A stretch of 64,000 bases of DNA from an uncultured cyanobacterium (GTDB lineage: Bacteria; Cyanobacteriota; Cyanobacteriia; Phormidesmidales; Phormidesmidaceae): the NCBI GenBank assembly GCA_963793265.1, contig CAWBZI010000006.1:1-64000 (forward strand). Direction: 5' to 3'. Positions 1-64,000 of this stretch are shown piece after piece. The notes under the pieces were generated by a model. That model was given only the letters and a program-made list of their open reading frames with translations. It was not told the origin of the DNA and ran no database searches. How positions within the stretch are numbered: the first letter of the stretch is position 1; the number at the start of each line of letters is the position of its first letter. The position numbers and the translations under genes are program-made.

Positions 1-153
1 TAATTGCCAAAATGCTCTAGCAAAGGGTGCTCTACCAAACATTCAATAATCATAAGCAATCAGCTTATCTTTAATAGTGCAAAAAACGGAGTGTATTAGC
101 TTTTTGGTAGACTTGATGCAGTTTGTGATTTTGCAGTAGTGGAGGCTTAAATA

Positions 154-384
154 ATGCCACAAATAGCCATCGATGAATTGCCACAGCCTTTACAAAAGCT
201 GCTACGACAGGCTGAGGAAACCAGTAGCCCACTAACGATCACTCAGTCGGGTAAACCTTTTGCGGTTATCTATCCTGCCAATGTTCAAAGGTCACGTCCT
301 CTCTTCGGGTTTATGCAAGGAACGGGTGAAGTAAACGGTGATATTGTTGCGCCTATAGAACAGGACTGGGATGTTTTGCAGTGA
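154..384 (+). CDS. Phd/YefM-family antitoxin
   Basis: 76 aa with 'LTITQSGKPFAVIYP' Phd-like motif; GGAGG RBS; stop overlaps the GTG of the PIN gene (GTGA). Confidence 0.8.
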   Translation: MPQIAIDELPQPLQKLLRQAEETSSPLTITQSGKPFAVIYPANVQRSRPLFGFMQGTGEVNGDIVAPIEQDWDVLQ

Positions 385-785
385 AGCTGCTACTAGATAC
401 TCATATCTGGCTTTGGTACGGGCTCGGCAGCTTGAAGCTACCTGAAAATTTGAGAGATATCATTGCCGATGCAAGCAATGAGCTGTGAATTAGTCCTATT
501 AGCGTTTGGGAAGCGTTACTACTGGCAGAGAAAGGAAGGATCACGCTGGAACCAGATTCGATTGAATGGATAAAAGCGAACTTGCGATCGCTGGGTGCCT
601 ATGAGGCAACACTCACCCACAACATTGCTGTTTTGAGTCGTCGGATTGCTTGCCCTCACAAAGATCCGGCAGATCGCTTTATTGCAGCAACGGCAGTTCA
701 CTACAACCTAAAGCTGGTGACAGTCGATCAAAACCTGATCGACACGCCCCTGCTAGACATTGTTGATAGCTCGTTTGGTAAATAG
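381..785 (+). pseudogene. VapC/PIN-domain toxin with in-frame nonsense codon
   Basis: GTG381 reads MKLLLDTHIWLW...SNEL*ISPISVWE...HKDPADRFIAATA; TGA at 486-488 and the frame continues to TAG 785. Confidence 0.85.
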
Positions 786-920
786 AGCCATAAATCTACC
801 AGATAAAATTGATAATAGCCGTGAGCAACCGCGCTCAACATACGGAATTCTCAATCAAAAAGCCACACACGCCTGGATAAAGATAGTGCAGGGAGCTTCT
901 CACTAAAAACCTAAGGTTAG

Positions 921-1559
921 CTACCTTGTGTCAGCATTTTCCATCTGTTCATATCGTAGCGGCTTCACCCAGGCAATGTAGGCCAAGATTAAAAGCGCCA
1001 CGCCACTAGCTGGCCCAATGAAAAGGTGAAACACCTGATTGCCTGTGGCAATCAAGGCAATGCCAAACCCTAATGCAATCACGTTTGAAAACAGTAAGTA
1101 GAGAAACACGCGCCAGTCTTTCATCACGGCGTACCACTTGTACACAAACACTATCGCCACAATTAACTGTGGAATCTGAATCAGGCTTTTGCTGTCGTTA
1201 GCGCCATAGATCAGCGGCGTTGCGACCATGCAAGCAATCACTGCGATATCTAGCAGCGTGTTCTTCTTTAATCCCAGAGCGATAAAGCCGACGCCGAACA
1301 CAATAAAGCTGTAGAACAGATTGTTCAGTTCCGATAGCTGGCTAACGTAGAACCAATCGTCGTTCATGTGCTCTGCTACTTCGTAGGATGTTGCGATAGC
1401 AAAGCAAGCATAGCCCCAGTAAATGCTGGGCAAAGATCGTAGCTTTAGCGTGTGGCGATAAAAGTCGCTGCGCTGTGAGAAGACCCAAATGCTGATGGCT
1501 ACGACCGCATAGACTGAGAAATGGGCAAGGGCGATCGCAAACTTCAATCCAAAAGACAT
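921..1559 (-). CDS. multi-pass membrane protein, function unknown
   Basis: About 7 hydrophobic segments; ATG1559 preferred because the longer ORF start overlaps the psbA terminator. Confidence 0.7.
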   Translation of the reverse strand: MSFGLKFAIALAHFSVYAVVAISIWVFSQRSDFYRHTLKLRSLPSIYWGYACFAIATSYEVAEHMNDDWFYVSQLSELNNLFYSFIVFGVGFIALGLKKNTLLDIAVIACMVATPLIYGANDSKSLIQIPQLIVAIVFVYKWYAVMKDWRVFLYLLFSNVIALGFGIALIATGNQVFHLFIGPASGVALLILAYIAWVKPLRYEQMENADTR

Positions 1560-1613
1560 TGTTTCTGGTGCTCTATAAACTTTGACCGGGCTAATCTCAT
1601 TTAATACAAACAC

Positions 1614-1661
1614 AAAAAAGCCCCCGCACACCCATCAGAAGACGGGGTACGGGGGCTTTTT
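1614..1661 (-). terminator. intrinsic terminator after psbA
   Basis: AAAAAGCCCCCG...CGGGGGCTTTTT inverted repeat with T/A tails on both sides. Confidence 0.8.
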
Positions 1662-1696
1662 GTCAGCTAGTTAAAGCTAATGGAGTAATCAGACGA

Positions 1697-2779
1697 CTAC
1701 GCAGCAATCGAAGGAGCAGTCAAAGCTACAGGGGCAGCTTCGCCAGCAGCCAAGTCAAGCGGGAAGTTGTGAGCATTGCGCTCGTGCATTACTTCCATAC
1801 CCAAGTTGGCACGGTTCAGAACATCTGCCCAGCTACCAATCACGCGACCTTGTGAGTCGATGATCGACTGGTTGAAGTTGAACCCGTTCAGGTTGAACGC
1901 CATCGTGCTGATGCCCAATGCGGTAAACCAGATGCCAACTACTGGCCATGCACCCAACAAGAAGTGGAGGCTACGGCTGTTGTTGAACGAGGCGTACTGG
2001 AAGATTAGACGACCGAAGTAGCCGTGCGCTGCAACGATGTTGTATGTCTCTTCTTCTTGACCAAACTTGTAGCCGTAGTTCTGTGACTCAGTTTCTGTCG
2101 TCTCACGTACCAACGAAGAGGTTACGAGTGAGCCGTGCATTGCTGAGAACAATGAACCACCGAATACACCAGCAACGCCCAACATGTGGAAGGGGTGCAT
2201 CAAGATGTTGTGCTCTGCTTGGAACACCAACATGAAGTTGAATGTACCCGAGATACCCAAAGGCATCCCGTCAGAGAACGAACCTTGACCCAAGGGGTAG
2301 ATCAAGAACACTGCTGTTGCCGCTGCGACTGGCGCAGAGTAAGCAACACAGATCCAAGGACGCATACCGAGGCGGTAGGATAGCTCCCACTCACGACCCA
2401 TGTAGCAGAAGACGCCGATGAGGAAGTGGAAGATGACCAGCTGGTAAGGGCCGCCGTTGTAGAGCCACTCGTCAAGAGAAGCTGCTTCCCAGATGGGGTA
2501 GAAGTGGAGGCCAATGGCGTTAGAAGAAGGCACAACCGCACCAGAGATGATGTTGTTGCCGTACATCAATGAACCTGCAACAGGCTCACGGATGCCGTCG
2601 ATGTCCACAGGAGGCGCAGCGATGAACGCGATTACGAAACATGCGGTAGCAGCGAGTAGTGTAGGAATCATCAAGACGCCGAACCAGCCAACATAGAGGC
2701 GGTTCTCGGTGCTTGTGACCCACTGACAAAACTGCTCCCACAGAGAGGCGCTTTGGCGCGTCTGTAGTGTAGTAGTCAT
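1697..2779 (-). CDS. psbA: photosystem II D1 protein, Glu130 (D1:2, high-light-type) form
   Basis: Canonical 360-aa D1; MGREWE (E130); Mn ligands in SDG, QAEH, MHERNAH and LDLA are present. Confidence 0.99.
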
Positions 2780-2961
2780 GGTTATTATTCCGGTAGTTAG
2801 GTACGTATTAGAGGCGGAACGCTCGTAAACCCAAAAGAAGTAAACTTGTGTTTCGCTCTGTTAATAATATAAGTGACTGTGTGAAGAAAAACATCTTCCT
2901 TAAGATTTTATTCGGTATTGGTGCGGTGGGCGATCGCACTCCCTTCACTTCCGCCCTCATT

Positions 2962-4437
2962 CTAGAAGTCAAAGTATATATAAGACGAGGCTTCTGATGG
3001 TGCTAACACCCAGGCCAGGTAAAAACAAACCGGCAGTAGCAACACCTTAATCGGCCAGCTCAACTGCAATTTCAGCCCACGCTGAACAGCATAGGCAACC
3101 CCCATCGCCGCCACCACACCCGACAGCAACAGCGTAATTTGCGGGCGGCTGAGCCCAAAAGACTCGTAATACACCTTCTGCGCGAACTGAATATCGGCAG
3201 AGTGGAAAAACAGATGACGCATTGCCAAACCAGCATCCGTTAGATTGGGTAGTCGGAAAAAGATCCAGCTAAAGAACACCGTGAGCTGAGTAATTGCCCA
3301 GGCGCAGATAATGCCGGGAATGCTCGTCCAAAAAGTAGTTAGCAGCTTCGAGCGCGCAGAGAACGATTCATTCAGTCGGTGGATGATCAGCGCAAAGCCG
3401 TGAATTGCGCCCCACACAATGAAGCCCCAGCGATCGCCATGCCAAACCCCAGCAATCAGCATCACAATCATCAAATTAATGCAGGTTCGCGCTAACCCTC
3501 GCCGTGAGCCACCCAGCGGGAAATACAGGTAGTTTCGCAGCCAGTCGCCCAGCGTGATATGCCAGCGCCGCCAAAAGCCCGCAATGCTCGTCGCGAAATA
3601 AGGAAAGTTGAAGTTCTGCGGCAGGTTAAAGCCCAACAGCAGCGCACTACCTCGCGCCAAATCCACATAGCCGCTGAAGTCGAGGTAAAGCTGTAGCCCA
3701 TAGGCAAACGCCAGCAGCCAGATGTCGCCACTGCCCGCCCGTGGCAAGCTGCTCGCGCTTGCATTCACCAGCAGCCCAATATGGTCGGCAATCAGCAGCT
3801 TTTTCACCGCCCCTGAGGCAATCAGCCATAGCCCTTCAGACACCTGACTTAGCGGCGGCAGCGTTTGCCCCTTCATCTGCGCCGTGAAGCCGTGAAAGCG
3901 CGTAATCGGCCCCGAAATCAGCTTCGGGAAAAACATTTTATAGGCTGCAAACTCCCATAGCTGCTCGCTTGCAGGCGAGCCCCGGTACACGTCTACTAAG
4001 TAGGCAATACACTCAAACGCAAAAAAGCTCAGTCCTAGCGGCATCACCCAGCCAGCGATCGGGCCTGCGGCTTCATCCGGCGTCAGCGAGGTTAACAAAG
4101 GTGAAAAATACTTGAATCCCAGCAGCAGCGCCACATTTAAGAAAATCCCTACGCATAACAACCGGGTTCGACGATTTTTCCAGTCGGCCTGAGCAAACTG
4201 CCAGGCTTCATTCGGAATTCGCCAGTCTAAGGGGGTGCCCAGCGCCTTCCCGATGAAAAAGTTAATGCCTACCAGCACCAGCATTAGCGGGATGTAGTGA
4301 AACTGCTGGAGCGAGGCGTAAAAGTACAGGCTGCTCATCAGCATGACCCAGGCTTTGGACTGCTTACCAGGCATCAGCCAGTAGAGCAAAACCACGCCAG
4401 CTAAAAAGAAACCGTAGAGAATAGACGGCAGAGTCAT
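2962..4437 (-). CDS. MBOAT family O-acyltransferase (AlgI/DltB-like)
   Basis: FPKLISGPI, YLDFSGY, FWRRWHITL and GVWHG motifs; C-terminal YIYFDF. Confidence 0.92.
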   Translation of the reverse strand: MTLPSILYGFFLAGVVLLYWLMPGKQSKAWVMLMSSLYFYASLQQFHYIPLMLVLVGINFFIGKALGTPLDWRIPNEAWQFAQADWKNRRTRLLCVGIFLNVALLLGFKYFSPLLTSLTPDEAAGPIAGWVMPLGLSFFAFECIAYLVDVYRGSPASEQLWEFAAYKMFFPKLISGPITRFHGFTAQMKGQTLPPLSQVSEGLWLIASGAVKKLLIADHIGLLVNASASSLPRAGSGDIWLLAFAYGLQLYLDFSGYVDLARGSALLLGFNLPQNFNFPYFATSIAGFWRRWHITLGDWLRNYLYFPLGGSRRGLARTCINLMIVMLIAGVWHGDRWGFIVWGAIHGFALIIHRLNESFSARSKLLTTFWTSIPGIICAWAITQLTVFFSWIFFRLPNLTDAGLAMRHLFFHSADIQFAQKVYYESFGLSRPQITLLLSGVVAAMGVAYAVQRGLKLQLSWPIKVLLLPVCFYLAWVLAPSEASSYIYFDF

Positions 4438-4500
4438 AGGAAAAAGGAGGTGTGAGGCGCAGCTTGTTTAAAGCTAAGAGCGAAACCAGAAGATAGAAGC

Positions 4501-7500
4501 TTACTCAGTCTCAGGCGGCAGGGGTTGGGGCCATGAGATTAGCGGGTCTTGAGCTAACCGGCCAGAGACTTGGTAGGCCCCGTAGCGGTTGAGGTGGCTA
4601 GGGTCTGAAAAATAGTCGTAGCGCTGAGGCCAGAGCCTGCCAAAATCACGGAAAATCATCGCCCCCGTACGCTCTGACATCTGCACCATATGCTGTCGAA
4701 ATGAAACTTCAGCCCGAGCGCGGTAGTTGTCGAGGTATTCGTCGGTCAGCGGCGTGTTGATAAAGATTACTGGCACGTCTGCAGCCGCCGTAAAGCTCAG
4801 CAGATTTCGGGTTGCATCGGCCTGCTTACCTTCCAGGCGAAAATCTTTGTAGTCGCCATCGTAAGCGCCTTTTACAACCGCGTGATCCTGGTAGTAAGTC
4901 GCAGGATTGAAGCGGGTCGAGAGCGCTAAAAAGCCATCGAAGTCGATCAGACTGGTTTCGGTGGGTGCCCCAGTCGGCGTGTCGCCAGACTGAGTGCTGC
5001 TACTGCTGGAGAAGTCGGGCGCGATCGCCCCAAACCCCTGCCCCAAAGCCGACCGAATCTTCCCCCGATACGTATATCCCGAAGACACCTGCCCCAGCAG
5101 CTCGCTCATCTGCCGGTCTGCTGCTGTCGCCCGCTCGCTCAGCAGCTCAGAAATGCTGCCCAGCGCCAGATCATTGATGCCACCGGGCGTATCACTGGCC
5201 TCTAGCTGTCGGTAGCCCTCTGAAGCAGCGATCGCATTAAACGTCACATCCACCCGACCGCTATTAAACGCCCGCGCTCCGTCAGCCCACACGATCATCT
5301 GCGGTAGCTGGTCGGGCGGAATCAGCCGCCGCACAATCAAATCCACCACCTGCGCTGTTGCGCCATTCACGCCGAAATTAAAAATATTCAGGCCATCGTA
5401 CCCGCTCGCGCCCAATGCCTGTTGCAGCGCCGCCGGATCAACCCCGCGCAGCGCCCGAGAGCTGCCAATGACCAGCACGTCCGGCGGGCCAGACTGAGCC
5501 ACCCGGCGTCGATACAGCGCCAGCTTTTCATCTAGCTGCTGACTGCTAAACGTCGGCAGCGTAGAGCCCGCTAGCAGCGATGAGGTAGACACAAATTCTT
5601 GCTGCGGGCTGTAGACCAGCTCGCCATCGTTAATCGCGGAGGCCGTGAAGTCATGACTGCCAAAGTCGTCTGTATTCGTCTCGCCCCAAACCTCAAGATC
5701 CTCTCGGTTCGCGTTCCAATCTAGGCCCGCTAGCTCTTCATCAAAAATATTAGGCTTAACAGGCACCGTCTCCGGTACTCGCTGGCTGCTAGCACCACTA
5801 TCAACCGGAACCTGGGCCGTTTTCACCACCTCTGGTATTGCCGCCTGGCGCAATGCCTGACCCACCATAAAGTCAAACTGAACGGCCAAAAACAGCCCCA
5901 CCGCGCCCCAAACCAAAGCCATTTTTCCACCTTCGGCCTGAAAAGCCTTGGGCAGCGTTTTGGAAGGCAGGCTAGCAGGCAGTTGCGAACTCAAACCACT
6001 GCTTTCCTCTGCCGGAACAAACATCTGACTTTTCACCATTGCGAACTGCAAAGCCCGCTTAATGACCGCCGTCAGCTTAATATCTTCAGCCTCATCAGCC
6101 GTACCCTCAGCTAGGCTATCGCTACCTACAGAGGTAATTAACTCACCAACATAAGCCTCAGAAGCAGCAAACTCAGGCTTCGCCTCCGGCACCATTCGCT
6201 GCCGCAGCTTATAGTCCTGCCCATACGTCCAAATCGGCTGCTTTTGCCCCGCCCGCCGACCGTAGAGCCGGATGCCTTCTGCCAGCTCAAGCGCGTTAAT
6301 CGGCTCTAGGGTTTGATTGACCAGCGGCACAATGGCATTTTTAGGTGGACACACTGGCCCATCGGCCATAATATGCAGCAGCCGGTCTTTGAGCAAAAGC
6401 TGAACGCGAATACCGCCGGTTGCAAGCTGATCTTTGATATCTGGGTTGAGCGATCGCGTCAAACAGTAGGCCAGCGCCTGCATATCACCTTTACTAGCAA
6501 GGGCGATCGCACTTTCTGCCAGCTCAGGCTTTTCAGCCGCAGGCAGCTCAATACCGCGCAGCCATTCAGGACTAATGTCGTCAGTAGAAGGCCCATAGAC
6601 CATCGCCCGATGAACGCCTTGCGGCGCGATCGCCTGCAACATCGCCCCCACATCACTCACCAGCCCGTCGATGTCCGCCTTGTGCCCAGTGCCAACCGCC
6701 TCCACCGACTTCACCACATCGCTGAGCGCATAGCTAATCAGGTGCAGCGTCTCTTTTTTACACTCCGTCACCAGCTTCAGGCCATAGCGCCGTGAAACGT
6801 GGTTCACCAGCATCGAAAGCGCGGGCACATCACCCCAACGACCCCACTCCCGCAACATTTCTTCTGGCGGGGTCAAATCCACCCGCAGTCGCCAGTCAGA
6901 GGCGGCCTCGCCCGTCACCTGAATGGTAATTACCGCATCTTGAAACTGTCGCAGGTGAAGCTGACGCAGCCGTTCAGCAATCGGCTCAGCAATCAGCAGC
7001 GGGTCTGGGCTATAGCTGGCTTCACAAAACACCCACAGCCGAGAAACAACTTCACTAGCTGATGCTTGAGTGTCTAATTTGTCTTTGCTGTTTGACTCAC
7101 TAGCTGAGTTATCTACAACCGAGTCAGATATCTCACTAGCTGATTCACTGGCTGACTCACTAGCCGATGCTAGAGGCTGAATCGCCATCACAGCTTTTGC
7201 CCGACGCGCTTTGCCAGGCACCACACGCGCGCTGACTTTCACACCCACGTTCAGCGCGCTTAGCGCCTCACTCAGGTACCGGGCGATCGCCCCCGAATCT
7301 CCCTGACGCGCTAGGCTAATATCCGAAAGCTGCTCAACTGAAACCGAAACCGCCGTCGAACCAGGAGCCTCACCAGTCGCAGTCTCGACAGTGCCCGCTA
7401 GCTTTGCCTGCTGAGCCACATAGGCCACCGCCTCAGCATCGCTAGCACCTTGAACCAGCCGTTCTAAATGCTTCTCTAGCCGATTGAGATAGATTGGCGC

Positions 7501-7809
7501 GCTCCACAGCGGCTTAGCATCGCGCGCTTTGCGGCTGTAGACATAAACCTGATAGATTTGCGGATACTCAGCTTCGAGCCGGGCTTTTACCTCGGGCTGC
7601 ATGAGCGATCGCACCAGCCGCATCAGCACATACTCGCGGGCTAAGGCGGCCTGCGTAGACTCACACAAAACATGCAGAATATTACCCCGCAGCCTGACCT
7701 GAATTTTCGTAGTCGCACCGTCTTCTGGGCGCAAGACAACCGCCCTGAGCCAAGGGATCAGCGCAGCCGGAGCGGCTTGATCAGATTGTTTGGGGGGATG
7801 ACCTAACAT
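4501..7809 (-). CDS. large membrane-anchored protein with C-terminal SGNH-like (DUF1574-type) domain; MBOAT partner
   Basis: One TM, then IGSSRA, FNFGVNGA and FSDPSHLN motifs; directly upstream of the MBOAT; start uncertain (7809 or 7854). Confidence 0.75.
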   Translation of the reverse strand: MLGHPPKQSDQAAPAALIPWLRAVVLRPEDGATTKIQVRLRGNILHVLCESTQAALAREYVLMRLVRSLMQPEVKARLEAEYPQIYQVYVYSRKARDAKPLWSAPIYLNRLEKHLERLVQGASDAEAVAYVAQQAKLAGTVETATGEAPGSTAVSVSVEQLSDISLARQGDSGAIARYLSEALSALNVGVKVSARVVPGKARRAKAVMAIQPLASASESASESASEISDSVVDNSASESNSKDKLDTQASASEVVSRLWVFCEASYSPDPLLIAEPIAERLRQLHLRQFQDAVITIQVTGEAASDWRLRVDLTPPEEMLREWGRWGDVPALSMLVNHVSRRYGLKLVTECKKETLHLISYALSDVVKSVEAVGTGHKADIDGLVSDVGAMLQAIAPQGVHRAMVYGPSTDDISPEWLRGIELPAAEKPELAESAIALASKGDMQALAYCLTRSLNPDIKDQLATGGIRVQLLLKDRLLHIMADGPVCPPKNAIVPLVNQTLEPINALELAEGIRLYGRRAGQKQPIWTYGQDYKLRQRMVPEAKPEFAASEAYVGELITSVGSDSLAEGTADEAEDIKLTAVIKRALQFAMVKSQMFVPAEESSGLSSQLPASLPSKTLPKAFQAEGGKMALVWGAVGLFLAVQFDFMVGQALRQAAIPEVVKTAQVPVDSGASSQRVPETVPVKPNIFDEELAGLDWNANREDLEVWGETNTDDFGSHDFTASAINDGELVYSPQQEFVSTSSLLAGSTLPTFSSQQLDEKLALYRRRVAQSGPPDVLVIGSSRALRGVDPAALQQALGASGYDGLNIFNFGVNGATAQVVDLIVRRLIPPDQLPQMIVWADGARAFNSGRVDVTFNAIAASEGYRQLEASDTPGGINDLALGSISELLSERATAADRQMSELLGQVSSGYTYRGKIRSALGQGFGAIAPDFSSSSSTQSGDTPTGAPTETSLIDFDGFLALSTRFNPATYYQDHAVVKGAYDGDYKDFRLEGKQADATRNLLSFTAAADVPVIFINTPLTDEYLDNYRARAEVSFRQHMVQMSERTGAMIFRDFGRLWPQRYDYFSDPSHLNRYGAYQVSGRLAQDPLISWPQPLPPETE

Positions 7810-8071
7810 TACGTAGCGATAAAAAGAAGAGCCATAGCAAAAGCACAACGCCACGGCGCTCGCTGCATTTTAAGTTACTCCTGTGCATTACGCACGAGTA
7901 GATTTTATGTAACGAGTGCGTAAATTTTCAACCGGTCAAAAGCAGCAACACGTACGTGTGCGCGTTTGATTAGAATGGTTTTTTAAGCGCCCTCTATTAT
8001 CTTCAAAGGCGGTTCAAAAGGCAGAACCTCTCTACTATATACAGACACACAGCATTCAACCGGCTATCTCT

Positions 8072-8284
8072 ATGCAATCTTTTCGTGAACCTTCTAAGCC
8101 CTCGCTTCCTGATCTGTCCGTATCTTTACCCGTCGCCGTAGAGCTGACGATTAGTGCCAGCACGCTACCTCTGCTGGCCTTACTTACAGGTGGACGGGCA
8201 ATCGCTGCTGGTCTAAATGAGCTTGGGCAGGCCAGTGAGGAAATCTTTCGGGGCGATCGCCTGCCGAGCCGTCCTCTGCTGTAG
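8072..8284 (+). CDS. small conserved cyanobacterial hypothetical protein
   Basis: 70 aa with 'LGQASEEIFRGDRLP', a motif I recognise from cyanobacterial hypotheticals. Confidence 0.65.
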   Translation: MQSFREPSKPSLPDLSVSLPVAVELTISASTLPLLALLTGGRAIAAGLNELGQASEEIFRGDRLPSRPLL

Positions 8285-8542
8285 CTCGCGCTCAAAAGCT
8301 AAGGTGTACGAAAAAGAGTGCGGAAAACTACAAAAGCAAAACCAAATAGGTGACTCAATAGTAGGAAGGCTGCTATGACAGCGCGCATCACAGCAAAGTT
8401 GTGCAAACAGCGCGCGCGTTGGCCCCAAAGCCCCTACAATCATTTCGAGCGCTTACGCTCAAAAAGCGACTATTTGCCGCACGCGGGTTCAACGACTTAC
8501 TCGCTAGGCCCTATTCACAAAAGCCCCTATTCGTAAAGCAAC

Positions 8543-11500
8543 ATGCCCACGACTCTGACAGACATCATAGAAAGTTCAGACGTTGAAGTGATTCCGAGGG
8601 TCGCCACCCACGACTGGCTATTGCGCAACCGACTCAAGCGCGTAGAAGAAACCTGGGCCGCTGTGATTAAAGACGAATGCGGCCCCGATTTAGTCGCCCT
8701 GCTTACCCGCCTTAGAAAGCTATGTGCCCCTGACGGCCAGGCCAACGCCGCCGACGCCTCGCCCGTTCTACAGCTGATCGAAGAGCTAGAGCTAAGCGAC
8801 GCCATCAAAATGGCCAGAGCCTTCGCCCTCTACTTTCAGCTCATTAATATCGTTGAGCAGCACTACGAGCAGCGCGGCCAGCAGCAGCAATATCGCGCGG
8901 CCTATGAAGACGCCGCGATCGCAGCCAACGCCCAGCCCGAAGATCATAATGGCCTGACTGATACGCGCCACACAGCCAGCGAACATACCAACAAAAGCGC
9001 CAGTAACGGCCATGTCGAACTAGACAACGCCCATACCGCTTTTGCTTCTGGGGATTCCACCCCAACTGAGCTACCCAACAGTGGAGATGTCGGTACCTTC
9101 TACTGGCTGTTTCCCACCCTCAAGCGGCTAAACGTACCGCCTCAAATGATTCAGCGCCTGCTCGATCAGCTCGACGTGCGGTTAGTATTCACCGCGCACC
9201 CCACCGAGATTGTCCGCCACACTATCCGCGACAAGCAGCGCCGCATTTCAGCCGTCCTCCGCCAGCTAGATCGCGAAGAAGAAAGCGCTCGCGGCATTGG
9301 CCTTGCCTCCTCGTGGGAAATTGAGGCGCTTCAGGCCCAGCTTGTAGAAGAAATTCGGCTGTGGTGGCGAACCGACGAGCTGCATCAGTTCAAACCGTCA
9401 GTACTCGATGAAGTAGACTTCACGCTGCACTACTTCGACGTGGTGCTTTTTGATACTATTCCTCAGCTTTATCAGCGCATCTGTCGGGCGTTGCAAGGCA
9501 CTTTTCCGACGCTAACGCCGCCGAAGCAGAGCTTCTGTCGGTTTGGATCTTGGGTAGGGAGCGATCGCGATGGCAACCCCTCAGTCACCCCTCAAGTCAC
9601 CTGGAAAACCGCCAACTTCCAGCGCAATATGGTGATTGGCAAATACGTTGCCTCCATTAAAAAGCTCACCCACCTGCTAAGCCTGTCGCTGCACTGGAGT
9701 GAAGTGCTGCCCGAACTGCTCGAATCGCTAGAGCAAGACCAAACCCAAATGCCCGAGCTGTATGATGAGCTAGCCATTCGCTACCGGCAGGAGCCCTACC
9801 GGCTAAAGCTCGCCTACATTGAAAAGCGCTTGGAAAACACGCTGACCCGATCTGAAAAGCTCTACAACGGCGAATACCTGCAAGAGCAAGAAACCAACCT
9901 GGATACCGGGCTTGCAAAAGGTCGTATCTACGCTTCTGGCGACGACTTTTTAAGCGAGCTAGAGCTGATCCAAACCAACCTTAAAGAAACTGGCCTGGTT
10001 TGCCAGGATCTTGAAGAACTGATCTGTCAGGTCAGAATTTACGGCTTCAATCTTGCCCAGCTCGATATCCGCCAGGAGAGCACCAACCACTCCGATGCCA
10101 TTAACGAAGTCACCGAATATCTAGGCGTACTCAACGAGCCCTACAACGATCTGTCCGAAGAAAACAAAAACAAGTGGCTAATCAGCGAGCTTTGCACCCG
10201 TAGGCCATTGATTCCCGGCGAACTGCCGTTCTCTGAAAAGACCGTTGAAATCATCCAAACCTTTCGGATGGTGCGCAGGCTACATCAAGAATTTGGCCCC
10301 GGCATTTGCCAGAGCTACATCATCAGCATGAGCCACACCGCCAGCGACTTGCTAGAGGTCGCTTTGCTTGCCAAAGAAGCCGGTCTTTACGATCCGGCAA
10401 CCGGCGTCGGTGCGCTCAAAATCGTGCCTTTGTTTGAAACTGTCAACGACCTGCGGCTGGCCCCTGATGTTATGCGCCAGCTATGGGAGCTACCGCTGTA
10501 TCGGGCGATGCTGCAAGGCGGCTATGAAGCCATAGAGGCGGCTAAAGCTCAGCCAGAAAAGGCCGAGACAGCCTTACAAGAAGTCATGCTGGGCTACTCA
10601 GATAGCAATAAAGACTCAGGTTTCTTGAGCAGCAACTGGGAAATTCATAAGGCCCAGCAAGCTTTGCAGGGCCTCGCCGACAACTACAATGTGGCCCTCA
10701 GAATTTTCCACGGTCGCGGCGGCTCAGTCGGTCGCGGCGGTGGCCCTGCTTACGAGGCAATTTTGGCGCAGCCCGGTCGCAGCGTGGACGGTCGCATCAA
10801 AATTACTGAGCAAGGTGAAGTGCTGGCCTCTAAATACAACCTGCCAGATTTGGCCTTATACAATCTGGAAACGGTGACCACAGCCGTGATTCAGGGCAGT
10901 GTACTCGGCAGCAGCTTTGACAGCATTGAGCCCTGGAACGAGATTATGGAGCGGCTAAGTGTCAGATCGCGCGAACACTACCGCGCCCTCATCTACGAGA
11001 ATCCTGATTTGGTGGAGTTCTTTCATCAGGTTACGCCTGTTCAAGAAATCTCTCAATTGCAAATTAGCTCTCGCCCTGCCCGTCGCAAAGGCAAGCGTAA
11101 TCTAGACGGCCTGCGCGCGATTCCTTGGGTCTTTAGCTGGACGCAAACTCGCTTTTTGCTACCGTCCTGGTATGGCGTGGGCACAGCGCTAAAGGAATTT
11201 ATTGACGAGAATCCTGAAGAGCATTTGGAAATGCTGCGCTATTTTTACTCAAAGTGGCCTTTCTTTAAGATGGTGATCTCTAAAGTAGAAATGACCCTGG
11301 CGAAAGTTGATCTGCAAATTGCGCAGCACTACGTCAGTCAGCTCAGTAGTGACGACAAAATAGAAGACTTCCAGGCGATGTTCGATCAAATTGCCAGTGA
11401 GTTTTATCAAACTCGCGGCGTTGTACTCGATATTACTGAGCATACAAAGCTGCTAGATGGCGACCTAAGCTTGCAGCGATCTGTGCAGCTTAGAAATGGT

Positions 11501-11671
11501 TCGATTGTGCCGCTGAGCTTTTTGCAGGTGGCGCTATTGAAGCGATTGAGAGAATATGGCAACGATGCGGTGACCGGGAGAGTGCGATCGCGCTACAGCA
11601 AAGGCGAACTTTTACGAGGCGCACTGCTCACCATTAACGGCGTTGCAGCCGGTATGCGAAATACAGGCTAG
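8543..11671 (+). CDS. ppc: phosphoenolpyruvate carboxylase
   Basis: [21 protein letters not shown] and [12 protein letters not shown] motifs; C-terminal RNTG. Confidence 0.98.
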
Positions 11672-11679
11672 GGAACTTC

Positions 11680-11877
11680 TCAAGCTGCTGTGGATAGCTG
11701 AGACACTGCCTTTTCTGAGAGAAAACGGCGAAAGTGCAAGATTTCTATAATCAGCAGCTTATCATCTTCAGAATAGTGAAGAATAGCCCCGCCATCATCT
11801 TCAGCGTATGCAATGTCTCCTTCTGATAGCTCAATTAATAGAGCATCTACGTCTTCGCTATAGCTAATTTTTTTCAT
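11680..11877 (-). CDS. DUF2283-family protein (putative antitoxin-like)
   Basis: MKKISYSEDVDALLIELS...ILHYSEDDKLLIIEIL pattern. Confidence 0.75.
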   Translation of the reverse strand: MKKISYSEDVDALLIELSEGDIAYAEDDGGAILHYSEDDKLLIIEILHFRRFLSEKAVSQLSTAA

Positions 11878-11920
11878 ATCTTGATCGCTTTCCTACATGT
11901 AGAGTAATGTCGATTAGGGT
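11864..11920 (-). pseudogene. 3' relic of DUF4258-like partner gene
   Basis: ...ITLHVGKRSRYEKN* overlaps the DUF2283 start; no upstream start codon. Confidence 0.4.
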
Positions 11921-11935
11921 CTAATACCTAATCTG

Positions 11936-13972
11936 CTAGAGTAGCGCTTCTATCTGGCGAGCTAGTATCTGCTTTAGCGTTAGAGTAAACTTCACGGTTA
12001 GATGATTATCATCTCTATAAACAACCATATCGCCTCGCTGTAAATCGCAATCATCCTCGCGACAAATATACAGCGTCATATTAACAACAGAAACATTGTC
12101 GTATCGATTGGCGATGGTCTTCTGTGCTGCATAGGCAACTTGCTCTGGCACCGGATCGCCTGATAGTTCACAGGTGCTTTGTAGCGCCGCGTGATCCTTT
12201 CGCCACTGGTTGCGAGCCAAACATGTCGGCACATCAAAGCCCGGATCTGGCGTGTCTCGAAGGATAATTATTTGCTTACTAGCCTGACTCAGCGCGGCAA
12301 TCGTGCGCTCTGTTCCTTCAAGCCAGTCATTGCGGCTAAACGGATATACCTTTTTTTGAGTAGACGCGGACACAATAACAAGATCGGGTTTAGCCTGTTG
12401 AATGTAGTCTGTAGCCTTCTCTCGCCAGGTCATACAAGTTTTGTAAGTGCCGATCTCAGGGCGGTAGGTCAAAATATCGACGTAGGAACAGGCGGCTTTG
12501 GTCATAGCGGTAAAGTGCCATTCTTTTTCACGCGCAATTTGAGCGATCGCGTCATACCACTGAGCCGCATGGCTATCTCCTAACAGCACCACACTCAGCC
12601 CGTCACTAGCCCCAGCAGTCGTACAGTCTTCAATATTAGGAGACTCTGAAAACAAACCCGTATGACAGTCAGTGCCATACACCGAGGCATTGTCATCTCT
12701 AACAGCAGTGTACAAAGCTTGCTCAGGCTGCTGCGACCATTCAATGGCAGCGGCTGTCCATTGAGAAGAGAGAAGCGTACCTGAGATAGCAAAGAGGAAG
12801 GCGATCGCAACTGAAAAAGCCGGTTTTCTTCCCAAAAGACGACTGCGGCGAACGGGATTTTCGATAAATCGGTATGAGGCGACGGCAGGCAAAAGCGACA
12901 AAATCACCAAACCGACTCTCATAGCCAAAGGCACCTGATTACTCAACGTGCTCGCAAACACAAGCACGGGCCAGTGCCAAAGATACCAGGAATAAGAGAT
13001 TTGACCAATTCTTTGAAACACGCACGTATTAAGCGCCTTCGCTATTTGAGTGCCCTCCGTACTACAGGATCTCAGCACGAGAACAGTTGACAGAGACGGT
13101 AACAAAACTGCAAGTCCAGGAAAGCGCGTTGTTTCATTAAAACAAACTGTTGCAATTAATATGCCAGCAATCCCTAACCCTCCCAAGACTTCTCGATAAG
13201 GCGCAAACGTTTTTCGGAGTGGAACTATCAGCGCTAGGGCTCCAATCAAAAACTCCCATGCTCTCGCGTGAGCCAGAAAAAACGCAGACGACTGACGAAC
13301 ATCTGTAAGATAAAGAGACGCTGAAAACGAGATCGCTGTAGTGAAAATTAGCCACAGTAGAATACGCCGATAGCTAAGAACCTGCTTTGTTTTAACCGCT
13401 TTCTTTTTGAACAGAACGCCGCACGCCAGCATCACAAACAGCGGCCACACAAAATAGAACTGTTCTTCAACGCTCAAAGACCACGTGTGCAGCAGCGGGT
13501 TCGTTTTGATGTCTGCGCCCAAATAATCAACAGCGGCCTGCGCGACATAAATGTTACTTCGGTATGTCGCAGTTGCGAACGCTGTTTTTGCCAGGTCAAG
13601 CTGTTCAAAAGGCGCATACAAAACCGCGCTAATCGCAGCAGTAATCACTATCATCACCGCCGAGGCAGGCAGCAGGCGCTTAGCCCGACGCGCGTAGAAC
13701 CGCATCAGATCGATTGTGCCAGTGGTTTCTACTTCGCTAATCATGAGCCAGGCAATCAGGTAGCCGGAAATCACTAGGAAGATGTCAACGCCAATGTAGC
13801 CACCGCTAAAGCCAGGGATACCGGCGTGATAGGCGACGACGAGAAGAATTGCGATCGCCCGCAGCCCCTCAATATCCGATCTAAAACGAGGCTTCGCAAC
13901 CAGCCTTTTATCAGCCAATGGCTTATCAACCGATAGCCCATCAGAAACGTAAGGCGATACGCCATCAACCAT
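11936..13972 (-). CDS. acyltransferase-3 + SGNH fusion (OafA/OatA-like O-acetyltransferase)
   Basis: FRSDIEGLRAIA, HTWSLSVEEQFY, GDSHA and DDNH motifs. Confidence 0.92.
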   Translation of the reverse strand: MVDGVSPYVSDGLSVDKPLADKRLVAKPRFRSDIEGLRAIAILLVVAYHAGIPGFSGGYIGVDIFLVISGYLIAWLMISEVETTGTIDLMRFYARRAKRLLPASAVMIVITAAISAVLYAPFEQLDLAKTAFATATYRSNIYVAQAAVDYLGADIKTNPLLHTWSLSVEEQFYFVWPLFVMLACGVLFKKKAVKTKQVLSYRRILLWLIFTTAISFSASLYLTDVRQSSAFFLAHARAWEFLIGALALIVPLRKTFAPYREVLGGLGIAGILIATVCFNETTRFPGLAVLLPSLSTVLVLRSCSTEGTQIAKALNTCVFQRIGQISYSWYLWHWPVLVFASTLSNQVPLAMRVGLVILSLLPAVASYRFIENPVRRSRLLGRKPAFSVAIAFLFAISGTLLSSQWTAAAIEWSQQPEQALYTAVRDDNASVYGTDCHTGLFSESPNIEDCTTAGASDGLSVVLLGDSHAAQWYDAIAQIAREKEWHFTAMTKAACSYVDILTYRPEIGTYKTCMTWREKATDYIQQAKPDLVIVSASTQKKVYPFSRNDWLEGTERTIAALSQASKQIIILRDTPDPGFDVPTCLARNQWRKDHAALQSTCELSGDPVPEQVAYAAQKTIANRYDNVSVVNMTLYICREDDCDLQRGDMVVYRDDNHLTVKFTLTLKQILARQIEALL

Positions 13973-14202
13973 TGAGTTAAACCTATCTTCTCGCTCAAGC
14001 CGATCCAGACTAGCGCATCGCCTGCCAACCGTCGCATAGCAATAGCGTCAAATTCAAATTGTAATTCGTACAAACTATCGCTGAATTCGTCTTTTTTCGT
14101 ATAGTTAGTATTTTAATTTATACTTAAGTTAAACAGTAAGAACACTTATAGCTAAACCGGTTTACCACCAGGCAAACGTCCAAGCTAAAAGAAGCGATCG
14201 CT

Positions 14203-15450
14203 ATGAGAAAGTGGAAAACAACGGCCGTAATAGCCAGCATCAACCTGCTGATTACAGGCGTTCTCCTTGAAGGCGCTCTCAGGCTTTTCCCCTCCACTAT
14301 TCCAGCGAACTTATTAGTCCACTTCGAGCCTAAACTGCGCAGCAAAATAGCCGCTGGTCGCTTCCCCACCGCCGAAGACGCCGTAGCCTTTGAGCGAGAC
14401 GATGGCGGCGCGCCCTTCCCTATCTGGAAGCCCTTTGCCGAAATCAGCTACAGCTTTAGCGATCCAGGCACCGTCAACACAGTAGCTATGGACGAAAACG
14501 GCTTTTGCAACGCGCCTGAGCTATACAGCCGACAGCCAAATTTTGATGTTGTCGCTATCGGTGACTCGTTTACATGGTGCACAACCGTTCATCCTCAAGA
14601 CACCTGGGTCGCACAGCTTTCTAAAACAGCCGATATTCCTGCTTACAACTTAGGCAAACCTGCTATCGGGCCATACGAATATTTACAGCTACTCAAGCGC
14701 TTTGGTCTACAAAAGTCTCCTAAAACAGTCGTAATGAGCCTGTATGAAGGCAACGACCTGCGCGACGCGCTAAAGTACGCCAGCTATCGTCAGTCAGGCA
14801 CGGCTGAGCAGCAGATTGCGCAAGAAGTCAGCGCTGAAGAGAGACTTTTTGGCCCGCTTAGCCAGTACAGCTATGCGCTGAATTTATTAGCGTCAGTTGC
14901 CATCAGCAATCAGCCAGATGAAAAGACAGCAGAGACTTACTCAGAAGGCTATTCAGAAGAGGGGGAAAACTTTCGCTACACCCTCGCCTTTGAGTCAGGC
15001 GAAGTTCCTTTTAATTTGGAGAACGGCGATCTTGATGAAGTGGTGCACGCCAAGCTTCTTCAAGACAAAAGAGTTGATCTAAACGTTTTTTCTGATGCGC
15101 TTAGCCAGTTTGCTCGACTTGCCAAAGCAGAAGGCTTTCAGCCCATATTGATGTACACACCTTCTGCTTACACGGCCTACGCTGATGTAGTGGAATTCGA
15201 GCAGCCTGAACTCAATAAAATCATGCCCGCTTACAGCCAGCAGCAAAGAGACTTTTTCAAACAGCAGGCCGACCAACTAGGCGTAGTGTTCATCGATCTT
15301 ACGCCCTTTTTTCAAGCGGCTGCGCCTGACTACACCACCCCTGAAAAGCTGCTGTATTATCAAACCAATCGGCATCTTACAAAGTACGGTCATGAGCTTG
15401 TCGCTGATGTGCTAAACGACGAAATTACGAACGCGATCGCAAAAGAGTAG
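14203..15450 (+). CDS. exported SGNH/GDSL-family protein (AlgJ/DltD-like)
   Basis: N-terminal TM anchor; AIGDSFT and YEGND; C-terminal QTNRHL..GH. Confidence 0.78.
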   Translation: MRKWKTTAVIASINLLITGVLLEGALRLFPSTIPANLLVHFEPKLRSKIAAGRFPTAEDAVAFERDDGGAPFPIWKPFAEISYSFSDPGTVNTVAMDENGFCNAPELYSRQPNFDVVAIGDSFTWCTTVHPQDTWVAQLSKTADIPAYNLGKPAIGPYEYLQLLKRFGLQKSPKTVVMSLYEGNDLRDALKYASYRQSGTAEQQIAQEVSAEERLFGPLSQYSYALNLLASVAISNQPDEKTAETYSEGYSEEGENFRYTLAFESGEVPFNLENGDLDEVVHAKLLQDKRVDLNVFSDALSQFARLAKAEGFQPILMYTPSAYTAYADVVEFEQPELNKIMPAYSQQQRDFFKQQADQLGVVFIDLTPFFQAAAPDYTTPEKLLYYQTNRHLTKYGHELVADVLNDEITNAIAKE

Positions 15451-15478
15451 TCCTCTCTCAATATTCCACACACCCGCA

Positions 15479-17314
15479 ATGAACATCCTTGGCATATCAG
15501 CTTACTTTCACGACAGCGCCGCCGCCCTCATTAGCGACGGCCATATTATTGCGGCTGCCCAAGAAGAGAGATTCTCGCGCAAAAAGCACGACGAGCGGTT
15601 TCCCAAAGGGGCGATCGCCTACTGCCTCAGCGCCGCTGGACTTACCCTCTGCGAGCTAGACGCCATCGTTTTCTACGAAAAACCGCTCATCACCTTCGAG
15701 CGCCTGCTAGAAACCTATCTCTCCTACGCCCCACGCGGCTTTAGCTCATTCGTCACCGCCATGTCCGCCTGGCTGCAAGAAAAGCTCTACCTCAAAACCC
15801 TCCTCAAAAAAGATCTTGCCAAACTCGCAGGCTGCACCCTCAAAGATCTCCCACCCCTACGCTTCTCAGAGCACCACCAGTCCCACGCCGCCTCGGCTTT
15901 CTTCCCCAGCCCCTACCCCAAAGCCGCCGTTCTCTGCTTAGATGCCGTTGGTGAATGGGCCACCACTTCCCTCTGGCTAGGCGAAGGCAACCAGCTTACC
16001 CAGCAGTGGGAAATCAACTTCCCCCACTCTCTTGGCCTGCTTTATTCCGCTTTCACCTACTACACCGGCTTCAAAGTCAACTCCGGCGAATACAAGCTTA
16101 TGGGCCTAGCTCCCTACGGCCAACCCAAGTACGCTCAGCTCATATTAGACAACCTGCTAGATCTCAAAGCTGACGGCACTTTTAAGTTGGATATGCGGTA
16201 CTTCAACTACGCTGCGGGCTTAACCATGACCAGCCCTACGTTTCATGAGCTGTTTGGTGGAAAGCCGCGATCGCCCGAAAGCAAGATCACCCAAAAAGAG
16301 ATGGATCTAGCCGCCTCCATTCAGCAGGTTACCGAAGAAGTTGTGCTACGGCTGGCCCAAACAGCCCATGATGAACTGGGCGTCGAGGCCCTGTGCTTGG
16401 CAGGCGGCGTGGCGCTTAACTGCGTCTCGAACGGGCGGCTGTTACGAGAAGGGCCCTTTAAGGAAATTTGGGTGCAGCCTGCAGCGGGCGATGCGGGCGG
16501 CGCGGTGGGCGCGGCTTTGGCACTGTGGCATCAGCACCATCAGGCAGTGCGATCGCCCCAAACCCCCGACAGCATGAGCGGCGCTTACTTAGGCCCACAC
16601 TTCACCAACGAATCGGTCACCGAAAGTCTCTCCCACCTGCAAGCACCCTACGAACAGCTACCTGATGAAAAGCTGCTGCCCAGGCTCTCTGAGATTTTAG
16701 CAGCGGGCAATGTCGTGGGCTGGTTTCAAGGGCGCATGGAATTTGGCCCAAGAGCTTTAGGCAATCGCTCAATTATTGGCGATCCGCGCAATCCTAAAAT
16801 GCAGTCAGTGATGAATCTAAAAATCAAATACCGGGAGTCTTTTAGGCCATTTGCGCCTTCAGTACTCGCAGAGAAAGCGTCTGACTATTTTGAGCTAGGA
16901 CACAGCAGTCCTTATATGACGTTGGTTGCAGGCGTTCAGGAAGAATTGCGATCGCCCCATCAAGGCCAAGAAAATCTCTTCGGCATCGACAAACTCAAAG
17001 TCCCCCATTCCAAAATCCCCGCCGTCACCCACGTCAACTATTCCGCTCGCATTCAAACCGTACACAAAGACACAAACCCCCGCTATCACGAGCTAATTCG
17101 TCAGTTTGAAGAAAAAACAGGTTGCGCAGTCCTCGTCAATACCTCTTTTAATGTCAGAGGAGAGCCGATTGTGTGCACGCCCGAAGACGCCTATCGATGC
17201 TTTATGAGAACGGAGATGGATTACTTAGTGATTGAAAATTGCTTATTGAAAAAAGAAGAACAGCCTAAGCAAGAGAATAATAGCAGTTGGCAGCAGGAGT
17301 TTGAACTAGATTGA
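15479..17314 (+). CDS. O-carbamoyltransferase (NodU/CmcH, SxtI-like)
   Basis: ILGISAYFHDSAA, EHHQSHAAS, GEYKLMGLA, GPRALGNRS and NTSFNVRGEP motifs. Confidence 0.93.
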   Translation: MNILGISAYFHDSAAALISDGHIIAAAQEERFSRKKHDERFPKGAIAYCLSAAGLTLCELDAIVFYEKPLITFERLLETYLSYAPRGFSSFVTAMSAWLQEKLYLKTLLKKDLAKLAGCTLKDLPPLRFSEHHQSHAASAFFPSPYPKAAVLCLDAVGEWATTSLWLGEGNQLTQQWEINFPHSLGLLYSAFTYYTGFKVNSGEYKLMGLAPYGQPKYAQLILDNLLDLKADGTFKLDMRYFNYAAGLTMTSPTFHELFGGKPRSPESKITQKEMDLAASIQQVTEEVVLRLAQTAHDELGVEALCLAGGVALNCVSNGRLLREGPFKEIWVQPAAGDAGGAVGAALALWHQHHQAVRSPQTPDSMSGAYLGPHFTNESVTESLSHLQAPYEQLPDEKLLPRLSEILAAGNVVGWFQGRMEFGPRALGNRSIIGDPRNPKMQSVMNLKIKYRESFRPFAPSVLAEKASDYFELGHSSPYMTLVAGVQEELRSPHQGQENLFGIDKLKVPHSKIPAVTHVNYSARIQTVHKDTNPRYHELIRQFEEKTGCAVLVNTSFNVRGEPIVCTPEDAYRCFMRTEMDYLVIENCLLKKEEQPKQENNSSWQQEFELD

Positions 17315-17733
17315 TGACATCCATAAATTTCTCTCAGATTCCTTCCCTAGACAAGCAAGGCTTGCGAAAATTCGGTCTCACAACCGGCATTATATTTGCG
17401 ACCCTATTCGGCTTCATACTGCCTTGGATATGGCGATCAGAACCGCATCAATGGCCTGTCGTAGCGGGTGCAATTCTGTGCAGTTTGGCTTTAATCGCAC
17501 CGCGATCGCTCGCCCCTTTTTACCAGCTCTGGATGCGCATAGCCCTTATACTCGGCTGGCTCAACAGCCGCATTGTCTTAGGCATTGTTTTTGCCCTCGT
17601 CGTTACCCCCATGGCAATAATCATGAAGCTTCTCGGCAAAGACCCCATGCAGCGCCAGTTAGACAGAGAAGCAACAAGTTATCGCATCGTCAGCAAACCG
17701 CCCACAGCCGACAACATGACGACACCTTATTAA
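17311..17733 (+). CDS. SxtJ-family membrane protein
   Basis: LRKFGL...WMRIALILGWLNSRIVL...DPMQR pattern; coupled to the carbamoyltransferase stop. Confidence 0.82.
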   Translation: MMTSINFSQIPSLDKQGLRKFGLTTGIIFATLFGFILPWIWRSEPHQWPVVAGAILCSLALIAPRSLAPFYQLWMRIALILGWLNSRIVLGIVFALVVTPMAIIMKLLGKDPMQRQLDREATSYRIVSKPPTADNMTTPY

Positions 17734-17768
17734 CTCATTGATCCTATTCCCCCAAAGAGAAAACCAAA

Positions 17769-17933
17769 ATGCTACAAGCTTTCTTCGACTCACTACAAGA
17801 CTTCTGGGGCTTCATTAACAAGCGTAAAAAGTATTGGTTAGTGCCGCTTATCGTTACGCTAGTCGCGATGGGCGCGCTGATTTTCTTTTCTCAAGGGAGT
17901 GCGATCGCCCCCTTCATCTACACGCTCTTCTAG
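17769..17933 (+). CDS. SxtK/DUF5989-like small membrane protein (missing from ORF track)
   Basis: MLQAFFDSLQDFWGFINKRKKYWLVPLIVTLVAMGALIFFSQGSAIAPFIYTLF*, 54 aa. Confidence 0.88.
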   Translation: MLQAFFDSLQDFWGFINKRKKYWLVPLIVTLVAMGALIFFSQGSAIAPFIYTLF

Positions 17934-18134
17934 ACCCAAAGAAGGCTATTCAGCTTGGATATCATACAGAGCACACGTCCTTAAACACGGCGTCAGCAAA
18001 TACCGCCTTGACTGCCGTCCCCGTGATAGGTTATTACCTGCAATATTCAGCGCGTATGTGTGAAATTACACCCTTTTTATGCCTGCCGCTCAATTTATGC
18101 ACTTGAATTAACTATTGTTGTGAGGAGTCCGCAC

Positions 18135-18611
18135 ATGTTCACTGGTTTTAGGCATCGGCTGCTAGGCTTAGCCGGATTGACATTAGGTGGACTAGCGATC
18201 GCCTTTTCACTACAGGCTCCCGCCCAGGCTCAAGCCGCCTACGGTAGCTACATCGGCATCGGCCCCGCCTTTGGCGACGGCAACATCGCAGTCGCCATCA
18301 ACGGTCGCTACAACATCCTTGAGCTACCCATATCCATCCGCGGCGCGGCTTTTTTGGGCGAAGGCTCAGCCTTTGTCCCCACCGTCTCCTACGACTTCCC
18401 GCTTAACTTCAACACCGAAATCTACGTCGGTGCGGGCGTCGTCTTTGCCAGCGACGGCTCTGTGATGGGCGACGGCACCTCCTTTGTCGTGCAGCCCGGC
18501 GTTGACTACACCCTCAGCGACAGCAACCTCGTCTTTTATGGCAATGCCATCGTCCCCATCGGCGGCGACACCAACACAGCTGTTCAGGGCGGCGTCGGTA
18601 TCCAGTTCTAA
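18135..18611 (+). CDS. small outer-membrane beta-barrel-like protein
   Basis: GAGGAG RBS, signal peptide (AQAQA), amphipathic strands, C-terminal Phe. Confidence 0.72.
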   Translation: MFTGFRHRLLGLAGLTLGGLAIAFSLQAPAQAQAAYGSYIGIGPAFGDGNIAVAINGRYNILELPISIRGAAFLGEGSAFVPTVSYDFPLNFNTEIYVGAGVVFASDGSVMGDGTSFVVQPGVDYTLSDSNLVFYGNAIVPIGGDTNTAVQGGVGIQF

Positions 18612-18713
18612 TATTGTTCTGGGGGCAGCCCCAATTACAGAACTCATGTACTAAACGGACGTTTTTCGCTACCATGAGCCCATTGCACACCCCTTAGGCA
18701 ACGGCTCAGAAGG

Positions 18714-20447
18714 TTGATCGTGAGAGAAATGCGTCCGTTAGGCTCAGTAATTCAGGGCTCTTTGAGCAAAGGGCTAGAAGTTCGGCTGCATCCTGATGTG
18801 CTCGTTGAAGAGATGCGAGTCGGTAAGTTTTTGGTCGTGCAGGGTGTGCGATCACGCTTCTTTTGCATGTTGACCGATGTTGCCTTAGGCACCGCCAGCC
18901 AGCGCATACTAGCGAGCCCGCCTGAACCCAGCAATATCTTTCTGCAAGAAGTCCTCGCAGGCTCAGGCACCTACGGCACCGTAGATCTCACGCCCATGCT
19001 CATGTTTACGCCCACAGAAGAAGGGCAAAACTTTGACCTTGCGGCCGCCAGAAAGTCGGAAAATTCTAAATCAAACGGCCTTGCCTCGTACGAAACCAAC
19101 TCCAGCGCCCCGCTTCAGCTTTTACCTGTCAAAACCATTCCAGGCCACTTCAGCCAGGTATACGACGCCGCCGAACGCGACTTTAGGGCCGTCTTCGGTT
19201 GGGAAGATGACATACATCGGCGCAACTTCGCCATCGGCCAGCCGATCGACATGGATGTGCCCATCTGTATCGACCTCGATCGATTTGTAGAACGCAGCAA
19301 CGGCATCTTCGGTAAATCAGGTACCGGCAAATCGTTCTTAACCCGGCTTATCCTCTCCGGCATCATCCGCAAGCAAGCCGCCGTAAACCTCATCTTTGAC
19401 ATGCACTCAGAGTATGGCTGGGAAGCCGTGAGCGAGGGTAAAGAATTTAGCACCGTAAAAGGGCTGCGACAGCTTTTCCCCGGACAGGTGCAGATTTTCA
19501 CACTCGACCCTGAAGCCACCAAACGCCGAGGCGTAATGGACGCGCAGGAGCTATACATCAGCTTCGATCAGATTGACGTAGAAGACTTGATGCTCATTAG
19601 CCGCGAGCTAAACCTATCCGAGGCAAGCTTAGAAAACGCGATTATTTTGCGCAATGAGTTTGGCAGCAGTTGGATTAACCGGCTGCTTCAGCTCAGCAAT
19701 GAGGAAATTCAAGAGTTCTGCGAAGTGAAGATGGGCAGCAAATCTTCAATCATGGCCCTACAGCGCAAGCTTACTCGCCTTGCTGAGCTTAAGTATATTC
19801 GCAGTAGCTGCCCTCACAACTATGTGAATCAAATTCTAGAAACCATTGATGCGGGCAAGCATGTGGTGATTGAATTCGGATCGCAGAGCAACATGCTCTC
19901 TTATATGCTCGCGACTAATGTGATTGCTCGGCGCATTCATGCAAGCTATGTGAGAAAGGCAGATAGGTTTTTGCAGAGTAAGAATCCGTGCGATCGCCCC
20001 CAGCCCCTTGTTATCACCATCGAAGAAGCTCACCGCTTCCTAGACCCGGCCACCGCGCGCCAAACCATCTTCGGCGTCATCGCCCGCGAGATGCGCAAAT
20101 ACTTCGTCACCCTGCTAGTGGTTGATCAGCGCCCCTCTGGTATTGACAACGAAGTGATGTCTCAAGTTGGAACCCGCATCACCGCACTGTTGAACGATGA
20201 AAAAGACATTGACGCCATTTTTACAGGCGTCTCAGGTGGGCAAAGCCTGCGTTCTGTTCTTTCTAAGCTAGATTCTAAACAGCAGGCATTGTTGTTGGGC
20301 CATGCGGTACCGATGCCGGTTGTTGTGAGAACGCGGCCTTATGATGAACAGTTCTATAAGGAGATTGGGGATACGGATTGGGAAACGATGCCGGATGCGG
20401 CGGTGTTTAAAGCGGCTGAGGGTGCGATCGCAGACTTAGGGTTCTAG
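18714..20447 (+). CDS. HerA/DUF87-family ATPase
   Basis: N-terminal HAS-barrel-like region; GKSGTGKS, FDMHSEY, IEEAHRF and DQRPS motifs. Confidence 0.88.
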   Translation: MIVREMRPLGSVIQGSLSKGLEVRLHPDVLVEEMRVGKFLVVQGVRSRFFCMLTDVALGTASQRILASPPEPSNIFLQEVLAGSGTYGTVDLTPMLMFTPTEEGQNFDLAAARKSENSKSNGLASYETNSSAPLQLLPVKTIPGHFSQVYDAAERDFRAVFGWEDDIHRRNFAIGQPIDMDVPICIDLDRFVERSNGIFGKSGTGKSFLTRLILSGIIRKQAAVNLIFDMHSEYGWEAVSEGKEFSTVKGLRQLFPGQVQIFTLDPEATKRRGVMDAQELYISFDQIDVEDLMLISRELNLSEASLENAIILRNEFGSSWINRLLQLSNEEIQEFCEVKMGSKSSIMALQRKLTRLAELKYIRSSCPHNYVNQILETIDAGKHVVIEFGSQSNMLSYMLATNVIARRIHASYVRKADRFLQSKNPCDRPQPLVITIEEAHRFLDPATARQTIFGVIAREMRKYFVTLLVVDQRPSGIDNEVMSQVGTRITALLNDEKDIDAIFTGVSGGQSLRSVLSKLDSKQQALLLGHAVPMPVVVRTRPYDEQFYKEIGDTDWETMPDAAVFKAAEGAIADLGF

Positions 20448-20714
20448 TACACATTCGTTTCAAGAGCTTGATAGGTTGGAAGAGAGCTAATCAACTTTGG
20501 TAGCAAACTTGCAAACTAAGCTTAATAGTTCACTATATTATTCAACCAGTGAGAAAGAATGGAAAATCTCAACATCGATATTCAATGCAGACAAATCTTA
20601 GGGGGTATTCTTGCACTGGAATATCTTTTGAAAGACCCTTTGGCGAAAGAGGCCCTTGCACTAAGTGACAACATAGAAACGAATTTAGTTTTTAAGAAAC
20701 AAAGGACATAAATC

Positions 20715-20963
20715 ATGACTGATAAAGAACTTCTGCAAAGAATATCTTCTAACCCGTCAGTACTAACAGGAAAGCCGGTTATAAAAGGTACGAGACTATC
20801 CGTCGATTTTATTCTTAATTTATTAGCGCATGGCTCAAGTCCTGATGAGATTATTGAAGAATACGAGGGGTTAACTACATACGATATTCAAGCTTGCCTT
20901 CTATTTGCCTCAAGAACCCTCTCAAGTGCTACATTCATGCCTTTGGCAGCAGAATCCGCATAG
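20715..20963 (+). CDS. DUF433-family antitoxin
   Basis: NPSVLTGKPVIKGTRLSV...DIQACL. Confidence 0.9.
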   Translation: MTDKELLQRISSNPSVLTGKPVIKGTRLSVDFILNLLAHGSSPDEIIEEYEGLTTYDIQACLLFASRTLSSATFMPLAAESA

Positions 20964-21320
20964 ATGAAATTTCTGATTGATGAATGTACGGGTTCTAGCG
21001 TCGCAAAATGGCTTCGTAAAGAAGGCTATGAGGTGTTTTCGGTATTCGATGAGTTGAGAGGAGCGAGTGATGACGAGATTTTGACAAAAGCCTACGTAGA
21101 AAACTGGATTCTCATCACAAACGATAAAGATTTTGGCGAGATGGTTTATCGAGAAAGGCGTCTTCACCAAGGCATCGTTTTTCTACGTCTAAATAGTCAA
21201 AGGGCTACCTTGAAAATCGATGCTCTCAATCGATTGCTCGCTGTGTACAAGAAAGACGTAGCTAACAATTTTGTCGTTGTCACAGAAACACAAGTACGTT
21301 TTACAAAGTCAGGACAGTAA
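20964..21320 (+). CDS. DUF5615 PIN-like toxin
   Basis: MKFLIDEC, SDDEIL and LITNDKDFG motifs; abuts DUF433. Confidence 0.88.
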   Translation: MKFLIDECTGSSVAKWLRKEGYEVFSVFDELRGASDDEILTKAYVENWILITNDKDFGEMVYRERRLHQGIVFLRLNSQRATLKIDALNRLLAVYKKDVANNFVVVTETQVRFTKSGQ

Positions 21321-21483
21321 AAGGCACCTGTCCTAACCCCACCTTCACGTTTGTGATTTTCGTGAATATTGATGTCTTAAGTAGTTGCCTATACATAGGC
21401 GAGCCTGTATCGTATCCCACCAGGGGTACATCTTTAGATATGCGTTCAAATATTGCTAATCGCTTACGTAGGACTTATAAACC

Positions 21484-22008
21484 ATGCGACTACACAAAGG
21501 TGTAACAGGCTTTTTATCAGCAGCTTGTATCGTACTCGCCGCTCAGACTGCTGCCTCTGCTGGCCCCTTCGATAGAATCATCAACACGGTAAATGATACA
21601 AACCGTACGATTAATAGCGTAGACCGTACGATCAACGGTACGGTCTATACCATTAATAGCCTCAGCGATACGCTAGGGCTCAGTTCGGATCAGGTTAGCA
21701 GCGTGAGTGAAGCTGACTCAACTGATCAGGTTTTGGAACTGTACGAAATTTGGTACACAGATCTATCGCCCAGTGAGAAGGATACGGTATCTTGGCTGGT
21801 GATGGAGCACGCCCGTAATCAAAGCGTGTCTTTTGAGACGGTAGCCGAAAGCGACTGGTTCTTGCAAAAGTCGCCTGAAGAGCAATCTCAAGTAGCTTCT
21901 ACATTTTTCAAGCTACAGAACATCATCGACGCGACCGCTCAAGATAGGAGCCGGTTCTTGGCGTTTGCCTTTTGCGTAAACGGCGGTAGCACGACCTGCG
22001 AGGGATAG
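21484..22008 (+). CDS. secreted hypothetical protein
   Basis: Signal peptide ending AASA; C-terminal Cys pair. Confidence 0.7.
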   Translation: MRLHKGVTGFLSAACIVLAAQTAASAGPFDRIINTVNDTNRTINSVDRTINGTVYTINSLSDTLGLSSDQVSSVSEADSTDQVLELYEIWYTDLSPSEKDTVSWLVMEHARNQSVSFETVAESDWFLQKSPEEQSQVASTFFKLQNIIDATAQDRSRFLAFAFCVNGGSTTCEG

Positions 22009-22160
22009 TTACAGGTATCGCGATCACACTCCCCTAGCCCCCAACAAAAAGGAACTACGGCTCATTTGTCAATGGCTGGGGTGGGGAATTTTGCAAGCGT
22101 CGCACCTGAGTCTAAACTTATAGCATTGGCCTTCTTGCTGAACTTCAGCTTGCTTGCTAT

Positions 22161-23630
22161 ATGCGATTAGACATCAAAAGCCTAAATTTGGGCTCAGATT
22201 CGGCTGAACGCGATATTGACGTTGGCCTAGCGGACTACTTTTATCAAAACGATACGTACAACCGTTTTTTGAACGGGCGCAAGACGATCCTCGTCGGCAA
22301 TCGAGGGGCGGGCAAAAGCGCTATGTTCAAATACATCGGTGCGATAGAGCGAAAGAAAGGAAATCTTGTACTAGAGCTTTCGCCCGAGGATTATTCGTAC
22401 GAGCTGCTCTCGGAATACTTGAGGAGTGAGCAGGAAGGCTCTTGGGGAAAGCAAAGCGCCTACTCTGTCGCCTGGCAGTACTTGTTGTATAACCTAATTT
22501 TTAGAAAGATTGCTGAGAATAAAAGAGGGCTACTCATCGGCGCGCAGAAGAACATTTACAACTACATTAGCGGCAGTTCTATTGCGCAAGAAACCAGCTC
22601 TATCGGCATTTTGGTAAACTACCTGAAGCGGATAGAGCGAGTTAAAATTGAGTCTCACGAAGGCACCATTCGCGCTAATGACCTGCAATCGCTCTACGAT
22701 CTAGAAGATATTAAGGCGCTGATTCCGAGCCTGAAGAACGTTCTTAAAAATACTCGCATTACAGTATTAATCGACGAGCTAGATAAAGGATGGGACAACT
22801 CTGATGATGCCAAATACTTCATTGCAGGTTTGTTTCAGGCAACTCAAAAGATAAATCTAATCAGTCCTAAAAATCTTCGAATATATATCTCTATTCGACA
22901 AGAGCTGTTCGACAACATTCCGCAGATTTATGAGGATGCGCAGAAAATACGAGAGGATGTAGAAGTTATTCGCTGGGGTCGTAATGAGCTGCTAGAGCTG
23001 ATTGCCAGACGAATCGCCCATTCTTTTCCTGAGTCAGAAAAGCTGACGGCGGGTAAACGGTGGAAGGCAATATTCGTGTCTAAGATGGCGTCTTCTAACA
23101 TCGATTCGCTGGACTACATTATTGACAGAACACAGCTACGGCCTAGAGAGCTGCTGCAATTTTGTAAGCTGTGCGTAGAGTGCTTGGACTATTCGCTGGT
23201 GAGTAAGCGGATTGATGAACGCGCGATCGCAGCTGCCGAAGAGTCATATTCCGAACAAAAAACCCGCGATCTGGCCGCCGAATACCGCTTTCAATATCCC
23301 GCCCTGCTAGATGTGTTTGAAGTCTTTCGCGGTCAAAAGGCCCACTACAACAAAGACGATCTCGATTACGTTTTACTCTCTATTGCTGTGGGCGATATCG
23401 ACGTAGAGCGCGCCGCCCCGTGGGTATTAGGGCGCGACCATCTAGAGATAAAACAGATCTTATGGAAAATTGGCTTTATCAAGGCGCTAGTTCCTCAAAC
23501 CAATCCACACTCTAATCAGCATCACGAAGCCTATTTAGGTCACTACGAACTGCCTACAATCAACCTCGAAAACATTGATAGCTTTAGGGTTCATCCCGCC
23601 TGCACCAAGTTTTTGCATCTTAAGGACTAA
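22161..23630 (+). CDS. P-loop ATPase, Sll1717-like family
   Basis: N-terminal LGSDSAE, Walker A GNRGAGKS, Walker B VLIDELD, RPRELL. Confidence 0.78.
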   Translation: MRLDIKSLNLGSDSAERDIDVGLADYFYQNDTYNRFLNGRKTILVGNRGAGKSAMFKYIGAIERKKGNLVLELSPEDYSYELLSEYLRSEQEGSWGKQSAYSVAWQYLLYNLIFRKIAENKRGLLIGAQKNIYNYISGSSIAQETSSIGILVNYLKRIERVKIESHEGTIRANDLQSLYDLEDIKALIPSLKNVLKNTRITVLIDELDKGWDNSDDAKYFIAGLFQATQKINLISPKNLRIYISIRQELFDNIPQIYEDAQKIREDVEVIRWGRNELLELIARRIAHSFPESEKLTAGKRWKAIFVSKMASSNIDSLDYIIDRTQLRPRELLQFCKLCVECLDYSLVSKRIDERAIAAAEESYSEQKTRDLAAEYRFQYPALLDVFEVFRGQKAHYNKDDLDYVLLSIAVGDIDVERAAPWVLGRDHLEIKQILWKIGFIKALVPQTNPHSNQHHEAYLGHYELPTINLENIDSFRVHPACTKFLHLKD

Positions 23631-23638
23631 CTATTGCA

Positions 23639-24370
23639 ATGGCCCCTCACCCGTCTTGGTCGCGGCGACACGCGATTCATCAGCTCGAAAAGCGCATTCA
23701 GGCCGTTCCTACCTGGATAGTTGCGATCGCAGCCTTCCTCATTCTCGCGACCACCGTCATTTTCATCCAGCAAGACACCGAATCTGGCCCGATGGCTCCG
23801 CGCAAAGTTCTCAAGCTGATTCTCAACGATGCTGAAGCGATCGCCCTAGCGATCGCCGTCATCCTCTACATCAAAGCCGCCCCCGACCGCAAAACCCAAA
23901 AGCACTACGAAGCCTGGCGCGTCATCGACACCGCCGCTGCCGCCAATGTCACCACCAGCTACGCCCGCTACCAGGCCCTATTGGACTTGCACCGCGACGG
24001 TGTACCGCTCAAGTGGCTAGAAGCGCCCAAGGCTAACCTCACAGGCATCGCCCTTCCCTACGCTAACCTGCAGTGCTGCAACCTATCGGGCACGAACCTA
24101 TCGGGCGCAAACCTACGCGGAGCCGATCTTCAGGGCGCAAACTTAGCCGGGGCCGATCTGAGTCAGGCCGATCTTTTTGGCAGCAACCTCACCGCTGCCG
24201 ACTTGCGAGCGGCTACCCTACGAGGCACCGTGCTTTGGGAAGCTAACCTGTGGGAAACAGACTTTTCTAATGCCGAAATGCGCTGGGCTGACGTTCACCA
24301 AGAACAGCTAGACGGCGCTAGGCTAAGCCAAACTGTCTTACCCGATGGCAGCGTTCACGAGGCGCTATGA
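23639..24370 (+). CDS. membrane-anchored pentapeptide repeat protein
   Basis: Two TM segments followed by A(N/D)LxG repeats. Confidence 0.88.
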   Translation: MAPHPSWSRRHAIHQLEKRIQAVPTWIVAIAAFLILATTVIFIQQDTESGPMAPRKVLKLILNDAEAIALAIAVILYIKAAPDRKTQKHYEAWRVIDTAAAANVTTSYARYQALLDLHRDGVPLKWLEAPKANLTGIALPYANLQCCNLSGTNLSGANLRGADLQGANLAGADLSQADLFGSNLTAADLRAATLRGTVLWEANLWETDFSNAEMRWADVHQEQLDGARLSQTVLPDGSVHEAL

Positions 24371-25191
24371 TAGAACACTCAAGCCAGCCTAAAGCCGCAC
24401 AAAGACGCAGCGATCGCATGAAAATCTTCTTTTGGGCTTCCCCTCCCCATATTCCTAATCAGCCCCTCATCTATACCATTGCGCTAATAATCTCTCTTAT
24501 CAGCCTCCTCGGCTTCACCGCCCCAGCCCTAGCGTACACATCCAATAGAGCGAGCGGTGAGAGCTACCGGCAGAACCTACCGCGACTGCGCTCAGATAGT
24601 GCACGTTCAACGCCTAACGTCGCAGCGCCCGTACAGATACCAGAAGAAGCACCTGCTGATATTATTATCATTGTTGAACCCCTGCCAGAGCCGATAGAGG
24701 CGGTAGAGGCGGTAGAGCCGATAGAGGCGGTAGAGATTTTTATCGAACCGATTGAATCAATTGAACCGATTGAAGAAATAGAACAGAAGGAAGCAGTGCG
24801 ATCGCCTCGCGACCCTTATGAAATCATCGAAGCAGCCTTACAGAATAGCGATCTGGCTGAGAATCCTTTTCAGACACTCTTTAAAGCAGACTATGTAGAG
24901 CGAACAGGGCCTTTTGTTCAACCGGAATGGAGCGATCGCATCGCCCAACTGCGCACCTCAGCCCGCCAGCAGCCTGCGCGCCTCAGCCGCACCTTTAAGC
25001 AGTTCAAAGCAGCCGGTCGAAAGCCTTTAGCCGCTCTAGAGTCTCCAACCCAAGGCATTCGCCAACATTTTGGGCGAATTCAACAGCAGATAAAGGCCGA
25101 GATAGTTAGATTGCTAAATTATGCCGAAACAACAGCTCACAGAACTGCCGTACAGATAGAACGTACTGAGAACAATACTCCTAAGGGATAG
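24367..25191 (+). CDS. hypothetical protein with acidic E-P-I/E-A-V tripeptide repeats
   Basis: ATGA overlap with the previous gene; TM/signal segment; 9-bp repeats at about 24688-24780. Confidence 0.6.
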   Translation: MIEHSSQPKAAQRRSDRMKIFFWASPPHIPNQPLIYTIALIISLISLLGFTAPALAYTSNRASGESYRQNLPRLRSDSARSTPNVAAPVQIPEEAPADIIIIVEPLPEPIEAVEAVEPIEAVEIFIEPIESIEPIEEIEQKEAVRSPRDPYEIIEAALQNSDLAENPFQTLFKADYVERTGPFVQPEWSDRIAQLRTSARQQPARLSRTFKQFKAAGRKPLAALESPTQGIRQHFGRIQQQIKAEIVRLLNYAETTAHRTAVQIERTENNTPKG

Positions 25192-25256
25192 TATCCTCTC
25201 CTTACATACCGCAAAATCTATCGCTGTAGTGACAGTTATCAGCAAACGGATACTCT

Positions 25257-25880
25257 ATGGTTGCTGATGCACTTATTTTCGGTAGCACCTGCCGACAGCA
25301 TCAAATGGATGACTACTCACTGGCAACCACTATTTTTGGCGACTGGAGCAGCATAATCCATACGTTAGTAGCAGGCACACTGTCGTACTTTGGCCTAATT
25401 GCTTGGCTACGCATATCAGGCAAACGCACCCTGTCCAAATGGAACAGCTTTGATTTTGTTGTAACCATTGCGTTAGGGTCTATTTTAGCAAGCGTTCTAC
25501 TCACCAAAAGTATCTCCTTCGTTCAGTGCATGGTTGCAATTGGTCTATTGGTTTTCTTCCAATTTGCAATTACCTGGATCTCAGTACGCTCTGATATTAT
25601 TCAGCGCTTAGTTAAAGCAGAGCCTACGCTTTTGCTGTTTAAAGGAGAAATGCAAGAGCAGATCATGGTAGATAAAAGAGTCGCTAAAGGAGAGGTATTA
25701 GCGGCTATTAGGCTCAACGGTAACGCTAGTGTAGAAGAAGTCGATGCCGTTATTCTAGAAACCGACGGTACCTTCAGCGTTATTCAGAAGATAGATTTGG
25801 CGAACGCGACAGCCATGCGAGACGTTAGAGGCTTTAGAGACAACGCGGTTGCCTACGCTAGTGCCAATCAATCTTCATAA
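25257..25880 (+). CDS. DUF421/YetF-family membrane protein
   Basis: SGKRTLSKWNSFDFVV and ILETDGTFSV motifs; start may be 25305. Confidence 0.88.
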   Translation: MVADALIFGSTCRQHQMDDYSLATTIFGDWSSIIHTLVAGTLSYFGLIAWLRISGKRTLSKWNSFDFVVTIALGSILASVLLTKSISFVQCMVAIGLLVFFQFAITWISVRSDIIQRLVKAEPTLLLFKGEMQEQIMVDKRVAKGEVLAAIRLNGNASVEEVDAVILETDGTFSVIQKIDLANATAMRDVRGFRDNAVAYASANQSS

Positions 25881-26002
25881 GAAACCTCTTTCTAACGATT
25901 GTGCTGCTATTGAGGTATGACTCTCTTTTGATGGATTCTAGCCTTCTGTTAGCCTCTCTATACTGGGCGAGGCAGATTAATCCGAAAGGAGACTTTGAAA
26001 AC

Positions 26003-26530
26003 ATGAATAAATCAAAAGGCATACTAAACCGCCTGAAGCGAGTATTTATTGCAGGCTTGGTAAGCTTGGGTTTGAGCGCTAGCCTGTTGAGCTTTGGCGC
26101 ACCTGCTTTTGCAGCAGATGCCAATGACTACTATGGCAACGAGCGCGGCTCTATTCAGGGCACTGAGCGCTACGACCAAATTCAGCCTGAGCAAGGCGGA
26201 ATGAACAACTTTGATGCCGTCGATCCTCGGCGCGACACCAAAGCTGTTGAAGCAAGGTCGCAAGAGCTGATTGATACGGCTAAGCGTAGAAAAGCACAGG
26301 CCGACGATCCGCTGGAGCCTGCCAGAGAAGCCATTGGCGATCTTAAAGACAAGATAGTTGGGACTGCTTCTGATGTAGCAGACGATGCCAAAGGCGTCGC
26401 TAAAGATGCGGGTCGTTCTGTTAAGAACGCGGGTAGAGATATGGCTGACGATATGAACGATGGTTCTTTCAAAGCGACTGGCGGTAACCTTGATAAAGAC
26501 GGTAGACTTCCTAACCAGACTAAGCGTTAG
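26003..26530 (+). CDS. secreted hydrophilic LEA/CsbD-like stress protein
   Basis: AAGGAG RBS, signal peptide (AFAA), 11-mer-like amphipathic repeats. Confidence 0.65.
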   Translation: MNKSKGILNRLKRVFIAGLVSLGLSASLLSFGAPAFAADANDYYGNERGSIQGTERYDQIQPEQGGMNNFDAVDPRRDTKAVEARSQELIDTAKRRKAQADDPLEPAREAIGDLKDKIVGTASDVADDAKGVAKDAGRSVKNAGRDMADDMNDGSFKATGGNLDKDGRLPNQTKR

Positions 26531-26585
26531 AAACAATTGTTCTTTTGCAGCCATTCGCCATTATCGTTAAAGCTGCACATAAGCG

Positions 26586-26627
26586 AAAAACCCCTCTTTA
26601 CCTGATAGTAGGTAAAGAGGGGTTTTT
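26586..26627. terminator. bidirectional terminator
   Basis: AAAAACCCCTCTTTACCT...AGGTAAAGAGGGGTTTTT between convergent genes. Confidence 0.85.
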
Positions 26628-26672
26628 AGTGAGAACGAACAAGAGTTTTCGAGCAGCATCTGAATACTAAAG

Positions 26673-28916
26673 TCATTCCGAATCGGGCGGCGCTAGTTCA
26701 AGATTCCTAAGCCCATTGTCATCACGAATATCTAGAGGCGATCGCTCAAGCTCTCGAACCGGCGGACGACGCGATTCCTCAATTTGGCGCAGGGTTTCTC
26801 GCCAGTTCTTGATTCTGACCTGAGCAGGGCCATAGGCTTCTGCCTGTGAAGGAATCTGGCCCGCTAAGGAAATAGCCGTTTCGATATTACGATTCGCGGC
26901 TGCCTCTGCTTGCCGCATCAAATCCCAGCTCCAGTTATTGATCTGAACATCAGCACTGCCCCGGCTATCGCTTTGAGCCGGTACCCGCTGCGCAGTCGCG
27001 ATCGCACTCACCAAAGAATCCGCATCCCCGCGCGAGGCAATATCCGCCGCCTCGCTCAGCCGCGCCCGTCCGCTCTCCTGCGCCTGCCAACCTGCAATAT
27101 CATCCTGCGCCGCTCTATACAAAGACCGGCCTTCACCAATTCGGTTCGCGATCGCGATCGCTCCACTCAGGTCACCCGTCCGCGCCCGCGCCCGCGCCTG
27201 ATCCAAAGCAGGCTGATCCTCAATCCGCTGAATCCGCTCCGTCCAGTTGTCCACCCGCTCGCCCGCCTCTTGAGAAAGCGATCGCCCAGACGAAATTTTG
27301 CGTGCCTCTTGAATCGCCGCCCGCAAGCTATCAGGCGTACCCGCTGAGGCAAGCTGATCGGCTCGCTCCAAAATAGGCCGGTCTTGCACCGTCTCCACGC
27401 GCGTCTGCCAGCGTCCAATTTGAGTAGACGCCTCCTCCCACTGCGGCGAATTTTGCGACACCTGCCGGGCCACGCTAATCGCCGCCGTCAAATCGCCCGT
27501 ACTGCCTCGGCTCGCTCGCTCTTTGGCCTGTTGTAGATAAGCCACATTCTGCAATTCGCCCTGCCACTGCGCAATCAATCGCTGCCCTTTCGCGTAGCCG
27601 GGCCGATTTTTACCCAGCCCCTGCATCCGCTTAATCGCGTTTTCTAAGCCGCCAACCGTACCGCTCCAAGCCTGCTGATAAGCCGTTACAAAAATCTGAA
27701 AGTCAGCAATTTCCTTATCCAGGCCCGTATCCCGAGGAATCGCAGAGAGCATCGCCTGTGCATCAGACACCTGCCGGTCAGCTAGCAAATCCTCGCCTGC
27801 CTTCAGCATTTGCTTAGCAATATCCTTTCGCTGCCCCTGAGCTTCACCATAAAAAACGCTGTCTTCGGTAATCTCCTTTAGCTTTTTGAGCGCTTCTGTA
27901 AAGCCTTTCACCGTGCCTTCTTTCACCAGCCCCAGCGCCTGCGACATCTTACGGCTGTCGTCTCTAGCCTGACTAATTAGCTTAGTGAGTTCGTTATATT
28001 TCGTCGTAGACCAAAACTTATTGCGCACGTCCAGTAGCGCTACTGAAAGGGTAAAAGCCGACTGAAAGTTCTTCTCTTTTAGCTTAGTAACTGCCGAGTC
28101 AAAGTTCTCTTCGCCCTCTTTCCAGATCTTTTGCCAGCGCTCGATGCGCGCCTCAACCAGCTCTGCTGCCGCCGTTTTAGTCGGAATTTGTTGAGCTGAA
28201 GAAATGGCTTTTTCCAAGTCGCCTTCTTCAAAAGAACGCTCAGCCAAGTCTAGAATCTGCGTCGCCCAGCCTTCAATCCGGTTGTCGATGTCGTAGCGCA
28301 AAGGATGGTCTTCAGGGAGCTGATCGACCAGGGCGACCGCTGCCAGCAGATTCTTCACGTCCCCCTCGTTGGCATAGGTTTCAGCGCACTGGAGCCGCAG
28401 AGAAGCAGAAGCCGTTGGCCAAAAAACCGCCCGACAGTTCGGCAGGCTAGGAATCCGAAACAGGCTCACAATCGCAGTCGTGCCCGCCGTGCCTAAAACG
28501 CCGAAAATTACCAGCACAAAGATCGGCCATTTTCGCAGCCAGCCCGTCCCCGCCAGCGAAGAACTCGGCGCAGCATTGCCCGCTCCGATAGGCAGTTTGG
28601 CATACGGCTTTTGCGGCTGATTTGACTGAAACTGACCTGACTGAAAACCTGACTGAGAACCTGAGGGTGGCTGCTTAGGCAAAGGAATATCCGTACGACT
28701 AAAGCGAGGGTTGGGCGTGGTGTTTTGAAAAGACCTCTGAAAAGAACCCTGAGGTGGCTTGGGGCTAGGCAGTTTTGGGCTAGGTAGGGTTGCAGGCGGT
28801 TCTAGGCGAATGTCTGAGCGAGTAGAATTCCGGGCAGCGTCTTGCGCAGTCGAACCCTTTAGGGGTCTACCTTCGCCAGCGTGCAAACGGTCGTCATCGT
28901 CAAATTTCGATGCCAT
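26673..28916 (-). CDS. conserved cyanobacterial single-TM protein with helical (TPR-like) repeats
   Basis: Pro/Ser-rich N-terminus, TM, CxxxFWPTASASLRLxC motif, repeated 'AIxxAxxI...AxxxIxxW' units. Confidence 0.8.
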   Translation of the reverse strand: MASKFDDDDRLHAGEGRPLKGSTAQDAARNSTRSDIRLEPPATLPSPKLPSPKPPQGSFQRSFQNTTPNPRFSRTDIPLPKQPPSGSQSGFQSGQFQSNQPQKPYAKLPIGAGNAAPSSSLAGTGWLRKWPIFVLVIFGVLGTAGTTAIVSLFRIPSLPNCRAVFWPTASASLRLQCAETYANEGDVKNLLAAVALVDQLPEDHPLRYDIDNRIEGWATQILDLAERSFEEGDLEKAISSAQQIPTKTAAAELVEARIERWQKIWKEGEENFDSAVTKLKEKNFQSAFTLSVALLDVRNKFWSTTKYNELTKLISQARDDSRKMSQALGLVKEGTVKGFTEALKKLKEITEDSVFYGEAQGQRKDIAKQMLKAGEDLLADRQVSDAQAMLSAIPRDTGLDKEIADFQIFVTAYQQAWSGTVGGLENAIKRMQGLGKNRPGYAKGQRLIAQWQGELQNVAYLQQAKERASRGSTGDLTAAISVARQVSQNSPQWEEASTQIGRWQTRVETVQDRPILERADQLASAGTPDSLRAAIQEARKISSGRSLSQEAGERVDNWTERIQRIEDQPALDQARARARTGDLSGAIAIANRIGEGRSLYRAAQDDIAGWQAQESGRARLSEAADIASRGDADSLVSAIATAQRVPAQSDSRGSADVQINNWSWDLMRQAEAAANRNIETAISLAGQIPSQAEAYGPAQVRIKNWRETLRQIEESRRPPVRELERSPLDIRDDNGLRNLELAPPDSE

Positions 28917-29148
28917 ATCTGTCCTAGCGATCGCGTCTCATCAAACCGTCTTAATCAAACTCCGGCCAACCAACATCGCGCCAAACCGTCATATCAAAAT
29001 TCACCGTTCCGAACACATTACCCGGAAAAACGATTCGACTAAACAGTTATCCCAATAGCGACATCAATCCAAATTGTAACAATTGATAGACATTAACAGA
29101 GCGTCAAAGTAGTTGCAGCCGCAAAAAGGCCCACTCCCAAGCGAATTA

Positions 29149-30369
29149 TCAAATTTTGAGCACCTGCACACGTTCTCCTGACGATATCTGCGTTTCACCT
29201 ATCGGGACTCTGCCTAAGCCGCTAGTATTTGCTAGATTCACTAGATTTCCAGAACTATGACTGCCTGCCGCTCGGCTGAATTCATACCCATCAGCGCCCG
29301 CTACTAGCTGCCCCCACAGATACGTCTCGCGCTGCCCACCTGCTGTTAACGCTGTCATCGCTTTAGCCCACACAAAATCTGGTGACCAAGGCCCTTCTCG
29401 CCCCGATAGCTTTGCGATCGCCGGAGCCACAAACCGCCAAAAGCTGACCATTGCCGAAGCTGGATTGCCTGGGAGCCCAAAGTAAAGCGGCTTCCCAGCA
29501 GACTGAGGCTCCTTAAAACTCGCCACCGTCAGCGGCTTCCCTGGCTTCACCGCCACCGAGCGAATATGCAGCACGCCGCCCAACTCCTCCAGCACACTAT
29601 CGACAAAATCGTAGTCGCCTACCGACACCCCGCCTGAGGAGATCACCATATCGGCCTCAGCCAGCGCAGTCGCGATCGCCCCTTTTACCGCGTTCCGCTC
29701 ATCTGCCACAATTCCCATCGGCAGTGCCACTGCTCCCGTCTGCCTCACCAGCGCCGCTAGTGCGTACTGATTAGAATCCACAATCTGTCCTGGCCGCAGA
29801 GTTTGGTCAGGCTCAACCAGCTCGCTACCTGTTGAAATAATCGCCACTTTAGGCCGACGATATACTGATATTTGTGCCTGCTGAGCAGCGGCCAGAAGCG
29901 CTGTTTCCGCAGGTGCAATTGCCCGACCTGTCCTTAGTAACGTATCTCCTGATTTTAGAAAGCTGCCGCGCGATCGCACAAAATTCTTAGCCTCACAAGC
30001 CTTCAAAATTTTCACGACATCGCCTTCTCTATCAGTCTCCTCCTGCATCACCACCGCATCGGCCCCCTGTGGCATCATCGCCCCAGTCAAAATCCGCGCC
30101 GCCTGCCCTGCGCCAACCCCCTTCGTCGGCACCCGCCCCGCCGGAATTTCCTCAATCACCTGCAACGTCACCGGCACCTGCTGCACATCACCCGCACGCA
30201 CCGCATAGCCATCCATCGCTGAGTTATCCCAGTGCGGAAAATCCAGCCCGCTGCGCACATCCGCCGCCAGTACGCGACCCAAGCTCTCAGCCAACCCGAC
30301 CGTTTCCACCGCCTCAATGGAAGTAACCAACGTAAAGATTAACCTTTCAGCTTCAGCCGCAGAGAACAT
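29149..30369 (-). CDS. moeA: molybdopterin molybdotransferase
   Basis: NSAMDGYA, ISTGSEL, SGGVSVGDYD, KPGKP and LPGNP motifs. Confidence 0.95.
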   Translation of the reverse strand: MFSAAEAERLIFTLVTSIEAVETVGLAESLGRVLAADVRSGLDFPHWDNSAMDGYAVRAGDVQQVPVTLQVIEEIPAGRVPTKGVGAGQAARILTGAMMPQGADAVVMQEETDREGDVVKILKACEAKNFVRSRGSFLKSGDTLLRTGRAIAPAETALLAAAQQAQISVYRRPKVAIISTGSELVEPDQTLRPGQIVDSNQYALAALVRQTGAVALPMGIVADERNAVKGAIATALAEADMVISSGGVSVGDYDFVDSVLEELGGVLHIRSVAVKPGKPLTVASFKEPQSAGKPLYFGLPGNPASAMVSFWRFVAPAIAKLSGREGPWSPDFVWAKAMTALTAGGQRETYLWGQLVAGADGYEFSRAAGSHSSGNLVNLANTSGLGRVPIGETQISSGERVQVLKI

Positions 30370-30485
30370 AACTAGAGACAATGAACAACAGGTCGCAATC
30401 GTAGATCACATCGCAAATTTTATCCCGCTCTATTGCAGTTCTTCGCTAAAACAAGAAGTAGCGCTATCGGTTCAAAAAAAATTCT

Positions 30486-31910
30486 ATGCAAACTATTCCC
30501 TCACGCATCGTTAAGCCTGCCCATAGCGATCGCAAAGCCGCTCCAACGCTAGCCGACACCCTCAAATCCCGCCGCCAGCGCCTGGCCCAAATTATTGACT
30601 TCCCCGTCTTACTCTGGTCAGGCACTGCCAAACCCCGAAACTTCGCCGCCAATATCTATCCCTACCGAGCCAGCAGCCACTTCCTTTATTTCGCCGGGCT
30701 CCCCTTAGAAAACGCCGCCATCCGCATTGAAGGCAAACAGCTCACCCTGTTTATGGATGACACCACGCCCGAAGACGCCCTCTGGCACGGCCCCAGTCCC
30801 AGCCGCGACGAAATCGCCCAGCGCATCGGTGCCAGCGCGGCCTATCCCCTCAGCGAGCTAGCCAATTTAGCCCTGGGCACTGCCACGCTGGGAGAAGACG
30901 ATGAAACCGTCAAAAGCTTAGAGCGAGCTATGCTGAAAAGAGGGATTGTCATACCCCGCCATCATCCCCGCGGCGACCAGGATTTTGAGAAGGCCATCGT
31001 GCAGCTCAGAATGATTCAGGACGAAGGGGCGATCGCCTCTATCCGCAAAGCGATCGCCGTTACCGTATCCGCCCACAAAGCAGGCATGGCCATCACCCGG
31101 CAGGCCAAAACCGAAGCCCACATTCGCGCCACGATGGAAGCGGTGATTATGGGTCAAAACATGGCCTGCGCCTACGGCAGCATTGTTACCGTCGCAGGCG
31201 AAGTGCTGCACAACCATCACTATCACAACCCTGTCCGCTCAGGCGATTTGCTCTTGGCCGACGTAGGCGCAGAAACCACTAACGGCTGGGCTTCAGATAT
31301 CACCCGCACCTGGCCTGTCAGCGGCAAATTCTCACCCACACAGCGCGATCTATATGACATCGTGCTGGCCGCTCACGACTTCTGCATTGAAAAAGCAAAG
31401 CCCGGCGCAGAGTACAGGCAAATTCACTTCATCGCCTGCCAAATTATTGCAGCCGGACTCGTAGAACTCGGCATCTTAAAAGGTGATCCAGAAGATTTGG
31501 TCGCTCAAGACGCACACGCACTGTTCTTTCCACACGGCGTAGGGCATTTGATGGGGTTAGACGTTCATGATATGGAAGATTTGGGCGATTTGTCAGGCTA
31601 TGGAGCCGGGAGAGAGAGAAGCGATCGCTTTGGCCTAGCTTTCCTCAGACTCGATCGCACTTTAGAAGTCGGGATGGCGGTCACGATTGAGCCAGGGTTT
31701 TATCAGGTGCCTGCGATTTTGAACGATCAGAAGAATCGCGATCGCTACGCTGATATGATCGACTTTGAACGTCTTGAACAGTTCTCAGACGTACGTGGCA
31801 TTCGTATAGAAGACGATATTCTGATTACCGAACAAGGCAACGATGTGCTCAGCAGGGAGCTGCCAACCACCGCTGCTGACATTGAATCTTTAGTTCAAGG
31901 AACAGTTTAA
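30486..31910 (+). CDS. aminopeptidase P family (Xaa-Pro) metallopeptidase
   Basis: SDITRT, HGVGHLMGLDVHD, TIEPG and GIRIEDD motifs. Confidence 0.92.
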   Translation: MQTIPSRIVKPAHSDRKAAPTLADTLKSRRQRLAQIIDFPVLLWSGTAKPRNFAANIYPYRASSHFLYFAGLPLENAAIRIEGKQLTLFMDDTTPEDALWHGPSPSRDEIAQRIGASAAYPLSELANLALGTATLGEDDETVKSLERAMLKRGIVIPRHHPRGDQDFEKAIVQLRMIQDEGAIASIRKAIAVTVSAHKAGMAITRQAKTEAHIRATMEAVIMGQNMACAYGSIVTVAGEVLHNHHYHNPVRSGDLLLADVGAETTNGWASDITRTWPVSGKFSPTQRDLYDIVLAAHDFCIEKAKPGAEYRQIHFIACQIIAAGLVELGILKGDPEDLVAQDAHALFFPHGVGHLMGLDVHDMEDLGDLSGYGAGRERSDRFGLAFLRLDRTLEVGMAVTIEPGFYQVPAILNDQKNRDRYADMIDFERLEQFSDVRGIRIEDDILITEQGNDVLSRELPTTAADIESLVQGTV

Positions 31911-31915
31911 GCGTC

Positions 31916-31950
31916 AGAGCAGGCGGAGCCACGAAAGCGCCGCCTGCTCT
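31916..31950. terminator. hairpin between convergent genes
   Basis: AGAGCAGGCGG...CCGCCTGCTCT perfect 11-bp stem. Confidence 0.6.
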
Positions 31951-31968
31951 CAATAACAACCGCTGAGA

Positions 31969-32259
31969 CTACTGCTTAAACGGATCATATTCAGCCAACA
32001 ATCTCTCTAGCTTAGCCTCATCAATCCGGCTCATCATCGTTTTAGATTCTTCTACATCTCGAATTGTTTTCGATAGACTCACCGTAGAAGCAACAGAAAA
32101 CACCACGCCCATTCCCATGTATCCCTTTAGCCAATTACTGCCAGGAATATAAAGGACACCAATAATTGTTGCCGTGATTGAGAGTACGAACGACAAGTAA
32201 GTTTGTGCGATCCAGGCGCTAGTGTGCGGGCTACCGTTCGCTAGTTTTTTGTTGCTCAT
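31969..32259 (-). CDS. YiaA/YiaB-family two-TM protein
   Basis: KGYMGMG...SLSKTIRD motif; AGAGG RBS. Confidence 0.82.
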   Translation of the reverse strand: MSNKKLANGSPHTSAWIAQTYLSFVLSITATIIGVLYIPGSNWLKGYMGMGVVFSVASTVSLSKTIRDVEESKTMMSRIDEAKLERLLAEYDPFKQ

Positions 32260-32474
32260 CAGAAAATTACCTCTTGGTTAACGTACCCTTAGTCTGCCAG
32301 CGGTCATTGTGAGCGCGCAATGAGTAGGGGATAGCGATCGCCAACGGCCACCAGCTACCATAACTGGCACAAATTCCAACCAACCCATTAGCGGATATGA
32401 GTACATGTAGGAACTACCCAGAACTAGGGTGAAGTAGGTTCTACAAAAGTCACGCCCACCGTCACTCAACACCC

Positions 32475-33521
32475 ATGGACACAGCACAGCTCAACGCCTG
32501 GTTCTCGCGCGAAAAGCAACAGCCGATTGTTAAGCAACTCTCGCAACAGGTCGGGCTCACCCATACCCGAGCCATTTACTTCGTCAAGCTGTGGGTGTAC
32601 TTGCTCGTAAAAGAACGGCTAGAAATAGATCCGAACAAATCGAACGATAAGCCTTTTGAACAGCTCACGCTTTTATCTGAGGCCATAAGCTGTAGCCACC
32701 GTGAGGCAGCAGATTTATTTTATGGCGACAAAGATACGGGGAGCGATCGCGCCGCAGGCATGATGCTCGAAAAACTTGCCGCCTTGGGCCTGATCCACAA
32801 ATACTTTGACGGCAACACCACCCGCATCGAAATCACCGTCAATCCCGAAAGCTTTCACTCACACAATTCCTTATCCACCGCCCAACCAGAACAAACTCAA
32901 AGTCTCATCCTCGACAGCTTCGATCCGAGATCCGACGCCGTACCCGTCGCCAATCTCCTCGCCATCAACTATAGCTGGATGAACAACAGCCTGGAAATTG
33001 TGCCCCATCGCATCACCCGCCTGCTCCGCCGCTGGGCCAGCCAATACGCCACCGGAATGCGTGTCCTGCGCCGCGCTGACAACCTCAATCCGGTCGGCTT
33101 CTACCTCATGTATCCCACCGCTGCCGAATCGGAACTTACCTTCTCAAGCTCGCCCACCAAAGGGCTCCACCTCGCCAGCATGAACGAAGTTGACCCCTTC
33201 ACACTGGCAATACCCGGCGATACAGAATGCACCGCTGTCTTCATCCGCAGTTGGATGATCGATCCGCGCTATATCGATCAATATCGCGCCCTGTTTTTAG
33301 TTGATGCCCAAGACACCCTGCGCAAAATGCAGCAAGATTTTCCTAACCTGTGCGACTTGCACACGCTGATTATTCATCCTAGCTACGAGGCCATGGCGAT
33401 CGCACTAGGCTTTCAAAAAATCGGCCTACAAACCAGTAGAGACACGCAGCTCTACTGGATGTATCAATCGCTAGATCGCTATTTGGCTCTAGATATCGAG
33501 AAGATCTTTGGGGCCGGTTGA
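32475..33521 (+). CDS. conserved hypothetical protein, possible winged-HTH plus GNAT-like domain
   Basis: SHREAADLF...GMMLEKLAALGLI..FDGNTTRI resembles a wHTH; C-terminal VGFY...IRSW...LGFQK. Confidence 0.6.
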   Translation: MDTAQLNAWFSREKQQPIVKQLSQQVGLTHTRAIYFVKLWVYLLVKERLEIDPNKSNDKPFEQLTLLSEAISCSHREAADLFYGDKDTGSDRAAGMMLEKLAALGLIHKYFDGNTTRIEITVNPESFHSHNSLSTAQPEQTQSLILDSFDPRSDAVPVANLLAINYSWMNNSLEIVPHRITRLLRRWASQYATGMRVLRRADNLNPVGFYLMYPTAAESELTFSSSPTKGLHLASMNEVDPFTLAIPGDTECTAVFIRSWMIDPRYIDQYRALFLVDAQDTLRKMQQDFPNLCDLHTLIIHPSYEAMAIALGFQKIGLQTSRDTQLYWMYQSLDRYLALDIEKIFGAG

Positions 33522-33528
33522 AGCGCTT

Positions 33529-35651
33529 CTAGATAATACCGAGGGGTTGGGGTGCGATCGCCTCAGCCAACAAACTCCTACCATTGGCAAAATCAATCGT
33601 GCCATCAGCATCATAGTCTCTAATCTCTCCAATTTGACTACCGCTAGAATCAAACGTGTAAGAGAACTTGCTATCAACAACATTATCTCCATCCCTATCG
33701 TAGTCGTAGGTAATGGTGAGATTACCCATGGCATCGTAGGTATAAAACTCACTTAAGACAACGAGCTGAGCCTCTGGCGTTGTTGGCGTTGGAGCAACAA
33801 CAGGAATGCCAATATAGATATTGGTTTGAAACACGCTCTCCACACCAGTATCAACGTTTCGGTTAGCCTCGGTTAGGCGGTTACCAAACTCGTCATAGGT
33901 ATACACCTGAGCAAAATCAACTATCCCATCCCCGGTAAAGTCTCGACTAAAGCTCGTTCGATTGCCATCAGCATCGTAGGTGTAATAGGTGATGGTATCT
34001 ATATCGCCAATCTCATCTCTATCAGAGGTTTCAACCAGCAAATTACCAGCATCGTCGTATTCAAACGTGTTGATCTCGTCGTCTATACCGTCCCCCTGAT
34101 AATCGCTAGTGTCTCTGAGTACATTGCCCGCTAAATCGTAAGACGTTGTGTATATCTGATCGGCAACACCACCAGTATCGTAGTCATTAATACGCCGAAC
34201 CGTGCGTCCTGTTTCATTGTAGTCATACAGCACTGTACGAACAGCAAGACCATTGTCTTGAATATCGATGTACTCTGCGCTCAGTCGCCCCTGGTCATCG
34301 TAAATGACATCTGTTGTTCCTCTAAAAATGATGTTTCCAGAAAAACCGCCGCCAAACTCAGTGCCGATCTCCGTCTCGATTTTGTAGGGACTGTAGCGAA
34401 TTGTTTGCTCTGCGATCGCGTCATCATTAAGATCCAAGCTTTCACTTACCAGACGGCCCTCAGCGTCGTATGAGTAAGCTGCCGTTGTAGCGCTTTCAAA
34501 CACCCCGTCAGCGTCAAAGTCTCGACGCCTGCTTGTTTGGTTGCCAAAAGCGTCAAAGCTATACGTCGTCAGCCCATCAGCAGTGCCATCAGCATCACTA
34601 TCTGTACTGCTACGAATCAAATTCCCATCAGCGTCATAGCTATTCGTTACAACAGAGTCGTCTATGCCATCTGCGTCATTATCAAAAGCTTCTCTAATCA
34701 GGTATAGGTCACGATGCGTTCGGGAAAACTGTCACCGTTAGTATCTCCGACCTCTTGGCGTAGCAAAGAAGGATTACCCAGAGAAGAAACCCCCTCTACT
34801 GTCAGCACAACCGTTGCCGCATCCGTCTGACCAACGCTGTTAACAACACTGTAGGTAAAGCTGTCGGTAGCGCGCTCATCTGTCTCTAGAGCCGAAAAAG
34901 CCTCTGTGGGATTGTAAACAAAATCGCCGTTAGGTCGAACCCGCAGCAGTGCCCCAGAAGCCAGTGTAATCTCGCGTCCCGGAGAATCAACTGCCTCTCC
35001 ATTCACCGACAAGAGCTGTAGAAAAATGTCTGCGGGATTTTGATCTACTCCGCTACCATTACCGGAAAACAGATTGCCCAACAACAAGACATCTGGCGCA
35101 GCAACAAAAGCGTCATCAACGCCATCGCCGTCAAAGTCTATAGTAGAGCGAGAAATATCGCCCCTTTCGTTGTATTGAGAAGTACTTTCAAACTTCAGCT
35201 CACCCGTCAAAATTGAGCGACGAGTTGTTGTTATTAGCCTGCCTGAGTCATCGTACGTAAAGCGCGTAGCCGTATCTGAAGATCTATTTTCAACGAGCAC
35301 TAAGTTGCCCGCGTCGTCATAGGCATAGTCGGTATTAGGATTGTCCTGGCTGCTGCCAAAGCGCCCGCTCTGGTTAAGCTGAACGCCTCTAGTATCAAAG
35401 ACGTAAGGCAGCTCAATATCGATAACACCATCACCATCGTTGTCAGCCGAGTAGGTAATCGTGAGGTTGCCCGCATCGTCATACTCATACACGGAGGTCA
35501 GTGAATAGTCAGCCTTGCCATCCAAGTCAGAATCAACGTACTTAGCAATTTGGTTGCCATCAGCATCAAGGATGAGCGTCGTAAAAGAGTCCTGAATGCC
35601 GTCACCGTTGCTATCGGTGAATACATTTTGAATGCGGGGCTGAGTATTCAT
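33529..35651 (-). pseudogene. YD-like repeat / DxDxDG calcium-binding surface protein with Ig-like (VCBS/tandem-95) domain, frameshifted at about 34700
   Basis: Repeats of YDxxGN..DxDGDG; DSFTYSV domain; after RIVTYT* the repeat resumes in another frame (LIREAFDNDADG) and joins ORF 33529-34620. Confidence 0.75.
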
Positions 35652-35859
35652 GGGAAGTACCGTAGTTTGGTATCAGTGACTACTTTGTACGGTACTGAGT
35701 TAAGGCGGTCTTTCTTTCGTTCACCGTGAGAATTCATCAAAGTTTATAGATACTTTGACATACACATGTCTTCACGTTTCATAGAAGGCTTGAAAAGCAA
35801 GTGTTTTGCCATCGACAGGGCACAACACTTGCTTCACACCTACATTAAATTCAATCTTA

Positions 35860-37461
35860 TTAAGAAGCCGTCGCCACCATCTCAGGCGCTTCCTCTCGCG
35901 TCGCAATCACCTCAGCAATCTGCGATTCAATCTCATCTTTTACAATCTGGCGATACTCCAAAAAGTGCTCAATCTGAGCGCACACCGTTAAATAGCTGCC
36001 GACGCCGCCTCGGTTATGCTTAAACATTTCAAACAGATATTTCCAAAAAGTAGAGCGCGTTTCTCTTTCTACGCCTTGCTTCCAGCAGACAATCGCCAGC
36101 GCTTTTACTAAATGCCAGTTAAACGGCTCCTTAGCAGACTTCGGCTTCGGTTCACGACTCTTGTCATTGTGGCAAGGCGCTTCGCCCAAAATGCGGTAGT
36201 GCCGGTAGCAGCGATCCAAATACTTTTGCGGATCGTACAAATTCCAAAAAGCGTCTACATACTCTTGGGCTACATCTTCTACCGGACGCGTCGGTACAAA
36301 GTTCATCAGCGTCGTTTGGTGAATATTCGCCGTTTCTTTGCCTGCAAGCAGCCGGTTCTCTTTTTCTAGCCGGTGCCACAAAGCTGTATCAGGTAAAGCC
36401 TGGAGCATACTAAAGAGCGCGGTGGGCACAGAGCATTTTTCAACGAATTGGACAATGCGATCGCCCGCCCCCTTCTTCTCCCCGTCAAAGCCAATAATAA
36501 AGCCCGCCATCACCCGAATGCCCGTACTGGCAATCTTATGAATCGACTCGCTGAGCGGATCGCGATTATTCTGAAACTTCTGCGTCAGCGCTAAGCTCTC
36601 CTCATCCGGCGTTTCTACCCCCAAGAAGACCGCCCCAAAATTACAGGCCGTCATCAAATCCATCATCTCCTGGTCTTGCGCCAAATCCACCGACGCCTCC
36701 GTGGAGAACGTAAACGGATAGCCCTTCTCCTTCATCCAGGGCACCAGCGCCTTTAGCATCAGCTTTACATTGCGCTTGTTGCCAATGAAATTGTCATCCA
36801 CCATAAAGATGCTGCGCCGCCAGCCCAAATCGTAAAGATACTGAAGCTCAGCGAGCATCTGCTCGGGCGATTTTGTACGCGGCTTACGCCCATACAGCAC
36901 AATAATGTCGCAAAACTCACACTGAAACGGACAGCCGCGCGAAAACTGCACCGCCATCTCCGAGTAAGCGTCTAGCTTTAGCAAATCAAACCGAGGCACC
37001 GGACTGGTCGAAACATCAGGCCGCTCTAGCGCCCGAAAAGTACCTTCCGTTTCACCCTTTTCAATAGCCTCCACCAGCATCGGCAGCGTAATCTCGCCCT
37101 CATCTAGCACCCGAAAATCAGCGCCTGCCTCAATCACCTCATGCGGCAGCGCCGTTGCGTAAGGCCCGCCGACAGCCACCGGAATATTGCGCCGTTTGGC
37201 TTCACGGATCTGCGCGAGCATATCAGGCTTCTGCACAATCATGCCTGAAAAAATAACCAGCTCAGCCCAGTCCCAGTCTGCTTCGGTCAGATCTTCTACG
37301 TTGCGATCAACCAGCCGCAGATCCCACTCATCTGGCAAAATGCCTGCTACTGTCACGAGTCCCAAAGGCGGCAAAATAGCCTTACGTCCGGCTAGCTCAA
37401 TCGCCTTGTCAAAAGACCAAAAGCTCTTAGGAAACAAAGGGTAAATCAGCAGAGCTTTCAT
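35860..37461 (-). CDS. B12-binding radical SAM protein (DUF4070 type)
   Basis: PPLGL, GGPY, SRGCPFQCEFC and VDDNF motifs. Confidence 0.92.
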   Translation of the reverse strand: MKALLIYPLFPKSFWSFDKAIELAGRKAILPPLGLVTVAGILPDEWDLRLVDRNVEDLTEADWDWAELVIFSGMIVQKPDMLAQIREAKRRNIPVAVGGPYATALPHEVIEAGADFRVLDEGEITLPMLVEAIEKGETEGTFRALERPDVSTSPVPRFDLLKLDAYSEMAVQFSRGCPFQCEFCDIIVLYGRKPRTKSPEQMLAELQYLYDLGWRRSIFMVDDNFIGNKRNVKLMLKALVPWMKEKGYPFTFSTEASVDLAQDQEMMDLMTACNFGAVFLGVETPDEESLALTQKFQNNRDPLSESIHKIASTGIRVMAGFIIGFDGEKKGAGDRIVQFVEKCSVPTALFSMLQALPDTALWHRLEKENRLLAGKETANIHQTTLMNFVPTRPVEDVAQEYVDAFWNLYDPQKYLDRCYRHYRILGEAPCHNDKSREPKPKSAKEPFNWHLVKALAIVCWKQGVERETRSTFWKYLFEMFKHNRGGVGSYLTVCAQIEHFLEYRQIVKDEIESQIAEVIATREEAPEMVATAS

Positions 37462-37688
37462 AAGAAATGCCTGGTGTATAGTGAAGTATTAAAAACATGT
37501 GCAAAAGAATTGTCCAAATCGCACAGGCTTTCATTACGTGAAAACCAAAAACGGCGCTATTAAACGGTAATATTAAATAACGTGTTTTAAGTGTTTAACT
37601 CATGACACACTAGCACGCTATAGATAGCGTGCGCGAGTTAGGACGGCACAATTTGGCTGAAGCATCGGCGTAAGACACACTCCAATGG

Positions 37689-38339
37689 CTACTGGCTGAC
37701 TACAACAAACGACTTCACAAAGAAAAGGAATTTCTCTGGAAGAATCCTGTTGTCTGGGAACAGTCGCTTAAGCTGCCCGCGTGTCAGAAGGCGAGTGGTT
37801 TCAAACTCCAAATCGAAGTTTTTCTTCTCACTAGGGTTGTTGATAGTGAACGGGTAGCGCAGCGATAGAAAACAAAGCTTTTTGTAGAGCGGGCGCGGGA
37901 GCCAGTGAATGAAGGCAACGCCTAGATGAGCGTCAACAGGGAACCAGCGGTTGGGTGTTTGGATGTAGATGTTTTTGCCGACGCGATCGCACTCCCGCGA
38001 GAACTGCGTCATTTCTTCCTTTTTACCCACATGCTCAATCACTGAGTTAGAGAAAACTAAATCAAAGCTGTCGTTTTCGTAGGGCAAGTTACAGCCATCT
38101 GCAATCTTCACCGTGTAGTTCTCTGATTCAGGCAGCAAATGCTCAGAAGGCGTATTCAAAATGACAAGCTGCTTAGGAGCCACATCATAAAACTCCTTGA
38201 GCAAATCCCACATAAAGGGCCTACCGCCCACGTCTAGAACCGAATAATTCTCTAAGTTAGGATAAATTCTCAACAGTTCCGCTAAGCGCTTACGTCGAAA
38301 GTAAGCCATTACTGGATAGGTAGCATCTCGCCAATTCAT
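37689..38339 (-). CDS. class I SAM-dependent methyltransferase
   Basis: VLDVGG, FDLVFSNSVIEHVG and QTPNRWFP motifs. Confidence 0.88.
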   Translation of the reverse strand: MNWRDATYPVMAYFRRKRLAELLRIYPNLENYSVLDVGGRPFMWDLLKEFYDVAPKQLVILNTPSEHLLPESENYTVKIADGCNLPYENDSFDLVFSNSVIEHVGKKEEMTQFSRECDRVGKNIYIQTPNRWFPVDAHLGVAFIHWLPRPLYKKLCFLSLRYPFTINNPSEKKNFDLEFETTRLLTRGQLKRLFPDNRILPEKFLFFVKSFVVVSQ

Positions 38340-38678
38340 AGTGTATTACTCATAAGAACGCCTGACCTATCAAACACAGAAGGACGCCTTTAAGACTAAG
38401 TTCCCTCCATGCCTCTCTTGTGCTTAATGTGCGCATAACACACGCTACAGAGCCGCTAGCCATCATCAGCAGACATGAACCCATATCTCCCGCAAGCTAG
38501 TGCCGATTTTCAGGCAATTATACTTAATTACGGTCGCAATTTAATATAGAGCTGACGAGTTTCAACGTAATAATACTGATAAATATTGCGCAAATCGATA
38601 AGGAAAGCATGAAGCCGGTAGCCTTCTTAGGGCTCTAATAACCTCAGCCGAAATTCAAAACCCTCATATGCCTATCTT

Positions 38679-38975
38679 CTAGCTCCAATCCTCACCCTTC
38701 TTAATCCATGTCGGCGTAAATATCGTTTCGCGAGCGTGCAGTTCTCGCGTTTTAGCAAACAGCTCGTCTTCGGTCATGCCCCAATTTTTAAGCGCTTTAT
38801 CTAAATCGCTTTGAATATCACGCGCGCCCTGGAAACCGTCATAGCGAATACGCAGGCGAGCCAGCTCTGCCATATTCAAAGTATCAGCGGTGCCCGCCAA
38901 AATGGTATCAAGCATCGCGCGATCCTTTCTGTACTGTGGGTGCAAATAGTCTTTATTGCTTTGAGTAGGTGCCAT
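38679..38975 (-). CDS. DUF3288-family protein
   Basis: HPQY..DR, ELARLRIRY.GF.GARDIQ and C-terminal EDWS. Confidence 0.85.
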   Translation of the reverse strand: MAPTQSNKDYLHPQYRKDRAMLDTILAGTADTLNMAELARLRIRYDGFQGARDIQSDLDKALKNWGMTEDELFAKTRELHARETIFTPTWIKKGEDWS

Positions 38976-39015
38976 AGAGTCTACCGAGTACCTGTTTTAG
39001 CGCGATCGCCTCTTA

Positions 39016-39855
39016 TTAACTACAAAGAATATCAGCATGATGCCGAATATGATCTTCCATAAAAGAAGCAATAAAGTAATAGCTATGATCGTACTTGTCT
39101 TGCATTCGCAGCGTCAGCGGTTGACCCGCCTGCTTACAAGCCGTTTTAAACACATCTGGCAATAGCTGATTCTGTTCTAAGAACTGATCCGCCGTGCCCT
39201 GGTCAATCAAAATTGAAGCACCATTACCACCCAAAGACTTGACAAGTTCTGTTGCATCATAAGCAGCCCATTGTTGCTTATCACCCCCTAAGTAGCCAGT
39301 AAACGCTTTTTGCCCCCACGCGCACTGAGAAGGCGCAGCAATCGGTGCAAAAGCAGAAATTGAAGCGTACTTATCAGGGTTTTTGAGCCCACAGACAAGC
39401 GCGCCATGACCGCCCATAGAGTGACCGAAGATGCCTGCGCGATCGCTCACCGCAAACTCTTTTTTAATCAAAGACGGCAGCTCATCAGTCACATAGTCAT
39501 ACATCCGGTAGTGCTTGGCCCAGGGCTGCTCAGTCGCATTTACATAAAAACTCGCCCCAGCCCCAAAATCCCAGTCCTCATCTTCTCCTGGCAAATTCAC
39601 CCTGCGCGGACTCGTATCAGGAGCCACCAGCATCAGCCCCCGCTCAGCCGCATAGCGCTGCGCCCCGGCCTTCTCAACAAAATTCTTCTCCGTACAGGTC
39701 AGTCCCGACAGATAGTACAGCACCGGTACCAGTCCGGCTTCAGCCTGCGGCGGCACATATACCGCGAAATTCATATCGCACTCACAGGACTGAGAACGGT
39801 GGCTATAAAACCTTGTTGTACCACCAAAACTTTGTACTCTTGATTCTTCTTGCAT
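39016..39855 (-). CDS. fghA: S-formylglutathione hydrolase
   Basis: LSGLTC, GHSMGGHGA and YDHSYYF motifs; follows frmA. Confidence 0.95.
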   Translation of the reverse strand: MQEESRVQSFGGTTRFYSHRSQSCECDMNFAVYVPPQAEAGLVPVLYYLSGLTCTEKNFVEKAGAQRYAAERGLMLVAPDTSPRRVNLPGEDEDWDFGAGASFYVNATEQPWAKHYRMYDYVTDELPSLIKKEFAVSDRAGIFGHSMGGHGALVCGLKNPDKYASISAFAPIAAPSQCAWGQKAFTGYLGGDKQQWAAYDATELVKSLGGNGASILIDQGTADQFLEQNQLLPDVFKTACKQAGQPLTLRMQDKYDHSYYFIASFMEDHIRHHADILCS

Positions 39856-39888
39856 ATAAAATAATGTTAGGAAAGGAAACTAGGAGAA

Positions 39889-41010
<1,122 letters not shown>

Positions 41011-41418
41011 TCAAAATATCAGCTCGATCATTATCAGTCAGAATCGCCTTCAGCGCAGTTTACCTGAGACATAAATCAAAAAACGCCCGTTGGTTGACCG
41101 TCAACTAGCGCTCTACCGTTATAAAAGCCAGCGTGAACAATTGCAGTGTGCCAATGACAGCTTTGGTTAGCCCCTACAAAATCAGGACGTTTTTACTTTT
41201 TCATTCTTTTTGAAGCTTAAGATAGCCTGCGAATCCCGCTGCTCATAGACTTTTCGCCCTCTCCGCAAAGTCACGGTATCGCCCGGTATAACATTTCAAG
41301 TAATCTTGATTTGGAGTGGTCGGTTGAAGGATTTGGCCTGACTTTTACGCATTAGGCGATCGCGCAGACTAGATTGAACCAAACCATTCAACTGCATTCC
41401 CAATGACCGGCCTGAGCT

Positions 41419-42948
41419 ATGACGATTCGTATGCCATTTTTCACACAGCAGCGCAAACAACAGACCCAGACATCAAGACAGTCCACCAAACAACAGATTT
41501 CTCGACTCTTCAAGCTTTCGCAAAAGGTGTCTTTGAGTCTGATCGGGGGTCTGGTCGTATTAGCGCAGGCTGATGCGGCCTTTGCAGGCGTCTGTCGCGC
41601 TGAGCTGCCGAGAAAAATTGATGCGATCGCCAACGGCTACACCCTAAACGGCTCAAAAGTCGGCATCCTCATCGAAGACGCCAACCCCGACACCCGCGTC
41701 CTCTATTCTCGTAAAGCCCAAGAAAAATTCGTCCCCGCCTCCAACGTCAAGCTCCTCACCACCGCTGCGGCCCTCCACAACCTCGGCCCCGACTTCACCA
41801 TTCGCACCTCCGTCTTCGGTCAGCTCAACCGCCCCGAACAAGATCTCTACGTCGTCGGCAGAGGCGACCCCACCTTCACCAGCTATCAAATCAACCTGCT
41901 CGCTGGCCAACTCAAGCAGCAGGGCATCCGCCGCGTAGGCAGCCTCACCGCCGTAGACAACTACTTCACCGGCCCCTTGGTCAATCCCTTCTGGGACGCC
42001 GAAGACTACCGCGCAGGCTATGGAGCCGCCGCCAACAGCCTTATTCTCAACCGCAACGAACTCGGCTTCACCCTCATCCCTGGCCGCGTTGGTCAGCCCT
42101 TGCGCGTCGTATGGGATCGCCCCGAATTCGTTCGCGGCTGGCGCATCGAAAACAACTCTCGCACCATCGGCAACGGCAGCGAATTTATCGACGCAGGCCA
42201 AAAGCCCGGACAAAAAGTCATGGACGTTCGCGGCGCACTCTACGCCGGTTCCGCTTCTGAAAACACCTCCATCGCTGTCCTAGATCCCGGCAGCTACTTT
42301 GCCGAACAGTTCCAACAAAGCCTCAACGCCTACGGTGTCACGACATCCCGCAGCCAGGCCAGCACCGCCAACCCACCCAGCGATCTGGTCGAAATCGCCG
42401 CCATCCAGTCGCCGCCCTTACGCGCCTTCATCGATCCCACCAACCTCTACAGCGTCAACATCTACGCCGAAGCCATGCTCAAATCCTTGGGCCGCAGCGT
42501 AGATCCCACCACTCAAAACACCTATGAAGCCGGTGCTAGTGCCGTATCCACAGTCCTCACCGACTTAGGCGTTCGCCCCAACAGCGTCGATGTCGTCGAT
42601 GGCTCCGGCCTCTCTCGCCGCAACCTTGCCACCCCCGAAGCCCTCGTAGACACGCTACAGGCCATGGCCAAAACCGAGAACGCCGCCATCTACCGCAACT
42701 CTCTGGCCGTCGCCGGACGCAGCGGCACCCTCCGCAACCGAATGCGCGGCACCTTAGCAGAAGGTCGCTTCCAGGGCAAAACCGGCACCCTCAGAGGCAC
42801 CTACACCCTCAGCGGCTACCTCAACCCCCCAAACCACCCGCCCTTAGCCCTGAGCATTCTCGTCAACGACACCAACGCCAGCGGCAGCGACGTGCGCAGC
42901 CTAATCGACCAAATCATCAGCCACACCGCCACCCTGGACGACTGCTAA
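41419..42948 (+). CDS. dacB: D-Ala-D-Ala carboxypeptidase/endopeptidase (PBP4, peptidase S13)
   Basis: PASNVK (SxxK), SVN (SxN), DGSGLSR and KTGT motifs. Confidence 0.92.
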   Translation: MTIRMPFFTQQRKQQTQTSRQSTKQQISRLFKLSQKVSLSLIGGLVVLAQADAAFAGVCRAELPRKIDAIANGYTLNGSKVGILIEDANPDTRVLYSRKAQEKFVPASNVKLLTTAAALHNLGPDFTIRTSVFGQLNRPEQDLYVVGRGDPTFTSYQINLLAGQLKQQGIRRVGSLTAVDNYFTGPLVNPFWDAEDYRAGYGAAANSLILNRNELGFTLIPGRVGQPLRVVWDRPEFVRGWRIENNSRTIGNGSEFIDAGQKPGQKVMDVRGALYAGSASENTSIAVLDPGSYFAEQFQQSLNAYGVTTSRSQASTANPPSDLVEIAAIQSPPLRAFIDPTNLYSVNIYAEAMLKSLGRSVDPTTQNTYEAGASAVSTVLTDLGVRPNSVDVVDGSGLSRRNLATPEALVDTLQAMAKTENAAIYRNSLAVAGRSGTLRNRMRGTLAEGRFQGKTGTLRGTYTLSGYLNPPNHPPLALSILVNDTNASGSDVRSLIDQIISHTATLDDC

Positions 42949-42970
42949 AGCCAGGAGACATACCAACAAC

Positions 42971-43009
42971 AAACCCCCATTACCTTTCTTGGAAATGGGG
43001 GTTTCTTTT
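42971..43009. terminator. terminator between convergent genes
   Basis: AAACCCCCATT...AATGGGGGTTT followed by a T-rich tail. Confidence 0.75.
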
Positions 43010-43040
43010 CAAATGATGAAAGTGAAAGCTGTCGCATTAT

Positions 43041-43499
43041 TTACGAAAGCTTAGTACCTTCTAGCTTCTCTTGCTCAGTAACAGCCTCGATAGAGTTGCC
43101 TTCAGCCTGCTTAAGACCAAACTTGTTGCCAACGCCTGCAATCTTGCCTTGGATATCGTTCTTGTTGAAGTAGCCAGTTAGGAACGTGCTAACAGCAGAC
43201 AGCACAACTGGGCCAAGAATAAAGCCTAGCAAGCCTTTGACAGCAAATCCAGGCACCAGCACGGAAGCAAGCCAGAAGCAGAAGCCGTTCACGACTAGGG
43301 CAAACGCGCCCAAAGTAAGGAAGGTCACTGGCAGCGACAGCACTTTGAGCACAGGCTTAACAGAACCGTTAACCAAACCCAGCGACACTGCCGCAGCTAG
43401 CGCAGCCGGAAAGGTGTTGATGGCAACACCCGGTACAATTAGATCAACAACTAGAATGCTCAGGGCAGTCACTAGCGTGGTTACGAAAAATCCCAACAT
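43041..43499 (-). CDS. YvlD/'phage holin family' 4-TM protein
   Basis: LGLVNGSVKPVLKVLSLPVTFLTLGAFALVVNG. Confidence 0.85.
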   Translation of the reverse strand: MLGFFVTTLVTALSILVVDLIVPGVAINTFPAALAAAVSLGLVNGSVKPVLKVLSLPVTFLTLGAFALVVNGFCFWLASVLVPGFAVKGLLGFILGPVVLSAVSTFLTGYFNKNDIQGKIAGVGNKFGLKQAEGNSIEAVTEQEKLEGTKLS

Positions 43500-43579
43500 A
43501 TTTTTTGTCTCTTCTTTTTAGGGGTGAATAATTGAAAACTAACTTTCTTGAAAACCTGTCGTTAGGTAGGACTAACTTC

Positions 43580-43768
43580 TTAAGAGTCGGGCAGTTGCGC
43601 AGTTTCGTAATGTTTAGCGATCGCCCACACCGCATGAATACTACCGGGCAGTACACCTAAAAAGGTCAGGGCCAAATTGATAAAAAATGCCGGGCTAATG
43701 CCATAAGTGAGAAAAACACCCACGGGCGGCAACACAATTCCGAGTGCGTATTTGATAAGTTTGTTCAT
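43580..43768 (-). CDS. YqaE/Pmp3-family small membrane protein
   Basis: LPPVGVF...INLALT.LG.LPGSIHA; AAGGAG RBS. Confidence 0.88.
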   Translation of the reverse strand: MNKLIKYALGIVLPPVGVFLTYGISPAFFINLALTFLGVLPGSIHAVWAIAKHYETAQLPDS

Positions 43769-43919
43769 GTAAGGTCATCTCCTTTTCTTTACGCTTTAAG
43801 CTTATGAGTATGGTTCAAAGCAGGAGGTGTTGAAAACCCTCTAAAGTATCATGAAAAATACTCTGAGGGCGGATTTTACGACCCATTTTATGACAAAAGG
43901 TTCGGTTGAAGCTATATCG

Positions 43920-44168
43920 CTATGTCGAATGGCTAGTAGTCACGCGCTTAGTCAATATCGCCATCACTTCACCGTCTCGTCCGGTACTCATCGGCACGCT
44001 CCAATCGTTGGGCTCTGCGTAGCCATGCTTGTGAATATCCTTAATAGCGGCCTGCACAGCGCTAGGGCTACCAAACATCATCAGGCGCACGGGTTCTGTG
44101 TGAGTGACTGGTTTGTTATCACCAGGATTTGTGGGCGCAAATGCGCCTTGTGGCAAAAGGGTAAACAT
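43920..44168 (-). CDS. small soluble hypothetical protein with structured leader
   Basis: 82 aa, PVRLMMFGSPSAV..AI..IH..GYAEPNDWS.P....GEVMAILTK; AGGA RBS. Confidence 0.7.
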   Translation of the reverse strand: MFTLLPQGAFAPTNPGDNKPVTHTEPVRLMMFGSPSAVQAAIKDIHKHGYAEPNDWSVPMSTGRDGEVMAILTKRVTTSHST

Positions 44169-44385
44169 AGCGATCTGGGTTCCTGTGTGTTTATCTTTTA
44201 ATCGCCCTTTTATAGGCGTTCAAGGAAACCCAGAACTCGCGATATCTTAGCCGTCCCAGCAAGAATGCAAAATTGACGGCTAAAGGGTACGCTACCCTTA
44301 GGCGACCGAGATTGCTTGATAATCTTGGGAGTTTAGCTATCGGCGGGTGGTTCCAAGCACCTACCGATAGCGCTAAGTCATTTTG
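44169..44385. ncRNA. structured 5' leader plus candidate cis-antisense sRNA (+ strand, about 44300-44385)
   Basis: Five consecutive inverted repeats; the one nearest the gene pairs with the RBS. Confidence 0.5.
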
Positions 44386-44427
44386 AGTCCTGAGAAGGCA
44401 GCAACAGAAGTTGTGTCCTTAGAAAAG

Positions 44428-44456
44428 ATAATAGGCGTATTTCTACGTAGATGCAA
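44428..44456 (-). promoter_or_regulatory. sigma70-type promoter with palindrome in spacer
   Basis: Minus strand TTGCAT-N17-TATTAT; TCTACGTAGA palindrome between the boxes. Confidence 0.55.
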
Positions 44457-44576
44457 GCTGTTTTATCTGCGTTTCGTAACGACACTGCAATCTGTAGGCT
44501 TAAGCCTTGTTTCCTACATCAGCCGTTTTTCTGATGAGCTGCAATAATCATCTATAGAAAGCAGGTTTTTCCAGCC

Positions 44577-45140
44577 ATGGTACAAACGCCCACAAGAACC
44601 CTCACCTTAGAAGATTTTTTGCAGCAGCCTGAGACGAAGCCTGCGAGCGAGTATATCGATGGTCAAATTATTCAAAAGCCGATGCCGAAAGCAGAGCACA
44701 GTGTCATTCAAGGTGACTTATTGACCGCTATAAACTCGGCTATCAAAGGAAATCAAATCGGGCGTGCTTTTCCAGAACTACGTTGTACGTTCGATAACCG
44801 CTCGATTGTTCCTGACATTACCGTATTACCTTGGTCAGCCATTCCCAGACGAGAAGATGGCAAAGTGACAGGAGATCTTTTCGCCGCGCCTAACTGGATG
44901 ATTGAGATTTTATCGCCAAGGCAGAGCCAGATGAAGGTCTTTAAAAAAATTGCGTACGCGCTAGCAAACGGCACTCAGTTAGCATGGCTGATTGATCCTG
45001 CTGAAGAATGTGTAGTCGGCTACACGACTGATCTCCGGTCGATACTGTACGAGGCACCTGATGCGCAGTTACCCGTGCCAGAGTTTGCTGCGGACTTTCA
45101 ACTAACCGTAGGTGAGCTAGTAGCCTGGCTGTACGGGTAG
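44577..45140 (+). CDS. Uma2-family endonuclease
   Basis: ETKPASEYIDG, PELRCTF, VPDI, IEILSP and WLIDP motifs. Confidence 0.92.
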   Translation: MVQTPTRTLTLEDFLQQPETKPASEYIDGQIIQKPMPKAEHSVIQGDLLTAINSAIKGNQIGRAFPELRCTFDNRSIVPDITVLPWSAIPRREDGKVTGDLFAAPNWMIEILSPRQSQMKVFKKIAYALANGTQLAWLIDPAEECVVGYTTDLRSILYEAPDAQLPVPEFAADFQLTVGELVAWLYG

Positions 45141-45150
45141 CATAAATAAC

Positions 45151-45300
45151 TGATACCGATTATTACAGAATCGCGGCAGTCGCTGCCAGCACAAGCACAG
45201 CAAAAGTGAGAAATTAGTAACTATCCCTGAAATACTAAGCGACGAATTAGCGCCTGGAACGCTCAGCAATACTTTGAAACAAGCAGGTCTAAAACCATAA
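45151..45300 (+). pseudogene. hicA: HicA toxin relic
   Basis: *YRLLQNRGSRCQHKH...VTIP....DELAPGTLSNTLKQAGLKP*; no start codon; GSH catalytic His replaced by Arg. Confidence 0.75.
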
Positions 45301-45512
45301 AGTACTTAATCGTTATCGAAAAAACTCAGACCGGATTTTCAGCATATTCTCCCGATCTTCCTGGCTGTATCACAACAGGAGCCACGCAAGAGGAGACGGC
45401 TAGACATATGGAAGAAGCCGTCACCTTCCACATAGAAGGTCTACAGCTCGAAGGTGAACCCGTGCCCAAACCATCAAGTACGTCCGCATATGTAGAAGCT
45501 TCTGTTGCCTAG
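45297..45512 (+). pseudogene. hicB: short HicB antitoxin with ATA in place of ATG
   Basis: (I)KYLIVIEKTQTGFSAYSPDLPGCITTGAT.EE...MEEAVTFHIEGL...GEPVP; body intact. Confidence 0.8.
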
Positions 45513-45584
45513 TGTCACTCAGAGTTTATTTGCGGTGGGTAGTGGTTTTTGAAGTGATCGCATTTAAGAAAGGAGTCGTAACGC

Positions 45585-48500
45585 TCAGCTAGCTTCTGAT
45601 GCTAGACGACTAACCTGTTCCGTTGCCCAAGTGCGGAGTTCTTCGTCAGTGTCATTCTTCGCTCTATCGCGGAGGAGTTCAATAGTTTTGGGATGTTCAG
45701 GATACTGACTGGCCAAAATGTCCAGAGCAATATGGCAGGAGTTATTCTCAAATAAGATAGTGTTCTCGAAATTAAATGTGCGTCCTACTTCAAAGGGTTC
45801 TTGAAGCACGAGGTCACACCAAAATTCAAACAGACTCAACTCGTCTTTCCAATCTCTTGCCAGTTCCTGGACGGCTAATCTACGAACATACTCACTATCG
45901 TCTTTTTGAGCCTGTGCTTTGAGAGTTTTCAACGTTTCTATATCGTCTTTCCATCCTCCCGCTAGTGCTTCAGTGGCTGCACTTCGAACGCTAGCGCTTC
46001 CGTTGCTTTGAGCTTGAATTACAAGCCAAGGAAATGTGCTCGGATTATCTTTCCATCCTCTTGCTATTCCTTGAACTGCTACAACATAAACGTATTCGTC
46101 TATACGATCAATGTATTCATCTTCACTGACTTCAGCAATGCACTTAAGCCAAGGTAAAATTGAGGAGTCATCCTTCCAATTTTCTGATATCTCTCTGATT
46201 GCAGTAATACCAAGATTCGTGCGTTTCTTAGCAATAGTCTTAAGCCAAGGTAGAGTCTCAGATGCATTATTCCACTCTTTTGCTATCTTTGCTATCGCCA
46301 AAGACACACCCGAAGAAAAATCATTTGATTCCTGAACGAAGGATTTTAGCCAAGGCAGAGTTTCAGGTTTGTCTTTCCAGCCTCTAACAATCTTATCAAT
46401 TGTCTCTTCTACAGCACTGTTGTTCGCTTGAAAAACATCATCTTCAGCCGCTTCCTTAAGCAGTCTTAAAACCACATCCGACAATTCATCTAACTCACTA
46501 TCAGATTGAGTTTCATTCAACTCCAATAAGCAATCTGTTGCCAGTAGTATTTTACTTAGGCCACCTTGATAAAGTTCTATCACGGAAGCAGGATTCCAAT
46601 AACCGTCCTTGCTTTCAATGTGCTGATCTACTAAGAAGGCGATAAGCCTCTTTGAGAAAGAGTAGTCTATCATCGTTGCTGTTAGCCGTAGTACCTCATT
46701 CCAAGATTCATCCCAAGAAAGCTTTTCATAGAGATTTTCTAAGTCTTCAATGCCAATATTTTGCTGTCTCTCAAACTGATAAACAAGCTCGCTCGCACAA
46801 AAATACTCTAAAAACGTGCGATGAACAAACGCATAATTATCAGCTCCGAGATAACACAAAATAAAATTGCGCTCCCTCAACTGTTCAATCATTACCCTAG
46901 CCACCGGACGCGCCCTATCCACATCCTGCTTCTTCAAATACTCCGTCAAGATCTCTTCTAAATCATCTCGACTAATCACATTCCCCGAAAGCCCATCCTC
47001 ATTCGCCTGCATGTGATACGCCACCTTCCGCAGCATCGCCTGCTTATCGCGCCTACCGATTTGCCAGTGCTTCAAATCCTCCTGCTCATGAAGCTTCACG
47101 TCTACGTCCCACTGATGCAGCAGCACCTCCGAAGCTTTCTCATACAACATTGCCCGATCCTTCGGCAGCTCCTGATTCCGATTCAAAATCGCCATCATCG
47201 TCAACAACAGCGGATTCCCCGCCAGCTCCCGAATCGCCCTAGATTCCGTGATCGCCTTCTGCAACCGCCCCTGCTTTCTCTCCCGCTCCGCCTGCTGCCC
47301 CTTCGTAAACGTCAGCCCATGCCATCGCTCCAAAAAATCCTCAATCTGTTCATCATTCAAATCCTGCAACATATAGTGCGCAAACTCCGCCTTCCGCAGA
47401 GCCTCAGCCTTATACCCTAGCCACCGAGAAGTCACCACCATCTGCACCGCCCCATACTGATTGCTAAACCGATGGATATCCGTCACCACCGCCTCCCGCA
47501 GCTTCGGATCAAACACCTCATCCACCCCATCAAACAGCGCCACCGCCTTCCCACCCTTTAGCAGCGCATCCAGCTCAAGCTGATTCAGTCGGCAAGCCGT
47601 ATTCCCCTTGTGCAAATACTCCAAGAAATCATTACAAATTCTCTTCTCCTTGTCCTGCGCATACAGCCGCAGCTCAATCAAAAGCGGGATCGGCTTACCC
47701 TTCAGCTCTGCCAGCGGCCTATCCGCCCAGCTCAACGCCAAAGCCCTTAGCAGCGTAGACTTCCCCGCCCCCGGATCGCCCAAAATCACACATCGCAAAA
47801 CCGAACCCGGCCCCTCCAATCCCACCACGCCCCGCACCGACTCAATCGGCCTATCCGCATAGTTCCGCCGCTGCTGCTCCAAAGCATCAGGCGACAATAG
47901 CAGATCAATCTCACCCGCCGCCTGCAATGCCAACAGCCGCTCCTTCGGCAGCTCATACATCTGCGGCGCAAACTCCGCACACTCGCGCACATCCTGCGCC
48001 ACAAAAATCTTCCACAGCCGCAAATTGTCATAAGCCGCCCCCGCCGTATCCAACGAGTCCAAGCTCAAGCTCCCAAACCGCTCCTTCAGCGACTCCTGAT
48101 ACTCCCGCAAATTGAACTGAACTGGCACCCCAACCAGCGCCTCATTACTCTCCTTAATCGCCCGCTGCTGATCCAGATCCAACTGCCTAGCTAGCTCAGC
48201 GTCCTTACGAACCAGCCCTTTCACCCGCCGAACATAATTTCTTACCACATCCTCCCATTGAAACTCTTCAGGAAAATTAGTCGGTGGAGACAGCGTACTC
48301 CACACGCTCGGCAATAGCTGCCAGTCAATGCTCTCAACGTCAGACTCAAACGCTCGACACAGCTCTCGCGTTACCGATTCAGTTGCCAGCAAACGTCCCA
48401 AAGGTTTTGCTAGCTCATGCCTAATCAGCGCTCTTGTCCAGCCACAATTTTCCAGCTCATCCCCAAACAGCTGAATAAAATTTTTAAGCGACTGATTCAT

Positions 48501-48660
48501 CGCCTTCTTCAAAGCATCCGGCGCACTCAACGCCAGCATATCCTCCGCCCCTTGCTTCAGGCGGTCTTTAAACAAGTCCTCAGCAGCAGCCTTCGCCAAA
48601 GGCCCAACCACCTCTTTCAAAAACACACCCGAGCTGAGCCAGCATCAAAGATTCCAGCAT
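45585..48660 (-). CDS. NACHT NTPase with C-terminal HEAT-like repeats (STAND family)
   Basis: GDPGAGKS, LFDGVDE, VVTSR, NPLLL and FVHRTFLEYF motifs; WKD repeats; likely true start ATG48660 is one base out of frame with GTG48626. Confidence 0.88.
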
Positions 48661-48854
48661 GTTCTAAATCAGTACGCATTATCTACACCGAGACTATGCC
48701 ACTTATCGACAAAACTTGCTGTAAGCCTGCTCCATTCACAAAAAACTTTAACCTAACCCATACAGCCTTCTCGCAGCCCATACATCTCCGCTAGCGAAGA
48801 TAACAACCGTACATCGCTAAAATAGAGACCTATCAAAAATATCTGGGTAAGCAC

Positions 48855-49116
48855 ATGACCGTATCACCAGAAACTAAAACTAAAGTAAAGCCCAATATCG
48901 ATCCCGTCACTTTAGAACTTCCATCCCTCTCCCGCCACGCTATAGACGAGCTATACCACTTCCTACAATACCTACAGTTCAAACATCAGGTAGACCTCGA
49001 ACCCGCTATCGAAGCAATAGAAGACGAAATAGATGTTTTGACGCCGACGTTGCCCGCCAAGAACCTGGAGAAGCTATTCACTAGCCAATCGTAAACATGA
49101 GCTAGGCATAGAATGA
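48855..49116 (+). CDS. putative antitoxin, apparently frameshifted near 3' end
   Basis: IEAIEDEID acidic motif; alternative frames give DADVARQEPGE and KHELGIE*, overlapping the relE ATG. Confidence 0.55.
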
Positions 49117-49369
49117 CCTACCAGAGTTTTTATCGAGCCTCTGGCAAGAGGCAAATCAGCAAGCTGTCGACAACCGTTCAGGAGTCTTACTTGCCGTATC
49201 ATTACCCTAGAGCAAGACCCCCGACCGTCAAGGCTGCAAAAAGCTTAAAGGCCGAAAGAACGAATATCGTATTCGTTCGGGAAACTATCGCGTTATTTAC
49301 GCGGTTGAAGATACAAAACTCCTTGTCAGAGTCGTAAAAGCAGGCCACAGAAAGGATGCATACGAATAA
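49113..49369 (+). pseudogene. RelE/ParE toxin, frameshifted (possibly sequencing error)
   Basis: 3' frame reads GCKKLKGRKNEYRIRSGNYRVIYAVEDTKLLVRVVKAGHRKDAYE*. Confidence 0.8.
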
Positions 49370-49372
49370 TCG

Positions 49373-50741
49373 ATGTTTCAAACCACCCGTCGCCGCCTCG
49401 CCCTCTGGTACACCACCGTCACCGCCGTCCTGCTTCTCCTCTTCGCCACTGGCGTCTACACCTACGTTCGCACCACCCTCGTCGAACGCGTTGACGACAC
49501 CCTCAACCACGTGATCGAAATCGTCGAACGCTCCCTCATCATCGAAGACAGCCAAACTGAAAGCGGCCAAACTGACAGCGGCCACACTGAAAGCGGCCAG
49601 ATCGAAAGCATACCAAGCGTCAACATCGAAGCCAGCTTCCGCCATAGCGAAGAAGCCAGCGAAGACGATCGCATCGATCTCGAATGGTTTGACCCCGACG
49701 GCAACTTCCAGTGGAGCACCTTCTCCAAATCTCCCAAAATTCCGCTTCACGTCAATCCCAACGGCGAAACCATCATTCCCCCCGACAGCCTCGCCCTGCG
49801 ACAAATTACCCAGCGCGTCACGTCAGGCTCCCAACTCCTCGGCTATCTCCGCGTCAGCCATCCCTGGTTCGAAGTCTCTAAGCCCAGCCGCCAGCTCATT
49901 ATCGATCTTGGCTTTGGCATCACCGTCATGATCATCACCGTCGCCAGGCATCGGCTGGTTTCTCTCTGGCCTCGCGATGCGCCCATCGTCCGCGACTCCT
50001 ACCAGCAGCTAAAACAGTTCACCGCCGACGCCTCCCACGAGCTGCGCAACCCCATCGCCGTCATTCAAACCAACGTCCAGGTTGCCCTCGCCGACCCGAT
50101 GAACAGTTTCAGCGCAGCCAGCTCGAAGTGATAGAACGCTTAACCCGCAGGCTTGGCAGACTCGTTGACGATCTGTTGTTTCTTGCCCGGCAAGAGAGTG
50201 GCCTGATCCCCATACAAAAAGACGATGCATAACACTCTCTACGCTGCTCAAAAATGTCTTTGAAGAACAACAGGCGATCGCCCAAAAAAAGCACTCACCT
50301 TCTCCTACCACGAAAATCACCCGCCAATTCGCCCACCTATTTACTCAAGGCGATCCCGACCAGCTCACCCGCCTGTTCACTAACCTCATCGCCAACGCCA
50401 TCCACTACACCCCCAACGGCAGCATCACCGTCAGCCTCGAAACCAGCCGCCCACAGCACCACCGTCACCGTCAAGACACCGGCATCGGCATCCCCACCCA
50501 AGATCTCAGCCACATCTTCGACCGCTTTTACCGCGTTGACGCCGCTCGCTCTCGCAAAGCTGGGGGCTCAGGGCTAGGGCTTGCGATCGCCAAAATCATC
50601 ACCGACAATCACCACGGCCAGCTCACTCTCACCAGCGAACTCGACCAAGGCACCACCGCCACCGTCACCTTACCCGCCAAGCCCGCCGCCAAATCCTTAA
50701 ACGCCCAAAAAGAAACGCCTAGCCGCATAACCGCAAACTAG
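49373..50741 (+). pseudogene. sensor histidine kinase (possibly ManS-like) with multiple frameshifts
   Basis: TM, H-box DASHELRNP, NLIANA, DTGIGI, FDRFYR and GSGLGLAI lie in different frames. Confidence 0.8.
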
Positions 50742-50775
50742 ACGCCTCTCAACTTCTGTAGAACCAAACTACTGC

Positions 50776-51575
50776 TCAGTCGCCATGCTGACGTTCCGGC
50801 CCAAACGTGCGCTCTTCAGGCATTCCCATCTCACCCATCGGCTCAGCCTTCGATTGATTGTACGAATACATCACGCCGCCCGCATTTCCCACGCGCACCG
50901 TAATCGACTGATCCGCAGCCCAAGACCGCTTCTCACCCTGCTCCAAAATCGCCTCAAACTCAGTCGAACCATCCGCAATCACCCGCACCCAAGACTGTCC
51001 GTCAGCACCAAATTCACCTCAACCGGCTTCTCTTGCACCTTAGGCTTCAGTCAGGCTCAACAACCGGAGCCTCAGGCTGAGCTGCCTCCGTCTGCTGAGG
51101 CATGAACTGCTCAATCGCCTCTGGATTCAAAATCGGCTGAGCCGTCATATCTGGCGCACTCCGCTGCAAAAAGCCAGATAGCGCACTCACCGCACCCATA
51201 ATCAGCAGCATATAGGCCGCGTATAGATGCAAAGGTCGTAGCTGAGCTGCCGGAGAATCCTTCCAAGAAGAACGCGGCGGATTGACCACAGGGCGCGTAA
51301 AAAACTGACTCGCAATCGTCTCGCCATCTAGGCCCAAAGCGTTACCGTACCGTCTCAGCAGCGCTCGAATGTAAATCGGTTCAGGCAGCTCAGACACTTT
51401 GCCCTGCTCCAAAGCAGCCAGCAGCATCTGACGAATCAACGTTCGCTTTTCAATTGCCTCTAAAGACAGACCTCGCTGCAACCGGGCTTGTTTAAGCATA
51501 GTTGCCGAGTGAAAAAAGCTGCTCTTGCTGTAGCTGCTGGGCGGTGGGTTCCTTAATACGAGCTTTCTGCTTCAT
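50776..51575 (-). pseudogene. RodZ-like HTH + DUF4115 protein, frameshifted
   Basis: LKQARLQRGLSL...LPEPIYI HTH, TM, and SWVRVIADG...VGNAGG, split across frames at about 51502 and 51050. Confidence 0.8.
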
Positions 51576-51648
51576 GGGTTCGGCGAGGTTAAATAAGGCA
51601 GTGAAAATAGTTGTAACGTGTATTGCTTAAGGGCTATTTAGAAAGAAC

Positions 51649-52423
51649 CTAAGACTTTAATAAAGGTATTGCACGAGGCGGTGTAGTGGAAGTGATTGCG
51701 GCGTCATTCTTGAGCAAATCAACCTCATCGTTTCTAAGTAAACGATACTGCCCACGAGGCAAACTTCCCAGTGCCAATGAGCCAATTTTTGTTCTGTGCA
51801 GGGCTGTCACAGGGTATCCCAAAGACTCAGCGACCCGCCGAATCTGTCGATTGCGGCCTTCTCTTATGGTCACCTCTAACAAAGCTCGCTCATCAGAAAG
51901 CTTTTTAACCAAAGCGACTCTGGCAGGCAATGTTTTGCGGTTTTCAAGCATCACGCCTGAACGCCACTGCTTAAGCACACTCCTCAGAAGGCGATCCCTG
52001 CACCCGCACCTGGTAGGTTTTGGGCATCTGGTGGCTTGGGTGCGTGAGCCGAAAGGTCAAATCACCGTCGTTGGTCAGCAAGAGTGCGCCCGTAGAGTCA
52101 ATATCTAAGCGACCGACCGGATGAATGCCCATTCCAGTTTGCAGAGAAGTCTCTAACAAATCTAAAACAGTCTTACGCCCTTGGGGATCGCTACAGGTAG
52201 AAACCACGTCTCTCGGCTTATGTAGCAAAAGATAAACGCAGCGGGGCGGCTTGCTTATCTCAATACCATCAACACAAATGCGATCGCTTAGCCCGTCAGC
52301 CTGCTGACCAATTTCAGCGACCTTTCCGTTTACCGTCACCCGACCGCTCAAAATCAGCTTTTCAGCCTGACGCCTGGAAGCAACGCCCCTCTGCGATAGC
52401 AGCTTTTGCAGCCTTTCGGTCAT
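51649..52423 (-). pseudogene. RsuA/RluB-family pseudouridine synthase with one frameshift at about 51980
   Basis: S4 domain ERLQK..SRR; GRLD motif; EGRNRQIRR in the second frame. Confidence 0.88.
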
Positions 52424-52870
52424 AAAACAACGCGGCTAGATTTAGATGCAGATGATAATAGCTTTATCGCCTTAAGAAAAGCGTATGCGTATAATTGGCT
52501 ACGTACAAAGCCTTAGCAAACGTAGCCTTTACGGATACTTACTTATTCAAGCAGGTATCTTTAGGTATTCACAAGGGGGGAATCCCACTGCAGGTAAAAG
52601 ATTTCACATATTCGTAATCGCAAAGCAAGGTACAAATACTATCTTTTACGCCGTAACCCTCATAAAGACAGACGCTAACAGCCTATCGCTACGTCTATCT
52701 GCTTAAGCAAAAACAACGACGACCTCACAATCTCTTTAAACAAATAGTTGAGAACGCCCGGTAAAGCGAACTCAAAAAGTAATCTAAACCGCCTCAAGCG
52801 TTTGCGCAATAGCTAAACTACCTTCTCTACAAGGTTTAAAAAATGACTGCTAGTTCATAGTTTTCACGAG

Positions 52871-54229
52871 CTACTGACTCGGTAGCCACACCCGCATCCA
52901 AGCGCCCCCCGTTTCAGGGCTATTGCTAGCCTCCACGTGCCCCTGATGCGACTCAACAATTTGCCGTACAATTGCTAGGCCCAAACCCGTACCGCTGCTA
53001 GAAAGCTCAGCCATCTCGACCGAATCCACACGCTTTGAGTCCGCTGCACTCAAACTCGTACCGTGCGATCGCGCCAAATCAGCCCGATAAAATCGATCGA
53101 ACACGTGAGGCAAGTCCTTATCATCAAGCCCTGTACCTGCATCAATCACTTCGATCAAAATATAGTCTTTAGCAGCACTGTCTTTAACAATACTATTGTC
53201 AGAAAGGCCCTCCTTAAAGCGATCAGGAGACGCGGATGAAAGACTCATCCTGACCTGAATAACTTGCTCAGGTGGCGAGTACTTCACCGCATTGCTCAAT
53301 AGGTTAAAGAGCACCCGATGCATCAAGCTAGGGTTAAAACGAGCCGTCAAATAGTCTGGGCCTTGATAGTCCAAGCTTAGCTCGCTCAGCTTCGCGAGTG
53401 GTTCGATGCTCTGCCACACAGACTGAATCAAAGCGACCAAATCCACTTCATCCTCAGCAGATAGCTGCGATCGCCGCTGCTCCAAACTGCTCATATTCAG
53501 CACATCATCCACCAGCTTACTCAAGCGAATCACCTCTTTAAGCAGCCGTTCCACCCAGCTTGTCAAAGCCGGATCGACGCGCGATTGCAGCGTTTCGCCC
53601 ACCAGCCGAATAGAGGTCAGCGGCGTTTTTAGCTCGTGAGCCACATCCGAAATCCAGCGATCGCGCTGCTGTGCCAAACTCAGCGCCTCCTGCCGGTTTT
53701 CTAAAAAGATCCCAACATGACCATGGCTAATCGGTAGCCCATAGCCCTGAAGCGGACAGGCAGGCCGCTCCAAATAGTTAAACGGATCGGTAGAAATAGA
53801 ATTAAACGTCCACTGCGCCTCGCTCATCTGCTGAGTTTGCCGCGTCCGCTCTACTAGCTGATCGAGTTCATAAGATCTCACCAGCGCCAGCAACAGCCGA
53901 GGCGGTGAATAGTCACTCTGCCCAATATCCAAAAATTCTTGAGCCCTTTGGTTACACCACAGCAGCCGGTTTTCCTCATCCACCTGCAAATAGCCAATTG
54001 GCGCATTCTTAAGCACCTGCCGCAGATCCTGCAACTGTTCGTTCAGGCTGCTCGTCTGCGCCTGCCGCTGAGCGATCACGCTTGCCACTTGAGCGTCATA
54101 TCCCAAAGTAGATGCCGGTTGCCGGTCTTCTAACCGATTCAGCAACCGTTTCATTTTGGCATTATCCCTCTGGCGAGAGACAAATAATAAGCCCAACCCA
54201 ACCAGCAACCCTATGACGAATCCCAGCAC
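52871..54229 (-). CDS. sphS: phosphate-sensing histidine kinase (SphS/PhoR-like)
   Basis: Single N-terminal TM, PAS-like APIGYLQVDEENRLLWCN, VRSYELD, DVAHELKTPL, FDRFYR. Confidence 0.75.
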   Translation of the reverse strand: MLGFVIGLLVGLGLLFVSRQRDNAKMKRLLNRLEDRQPASTLGYDAQVASVIAQRQAQTSSLNEQLQDLRQVLKNAPIGYLQVDEENRLLWCNQRAQEFLDIGQSDYSPPRLLLALVRSYELDQLVERTRQTQQMSEAQWTFNSISTDPFNYLERPACPLQGYGLPISHGHVGIFLENRQEALSLAQQRDRWISDVAHELKTPLTSIRLVGETLQSRVDPALTSWVERLLKEVIRLSKLVDDVLNMSSLEQRRSQLSAEDEVDLVALIQSVWQSIEPLAKLSELSLDYQGPDYLTARFNPSLMHRVLFNLLSNAVKYSPPEQVIQVRMSLSSASPDRFKEGLSDNSIVKDSAAKDYILIEVIDAGTGLDDKDLPHVFDRFYRADLARSHGTSLSAADSKRVDSVEMAELSSSGTGLGLAIVRQIVESHQGHVEASNSPETGGAWMRVWLPSQ

Positions 54230-54332
54230 TGTATTCAGGCACTCCTACACAGTGGTCAAGCCTACAATATACAGCAACGAAAAAAGGCACATTCTACAAT
54301 GCGCCTCGTATGTTCGGATATTGAATTTCTAA

Positions 54333-54376
54333 AAGTCTAAAGGCCGAATCAAATCAGCCTTATCGAGTCAAGACTT
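54333..54376 (-). terminator. terminator after DUF4278 gene
   Basis: Minus strand AAGTCT..AAGGCTGA-loop-TCGGCCTT.AGACTT followed by TT. Confidence 0.5.
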
Positions 54377-54553
54377 CTAGCGGACAACTGCGCCCCGGTA
54401 CTTGAGCACATCGCTGGTCTTGCGAGCAGCCGCACCAACCGCACGACGCACATGGTAGGTAGCGCCACGGTAGTGACCAATTTCTTCAGTCTCAGTGACT
54501 TCAACAGCAGGTGCAGTCGTGTTGTACTTTACGCCGCGATAAGATAGTTGCAT
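54377..54553 (-). CDS. DUF4278-family small protein (missing from ORF track)
   Basis: MQLSYRGVKY...GHYRGATY...LKYRGAVVR*, 58 aa with three YRG motifs; GAGG RBS. Confidence 0.88.
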   Translation of the reverse strand: MQLSYRGVKYNTTAPAVEVTETEEIGHYRGATYHVRRAVGAAARKTSDVLKYRGAVVR

Positions 54554-54589
54554 GGTATTCGCCTCAAATAGAGTGTGTATTTGTAAGAG

Positions 54590-54689
54590 GCGCGTTCCTT
54601 CAGAGCCGTTAAGCCCTTACTTCCGTCTTTACATCCAACAGCGACCGTTAGTGAACTTCAAGGTCAGTACTGAATAAAAGATGAACGCT
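54590..54689 (-). ncRNA. glutamine riboswitch (glnA-motif type) with extended P2
   Basis: Minus strand CGTTCATCT...AGACGGAAGTAAG...CTGAAGGAACGCG consensus blocks upstream of DUF4278. Confidence 0.85.
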
Positions 54690-54699
54690 TTGTTTTTCT

Positions 54700-54713
54700 G
54701 TATTCAATTATAC
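54700..54713 (-). promoter_or_regulatory. NtcA box overlapping TATAAT -10 element
   Basis: Minus strand GTA-TAATTGAA-TAC (GTA-N8-TAC) containing TATAAT. Confidence 0.65.
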
Positions 54714-54762
54714 GGTTTTGAAAAACAGTTAACAATAGGTACAAACACCTTTTCTTGATTTC

Positions 54763-57223
54763 TTAATATTTGCCCGCCATTTCAGCACTTATCGCGCCCT
54801 CAAGCGTACCTACAGGCGCTCGATAAAAATATTGACGGCGAAACTGCTCCTCTTGCACAGCACTCAAAAAGCGTCCAAGTGTCTCATCCGATAGCGCCTG
54901 CTGCTCTGAAGGATCTAATAGCTCTGTTTGCCCAGGCGTGTGCTCAGAGCGAAACTGAAAACGGATATCAATGGCCGAACGCTTCACGATAAAGCCGTGC
55001 TGAGCTAGCGCAGATAGGCCCAAAGATAGGGTGCGATCGCTCACATCCAGCTTTTCGCCCAGCCGCTCCGGCGTCGCAGCCAACTGCTCTCGACTCAAAT
55101 ACTTCGCCAGCCCCAGCAGCATTTTCCACTTATATATAGGATCGACTTCCGCCGGAGCCGGATAGGCTAGCGCTAGCGGCTGACGCATTTGATCGGCCTG
55201 ATGTCGCCACAGTGAAAGCTCCTGCCACCGCGTCGGACAGTCACTCAAAATCAGATCTGTCTCAGAGGTTCTAACGCTATCTTCAGGCGTCCGCCAGTCC
55301 AAAAGCCAGCCAGCCCCATTAGCGAGCCTTGCCGATCTCTGACTACTAGCCGCCCCGTCAGCCGTTGCCGCCACAGTTGGCCGAATGTCCACCAGTCGAA
55401 TCTCATACCGGCGGCTCTTAGGATGGCTGTTATAGTCCAGCTCAGCGATTACATCCCACCGGCCCGGCGGCAAATCATCTTTGTAATGCCCCCACCAAAG
55501 CCCTGGAAATTGTCGGGTGCGATCGCCCCCAATACTCTCATCACACAAATCAAAGCTCGCCTTAATATAGCCAACCTTCCCCCCCATCCGATCCTTCAGC
55601 TTTTGATGCCACACATTCTCAAACCAGCAGTTCTCAATCAGCAGCTTTGGCACCGGATTGCCCATACCGCAAGGCTCCAACAGCTTCAATTCCTGAAATA
55701 GCTCCCGACCCAAATCAGCCACCGTCACCTTCAAATCAGCCTTCACCACCGGCTGATTCTGACCGCCGCCCTTTTGCCGGTACTGCTGATTAATCGCCGC
55801 CGTAAACATCGACAAATCCTTCACCGGCAAACTCAGGCCCGCCGCAAACGGATGCCCGCCAAAGCCCGTCAGCAAATGCGCCTGCGAACTTCACCAGCTC
55901 ATACAAATCAATCTGATTCACCGACCGCGCCGATCCCCTCGCCAGCGTCTCACCCGCTTCACTGCTCCCTTCCGCCTCAGGCCGATCCAACGTCAGCAAA
56001 ATAGTTGGCCTACCGTACTGCTGCGCCACCTGCCCGGCCACTAAGCCCAACACCCCGACCGGCCACTGCGCATCACACAGCACAATCACGCCCATCGTCG
56101 AAAGATCGCGAGCTTCTAGCTGACGAATCACCTGCTGCAACACATCGTTTTGCAACGCCTTCCGACGCGCGTTTGCCAGCTCAGCCTTTTCAGCCAGCAC
56201 CCGGCAGCGCTCAGCGTCTTTACTCGTCAGCAGCTCCACACAAAAGCTAGCGTCGCCATAAATGCGGCTCACAGCGTTAATGCGCGGGCCGATGCCAAAG
56301 GAAATATCAGTGGGGCGATCGCCCGCTCGCCGACACAGCGCCAGCAGCCGCGCCACCCCCGGCCTCACTGGCTCATCCGTCTGCAAATGGGTCTGCAACT
56401 GCTCAATCCCAATCTGCGCCAAATACCGGCAGTCTCCTTTCAGCTCTACCAAATCGGCAATCAAACCAATCGCCACCAAATCCACCAGCTCTCTTAGCGG
56501 CCTAGTCGGCACCTCGGGCAGTCGCTCATACAGCGCCTCTATCAGCTTGTAAGCCACCGCCACCCCTGACAAATGCGCCATCGGATGCCCCGCAGGCAGC
56601 GCCCGAGGATTCACAATCGCCACCACCGCAGGCCGCACCTTCGGCAGCGTATGGTGATCGCTCACAATTACCGCCATTCCCAACGCATTAGCCCGCTCAA
56701 TCTCCAGTGGATTTGTGCTGCCCGTATCGCAGGTCACAATCAGCTTTACGCCCTGCGCCGCAAGCTGCTCAATCCCCATCATCGAGAGTCCATGAGACTC
56801 TTTCAGCCGGTTAGGAATGAAATAAGTGAGCTGATCTGGCTCTGTGAAAAACTGTCGCAGTCCGTCCCACAGCACCGCCGTCGAAGTCACCCCGTCTGCG
56901 TCGAAGTCGCCCCAAATAGCCACTTTTTCAGCGCGATCACGTGCCACCACCAGCCGATCCACGGCCCACACCATCTCCTCACCAAACTCAAACGGACCGG
57001 CTGGCGTGTATGCTTGCGATCGCAAAAACCCCTCCAGCGCCTCAGCCGACCTCAGCCCTCTATTCCATAGCAACTGCGCTCCCCATACCGGATGCGACAG
57101 TCCCGTAACACGAGCCACCGTCTTCACCCACTCACTCCGCTGCGCCCCCGACAGCTCCACCGAAGCCATTTGCCAGGTCGTCAAGCGATCAGGTTCTTGC
57201 TGAGCAGGCGAGTTCTGAGCCAT
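54763..57223 (-). pseudogene. recJ: ssDNA exonuclease RecJ with one frameshift at about 55888 (probably sequencing error)
   Basis: GDFDADG, SDHH, GPRINA and RGSARS; GGHPFAAG lies in the other frame. Confidence 0.9.
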
Positions 57224-57467
57224 AGAACACAAAAGATGGGTTAGTAAAATTCCAAGCTAGCACTTCGCTCATGAAAAAATATCAGCGGGGCCGCAAATCA
57301 GTTCGACCACTAAACAATCTGGCAGCTATCACCGCAGACATCATCCCAAACGGGTACGTTGAAGCTGTTAGAAAGCGCTATTAAAAGCATTTGCTCGAAT
57401 ATTTACGAGCAACCACTTCAGGCTTTTAACTGCTCAGATAGAATAAGCGCAACTCAGAAAGGAAACA

Positions 57468-58628
57468 TTGGAGATGAAGCTAGGTGACTGGGTAAGTCTG
57501 CTGTGTTTTATAGCAGCAGCATATATTTTGTGGCACATCAGGCCGCTGCTGCTGCTGTCATTTGCAGCCGTTGTCATCGCTGTCGCGCTCAACAGCCTTA
57601 CCAGGCAAATTCGCAAACTCAACGTGCCTCGCCGATTCGCAATTCCAGTTGCGATCGCCCTTTCTACCCTCGTCGCCTCCCTCTTCATCCTCGGCATCGT
57701 ACCGCCTTTTGTAGAACAGTTCAGACTCCTCATAGAGCTAGTCGTCGGCTTCTCCCAAACTCTACCCGACCGTATGATGCAGCTACAGGGCTCTCTGCCT
57801 GAGCGCATCCGCCTGCCAGAATTTGGCGAATTTGTTGAATGGCTTACCGCCCCAGACTCCGCCGTTCTAGACGTTTTTAGCAACTTCTTCTCCTTCTTTA
57901 ACTCATCCCTGCGCGTTCTACTGCAAACGCTTTTCGTCGGTGTGCTCGCCGTGATGATGCTCTCGAACCCTGCAGCCTACCTAGAAGGCGTACTGCTGCT
58001 ATTTCCTGCCTTCTACCGGCGGCGCGCCCGCGAAATTTTTAGTCAGTGCGAGCTAGCCCTTGGCAACTGGCTCGGCGGCATCGTCATCAGCTCCCTTTTC
58101 GTATTCACCGTTAGCTTCATCGGGCTGTTAGTTCTCGGCGTCGATCTCGCCTTTGCCCATGCGCTATTAGCAGGCGTTCTCAACTTCATTCCCAATATCG
58201 GGCCCACCTTGAGCATGGGGTTTCCGCTGGTGGTGACGCTGATCTCAGATGAGCCCTGGAAGGCGATCGCAGTCATCGGCCTCTATATCGTCATCCAACA
58301 GGCAGAATCCTACTGGGTCACCCCCGCTATCATGGCCCACCAAGTCTCCCTCCTCCCCGCCTTCACCCTCATCGCCCAAATCTTCTTCGCCAGCACCTTC
58401 GGATTTCTCGGCCTCCTGCTTGCCCTCCCCCTCACCGTTGTCACCAAAACCTGGCTCCAAGAACTCCTCATCAAAGACGTACTTGACCACTGGAATCTCT
58501 CGCCCATCAAGCGCCGCGCCGCAGCAAACGTGACCATAGCCCCTCAAAACATAAACGCGTCTCCAGAAGATCCGCTTAGCCCACCCACCCCTCAAGCCAC
58601 GACACCAGACACCGGCTTAGCGCAATGA
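57468..58628 (+). CDS. AI-2E family transporter
   Basis: LNFIPNIGP, QQAESY..TP and GFLGLLLALP motifs. Confidence 0.9.
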   Translation: MEMKLGDWVSLLCFIAAAYILWHIRPLLLLSFAAVVIAVALNSLTRQIRKLNVPRRFAIPVAIALSTLVASLFILGIVPPFVEQFRLLIELVVGFSQTLPDRMMQLQGSLPERIRLPEFGEFVEWLTAPDSAVLDVFSNFFSFFNSSLRVLLQTLFVGVLAVMMLSNPAAYLEGVLLLFPAFYRRRAREIFSQCELALGNWLGGIVISSLFVFTVSFIGLLVLGVDLAFAHALLAGVLNFIPNIGPTLSMGFPLVVTLISDEPWKAIAVIGLYIVIQQAESYWVTPAIMAHQVSLLPAFTLIAQIFFASTFGFLGLLLALPLTVVTKTWLQELLIKDVLDHWNLSPIKRRAAANVTIAPQNINASPEDPLSPPTPQATTPDTGLAQ

Positions 58629-58691
58629 AGCGCCCTGTCTAATCAACAAAAATGGGAACGATAGAGAAGCATTTTCGCCTGCTCATTCAAC

Positions 58692-60233
58692 ATGTCTTCT
58701 CCCAATAACGCATTCGCTGAGAGCATCAAGCACCTGCAAACGCTGCTGATGTCATTTCACCCCATTGTTGTGATCGAAACGGTAGAAGAAGAGCGCGTCC
58801 AAACCCTGCTCGATAAAGCAACCGGCGAACTTCAAATCAGTACTTTCGACTGGAGCGTCGCCCAAGGACTCAGCCGCCTGCAAAGCAGCACTAGCCACTG
58901 GAAAAACGAATACGCCCCACTCGGCAGCACTCGGCAGGTCATCGAAAAAACCACCGATCCGCTAGATCTACTGCGCCACATTCAAAACGCACCGACCCGA
59001 GGCGTCTACTGGCTCAAAGACTTCGCCACCCATTTAGAAGACGCCGTGATCGCCCGCCAGCTCAGAGAAGTCGCCCATGCCTTCAGCTCGCACCAGTCCG
59101 CCCTTATCCTCACAGGCGAACAGGTTTGGCTCCCTAAAGAAACCGCCCACGAAGCCGTCTACTTCAATCTCCCGCTACCCGGCCCTATCGAACTCAAAAA
59201 AGCCATCGACACCGCCGTCCAGTCCTGTCGCGGTCGAGTGAAAGTCGATCTCTCCCCTAAAGACTCTCAGCAGCTCATCAAAGCCGTTCAGGGCATGACC
59301 CTCAAGCAAACCAAAAAAGTCATTGCCTACGCTGCCATCTCTGACGGCAAACTCAACTCGGATGACATCCACCGCGTCCTAGAGCGCAAAATCCAGGTCA
59401 TCCACGAAACCGGCCTGCTTGACTACTTCCCACCCGAACAAAACACCGCTCAGCTCGGCGGCTTTGCCAACCTCAGACAGTGGCTCAACCGCGCCCGCAC
59501 CGGCTTCTCCGACCAGGCCAAAAGCTTCGGCCTCACCCCGCCCAAAGGCATCCTCATCGTCGGCATTCAGGGCTGCGGCAAATCCTTAGCCGCCAAAACC
59601 ATCGCCCGCCAGTGGCAAATGCCCCTGCTCAAACTAGACACCGGCAAACTTTACGACAAGTACGTTGGCGGCTCAGAGAAAAACTTCCGCCAGGCAGTCG
59701 GCCTAGCCGAAAAGCTAGCGCCCGCTGTCCTGTGGGTAGACGAAATCGAAAAAAGCATGGGCCAAAGCGGTAGCGACACCGATGGCGGACTCAGCCGCAG
59801 ACTCTTCGGCTCTTTCCTCACCTGGCTTCAGGAAAAATCTGAGGAAGTTTTCGTTGTCGCCACGGCCAATGACATTTCAGCTATCCCCCCCGAACTCCTC
59901 CGCAAGGGCCGCTTCGACGAGATCTTCTTTGTAGACTTGCCCGATGCGCAGGAGAGAGCGACCATCTTGCAAATCCACATGACGCTCCACCGGCAAGAGC
60001 CCAAAAGGTTTGATATTCCCCGGCTCGTCCTCGCTAGCGACGGCTTCAGCGGTGCAGAAATTGAGCAGGCCATTATCACCGCACTTTACCACGCCCTTTA
60101 TGAACGCTGCCCGGTTAATACCGATCTCATTGAGCAAACAATTAAAGCCACGGTGCCTTTGTCGGTATCAAGGCGCGAGGACTTACAGAGATTGAGAGCG
60201 ATCGCCCAAACCCGTTTCGTCAGCGTGAAATAG
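58692..60233 (+). CDS. Ycf46-type AAA ATPase
   Basis: [16 protein letters not shown] and [19 protein letters not shown] motifs. Confidence 0.9.
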
Positions 60234-60253
60234 GGTTCTGTCTAAAGCGATAT

Positions 60254-61066
60254 TTACTTTCTAGCAATCAACAGAAGACGAAAAGCTGCTTTTTCTGGCG
60301 AACCAAACAAATGTGGCTTCAGCAGCTTAGAAACACAGCGGAAGCCAGCTTTTACCAGTCCATCAACCAAAGCCTCTTCAGTCGCCCAAAAAGAAAAAGT
60401 ATTATCCAAAGAAGCTCTTACCTTCTTATATTTCTCCTGCTCAGAGGCATTGTTCTCATGCTCTCGGTACAGGTAGCCTTCGTAGCCACTTTCTGTTGTA
60501 ACAGGCCCCTCAAGCCGGAAGCTCTTCACAGAAGCAGGCGTACTAACATGTGTATACAAAAAAACAGTGTCCGTGCTCAACGAAGCTAACGTTTGCAGCA
60601 TTCCTTCAAAAGAAGGCTGACCGAGATGATGCAAAATGCCGGAAAAAACGACGCACTCAAACGTACCTACTTCCGAAGGGTTCACTGTCCGCACATCGCC
60701 CTGACGGAAGCTAGCATTTTCTACACCCAAGGCTTTAGCGGCAAACGCAGCCCTATCGACATATATCTGGCGACCTTCTACGCCCACAACATTCGCCCCG
60801 GCCTGAGCCAGGCGAATCGAATGAACCCCTTCGGCTGAAGCCAAATCGAGTATGCTCAGGCCGCCTAGCTGACCGCGCTTGCAGTGCAAAGGGAGAACTT
60901 CTTTCAGTAGCTCGCCGAGCTTACCAAGTCCAACCGCCTTGTTATAGAACTTTTCTTCCTTAGGAGAAACCGTCTCTATGCCATGCCCAAAATTAAAATA
61001 GTGCGCCCATGGAATTGAGGGCTCTAGCTGGGCAAGACCTTGCTTAATTTCTTCTGGATTCATCAT
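60254..61066 (-). CDS. class I SAM methyltransferase (DUF1698/CmoB-like fold)
   Basis: ILDLASAEG, VGVEGR and GILHHL motifs; start uncertain (61066 or 61123). Confidence 0.8.
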   Translation of the reverse strand: MMNPEEIKQGLAQLEPSIPWAHYFNFGHGIETVSPKEEKFYNKAVGLGKLGELLKEVLPLHCKRGQLGGLSILDLASAEGVHSIRLAQAGANVVGVEGRQIYVDRAAFAAKALGVENASFRQGDVRTVNPSEVGTFECVVFSGILHHLGQPSFEGMLQTLASLSTDTVFLYTHVSTPASVKSFRLEGPVTTESGYEGYLYREHENNASEQEKYKKVRASLDNTFSFWATEEALVDGLVKAGFRCVSKLLKPHLFGSPEKAAFRLLLIARK

Positions 61067-61166
61067 ATCGGTACTGTTCAAATCTATGCTGTTCAAGTTT
61101 TTACGCGAGCCCGAAAAGCGCAAGCAGCCCTAAGCTGAAAGTGCGAAGCATTCAATTAGGATCTTT

Positions 61167-62021
61167 ATGAAGCTTACCGCTAACCAGCCCCCTGCGACGG
61201 CCCTTCTCTTTGCTGCTATTTTCTCTGTCCAATTCGGCTCTGCACTGGCCAAGTATCTGTTTGATGACCTTGGCCCCTGGGGTGTTGTAGCGCTACGCGT
61301 TAGCTTTTCAGCCTGCCTGCTCTTCGCCCTGTGGCGCTTTAAGTGGAACGCGCAAGTTCGCCAGAACCTGAAGCTTCTCATTGCTTTCGGCGTCATCTTT
61401 GCGATGATGAATTCTTGCTTTTACTTATCGATCGCCCGCATTCCCTTAGGTGTTGCGATCGCTCTAGAATTCACCGGCCCCCTCGGCCTCACTATCCTCA
61501 AATCCCAGCGCTGGCTCGACGGCCTCTGGGCGCTTCTAGCCGCCATCGGCATCATCCTCATCACCCCGCTTACAGGCGCGACCCTCGACCCCTGGGGAAT
61601 TACTTTCGCCCTCATCGCAGGCATCTGCTGGGCGCTCTACATCGTATGCTCTGCTGAAGTCGGCCAAAAGATTTCCGGCATCGAGGGGCTCGCTTGGGCC
61701 TTGGCCGTCAGCTCCATTTTGCTACTCCCTATTGGCATCGCTACCGCAGGCAGCGCTCTGTTAGATCCCAAGCTTTTACTCATGGGCGCAGGCGTCGCGG
61801 TTCTCTCAACTGCCCTGCCCTACTCGCTTGAGATGATTGCGTTGCGATCGCTCCCTATCAAAGTCTTCGGCGTCATGCTCAGTATGGAGCCTATGGTCGG
61901 GGTTTTAGCAGGATTTATTATTTTGGGTGAGAAGCTATCGGTGCGATCGCTCACCGCCTGCATCCTCGTCTCTATTGCCGCCGCAGGAGCAGCCAGGTTC
62001 AAAGATCCGGTTCAACCCTAA
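61167..62021 (+). CDS. EamA/RhtA-like DMT exporter
   Basis: SVQFGSALAK, RIPLGVAIALEFTGPL and PYSLEM motifs. Confidence 0.9.
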   Translation: MKLTANQPPATALLFAAIFSVQFGSALAKYLFDDLGPWGVVALRVSFSACLLFALWRFKWNAQVRQNLKLLIAFGVIFAMMNSCFYLSIARIPLGVAIALEFTGPLGLTILKSQRWLDGLWALLAAIGIILITPLTGATLDPWGITFALIAGICWALYIVCSAEVGQKISGIEGLAWALAVSSILLLPIGIATAGSALLDPKLLLMGAGVAVLSTALPYSLEMIALRSLPIKVFGVMLSMEPMVGVLAGFIILGEKLSVRSLTACILVSIAAAGAARFKDPVQP

Positions 62022-62121
62022 AGACGCCAACAGAAGACATCAACCAAAGTTTATCAAAGCCGACTGGGTAACCTACAGAGGCAACGGCCCGTATCTTCTA
62101 CCCATCAGCCATCTTTGCGCT

Positions 62122-62832
62122 ATGTCTTTGACCGCTCTGTCACTCCCGATGTCACCTGAAGACTTCAGCGAGCTTTTTCCCCTCTTCAAAGCCGCTAGCC
62201 CCGAAACCCTCAAGACGCTACACGAAGGCGCGACCTTTAACGAGTGCCCGGCTGGTCGCACCGTCCTCATGGAAGACTCTTGGGGCAACGCCGTCTATCT
62301 CATCGTCTCCGGCTGGGCCAAAGTCCGCGTGCAGTCGGGCGATGGCTACGTCACCCTGGTCATCTTAGGCAAAGGCGAATACTTTGGCGAAATGGCCGTC
62401 CTCAACGAATCTCCCCGATCTACCGATGTCGCTGCCCTCTCGCGAGTAGAACTCGTTAGCATCCCCGCCCAACTCTTCATCCAAACCCTCTTCAAAGACC
62501 CTCAGCTCCACCACCGAATGCTACAGAGCATGGTGCAGCGGCTCAAGCAAACCCAAAAACGCTTTCAGCTCCGCAACAAGCCCCCTGGCGTAAAAATGGT
62601 CTACGCCCTCGTCGATATCGCTGACGCCTATGGCGAAGAAGTGGGCGATACAGTGGAAATCTTTAATATTCCAGTCAGCGATTTAGCCGCCATCTCAGAC
62701 GTAACGCTCAATGAAGTACCTAAAATTCTAGAAAAGCTCGCTGCCCGCAAATGGCTAAAAGTCGATACTCACAGAGACGTCATCCAGCTACTAGACATGA
62801 AAAACCTTAGACACCTTTCCAAGCTGGGCTAG
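62122..62832 (+). CDS. Crp/Fnr-family transcriptional regulator
   Basis: cNMP-binding fold FGEMAVL..SPRSTDV and C-terminal HTH-like region. Confidence 0.85.
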   Translation: MSLTALSLPMSPEDFSELFPLFKAASPETLKTLHEGATFNECPAGRTVLMEDSWGNAVYLIVSGWAKVRVQSGDGYVTLVILGKGEYFGEMAVLNESPRSTDVAALSRVELVSIPAQLFIQTLFKDPQLHHRMLQSMVQRLKQTQKRFQLRNKPPGVKMVYALVDIADAYGEEVGDTVEIFNIPVSDLAAISDVTLNEVPKILEKLAARKWLKVDTHRDVIQLLDMKNLRHLSKLG

Positions 62833-62934
62833 TAGCGACCTTTAAGTTTTTCGGTGGATTAATGAATTCTGCCCACTCTTTTTCTACAGTAGAGAGAATT
62901 TCCAGATGCTCTACTAGAGATTGAGAGATCGCAC

Positions 62935-63414
62935 ATGAACATTCAGCCGCCTCCCATTTCACCTCGTCAGATGAATCTGCTGCGCGTCGTTCTCTCTATG
63001 GCTTGGGCTGACAAAAGCCTGGAGCAAAAAGAAGTAGATACCATGCTCACTCGCTTCAGCCAGCTATTCTCTACCGATCTAAACCAGCAGAAAGCACTAC
63101 AGCACCAGCTTCAAGAATATTTCGTTCAAGACGTACCACTTAAAGAGGCTGTTGCCAAGCTCACCACCGATGAAGAGAAAGAAGTCGCGCTTCGCCTCTC
63201 TTACGAAGTTATTAACGCCAGTAAGCGTACGCCAGAGGAAGACGCGGTTAATGAAGCTGAAAGCGAAGCCTACACAGCGCTTGTAAGCCTGCTTAATTTA
63301 CCTGAAGATACCGTCAAACGAGCAGAGCAAGAAGCAACCGCCTCACTTAGCAAAGGCGGCGAAAACGTAATCGACATGCTTGCCTTTCAAATACGCGATC
63401 GCATCTCCCCATAA
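62935..63414 (+). CDS. TerB-family protein
   Basis: MAWAD..L..KE and VNEAE motifs. Confidence 0.75.
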   Translation: MNIQPPPISPRQMNLLRVVLSMAWADKSLEQKEVDTMLTRFSQLFSTDLNQQKALQHQLQEYFVQDVPLKEAVAKLTTDEEKEVALRLSYEVINASKRTPEEDAVNEAESEAYTALVSLLNLPEDTVKRAEQEATASLSKGGENVIDMLAFQIRDRISP

Positions 63415-63453
63415 CATCGCACGGGCACAAGGCATTGCGCCCTCCGGCTCCAA

Positions 63454-64000
63454 CTAACGGCTCATCGCCAACATCCGCTCAATAGGCACAAGCGCATTCG
63501 CCTGAATCTCTGCCGGGATCGTAATCTCAGGCGTCTTATTCTTCATTGCTAAGTACAGCTTCTGCAACGTATTCAACCGCATATACGGGCACTCGTTACA
63601 CGCACAGTTCGCCTCCGGTGGCGCTGGAATAAAGTGCTTTTCAGGCACTTGCTTTTCCATCTGGTGAATAATGCCAGGCTCTGTAGCAACAATAAAGCGA
63701 TCGCTCTGACTCGTCTCCACATACTTCAGCAGCGCTGTCGTAGACCCAATAAAGCTTGCGTGCCGCAGCACACCCTCTTCACACTCAGGATGCGCAATAA
63801 TCTCCGCATCGGGGTGCTCCATCTTAAGCTGCAACATCTTCTTCTCAGAAAAAGTCTCGTGCACAATGCAGCTACCCTGCCACAGCACCATATCGCGCCC
63901 AGTCTGAGCCATCACATACCGGCCCAAGTTACGATCCGGTGCAAAAATAATCTTCTGCTCAGCCGGTAGCTGATTCACCAGCTTCACCGCATTCGAGCTA
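63454..64000 (-). CDS. nadA: quinolinate synthase, 5' end outside window
   Basis: APDRNLG, GSCIVHE, AHPEC and CPYM motifs. Confidence 0.95.

Follow-up and report, generated by a model that had tools for sequence, protein, structure and literature searches.

Why does the composition of this cyanobacterial DNA turn over at so many copies of one short palindrome? The window, by which we mean the whole analysed stretch of 64,000 nucleotides, carries many copies of the octamer HIP1 (GCGATCGC), and the original prediction, based on hand-picked examples, was that the plus strand is G/T-rich before these sites and C/A-rich after them. By far the most over-represented palindromic octamer of the genome, GCGATCGC occurs 6,888 times in 5.68 Mb, whereas the next-commonest palindromic octamer has 401 copies. 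This abundance identifies it as a HIP1 repeat (about 1 per kb), with a spacing of ~0.8 kb in this genome. Its commonest one-off variant (766 copies versus 168-466 for the others) is GTGATCGC, the expected product of 5mC deamination of HIP1.

The G/C pivot at HIP1 in the window and the genome

The sites discussed here are as follows; G and C were counted on the plus strand, and the counts after the four HIP1 sites in minus-strand genes were taken over 60 nt.

584..63704, unstranded: HIP1 (GCGATCGC), 81 copies in the window, the first at 584 and the last starting at 63697
2911..2962, unstranded: intergenic example with a G-rich 19 nt, HIP1 at 2930-2937 and a C-rich 25 nt
18714..20447, plus strand: HerA-like ATPase gene, third codon positions switching at HIP1 19990-19997
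29970..29977, unstranded: HIP1 in a minus-strand gene (29149-30381), plus strand C-rich after it (5 G/19 C)
36457..36464, unstranded: HIP1 in a minus-strand gene (35860-37461), 17 G/12 C before and 8 G/28 C after
40322..40329, unstranded: HIP1 in a minus-strand gene (39889-41001), 7 G/27 C after
41623..41630, unstranded: HIP1 in a plus-strand gene (41419-42948), 21 G/15 C before and 11 G/23 C after
55519..55526, unstranded: HIP1 in the 3' frame of a minus-strand recJ-like gene, 3 G/26 C after
58263..58270, unstranded: HIP1 in a plus-strand gene (57468-58628), 20 G/16 C before and 11 G/21 C after

The counts given earlier for the intergenic site (9 G and 2 C in the preceding 19 nt, 1 G and 13 C in the following 25 nt) and for 41623 were reproduced; at 58263 the counts after the site stood, and the count before it was corrected from 21 G to 20 G. 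In the HerA-like gene, 14 of 18 codons before HIP1 19990 end in G/T and 14 of 20 after it in C/A, and third positions turn G/T-rich once more (22 of 25) ahead of HIP1 20424-20431. We use this gene as an illustration of the codon-position switch, not as evidence on mechanism.

The pivot extends beyond these examples. A flip from G-rich to C-rich was found at 72 of the 81 sites in the window, compared with 49% of 5,000 random positions, and at 5,919 of the 6,888 sites in the whole genome. In the window, HIP1 separates G-rich (5') and C-rich (3') zones of ~60-150 nt, followed by a weaker tail. Over all positions 3-60 nt from HIP1, the mean GC skew was +0.160 on the left and -0.171 on the right, a difference of 0.33. 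At four-fold degenerate sites it reached +0.61/-0.62 (before/after HIP1) at 6-10 nt and was still +0.42/-0.42 at 21-40 nt, with the frequency of G dropping from ~0.46 to 0.11 across the octamer. The decay of the skew was described by a ~58 nt component and a ~1 kb tail. The intergenic effect was about one quarter of that at four-fold sites (0.22 versus 0.83 at 21-40 nt). The skew was antisymmetric about the palindrome; it peaked at synonymous sites and was also seen in intergenic DNA. Each strand becomes enriched in G and depleted of C on the 5' side of HIP1. None of the three outcomes named beforehand as contrary to the prediction (no antisymmetry on averaging, an equal effect at control octamers, loss of the signal at synonymous and intergenic sites) was observed.

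Of the predicted G/T versus C/A polarity, the G versus C part was strong, whereas the T/A share was small (difference 0.10 versus 0.33). At four-fold sites near HIP1, G rose and C fell on the 5' side while A and T shifted little, and T did not rise (0.23 versus about 0.25); two-fold sites shifted toward T and G. The G/C shift was present in every neighbour context (0.72-1.27). Amino-acid use near HIP1, relative to far from it, was 1.15/0.87 (5'/3') for Val, 0.90/1.18 for Thr and 1.06/0.85 for Glu.

Sequence specificity and history of the footprint

The footprint was specific to HIP1. A comparison with other palindromic octamers gave a difference of -0.009 (sd 0.039; 100 words with at least 50 copies each) versus 0.33 for HIP1. 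A scan of 52,428 8-mers in both orientations (at least 40 copies, more than 300 nt away from HIP1) returned GCGATCAC/GTGATCGC and words overlapping it as the best, which speaks against a generic effect of palindromes or GC-rich words. HIP1 methylases recognise GATC (DmtA) or CGATCG (DmtC). Neither GATC away from HIP1 (-0.013 ± 0.007, n=9,353) nor CGATCG alone had a footprint, so the full octamer is needed. Half-sites gave ~0.33-0.35/-0.10 to -0.11 and control cores mostly 0 to 0.2/-0.07 to -0.37; a one-sided half-site effect was not clearly beyond these controls, which have much of the same asymmetry. Cruciform or quasi-palindrome pairing was rejected as well, as mirrored complementarity at offsets 4-60 was 0.2543 versus 0.2553 for shuffled partners.

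Codon bias and gene orientation were ruled out as causes, since the four-fold skew was the same in plus-strand (+0.40/-0.44) and minus-strand genes (+0.41/-0.45). This agrees with the earlier argument from C-rich tracts following HIP1 inside minus-strand genes, where C exceeded G at all four sites. Left and right amplitudes were equal (1.19-1.36 logit) in G-rich, middle and C-rich regions; no dependence on the replication strand was seen across these regional-skew classes, regional skew being the sole guide to replication direction in this 7-contig assembly. A model with a fixed length scale was superior to an Okazaki-interval model scaled to HIP1 spacing (negative log-likelihood 283,748 versus 285,315). 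The nearest HIP1 contributed 1.29 ± 0.03 and the second-nearest -0.03 ± 0.17; the values for paired (0.551 ± 0.027) and isolated sites (0.543) were similar, compared with an additive expectation of 0.63-0.65. The short (~58-nt) component depends on the nearest HIP1 only.

Three relatives were compared to follow substitutions. Observed four-fold divergence was 0.93-1.08 of that expected in all bins at least 4 nt from HIP1 (53,684 pair comparisons), and the total rate in 108 triplet genes was 0.246 near HIP1 versus 0.227 far from it, i.e. ~8% higher near. In the same 108 genes, with wide intervals, the near/far ratios on the 5' side rose for A>G (1.50, 1.15-1.96), C>G (1.91, 1.06-3.46) and C>T (1.39, 1.02-1.90), with T>G at 1.34, and tended to be lowered for G>C (0.44), G>T (0.63) and T>C (0.76), with G>A at 0.94; in the 4-60 nt class all intervals of the falling rates include 1, and in the 4-100 class G>C alone has an interval without 1. 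The fitted equilibrium on the 5' side was 0.14 for C and 0.41 for G. One fixation-bias parameter each sufficed for the T/G and C/T pairs, and A/G was ~20% high on both sides. The process behind the polarity is still acting. With a nearly flat total divergence and reverse changes that tend to decrease, it resembles a bias in allele survival more than added mutation; the rises exceed the falls, so some added mutation is possible.

The skew also depended on how widely a site is shared: it was 0.06-0.08 at sites present in one of the three genomes (12 sites), 0.26-0.31 in two (19) and 0.40 in all three (85). The lack of skew at probable new sites fits HIP1 causing the skew; the reverse, HIP1 arising in pre-skewed DNA, is disfavoured by the low skew at these 12 probable gains only, and a pair-based comparison was ambiguous (0.18 with HIP1, 0.20 without). 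Skew accumulates once a HIP1 has arisen. Of the original proposal that HIP1 is an entry point for nicking, resection or repair synthesis, the polarised footprint and the unskewed new sites are in agreement, whereas the resemblance to an allele-survival bias is not. As the main cause, plain resection damage or error-prone synthesis has the flat divergence and the falling reverse changes against it.

Candidate processes behind the footprint

The reading that we prefer, with a probability of roughly 45%, is that mismatch-triggered excision from the nearest HIP1, opened by a putative nickase, favours one strand with a constant geometry. A mismatch, probably bound by MutS/MutL, would cause the nearest HIP1 to be nicked on whichever strand has it 5' of the mismatch; tens to hundreds of bases of this strand would be removed in the 5'->3' direction and recopied from the other. 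MutS favours G-containing mispairs and recognises C.C and C.T poorly. If G-containing mispairs (G.T, G.G, G.A) are formed and recognised most often, the kept strand would win with G or T. The strand choice would be blind to which strand is new, so that substitutions would be tilted and their total not lowered. The mismatches may stem from replication or damage, or from heteroduplexes that a chromosome copy forms with another copy or with transforming DNA. The data would look the same under a mirror model, in which excision runs 3'->5' and acts on C-containing mispairs; the MutS preferences alone tell against it.

Recombination or transformation ends would produce the same geometry and the same up/down shape of fixation bias. 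After a cut or nick at HIP1 and 5'->3' resection, a G-rich 3' tail, i.e. the strand 5' of HIP1, would invade a sister chromosome or recipient and pair, or survive conversion, better, resulting in a polar gene-conversion drive. This would suit the weaker intergenic effect, intergenic DNA being less homologous between strains, and the presence of a HerA-like gene in the window. However, independent cuts should add, yet a second site leaves the short component unchanged, and T is not favoured over A, unlike the G/T preference of RecA; we regard this explanation as unlikely.

Selection is harder to reconcile with the data. A protein loading at or sliding from HIP1 and preferring a G-rich 5' side could impose weak selection on the flanks with the same rising and falling rates and a flat total, and HIP1 sites are themselves conserved (295 isolated shared sites versus 113 unshared occurrences in the comparison with relatives; see also PMC5861425). 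Nevertheless, per-base selection would have to act hundreds of bases off ~6,900 sites in every neighbour context, the unchanged GC content of the duplex leaves it nothing to act on, the shifts in Val, Thr and Glu look like a cost, and intergenic DNA responds least. Such selection is quite improbable.

More doubtful still is a roadblock, in which a HIP1-bound protein halts nick translation by Pol I and leaves an error-prone patch 5' of the site on the lagging strand. It would account for the nearest-site rule and the ~58-nt scale, and G misincorporation would lift A>G, C>G and T>G and the total rate (~8%), but a one-sided, replication-linked effect is predicted, whereas left and right amplitudes did not differ in G-rich or C-rich regions (direction being taken from regional skew), and the model gives no account of why G>C, G>T and T>C fall. 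Single-strand damage, with resection from HIP1 exposing the 5' strand to C->U and A->I deamination, matches the rises in C>T and A>G and the move of two-fold sites to T and G; it is largely excluded as the sole cause by the flat four-fold T, a C>G rise at least equal to that of C>T, the tendency of reverse rates to fall and the nearly flat divergence. Least probable of all is Elhai's model with excision in one direction, in which hemimethylation would direct repair of the new strand 3' of HIP1 and do nothing but correct errors. The lowered G>C, G>T and T>C rates and the need for the whole octamer with both G-mC steps fit it. Under such repair, however, divergence should be lower near HIP1, where it was flat or slightly raised, and no rate should exceed background, yet A>G, C>G and C>T did; half-site one-sidedness was not clearly beyond controls.

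For mismatch excision steered by HIP1, the repair genes are of interest. MutL-endonucleases are defined by a DQHA(X)2E(X)4E-type motif and CPHGRP; the MutL of this genome carries a DQHA-like EQHIAHERVLYE and CPHGRP, which matches this set. MutH was found in none of five genomes including this one (the E. coli control was positive), in line with its reported absence from all cyanobacteria; mutS is reported in every cyanobacterium examined (PMC5101192). For NucS, there was no PF01939 match in this genome and weak partial matches in three of four other genomes tested. Among 67 genomes, recJ (67) and mutL (64) occur with and without the footprint; mutL presence does not track it, and no mutL was found in genome G107, of unstated completeness, despite a strong footprint (+0.199). 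This genome has eight C5-methylase matches of unassigned specificity, and in a single-query search a match to one C5 methylase of this genome had no relation to skew (mean 0.083 in 33 genomes with, 0.075 in 34 without). The analysis turned up neither a nicking enzyme nor a HIP1-binding protein. These gene patterns, together with the weaker intergenic effect and the near-zero or reversed lineages described below, count against the preferred reading.

Distribution, known systems and significance

In 62 of 67 cyanobacteria the skew, measured genome-wide at one offset, had the sign seen here and was mostly weaker; ~15 of the 67 were near zero, and Synechocystis salina was slightly reversed (-0.049, z -3.0). 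Thirteen S. salina locus sites gave -0.39, a far stronger reversal than the genome-wide one, and pSYSM showed no reversal (-0.03 ± 0.05, 32 sites). For Prochloron, six locus sites gave -0.27 and the genome +0.11, a change of sign which makes values from small loci unreliable. The 63 GGGATCCC sites of genome G027 gave -0.24 ± 0.07 at 3-20 nt and -0.02 ± 0.03 at 3-60 nt. Elhai's G-mC rule predicts a one-sided action of every G-mC half-site and the same behaviour for replacement HIPs; two Calothrix genomes gave +0.019 and +0.006 at GGCGCC, but two of three HIP1-bearing Calothrix were also near zero.

The closest precedent is the G-mC-directed mismatch repair of Elhai, which concerns the same octamer and postulates a nickase at methylated HIP1 and degradation of one strand by MutS/MutL (PMC4390886). 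That source reports palindromic extensions of 1-2 bases at HIP1, e.g. G-HIP1-C; the available part of its text describes neither flank skew past 1-2 bases nor a direction of excision, and its model is fidelity-preserving, whereas the footprint here leaves total divergence flat. In E. coli Dam/MutHLS, a short palindrome near the mismatch likewise sets the excised strand, with an effect that falls with distance (PMC4390886). That system differs in using MutH and GATC, the former absent from the five genomes and the latter without footprint here, and the reduced substitution rate expected near its signal was not seen (0.93-1.08; 0.246 near, 0.227 far). MutHLS excision runs both ways and so gives no polarity.

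Chi and DNA-uptake sequences are likewise over-represented octamers tied to recombination or transformation, and a Chi-like role for HIP1 has already been proposed. In the literature searched we found no description of a flanking G/C skew gradient at either. Comparable skews are known from meiotic hotspots and yeast Okazaki junctions. Replication GC skew at the terminus is also a switch from a G-rich to a C-rich strand at a point and, like strand-biased mismatch resolution after single-strand annealing (PMC9001825), reflects strand-asymmetric processing. Unlike these systems, the present one is bacterial and involves ~6,900 copies of one 8-mer, a ~58-nt scale and independence of regional skew. 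Chi is non-palindromic and strand-biased (PMC5861425), whereas HIP1 is palindromic with a two-sided effect equal in all regional classes.

No earlier description of a polar G/C footprint at HIP1 was found in the literature searched. The function of HIP1 has been open for ~30 years, and strand choice in MutH-less bacteria is likewise unsettled. The large, directional and motif-specific footprint shows directional DNA processing from HIP1 in living populations, and suggests that HIP1 decides which strand survives repair of mismatched DNA. More tentatively, HIP1 may be the missing strand signal of cyanobacterial mismatch processing, blind to the new strand, whose putative reader would steer 5'->3' excision from the nearest site; it would then exert a phylum-wide G/C-strand drive, anchored at the motif every ~0.8 kb, under which synonymous sites and even amino-acid use are rewritten, with a lineage-specific strength, lost or slightly reversed e.g. 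in Synechocystis. Tests of HIP1 function can draw on the geometry of the footprint, its ~58-nt length scale and its substitution signature, and on lineages that are naturally negative. Analyses of codon bias, dN/dS and GC skew in cyanobacteria assume that synonymous sites are independent of their distance to an 8-mer, which is contradicted here.

The polar footprint at HIP1

The polar composition at HIP1 is a real and strong effect, which is tied to the full octamer and recurs widely across cyanobacteria. The genome under study (G000; 5.68 Mb, 7 contigs), whose closest named D1 relatives include records labelled Phormidesmis, contains 6,888 HIP1 sites, and 81 sites were counted in the window, which is part of contig C6. 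G-skew was higher before the octamer than after it at 72 of the 81 window sites, compared with 49% of random window positions, and at 5,919 of the 6,888 sites genome-wide. The original prediction of a flip from G-rich to C-rich at HIP1 was thus confirmed, and the counts quoted for it were all reproduced, with a single-base difference in one. Mean GC skew at 3-60 nt was +0.160 on the left and -0.171 on the right in G000, whereas control palindromic octamers, a comparison proposed with that prediction, averaged -0.009 (at least 50 copies, n = 100, sd 0.039); the sole abundant exception, ATCGCGAT, can overlap HIP1.

Each four-fold degenerate base was assigned to its nearest HIP1 without further spacing filter. 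The coding-strand GC skew (5'/3') was +0.61/-0.62 at 6-10 nt, +0.42/-0.42 at 21-40 nt, +0.26/-0.25 at 61-100 nt and +0.09/-0.10 at 201-300 nt. Two-fold sites shifted in the same direction at 21-40 nt (T share 0.66 vs 0.37, G share 0.67 vs 0.40), and amino-acid use was tilted too (e.g., Val 1.15/0.87, Thr 0.90/1.18). Intergenic skew was +0.24/-0.28 at 6-10 nt and just +0.08/-0.14 at 21-40 nt, in a class that contains missed short genes, since genes were called with a hexamer model built for this analysis (4,739 genes, 85% coverage). Near HIP1, four-fold G rose and C fell with A and T nearly constant; therefore, the proposed contrast of G/T with C/A holds for G and C and overstates the T/A part. 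Its independence of gene strand was borne out, as plus- and minus-strand genes gave the same plus-strand profile.

The decay was fitted by components of 58 nt and ~1 kb at fixed scale. No contribution of the second-nearest HIP1 was seen in the short component and only a small one in the long component (0.13 ± 0.03 vs 0.42), and the effects of facing sites cancelled. The shift was present in every neighbour context, left and right amplitudes were equal in G-rich, middle and C-rich blocks (50 and 100 kb), and mirrored flank positions showed no complementarity. Far from HIP1, four-fold GC skew in 50-100 kb blocks of G000 was patchy (about -0.29 to +0.32), and two clean replichores were not seen in it.

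Octamer specificity and distribution

More than 300 nt from HIP1, neither GATC (-0.013, n = 9,353) nor CGATCG (+0.008, n = 520) showed the flip, compared with 0.81 for HIP1. Among one-off variants, GTGATCGC retained 0.70 (n = 378), GAGATCGC, GCAATCGC and ACGATCGC gave 0.32, 0.20 and 0.16, seven others lay between -0.09 and +0.10, and GGGATCGC gave -0.24 (n = 64). Because GTGATCGC is both the most frequent variant and the most frequent HIP1 replacement in relatives (23 of 113), the positive variants are read as probably decayed HIP1 sites. Half-sites showed no one-sided effect clearly above that of control cores. Words around GGATC in G000 (GGGATCGC, CGATCC, CGGATC, GGGATC) showed a small reverse flip (-0.11 to -0.24). 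GGCGCC is nearly missing from G000 (5 matches vs about 220 for a control word in two pattern searches), and palindromes such as GGCCGGCC and CCGGCCGG have 1-2 copies each there, which is apparently strong restriction-site avoidance.

All 30 same-genus loci examined (of 45 relatives) were more G-skewed to the left than to the right. Across whole genomes we used a coarse measure, C against G at a single offset 22 nt 3' of HIP1, in 67 genomes: 50 of 79 named loci, G000, three genomes of the same genus and 13 of the 16 at class level, after three poor in HIP1 had been excluded. It was positive in 62 of these related, and hence non-independent, genomes (median +0.083), with z > 3 in 50 and z < -3 in none; the built-in control word gave 2,757 G and 2,767 C. 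Values were highest in G000 (+0.224), a Phormidesmis record (+0.219) and Spirulina subsalsa (+0.215), followed by the same-genus genome G004 (+0.209) and Leptothoe spongobia (+0.199). In records of Nostoc, Anabaena and Microcoleus the value was roughly +0.08 to +0.12; some 15 genomes were near zero, and Synechocystis salina gave -0.049 (z -3.0). The replacement HIPs GGGATCCC (genome G027) and GGCGCC (two Calothrix genomes) had little footprint. Genome G029 is HIP1-dense (53 sites in 20 kb) with almost no footprint (+0.012), and a C5 methylase search in it gave no match. In the records L135 (Nostocaceae), L119 and L134, other palindromes locally rival HIP1, namely TAGCGCTA (9 vs 4 HIP1 in 11 kb) and TCGATCGA.

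Substitution near HIP1 and its possible origin

We aligned the same-genus trio G004, G007 and G009 (four-fold divergence about 0.32-0.37) codon by codon. Divergence beside shared HIP1 was the same as in the gene as a whole: over 53,684 pair comparisons its ratio to the gene mean was 0.93-1.08 at 4 nt and beyond, with 1.10 and 0.85 at 1-3 nt. In a reversible fit, the rates raised on the strand 5' of HIP1 were A>G (1.50), C>G (1.75), C>A (1.55), T>G (1.30) and C>T (1.28), and those lowered were G>C (0.74), G>T (0.77), T>C (0.92) and G>A (0.93); the total distance was 0.50 vs 0.458. A non-reversible star-tree fit (108 triplet genes, 1,762 near sites) raised A>G (1.50), C>G (1.91), C>T (1.39), T>G (1.34), A>C (1.37) and C>A (1.07) and lowered G>C (0.44), G>T (0.63), T>C (0.76) and G>A (0.94), the near-class intervals excluding 1 for A>G, C>G and C>T only. 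Its equilibrium (C 0.14, G 0.41) resembles the observed composition; the direction of changes is approximate, since the root was set at the trifurcation and similarity within the trio is mosaic. Pairwise identity ranges from 79 to 93% in adjacent blocks with the closest pair switching, which suggests recombination among these lineages.

Since rises are paired with falls and the total is nearly flat, the footprint points to a bias in the surviving allele. The skew appears to arise after the site, not before it, because flank skew was 0.06-0.08 where HIP1 is present in one of the three genomes (12 sites), 0.26-0.31 in two (19 sites) and 0.40 in all three (85 sites).

Recast as mispairs, the shifts match a process in which G.T, G.G and G.A would be resolved toward the strand carrying HIP1 on its 3' side, the opposite strand being removed 5'->3' from HIP1. 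A mismatch would set off the search for the nearest HIP1; this is preferred to constitutive nicking at all sites because the nearest-site rule fits better. MutS deals poorly with C.C and C.T, the one ground for favouring this geometry over its mirror image. We give mismatch-triggered, strand-biased excision from the nearest HIP1 a probability of about 0.45. End-processing at HIP1 during recombination or transformation is the strongest rival, though unlikely; selection is improbable, a polymerase roadblock at HIP1 more so, and single-strand deamination is very unlikely. Purely corrective methyl-directed repair is rated slightly lower still.

MutL of G000 bears endonuclease-type motifs, and searches for MutH and NucS gave no match in this genome. 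The presence of recJ, mutL or one C5 methylase does not separate strong-footprint from null genomes. The window holds one recJ-like gene, split by a frameshift or an assembly error:

54763-57232, minus strand: recJ-like gene in two frames of 480 and 370 aa (model positions 6-386 and 391-480)

A second recJ match, on contig C5 of G000, is intact. The open frame of one recJ copy is exceptionally long, at about 1,080-1,230 aa (700-850 in most other genomes), in G000 and the comparison genomes G004, G055, G026, G039, G072, G078, G086, G097, G106 and G107.

None of the titles and abstract openings retrieved from the open literature described a skew gradient around HIP1; subscription papers or supplements may still mention one. 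The term "Asymmetr" does not occur in PMC4390886, PMC5861425 or PMC13756078, and "skew" occurs only in the last (twice, both on sampling); parts of bioRxiv 10.1101/2024.09.10.611283, PMC5101192, PMC13250602 and PMC9001825 were also compared. The HIP1 footprint seems to be undescribed so far, and the underlying process is likely a variant of the nick-directed mismatch processing postulated for HIP1.
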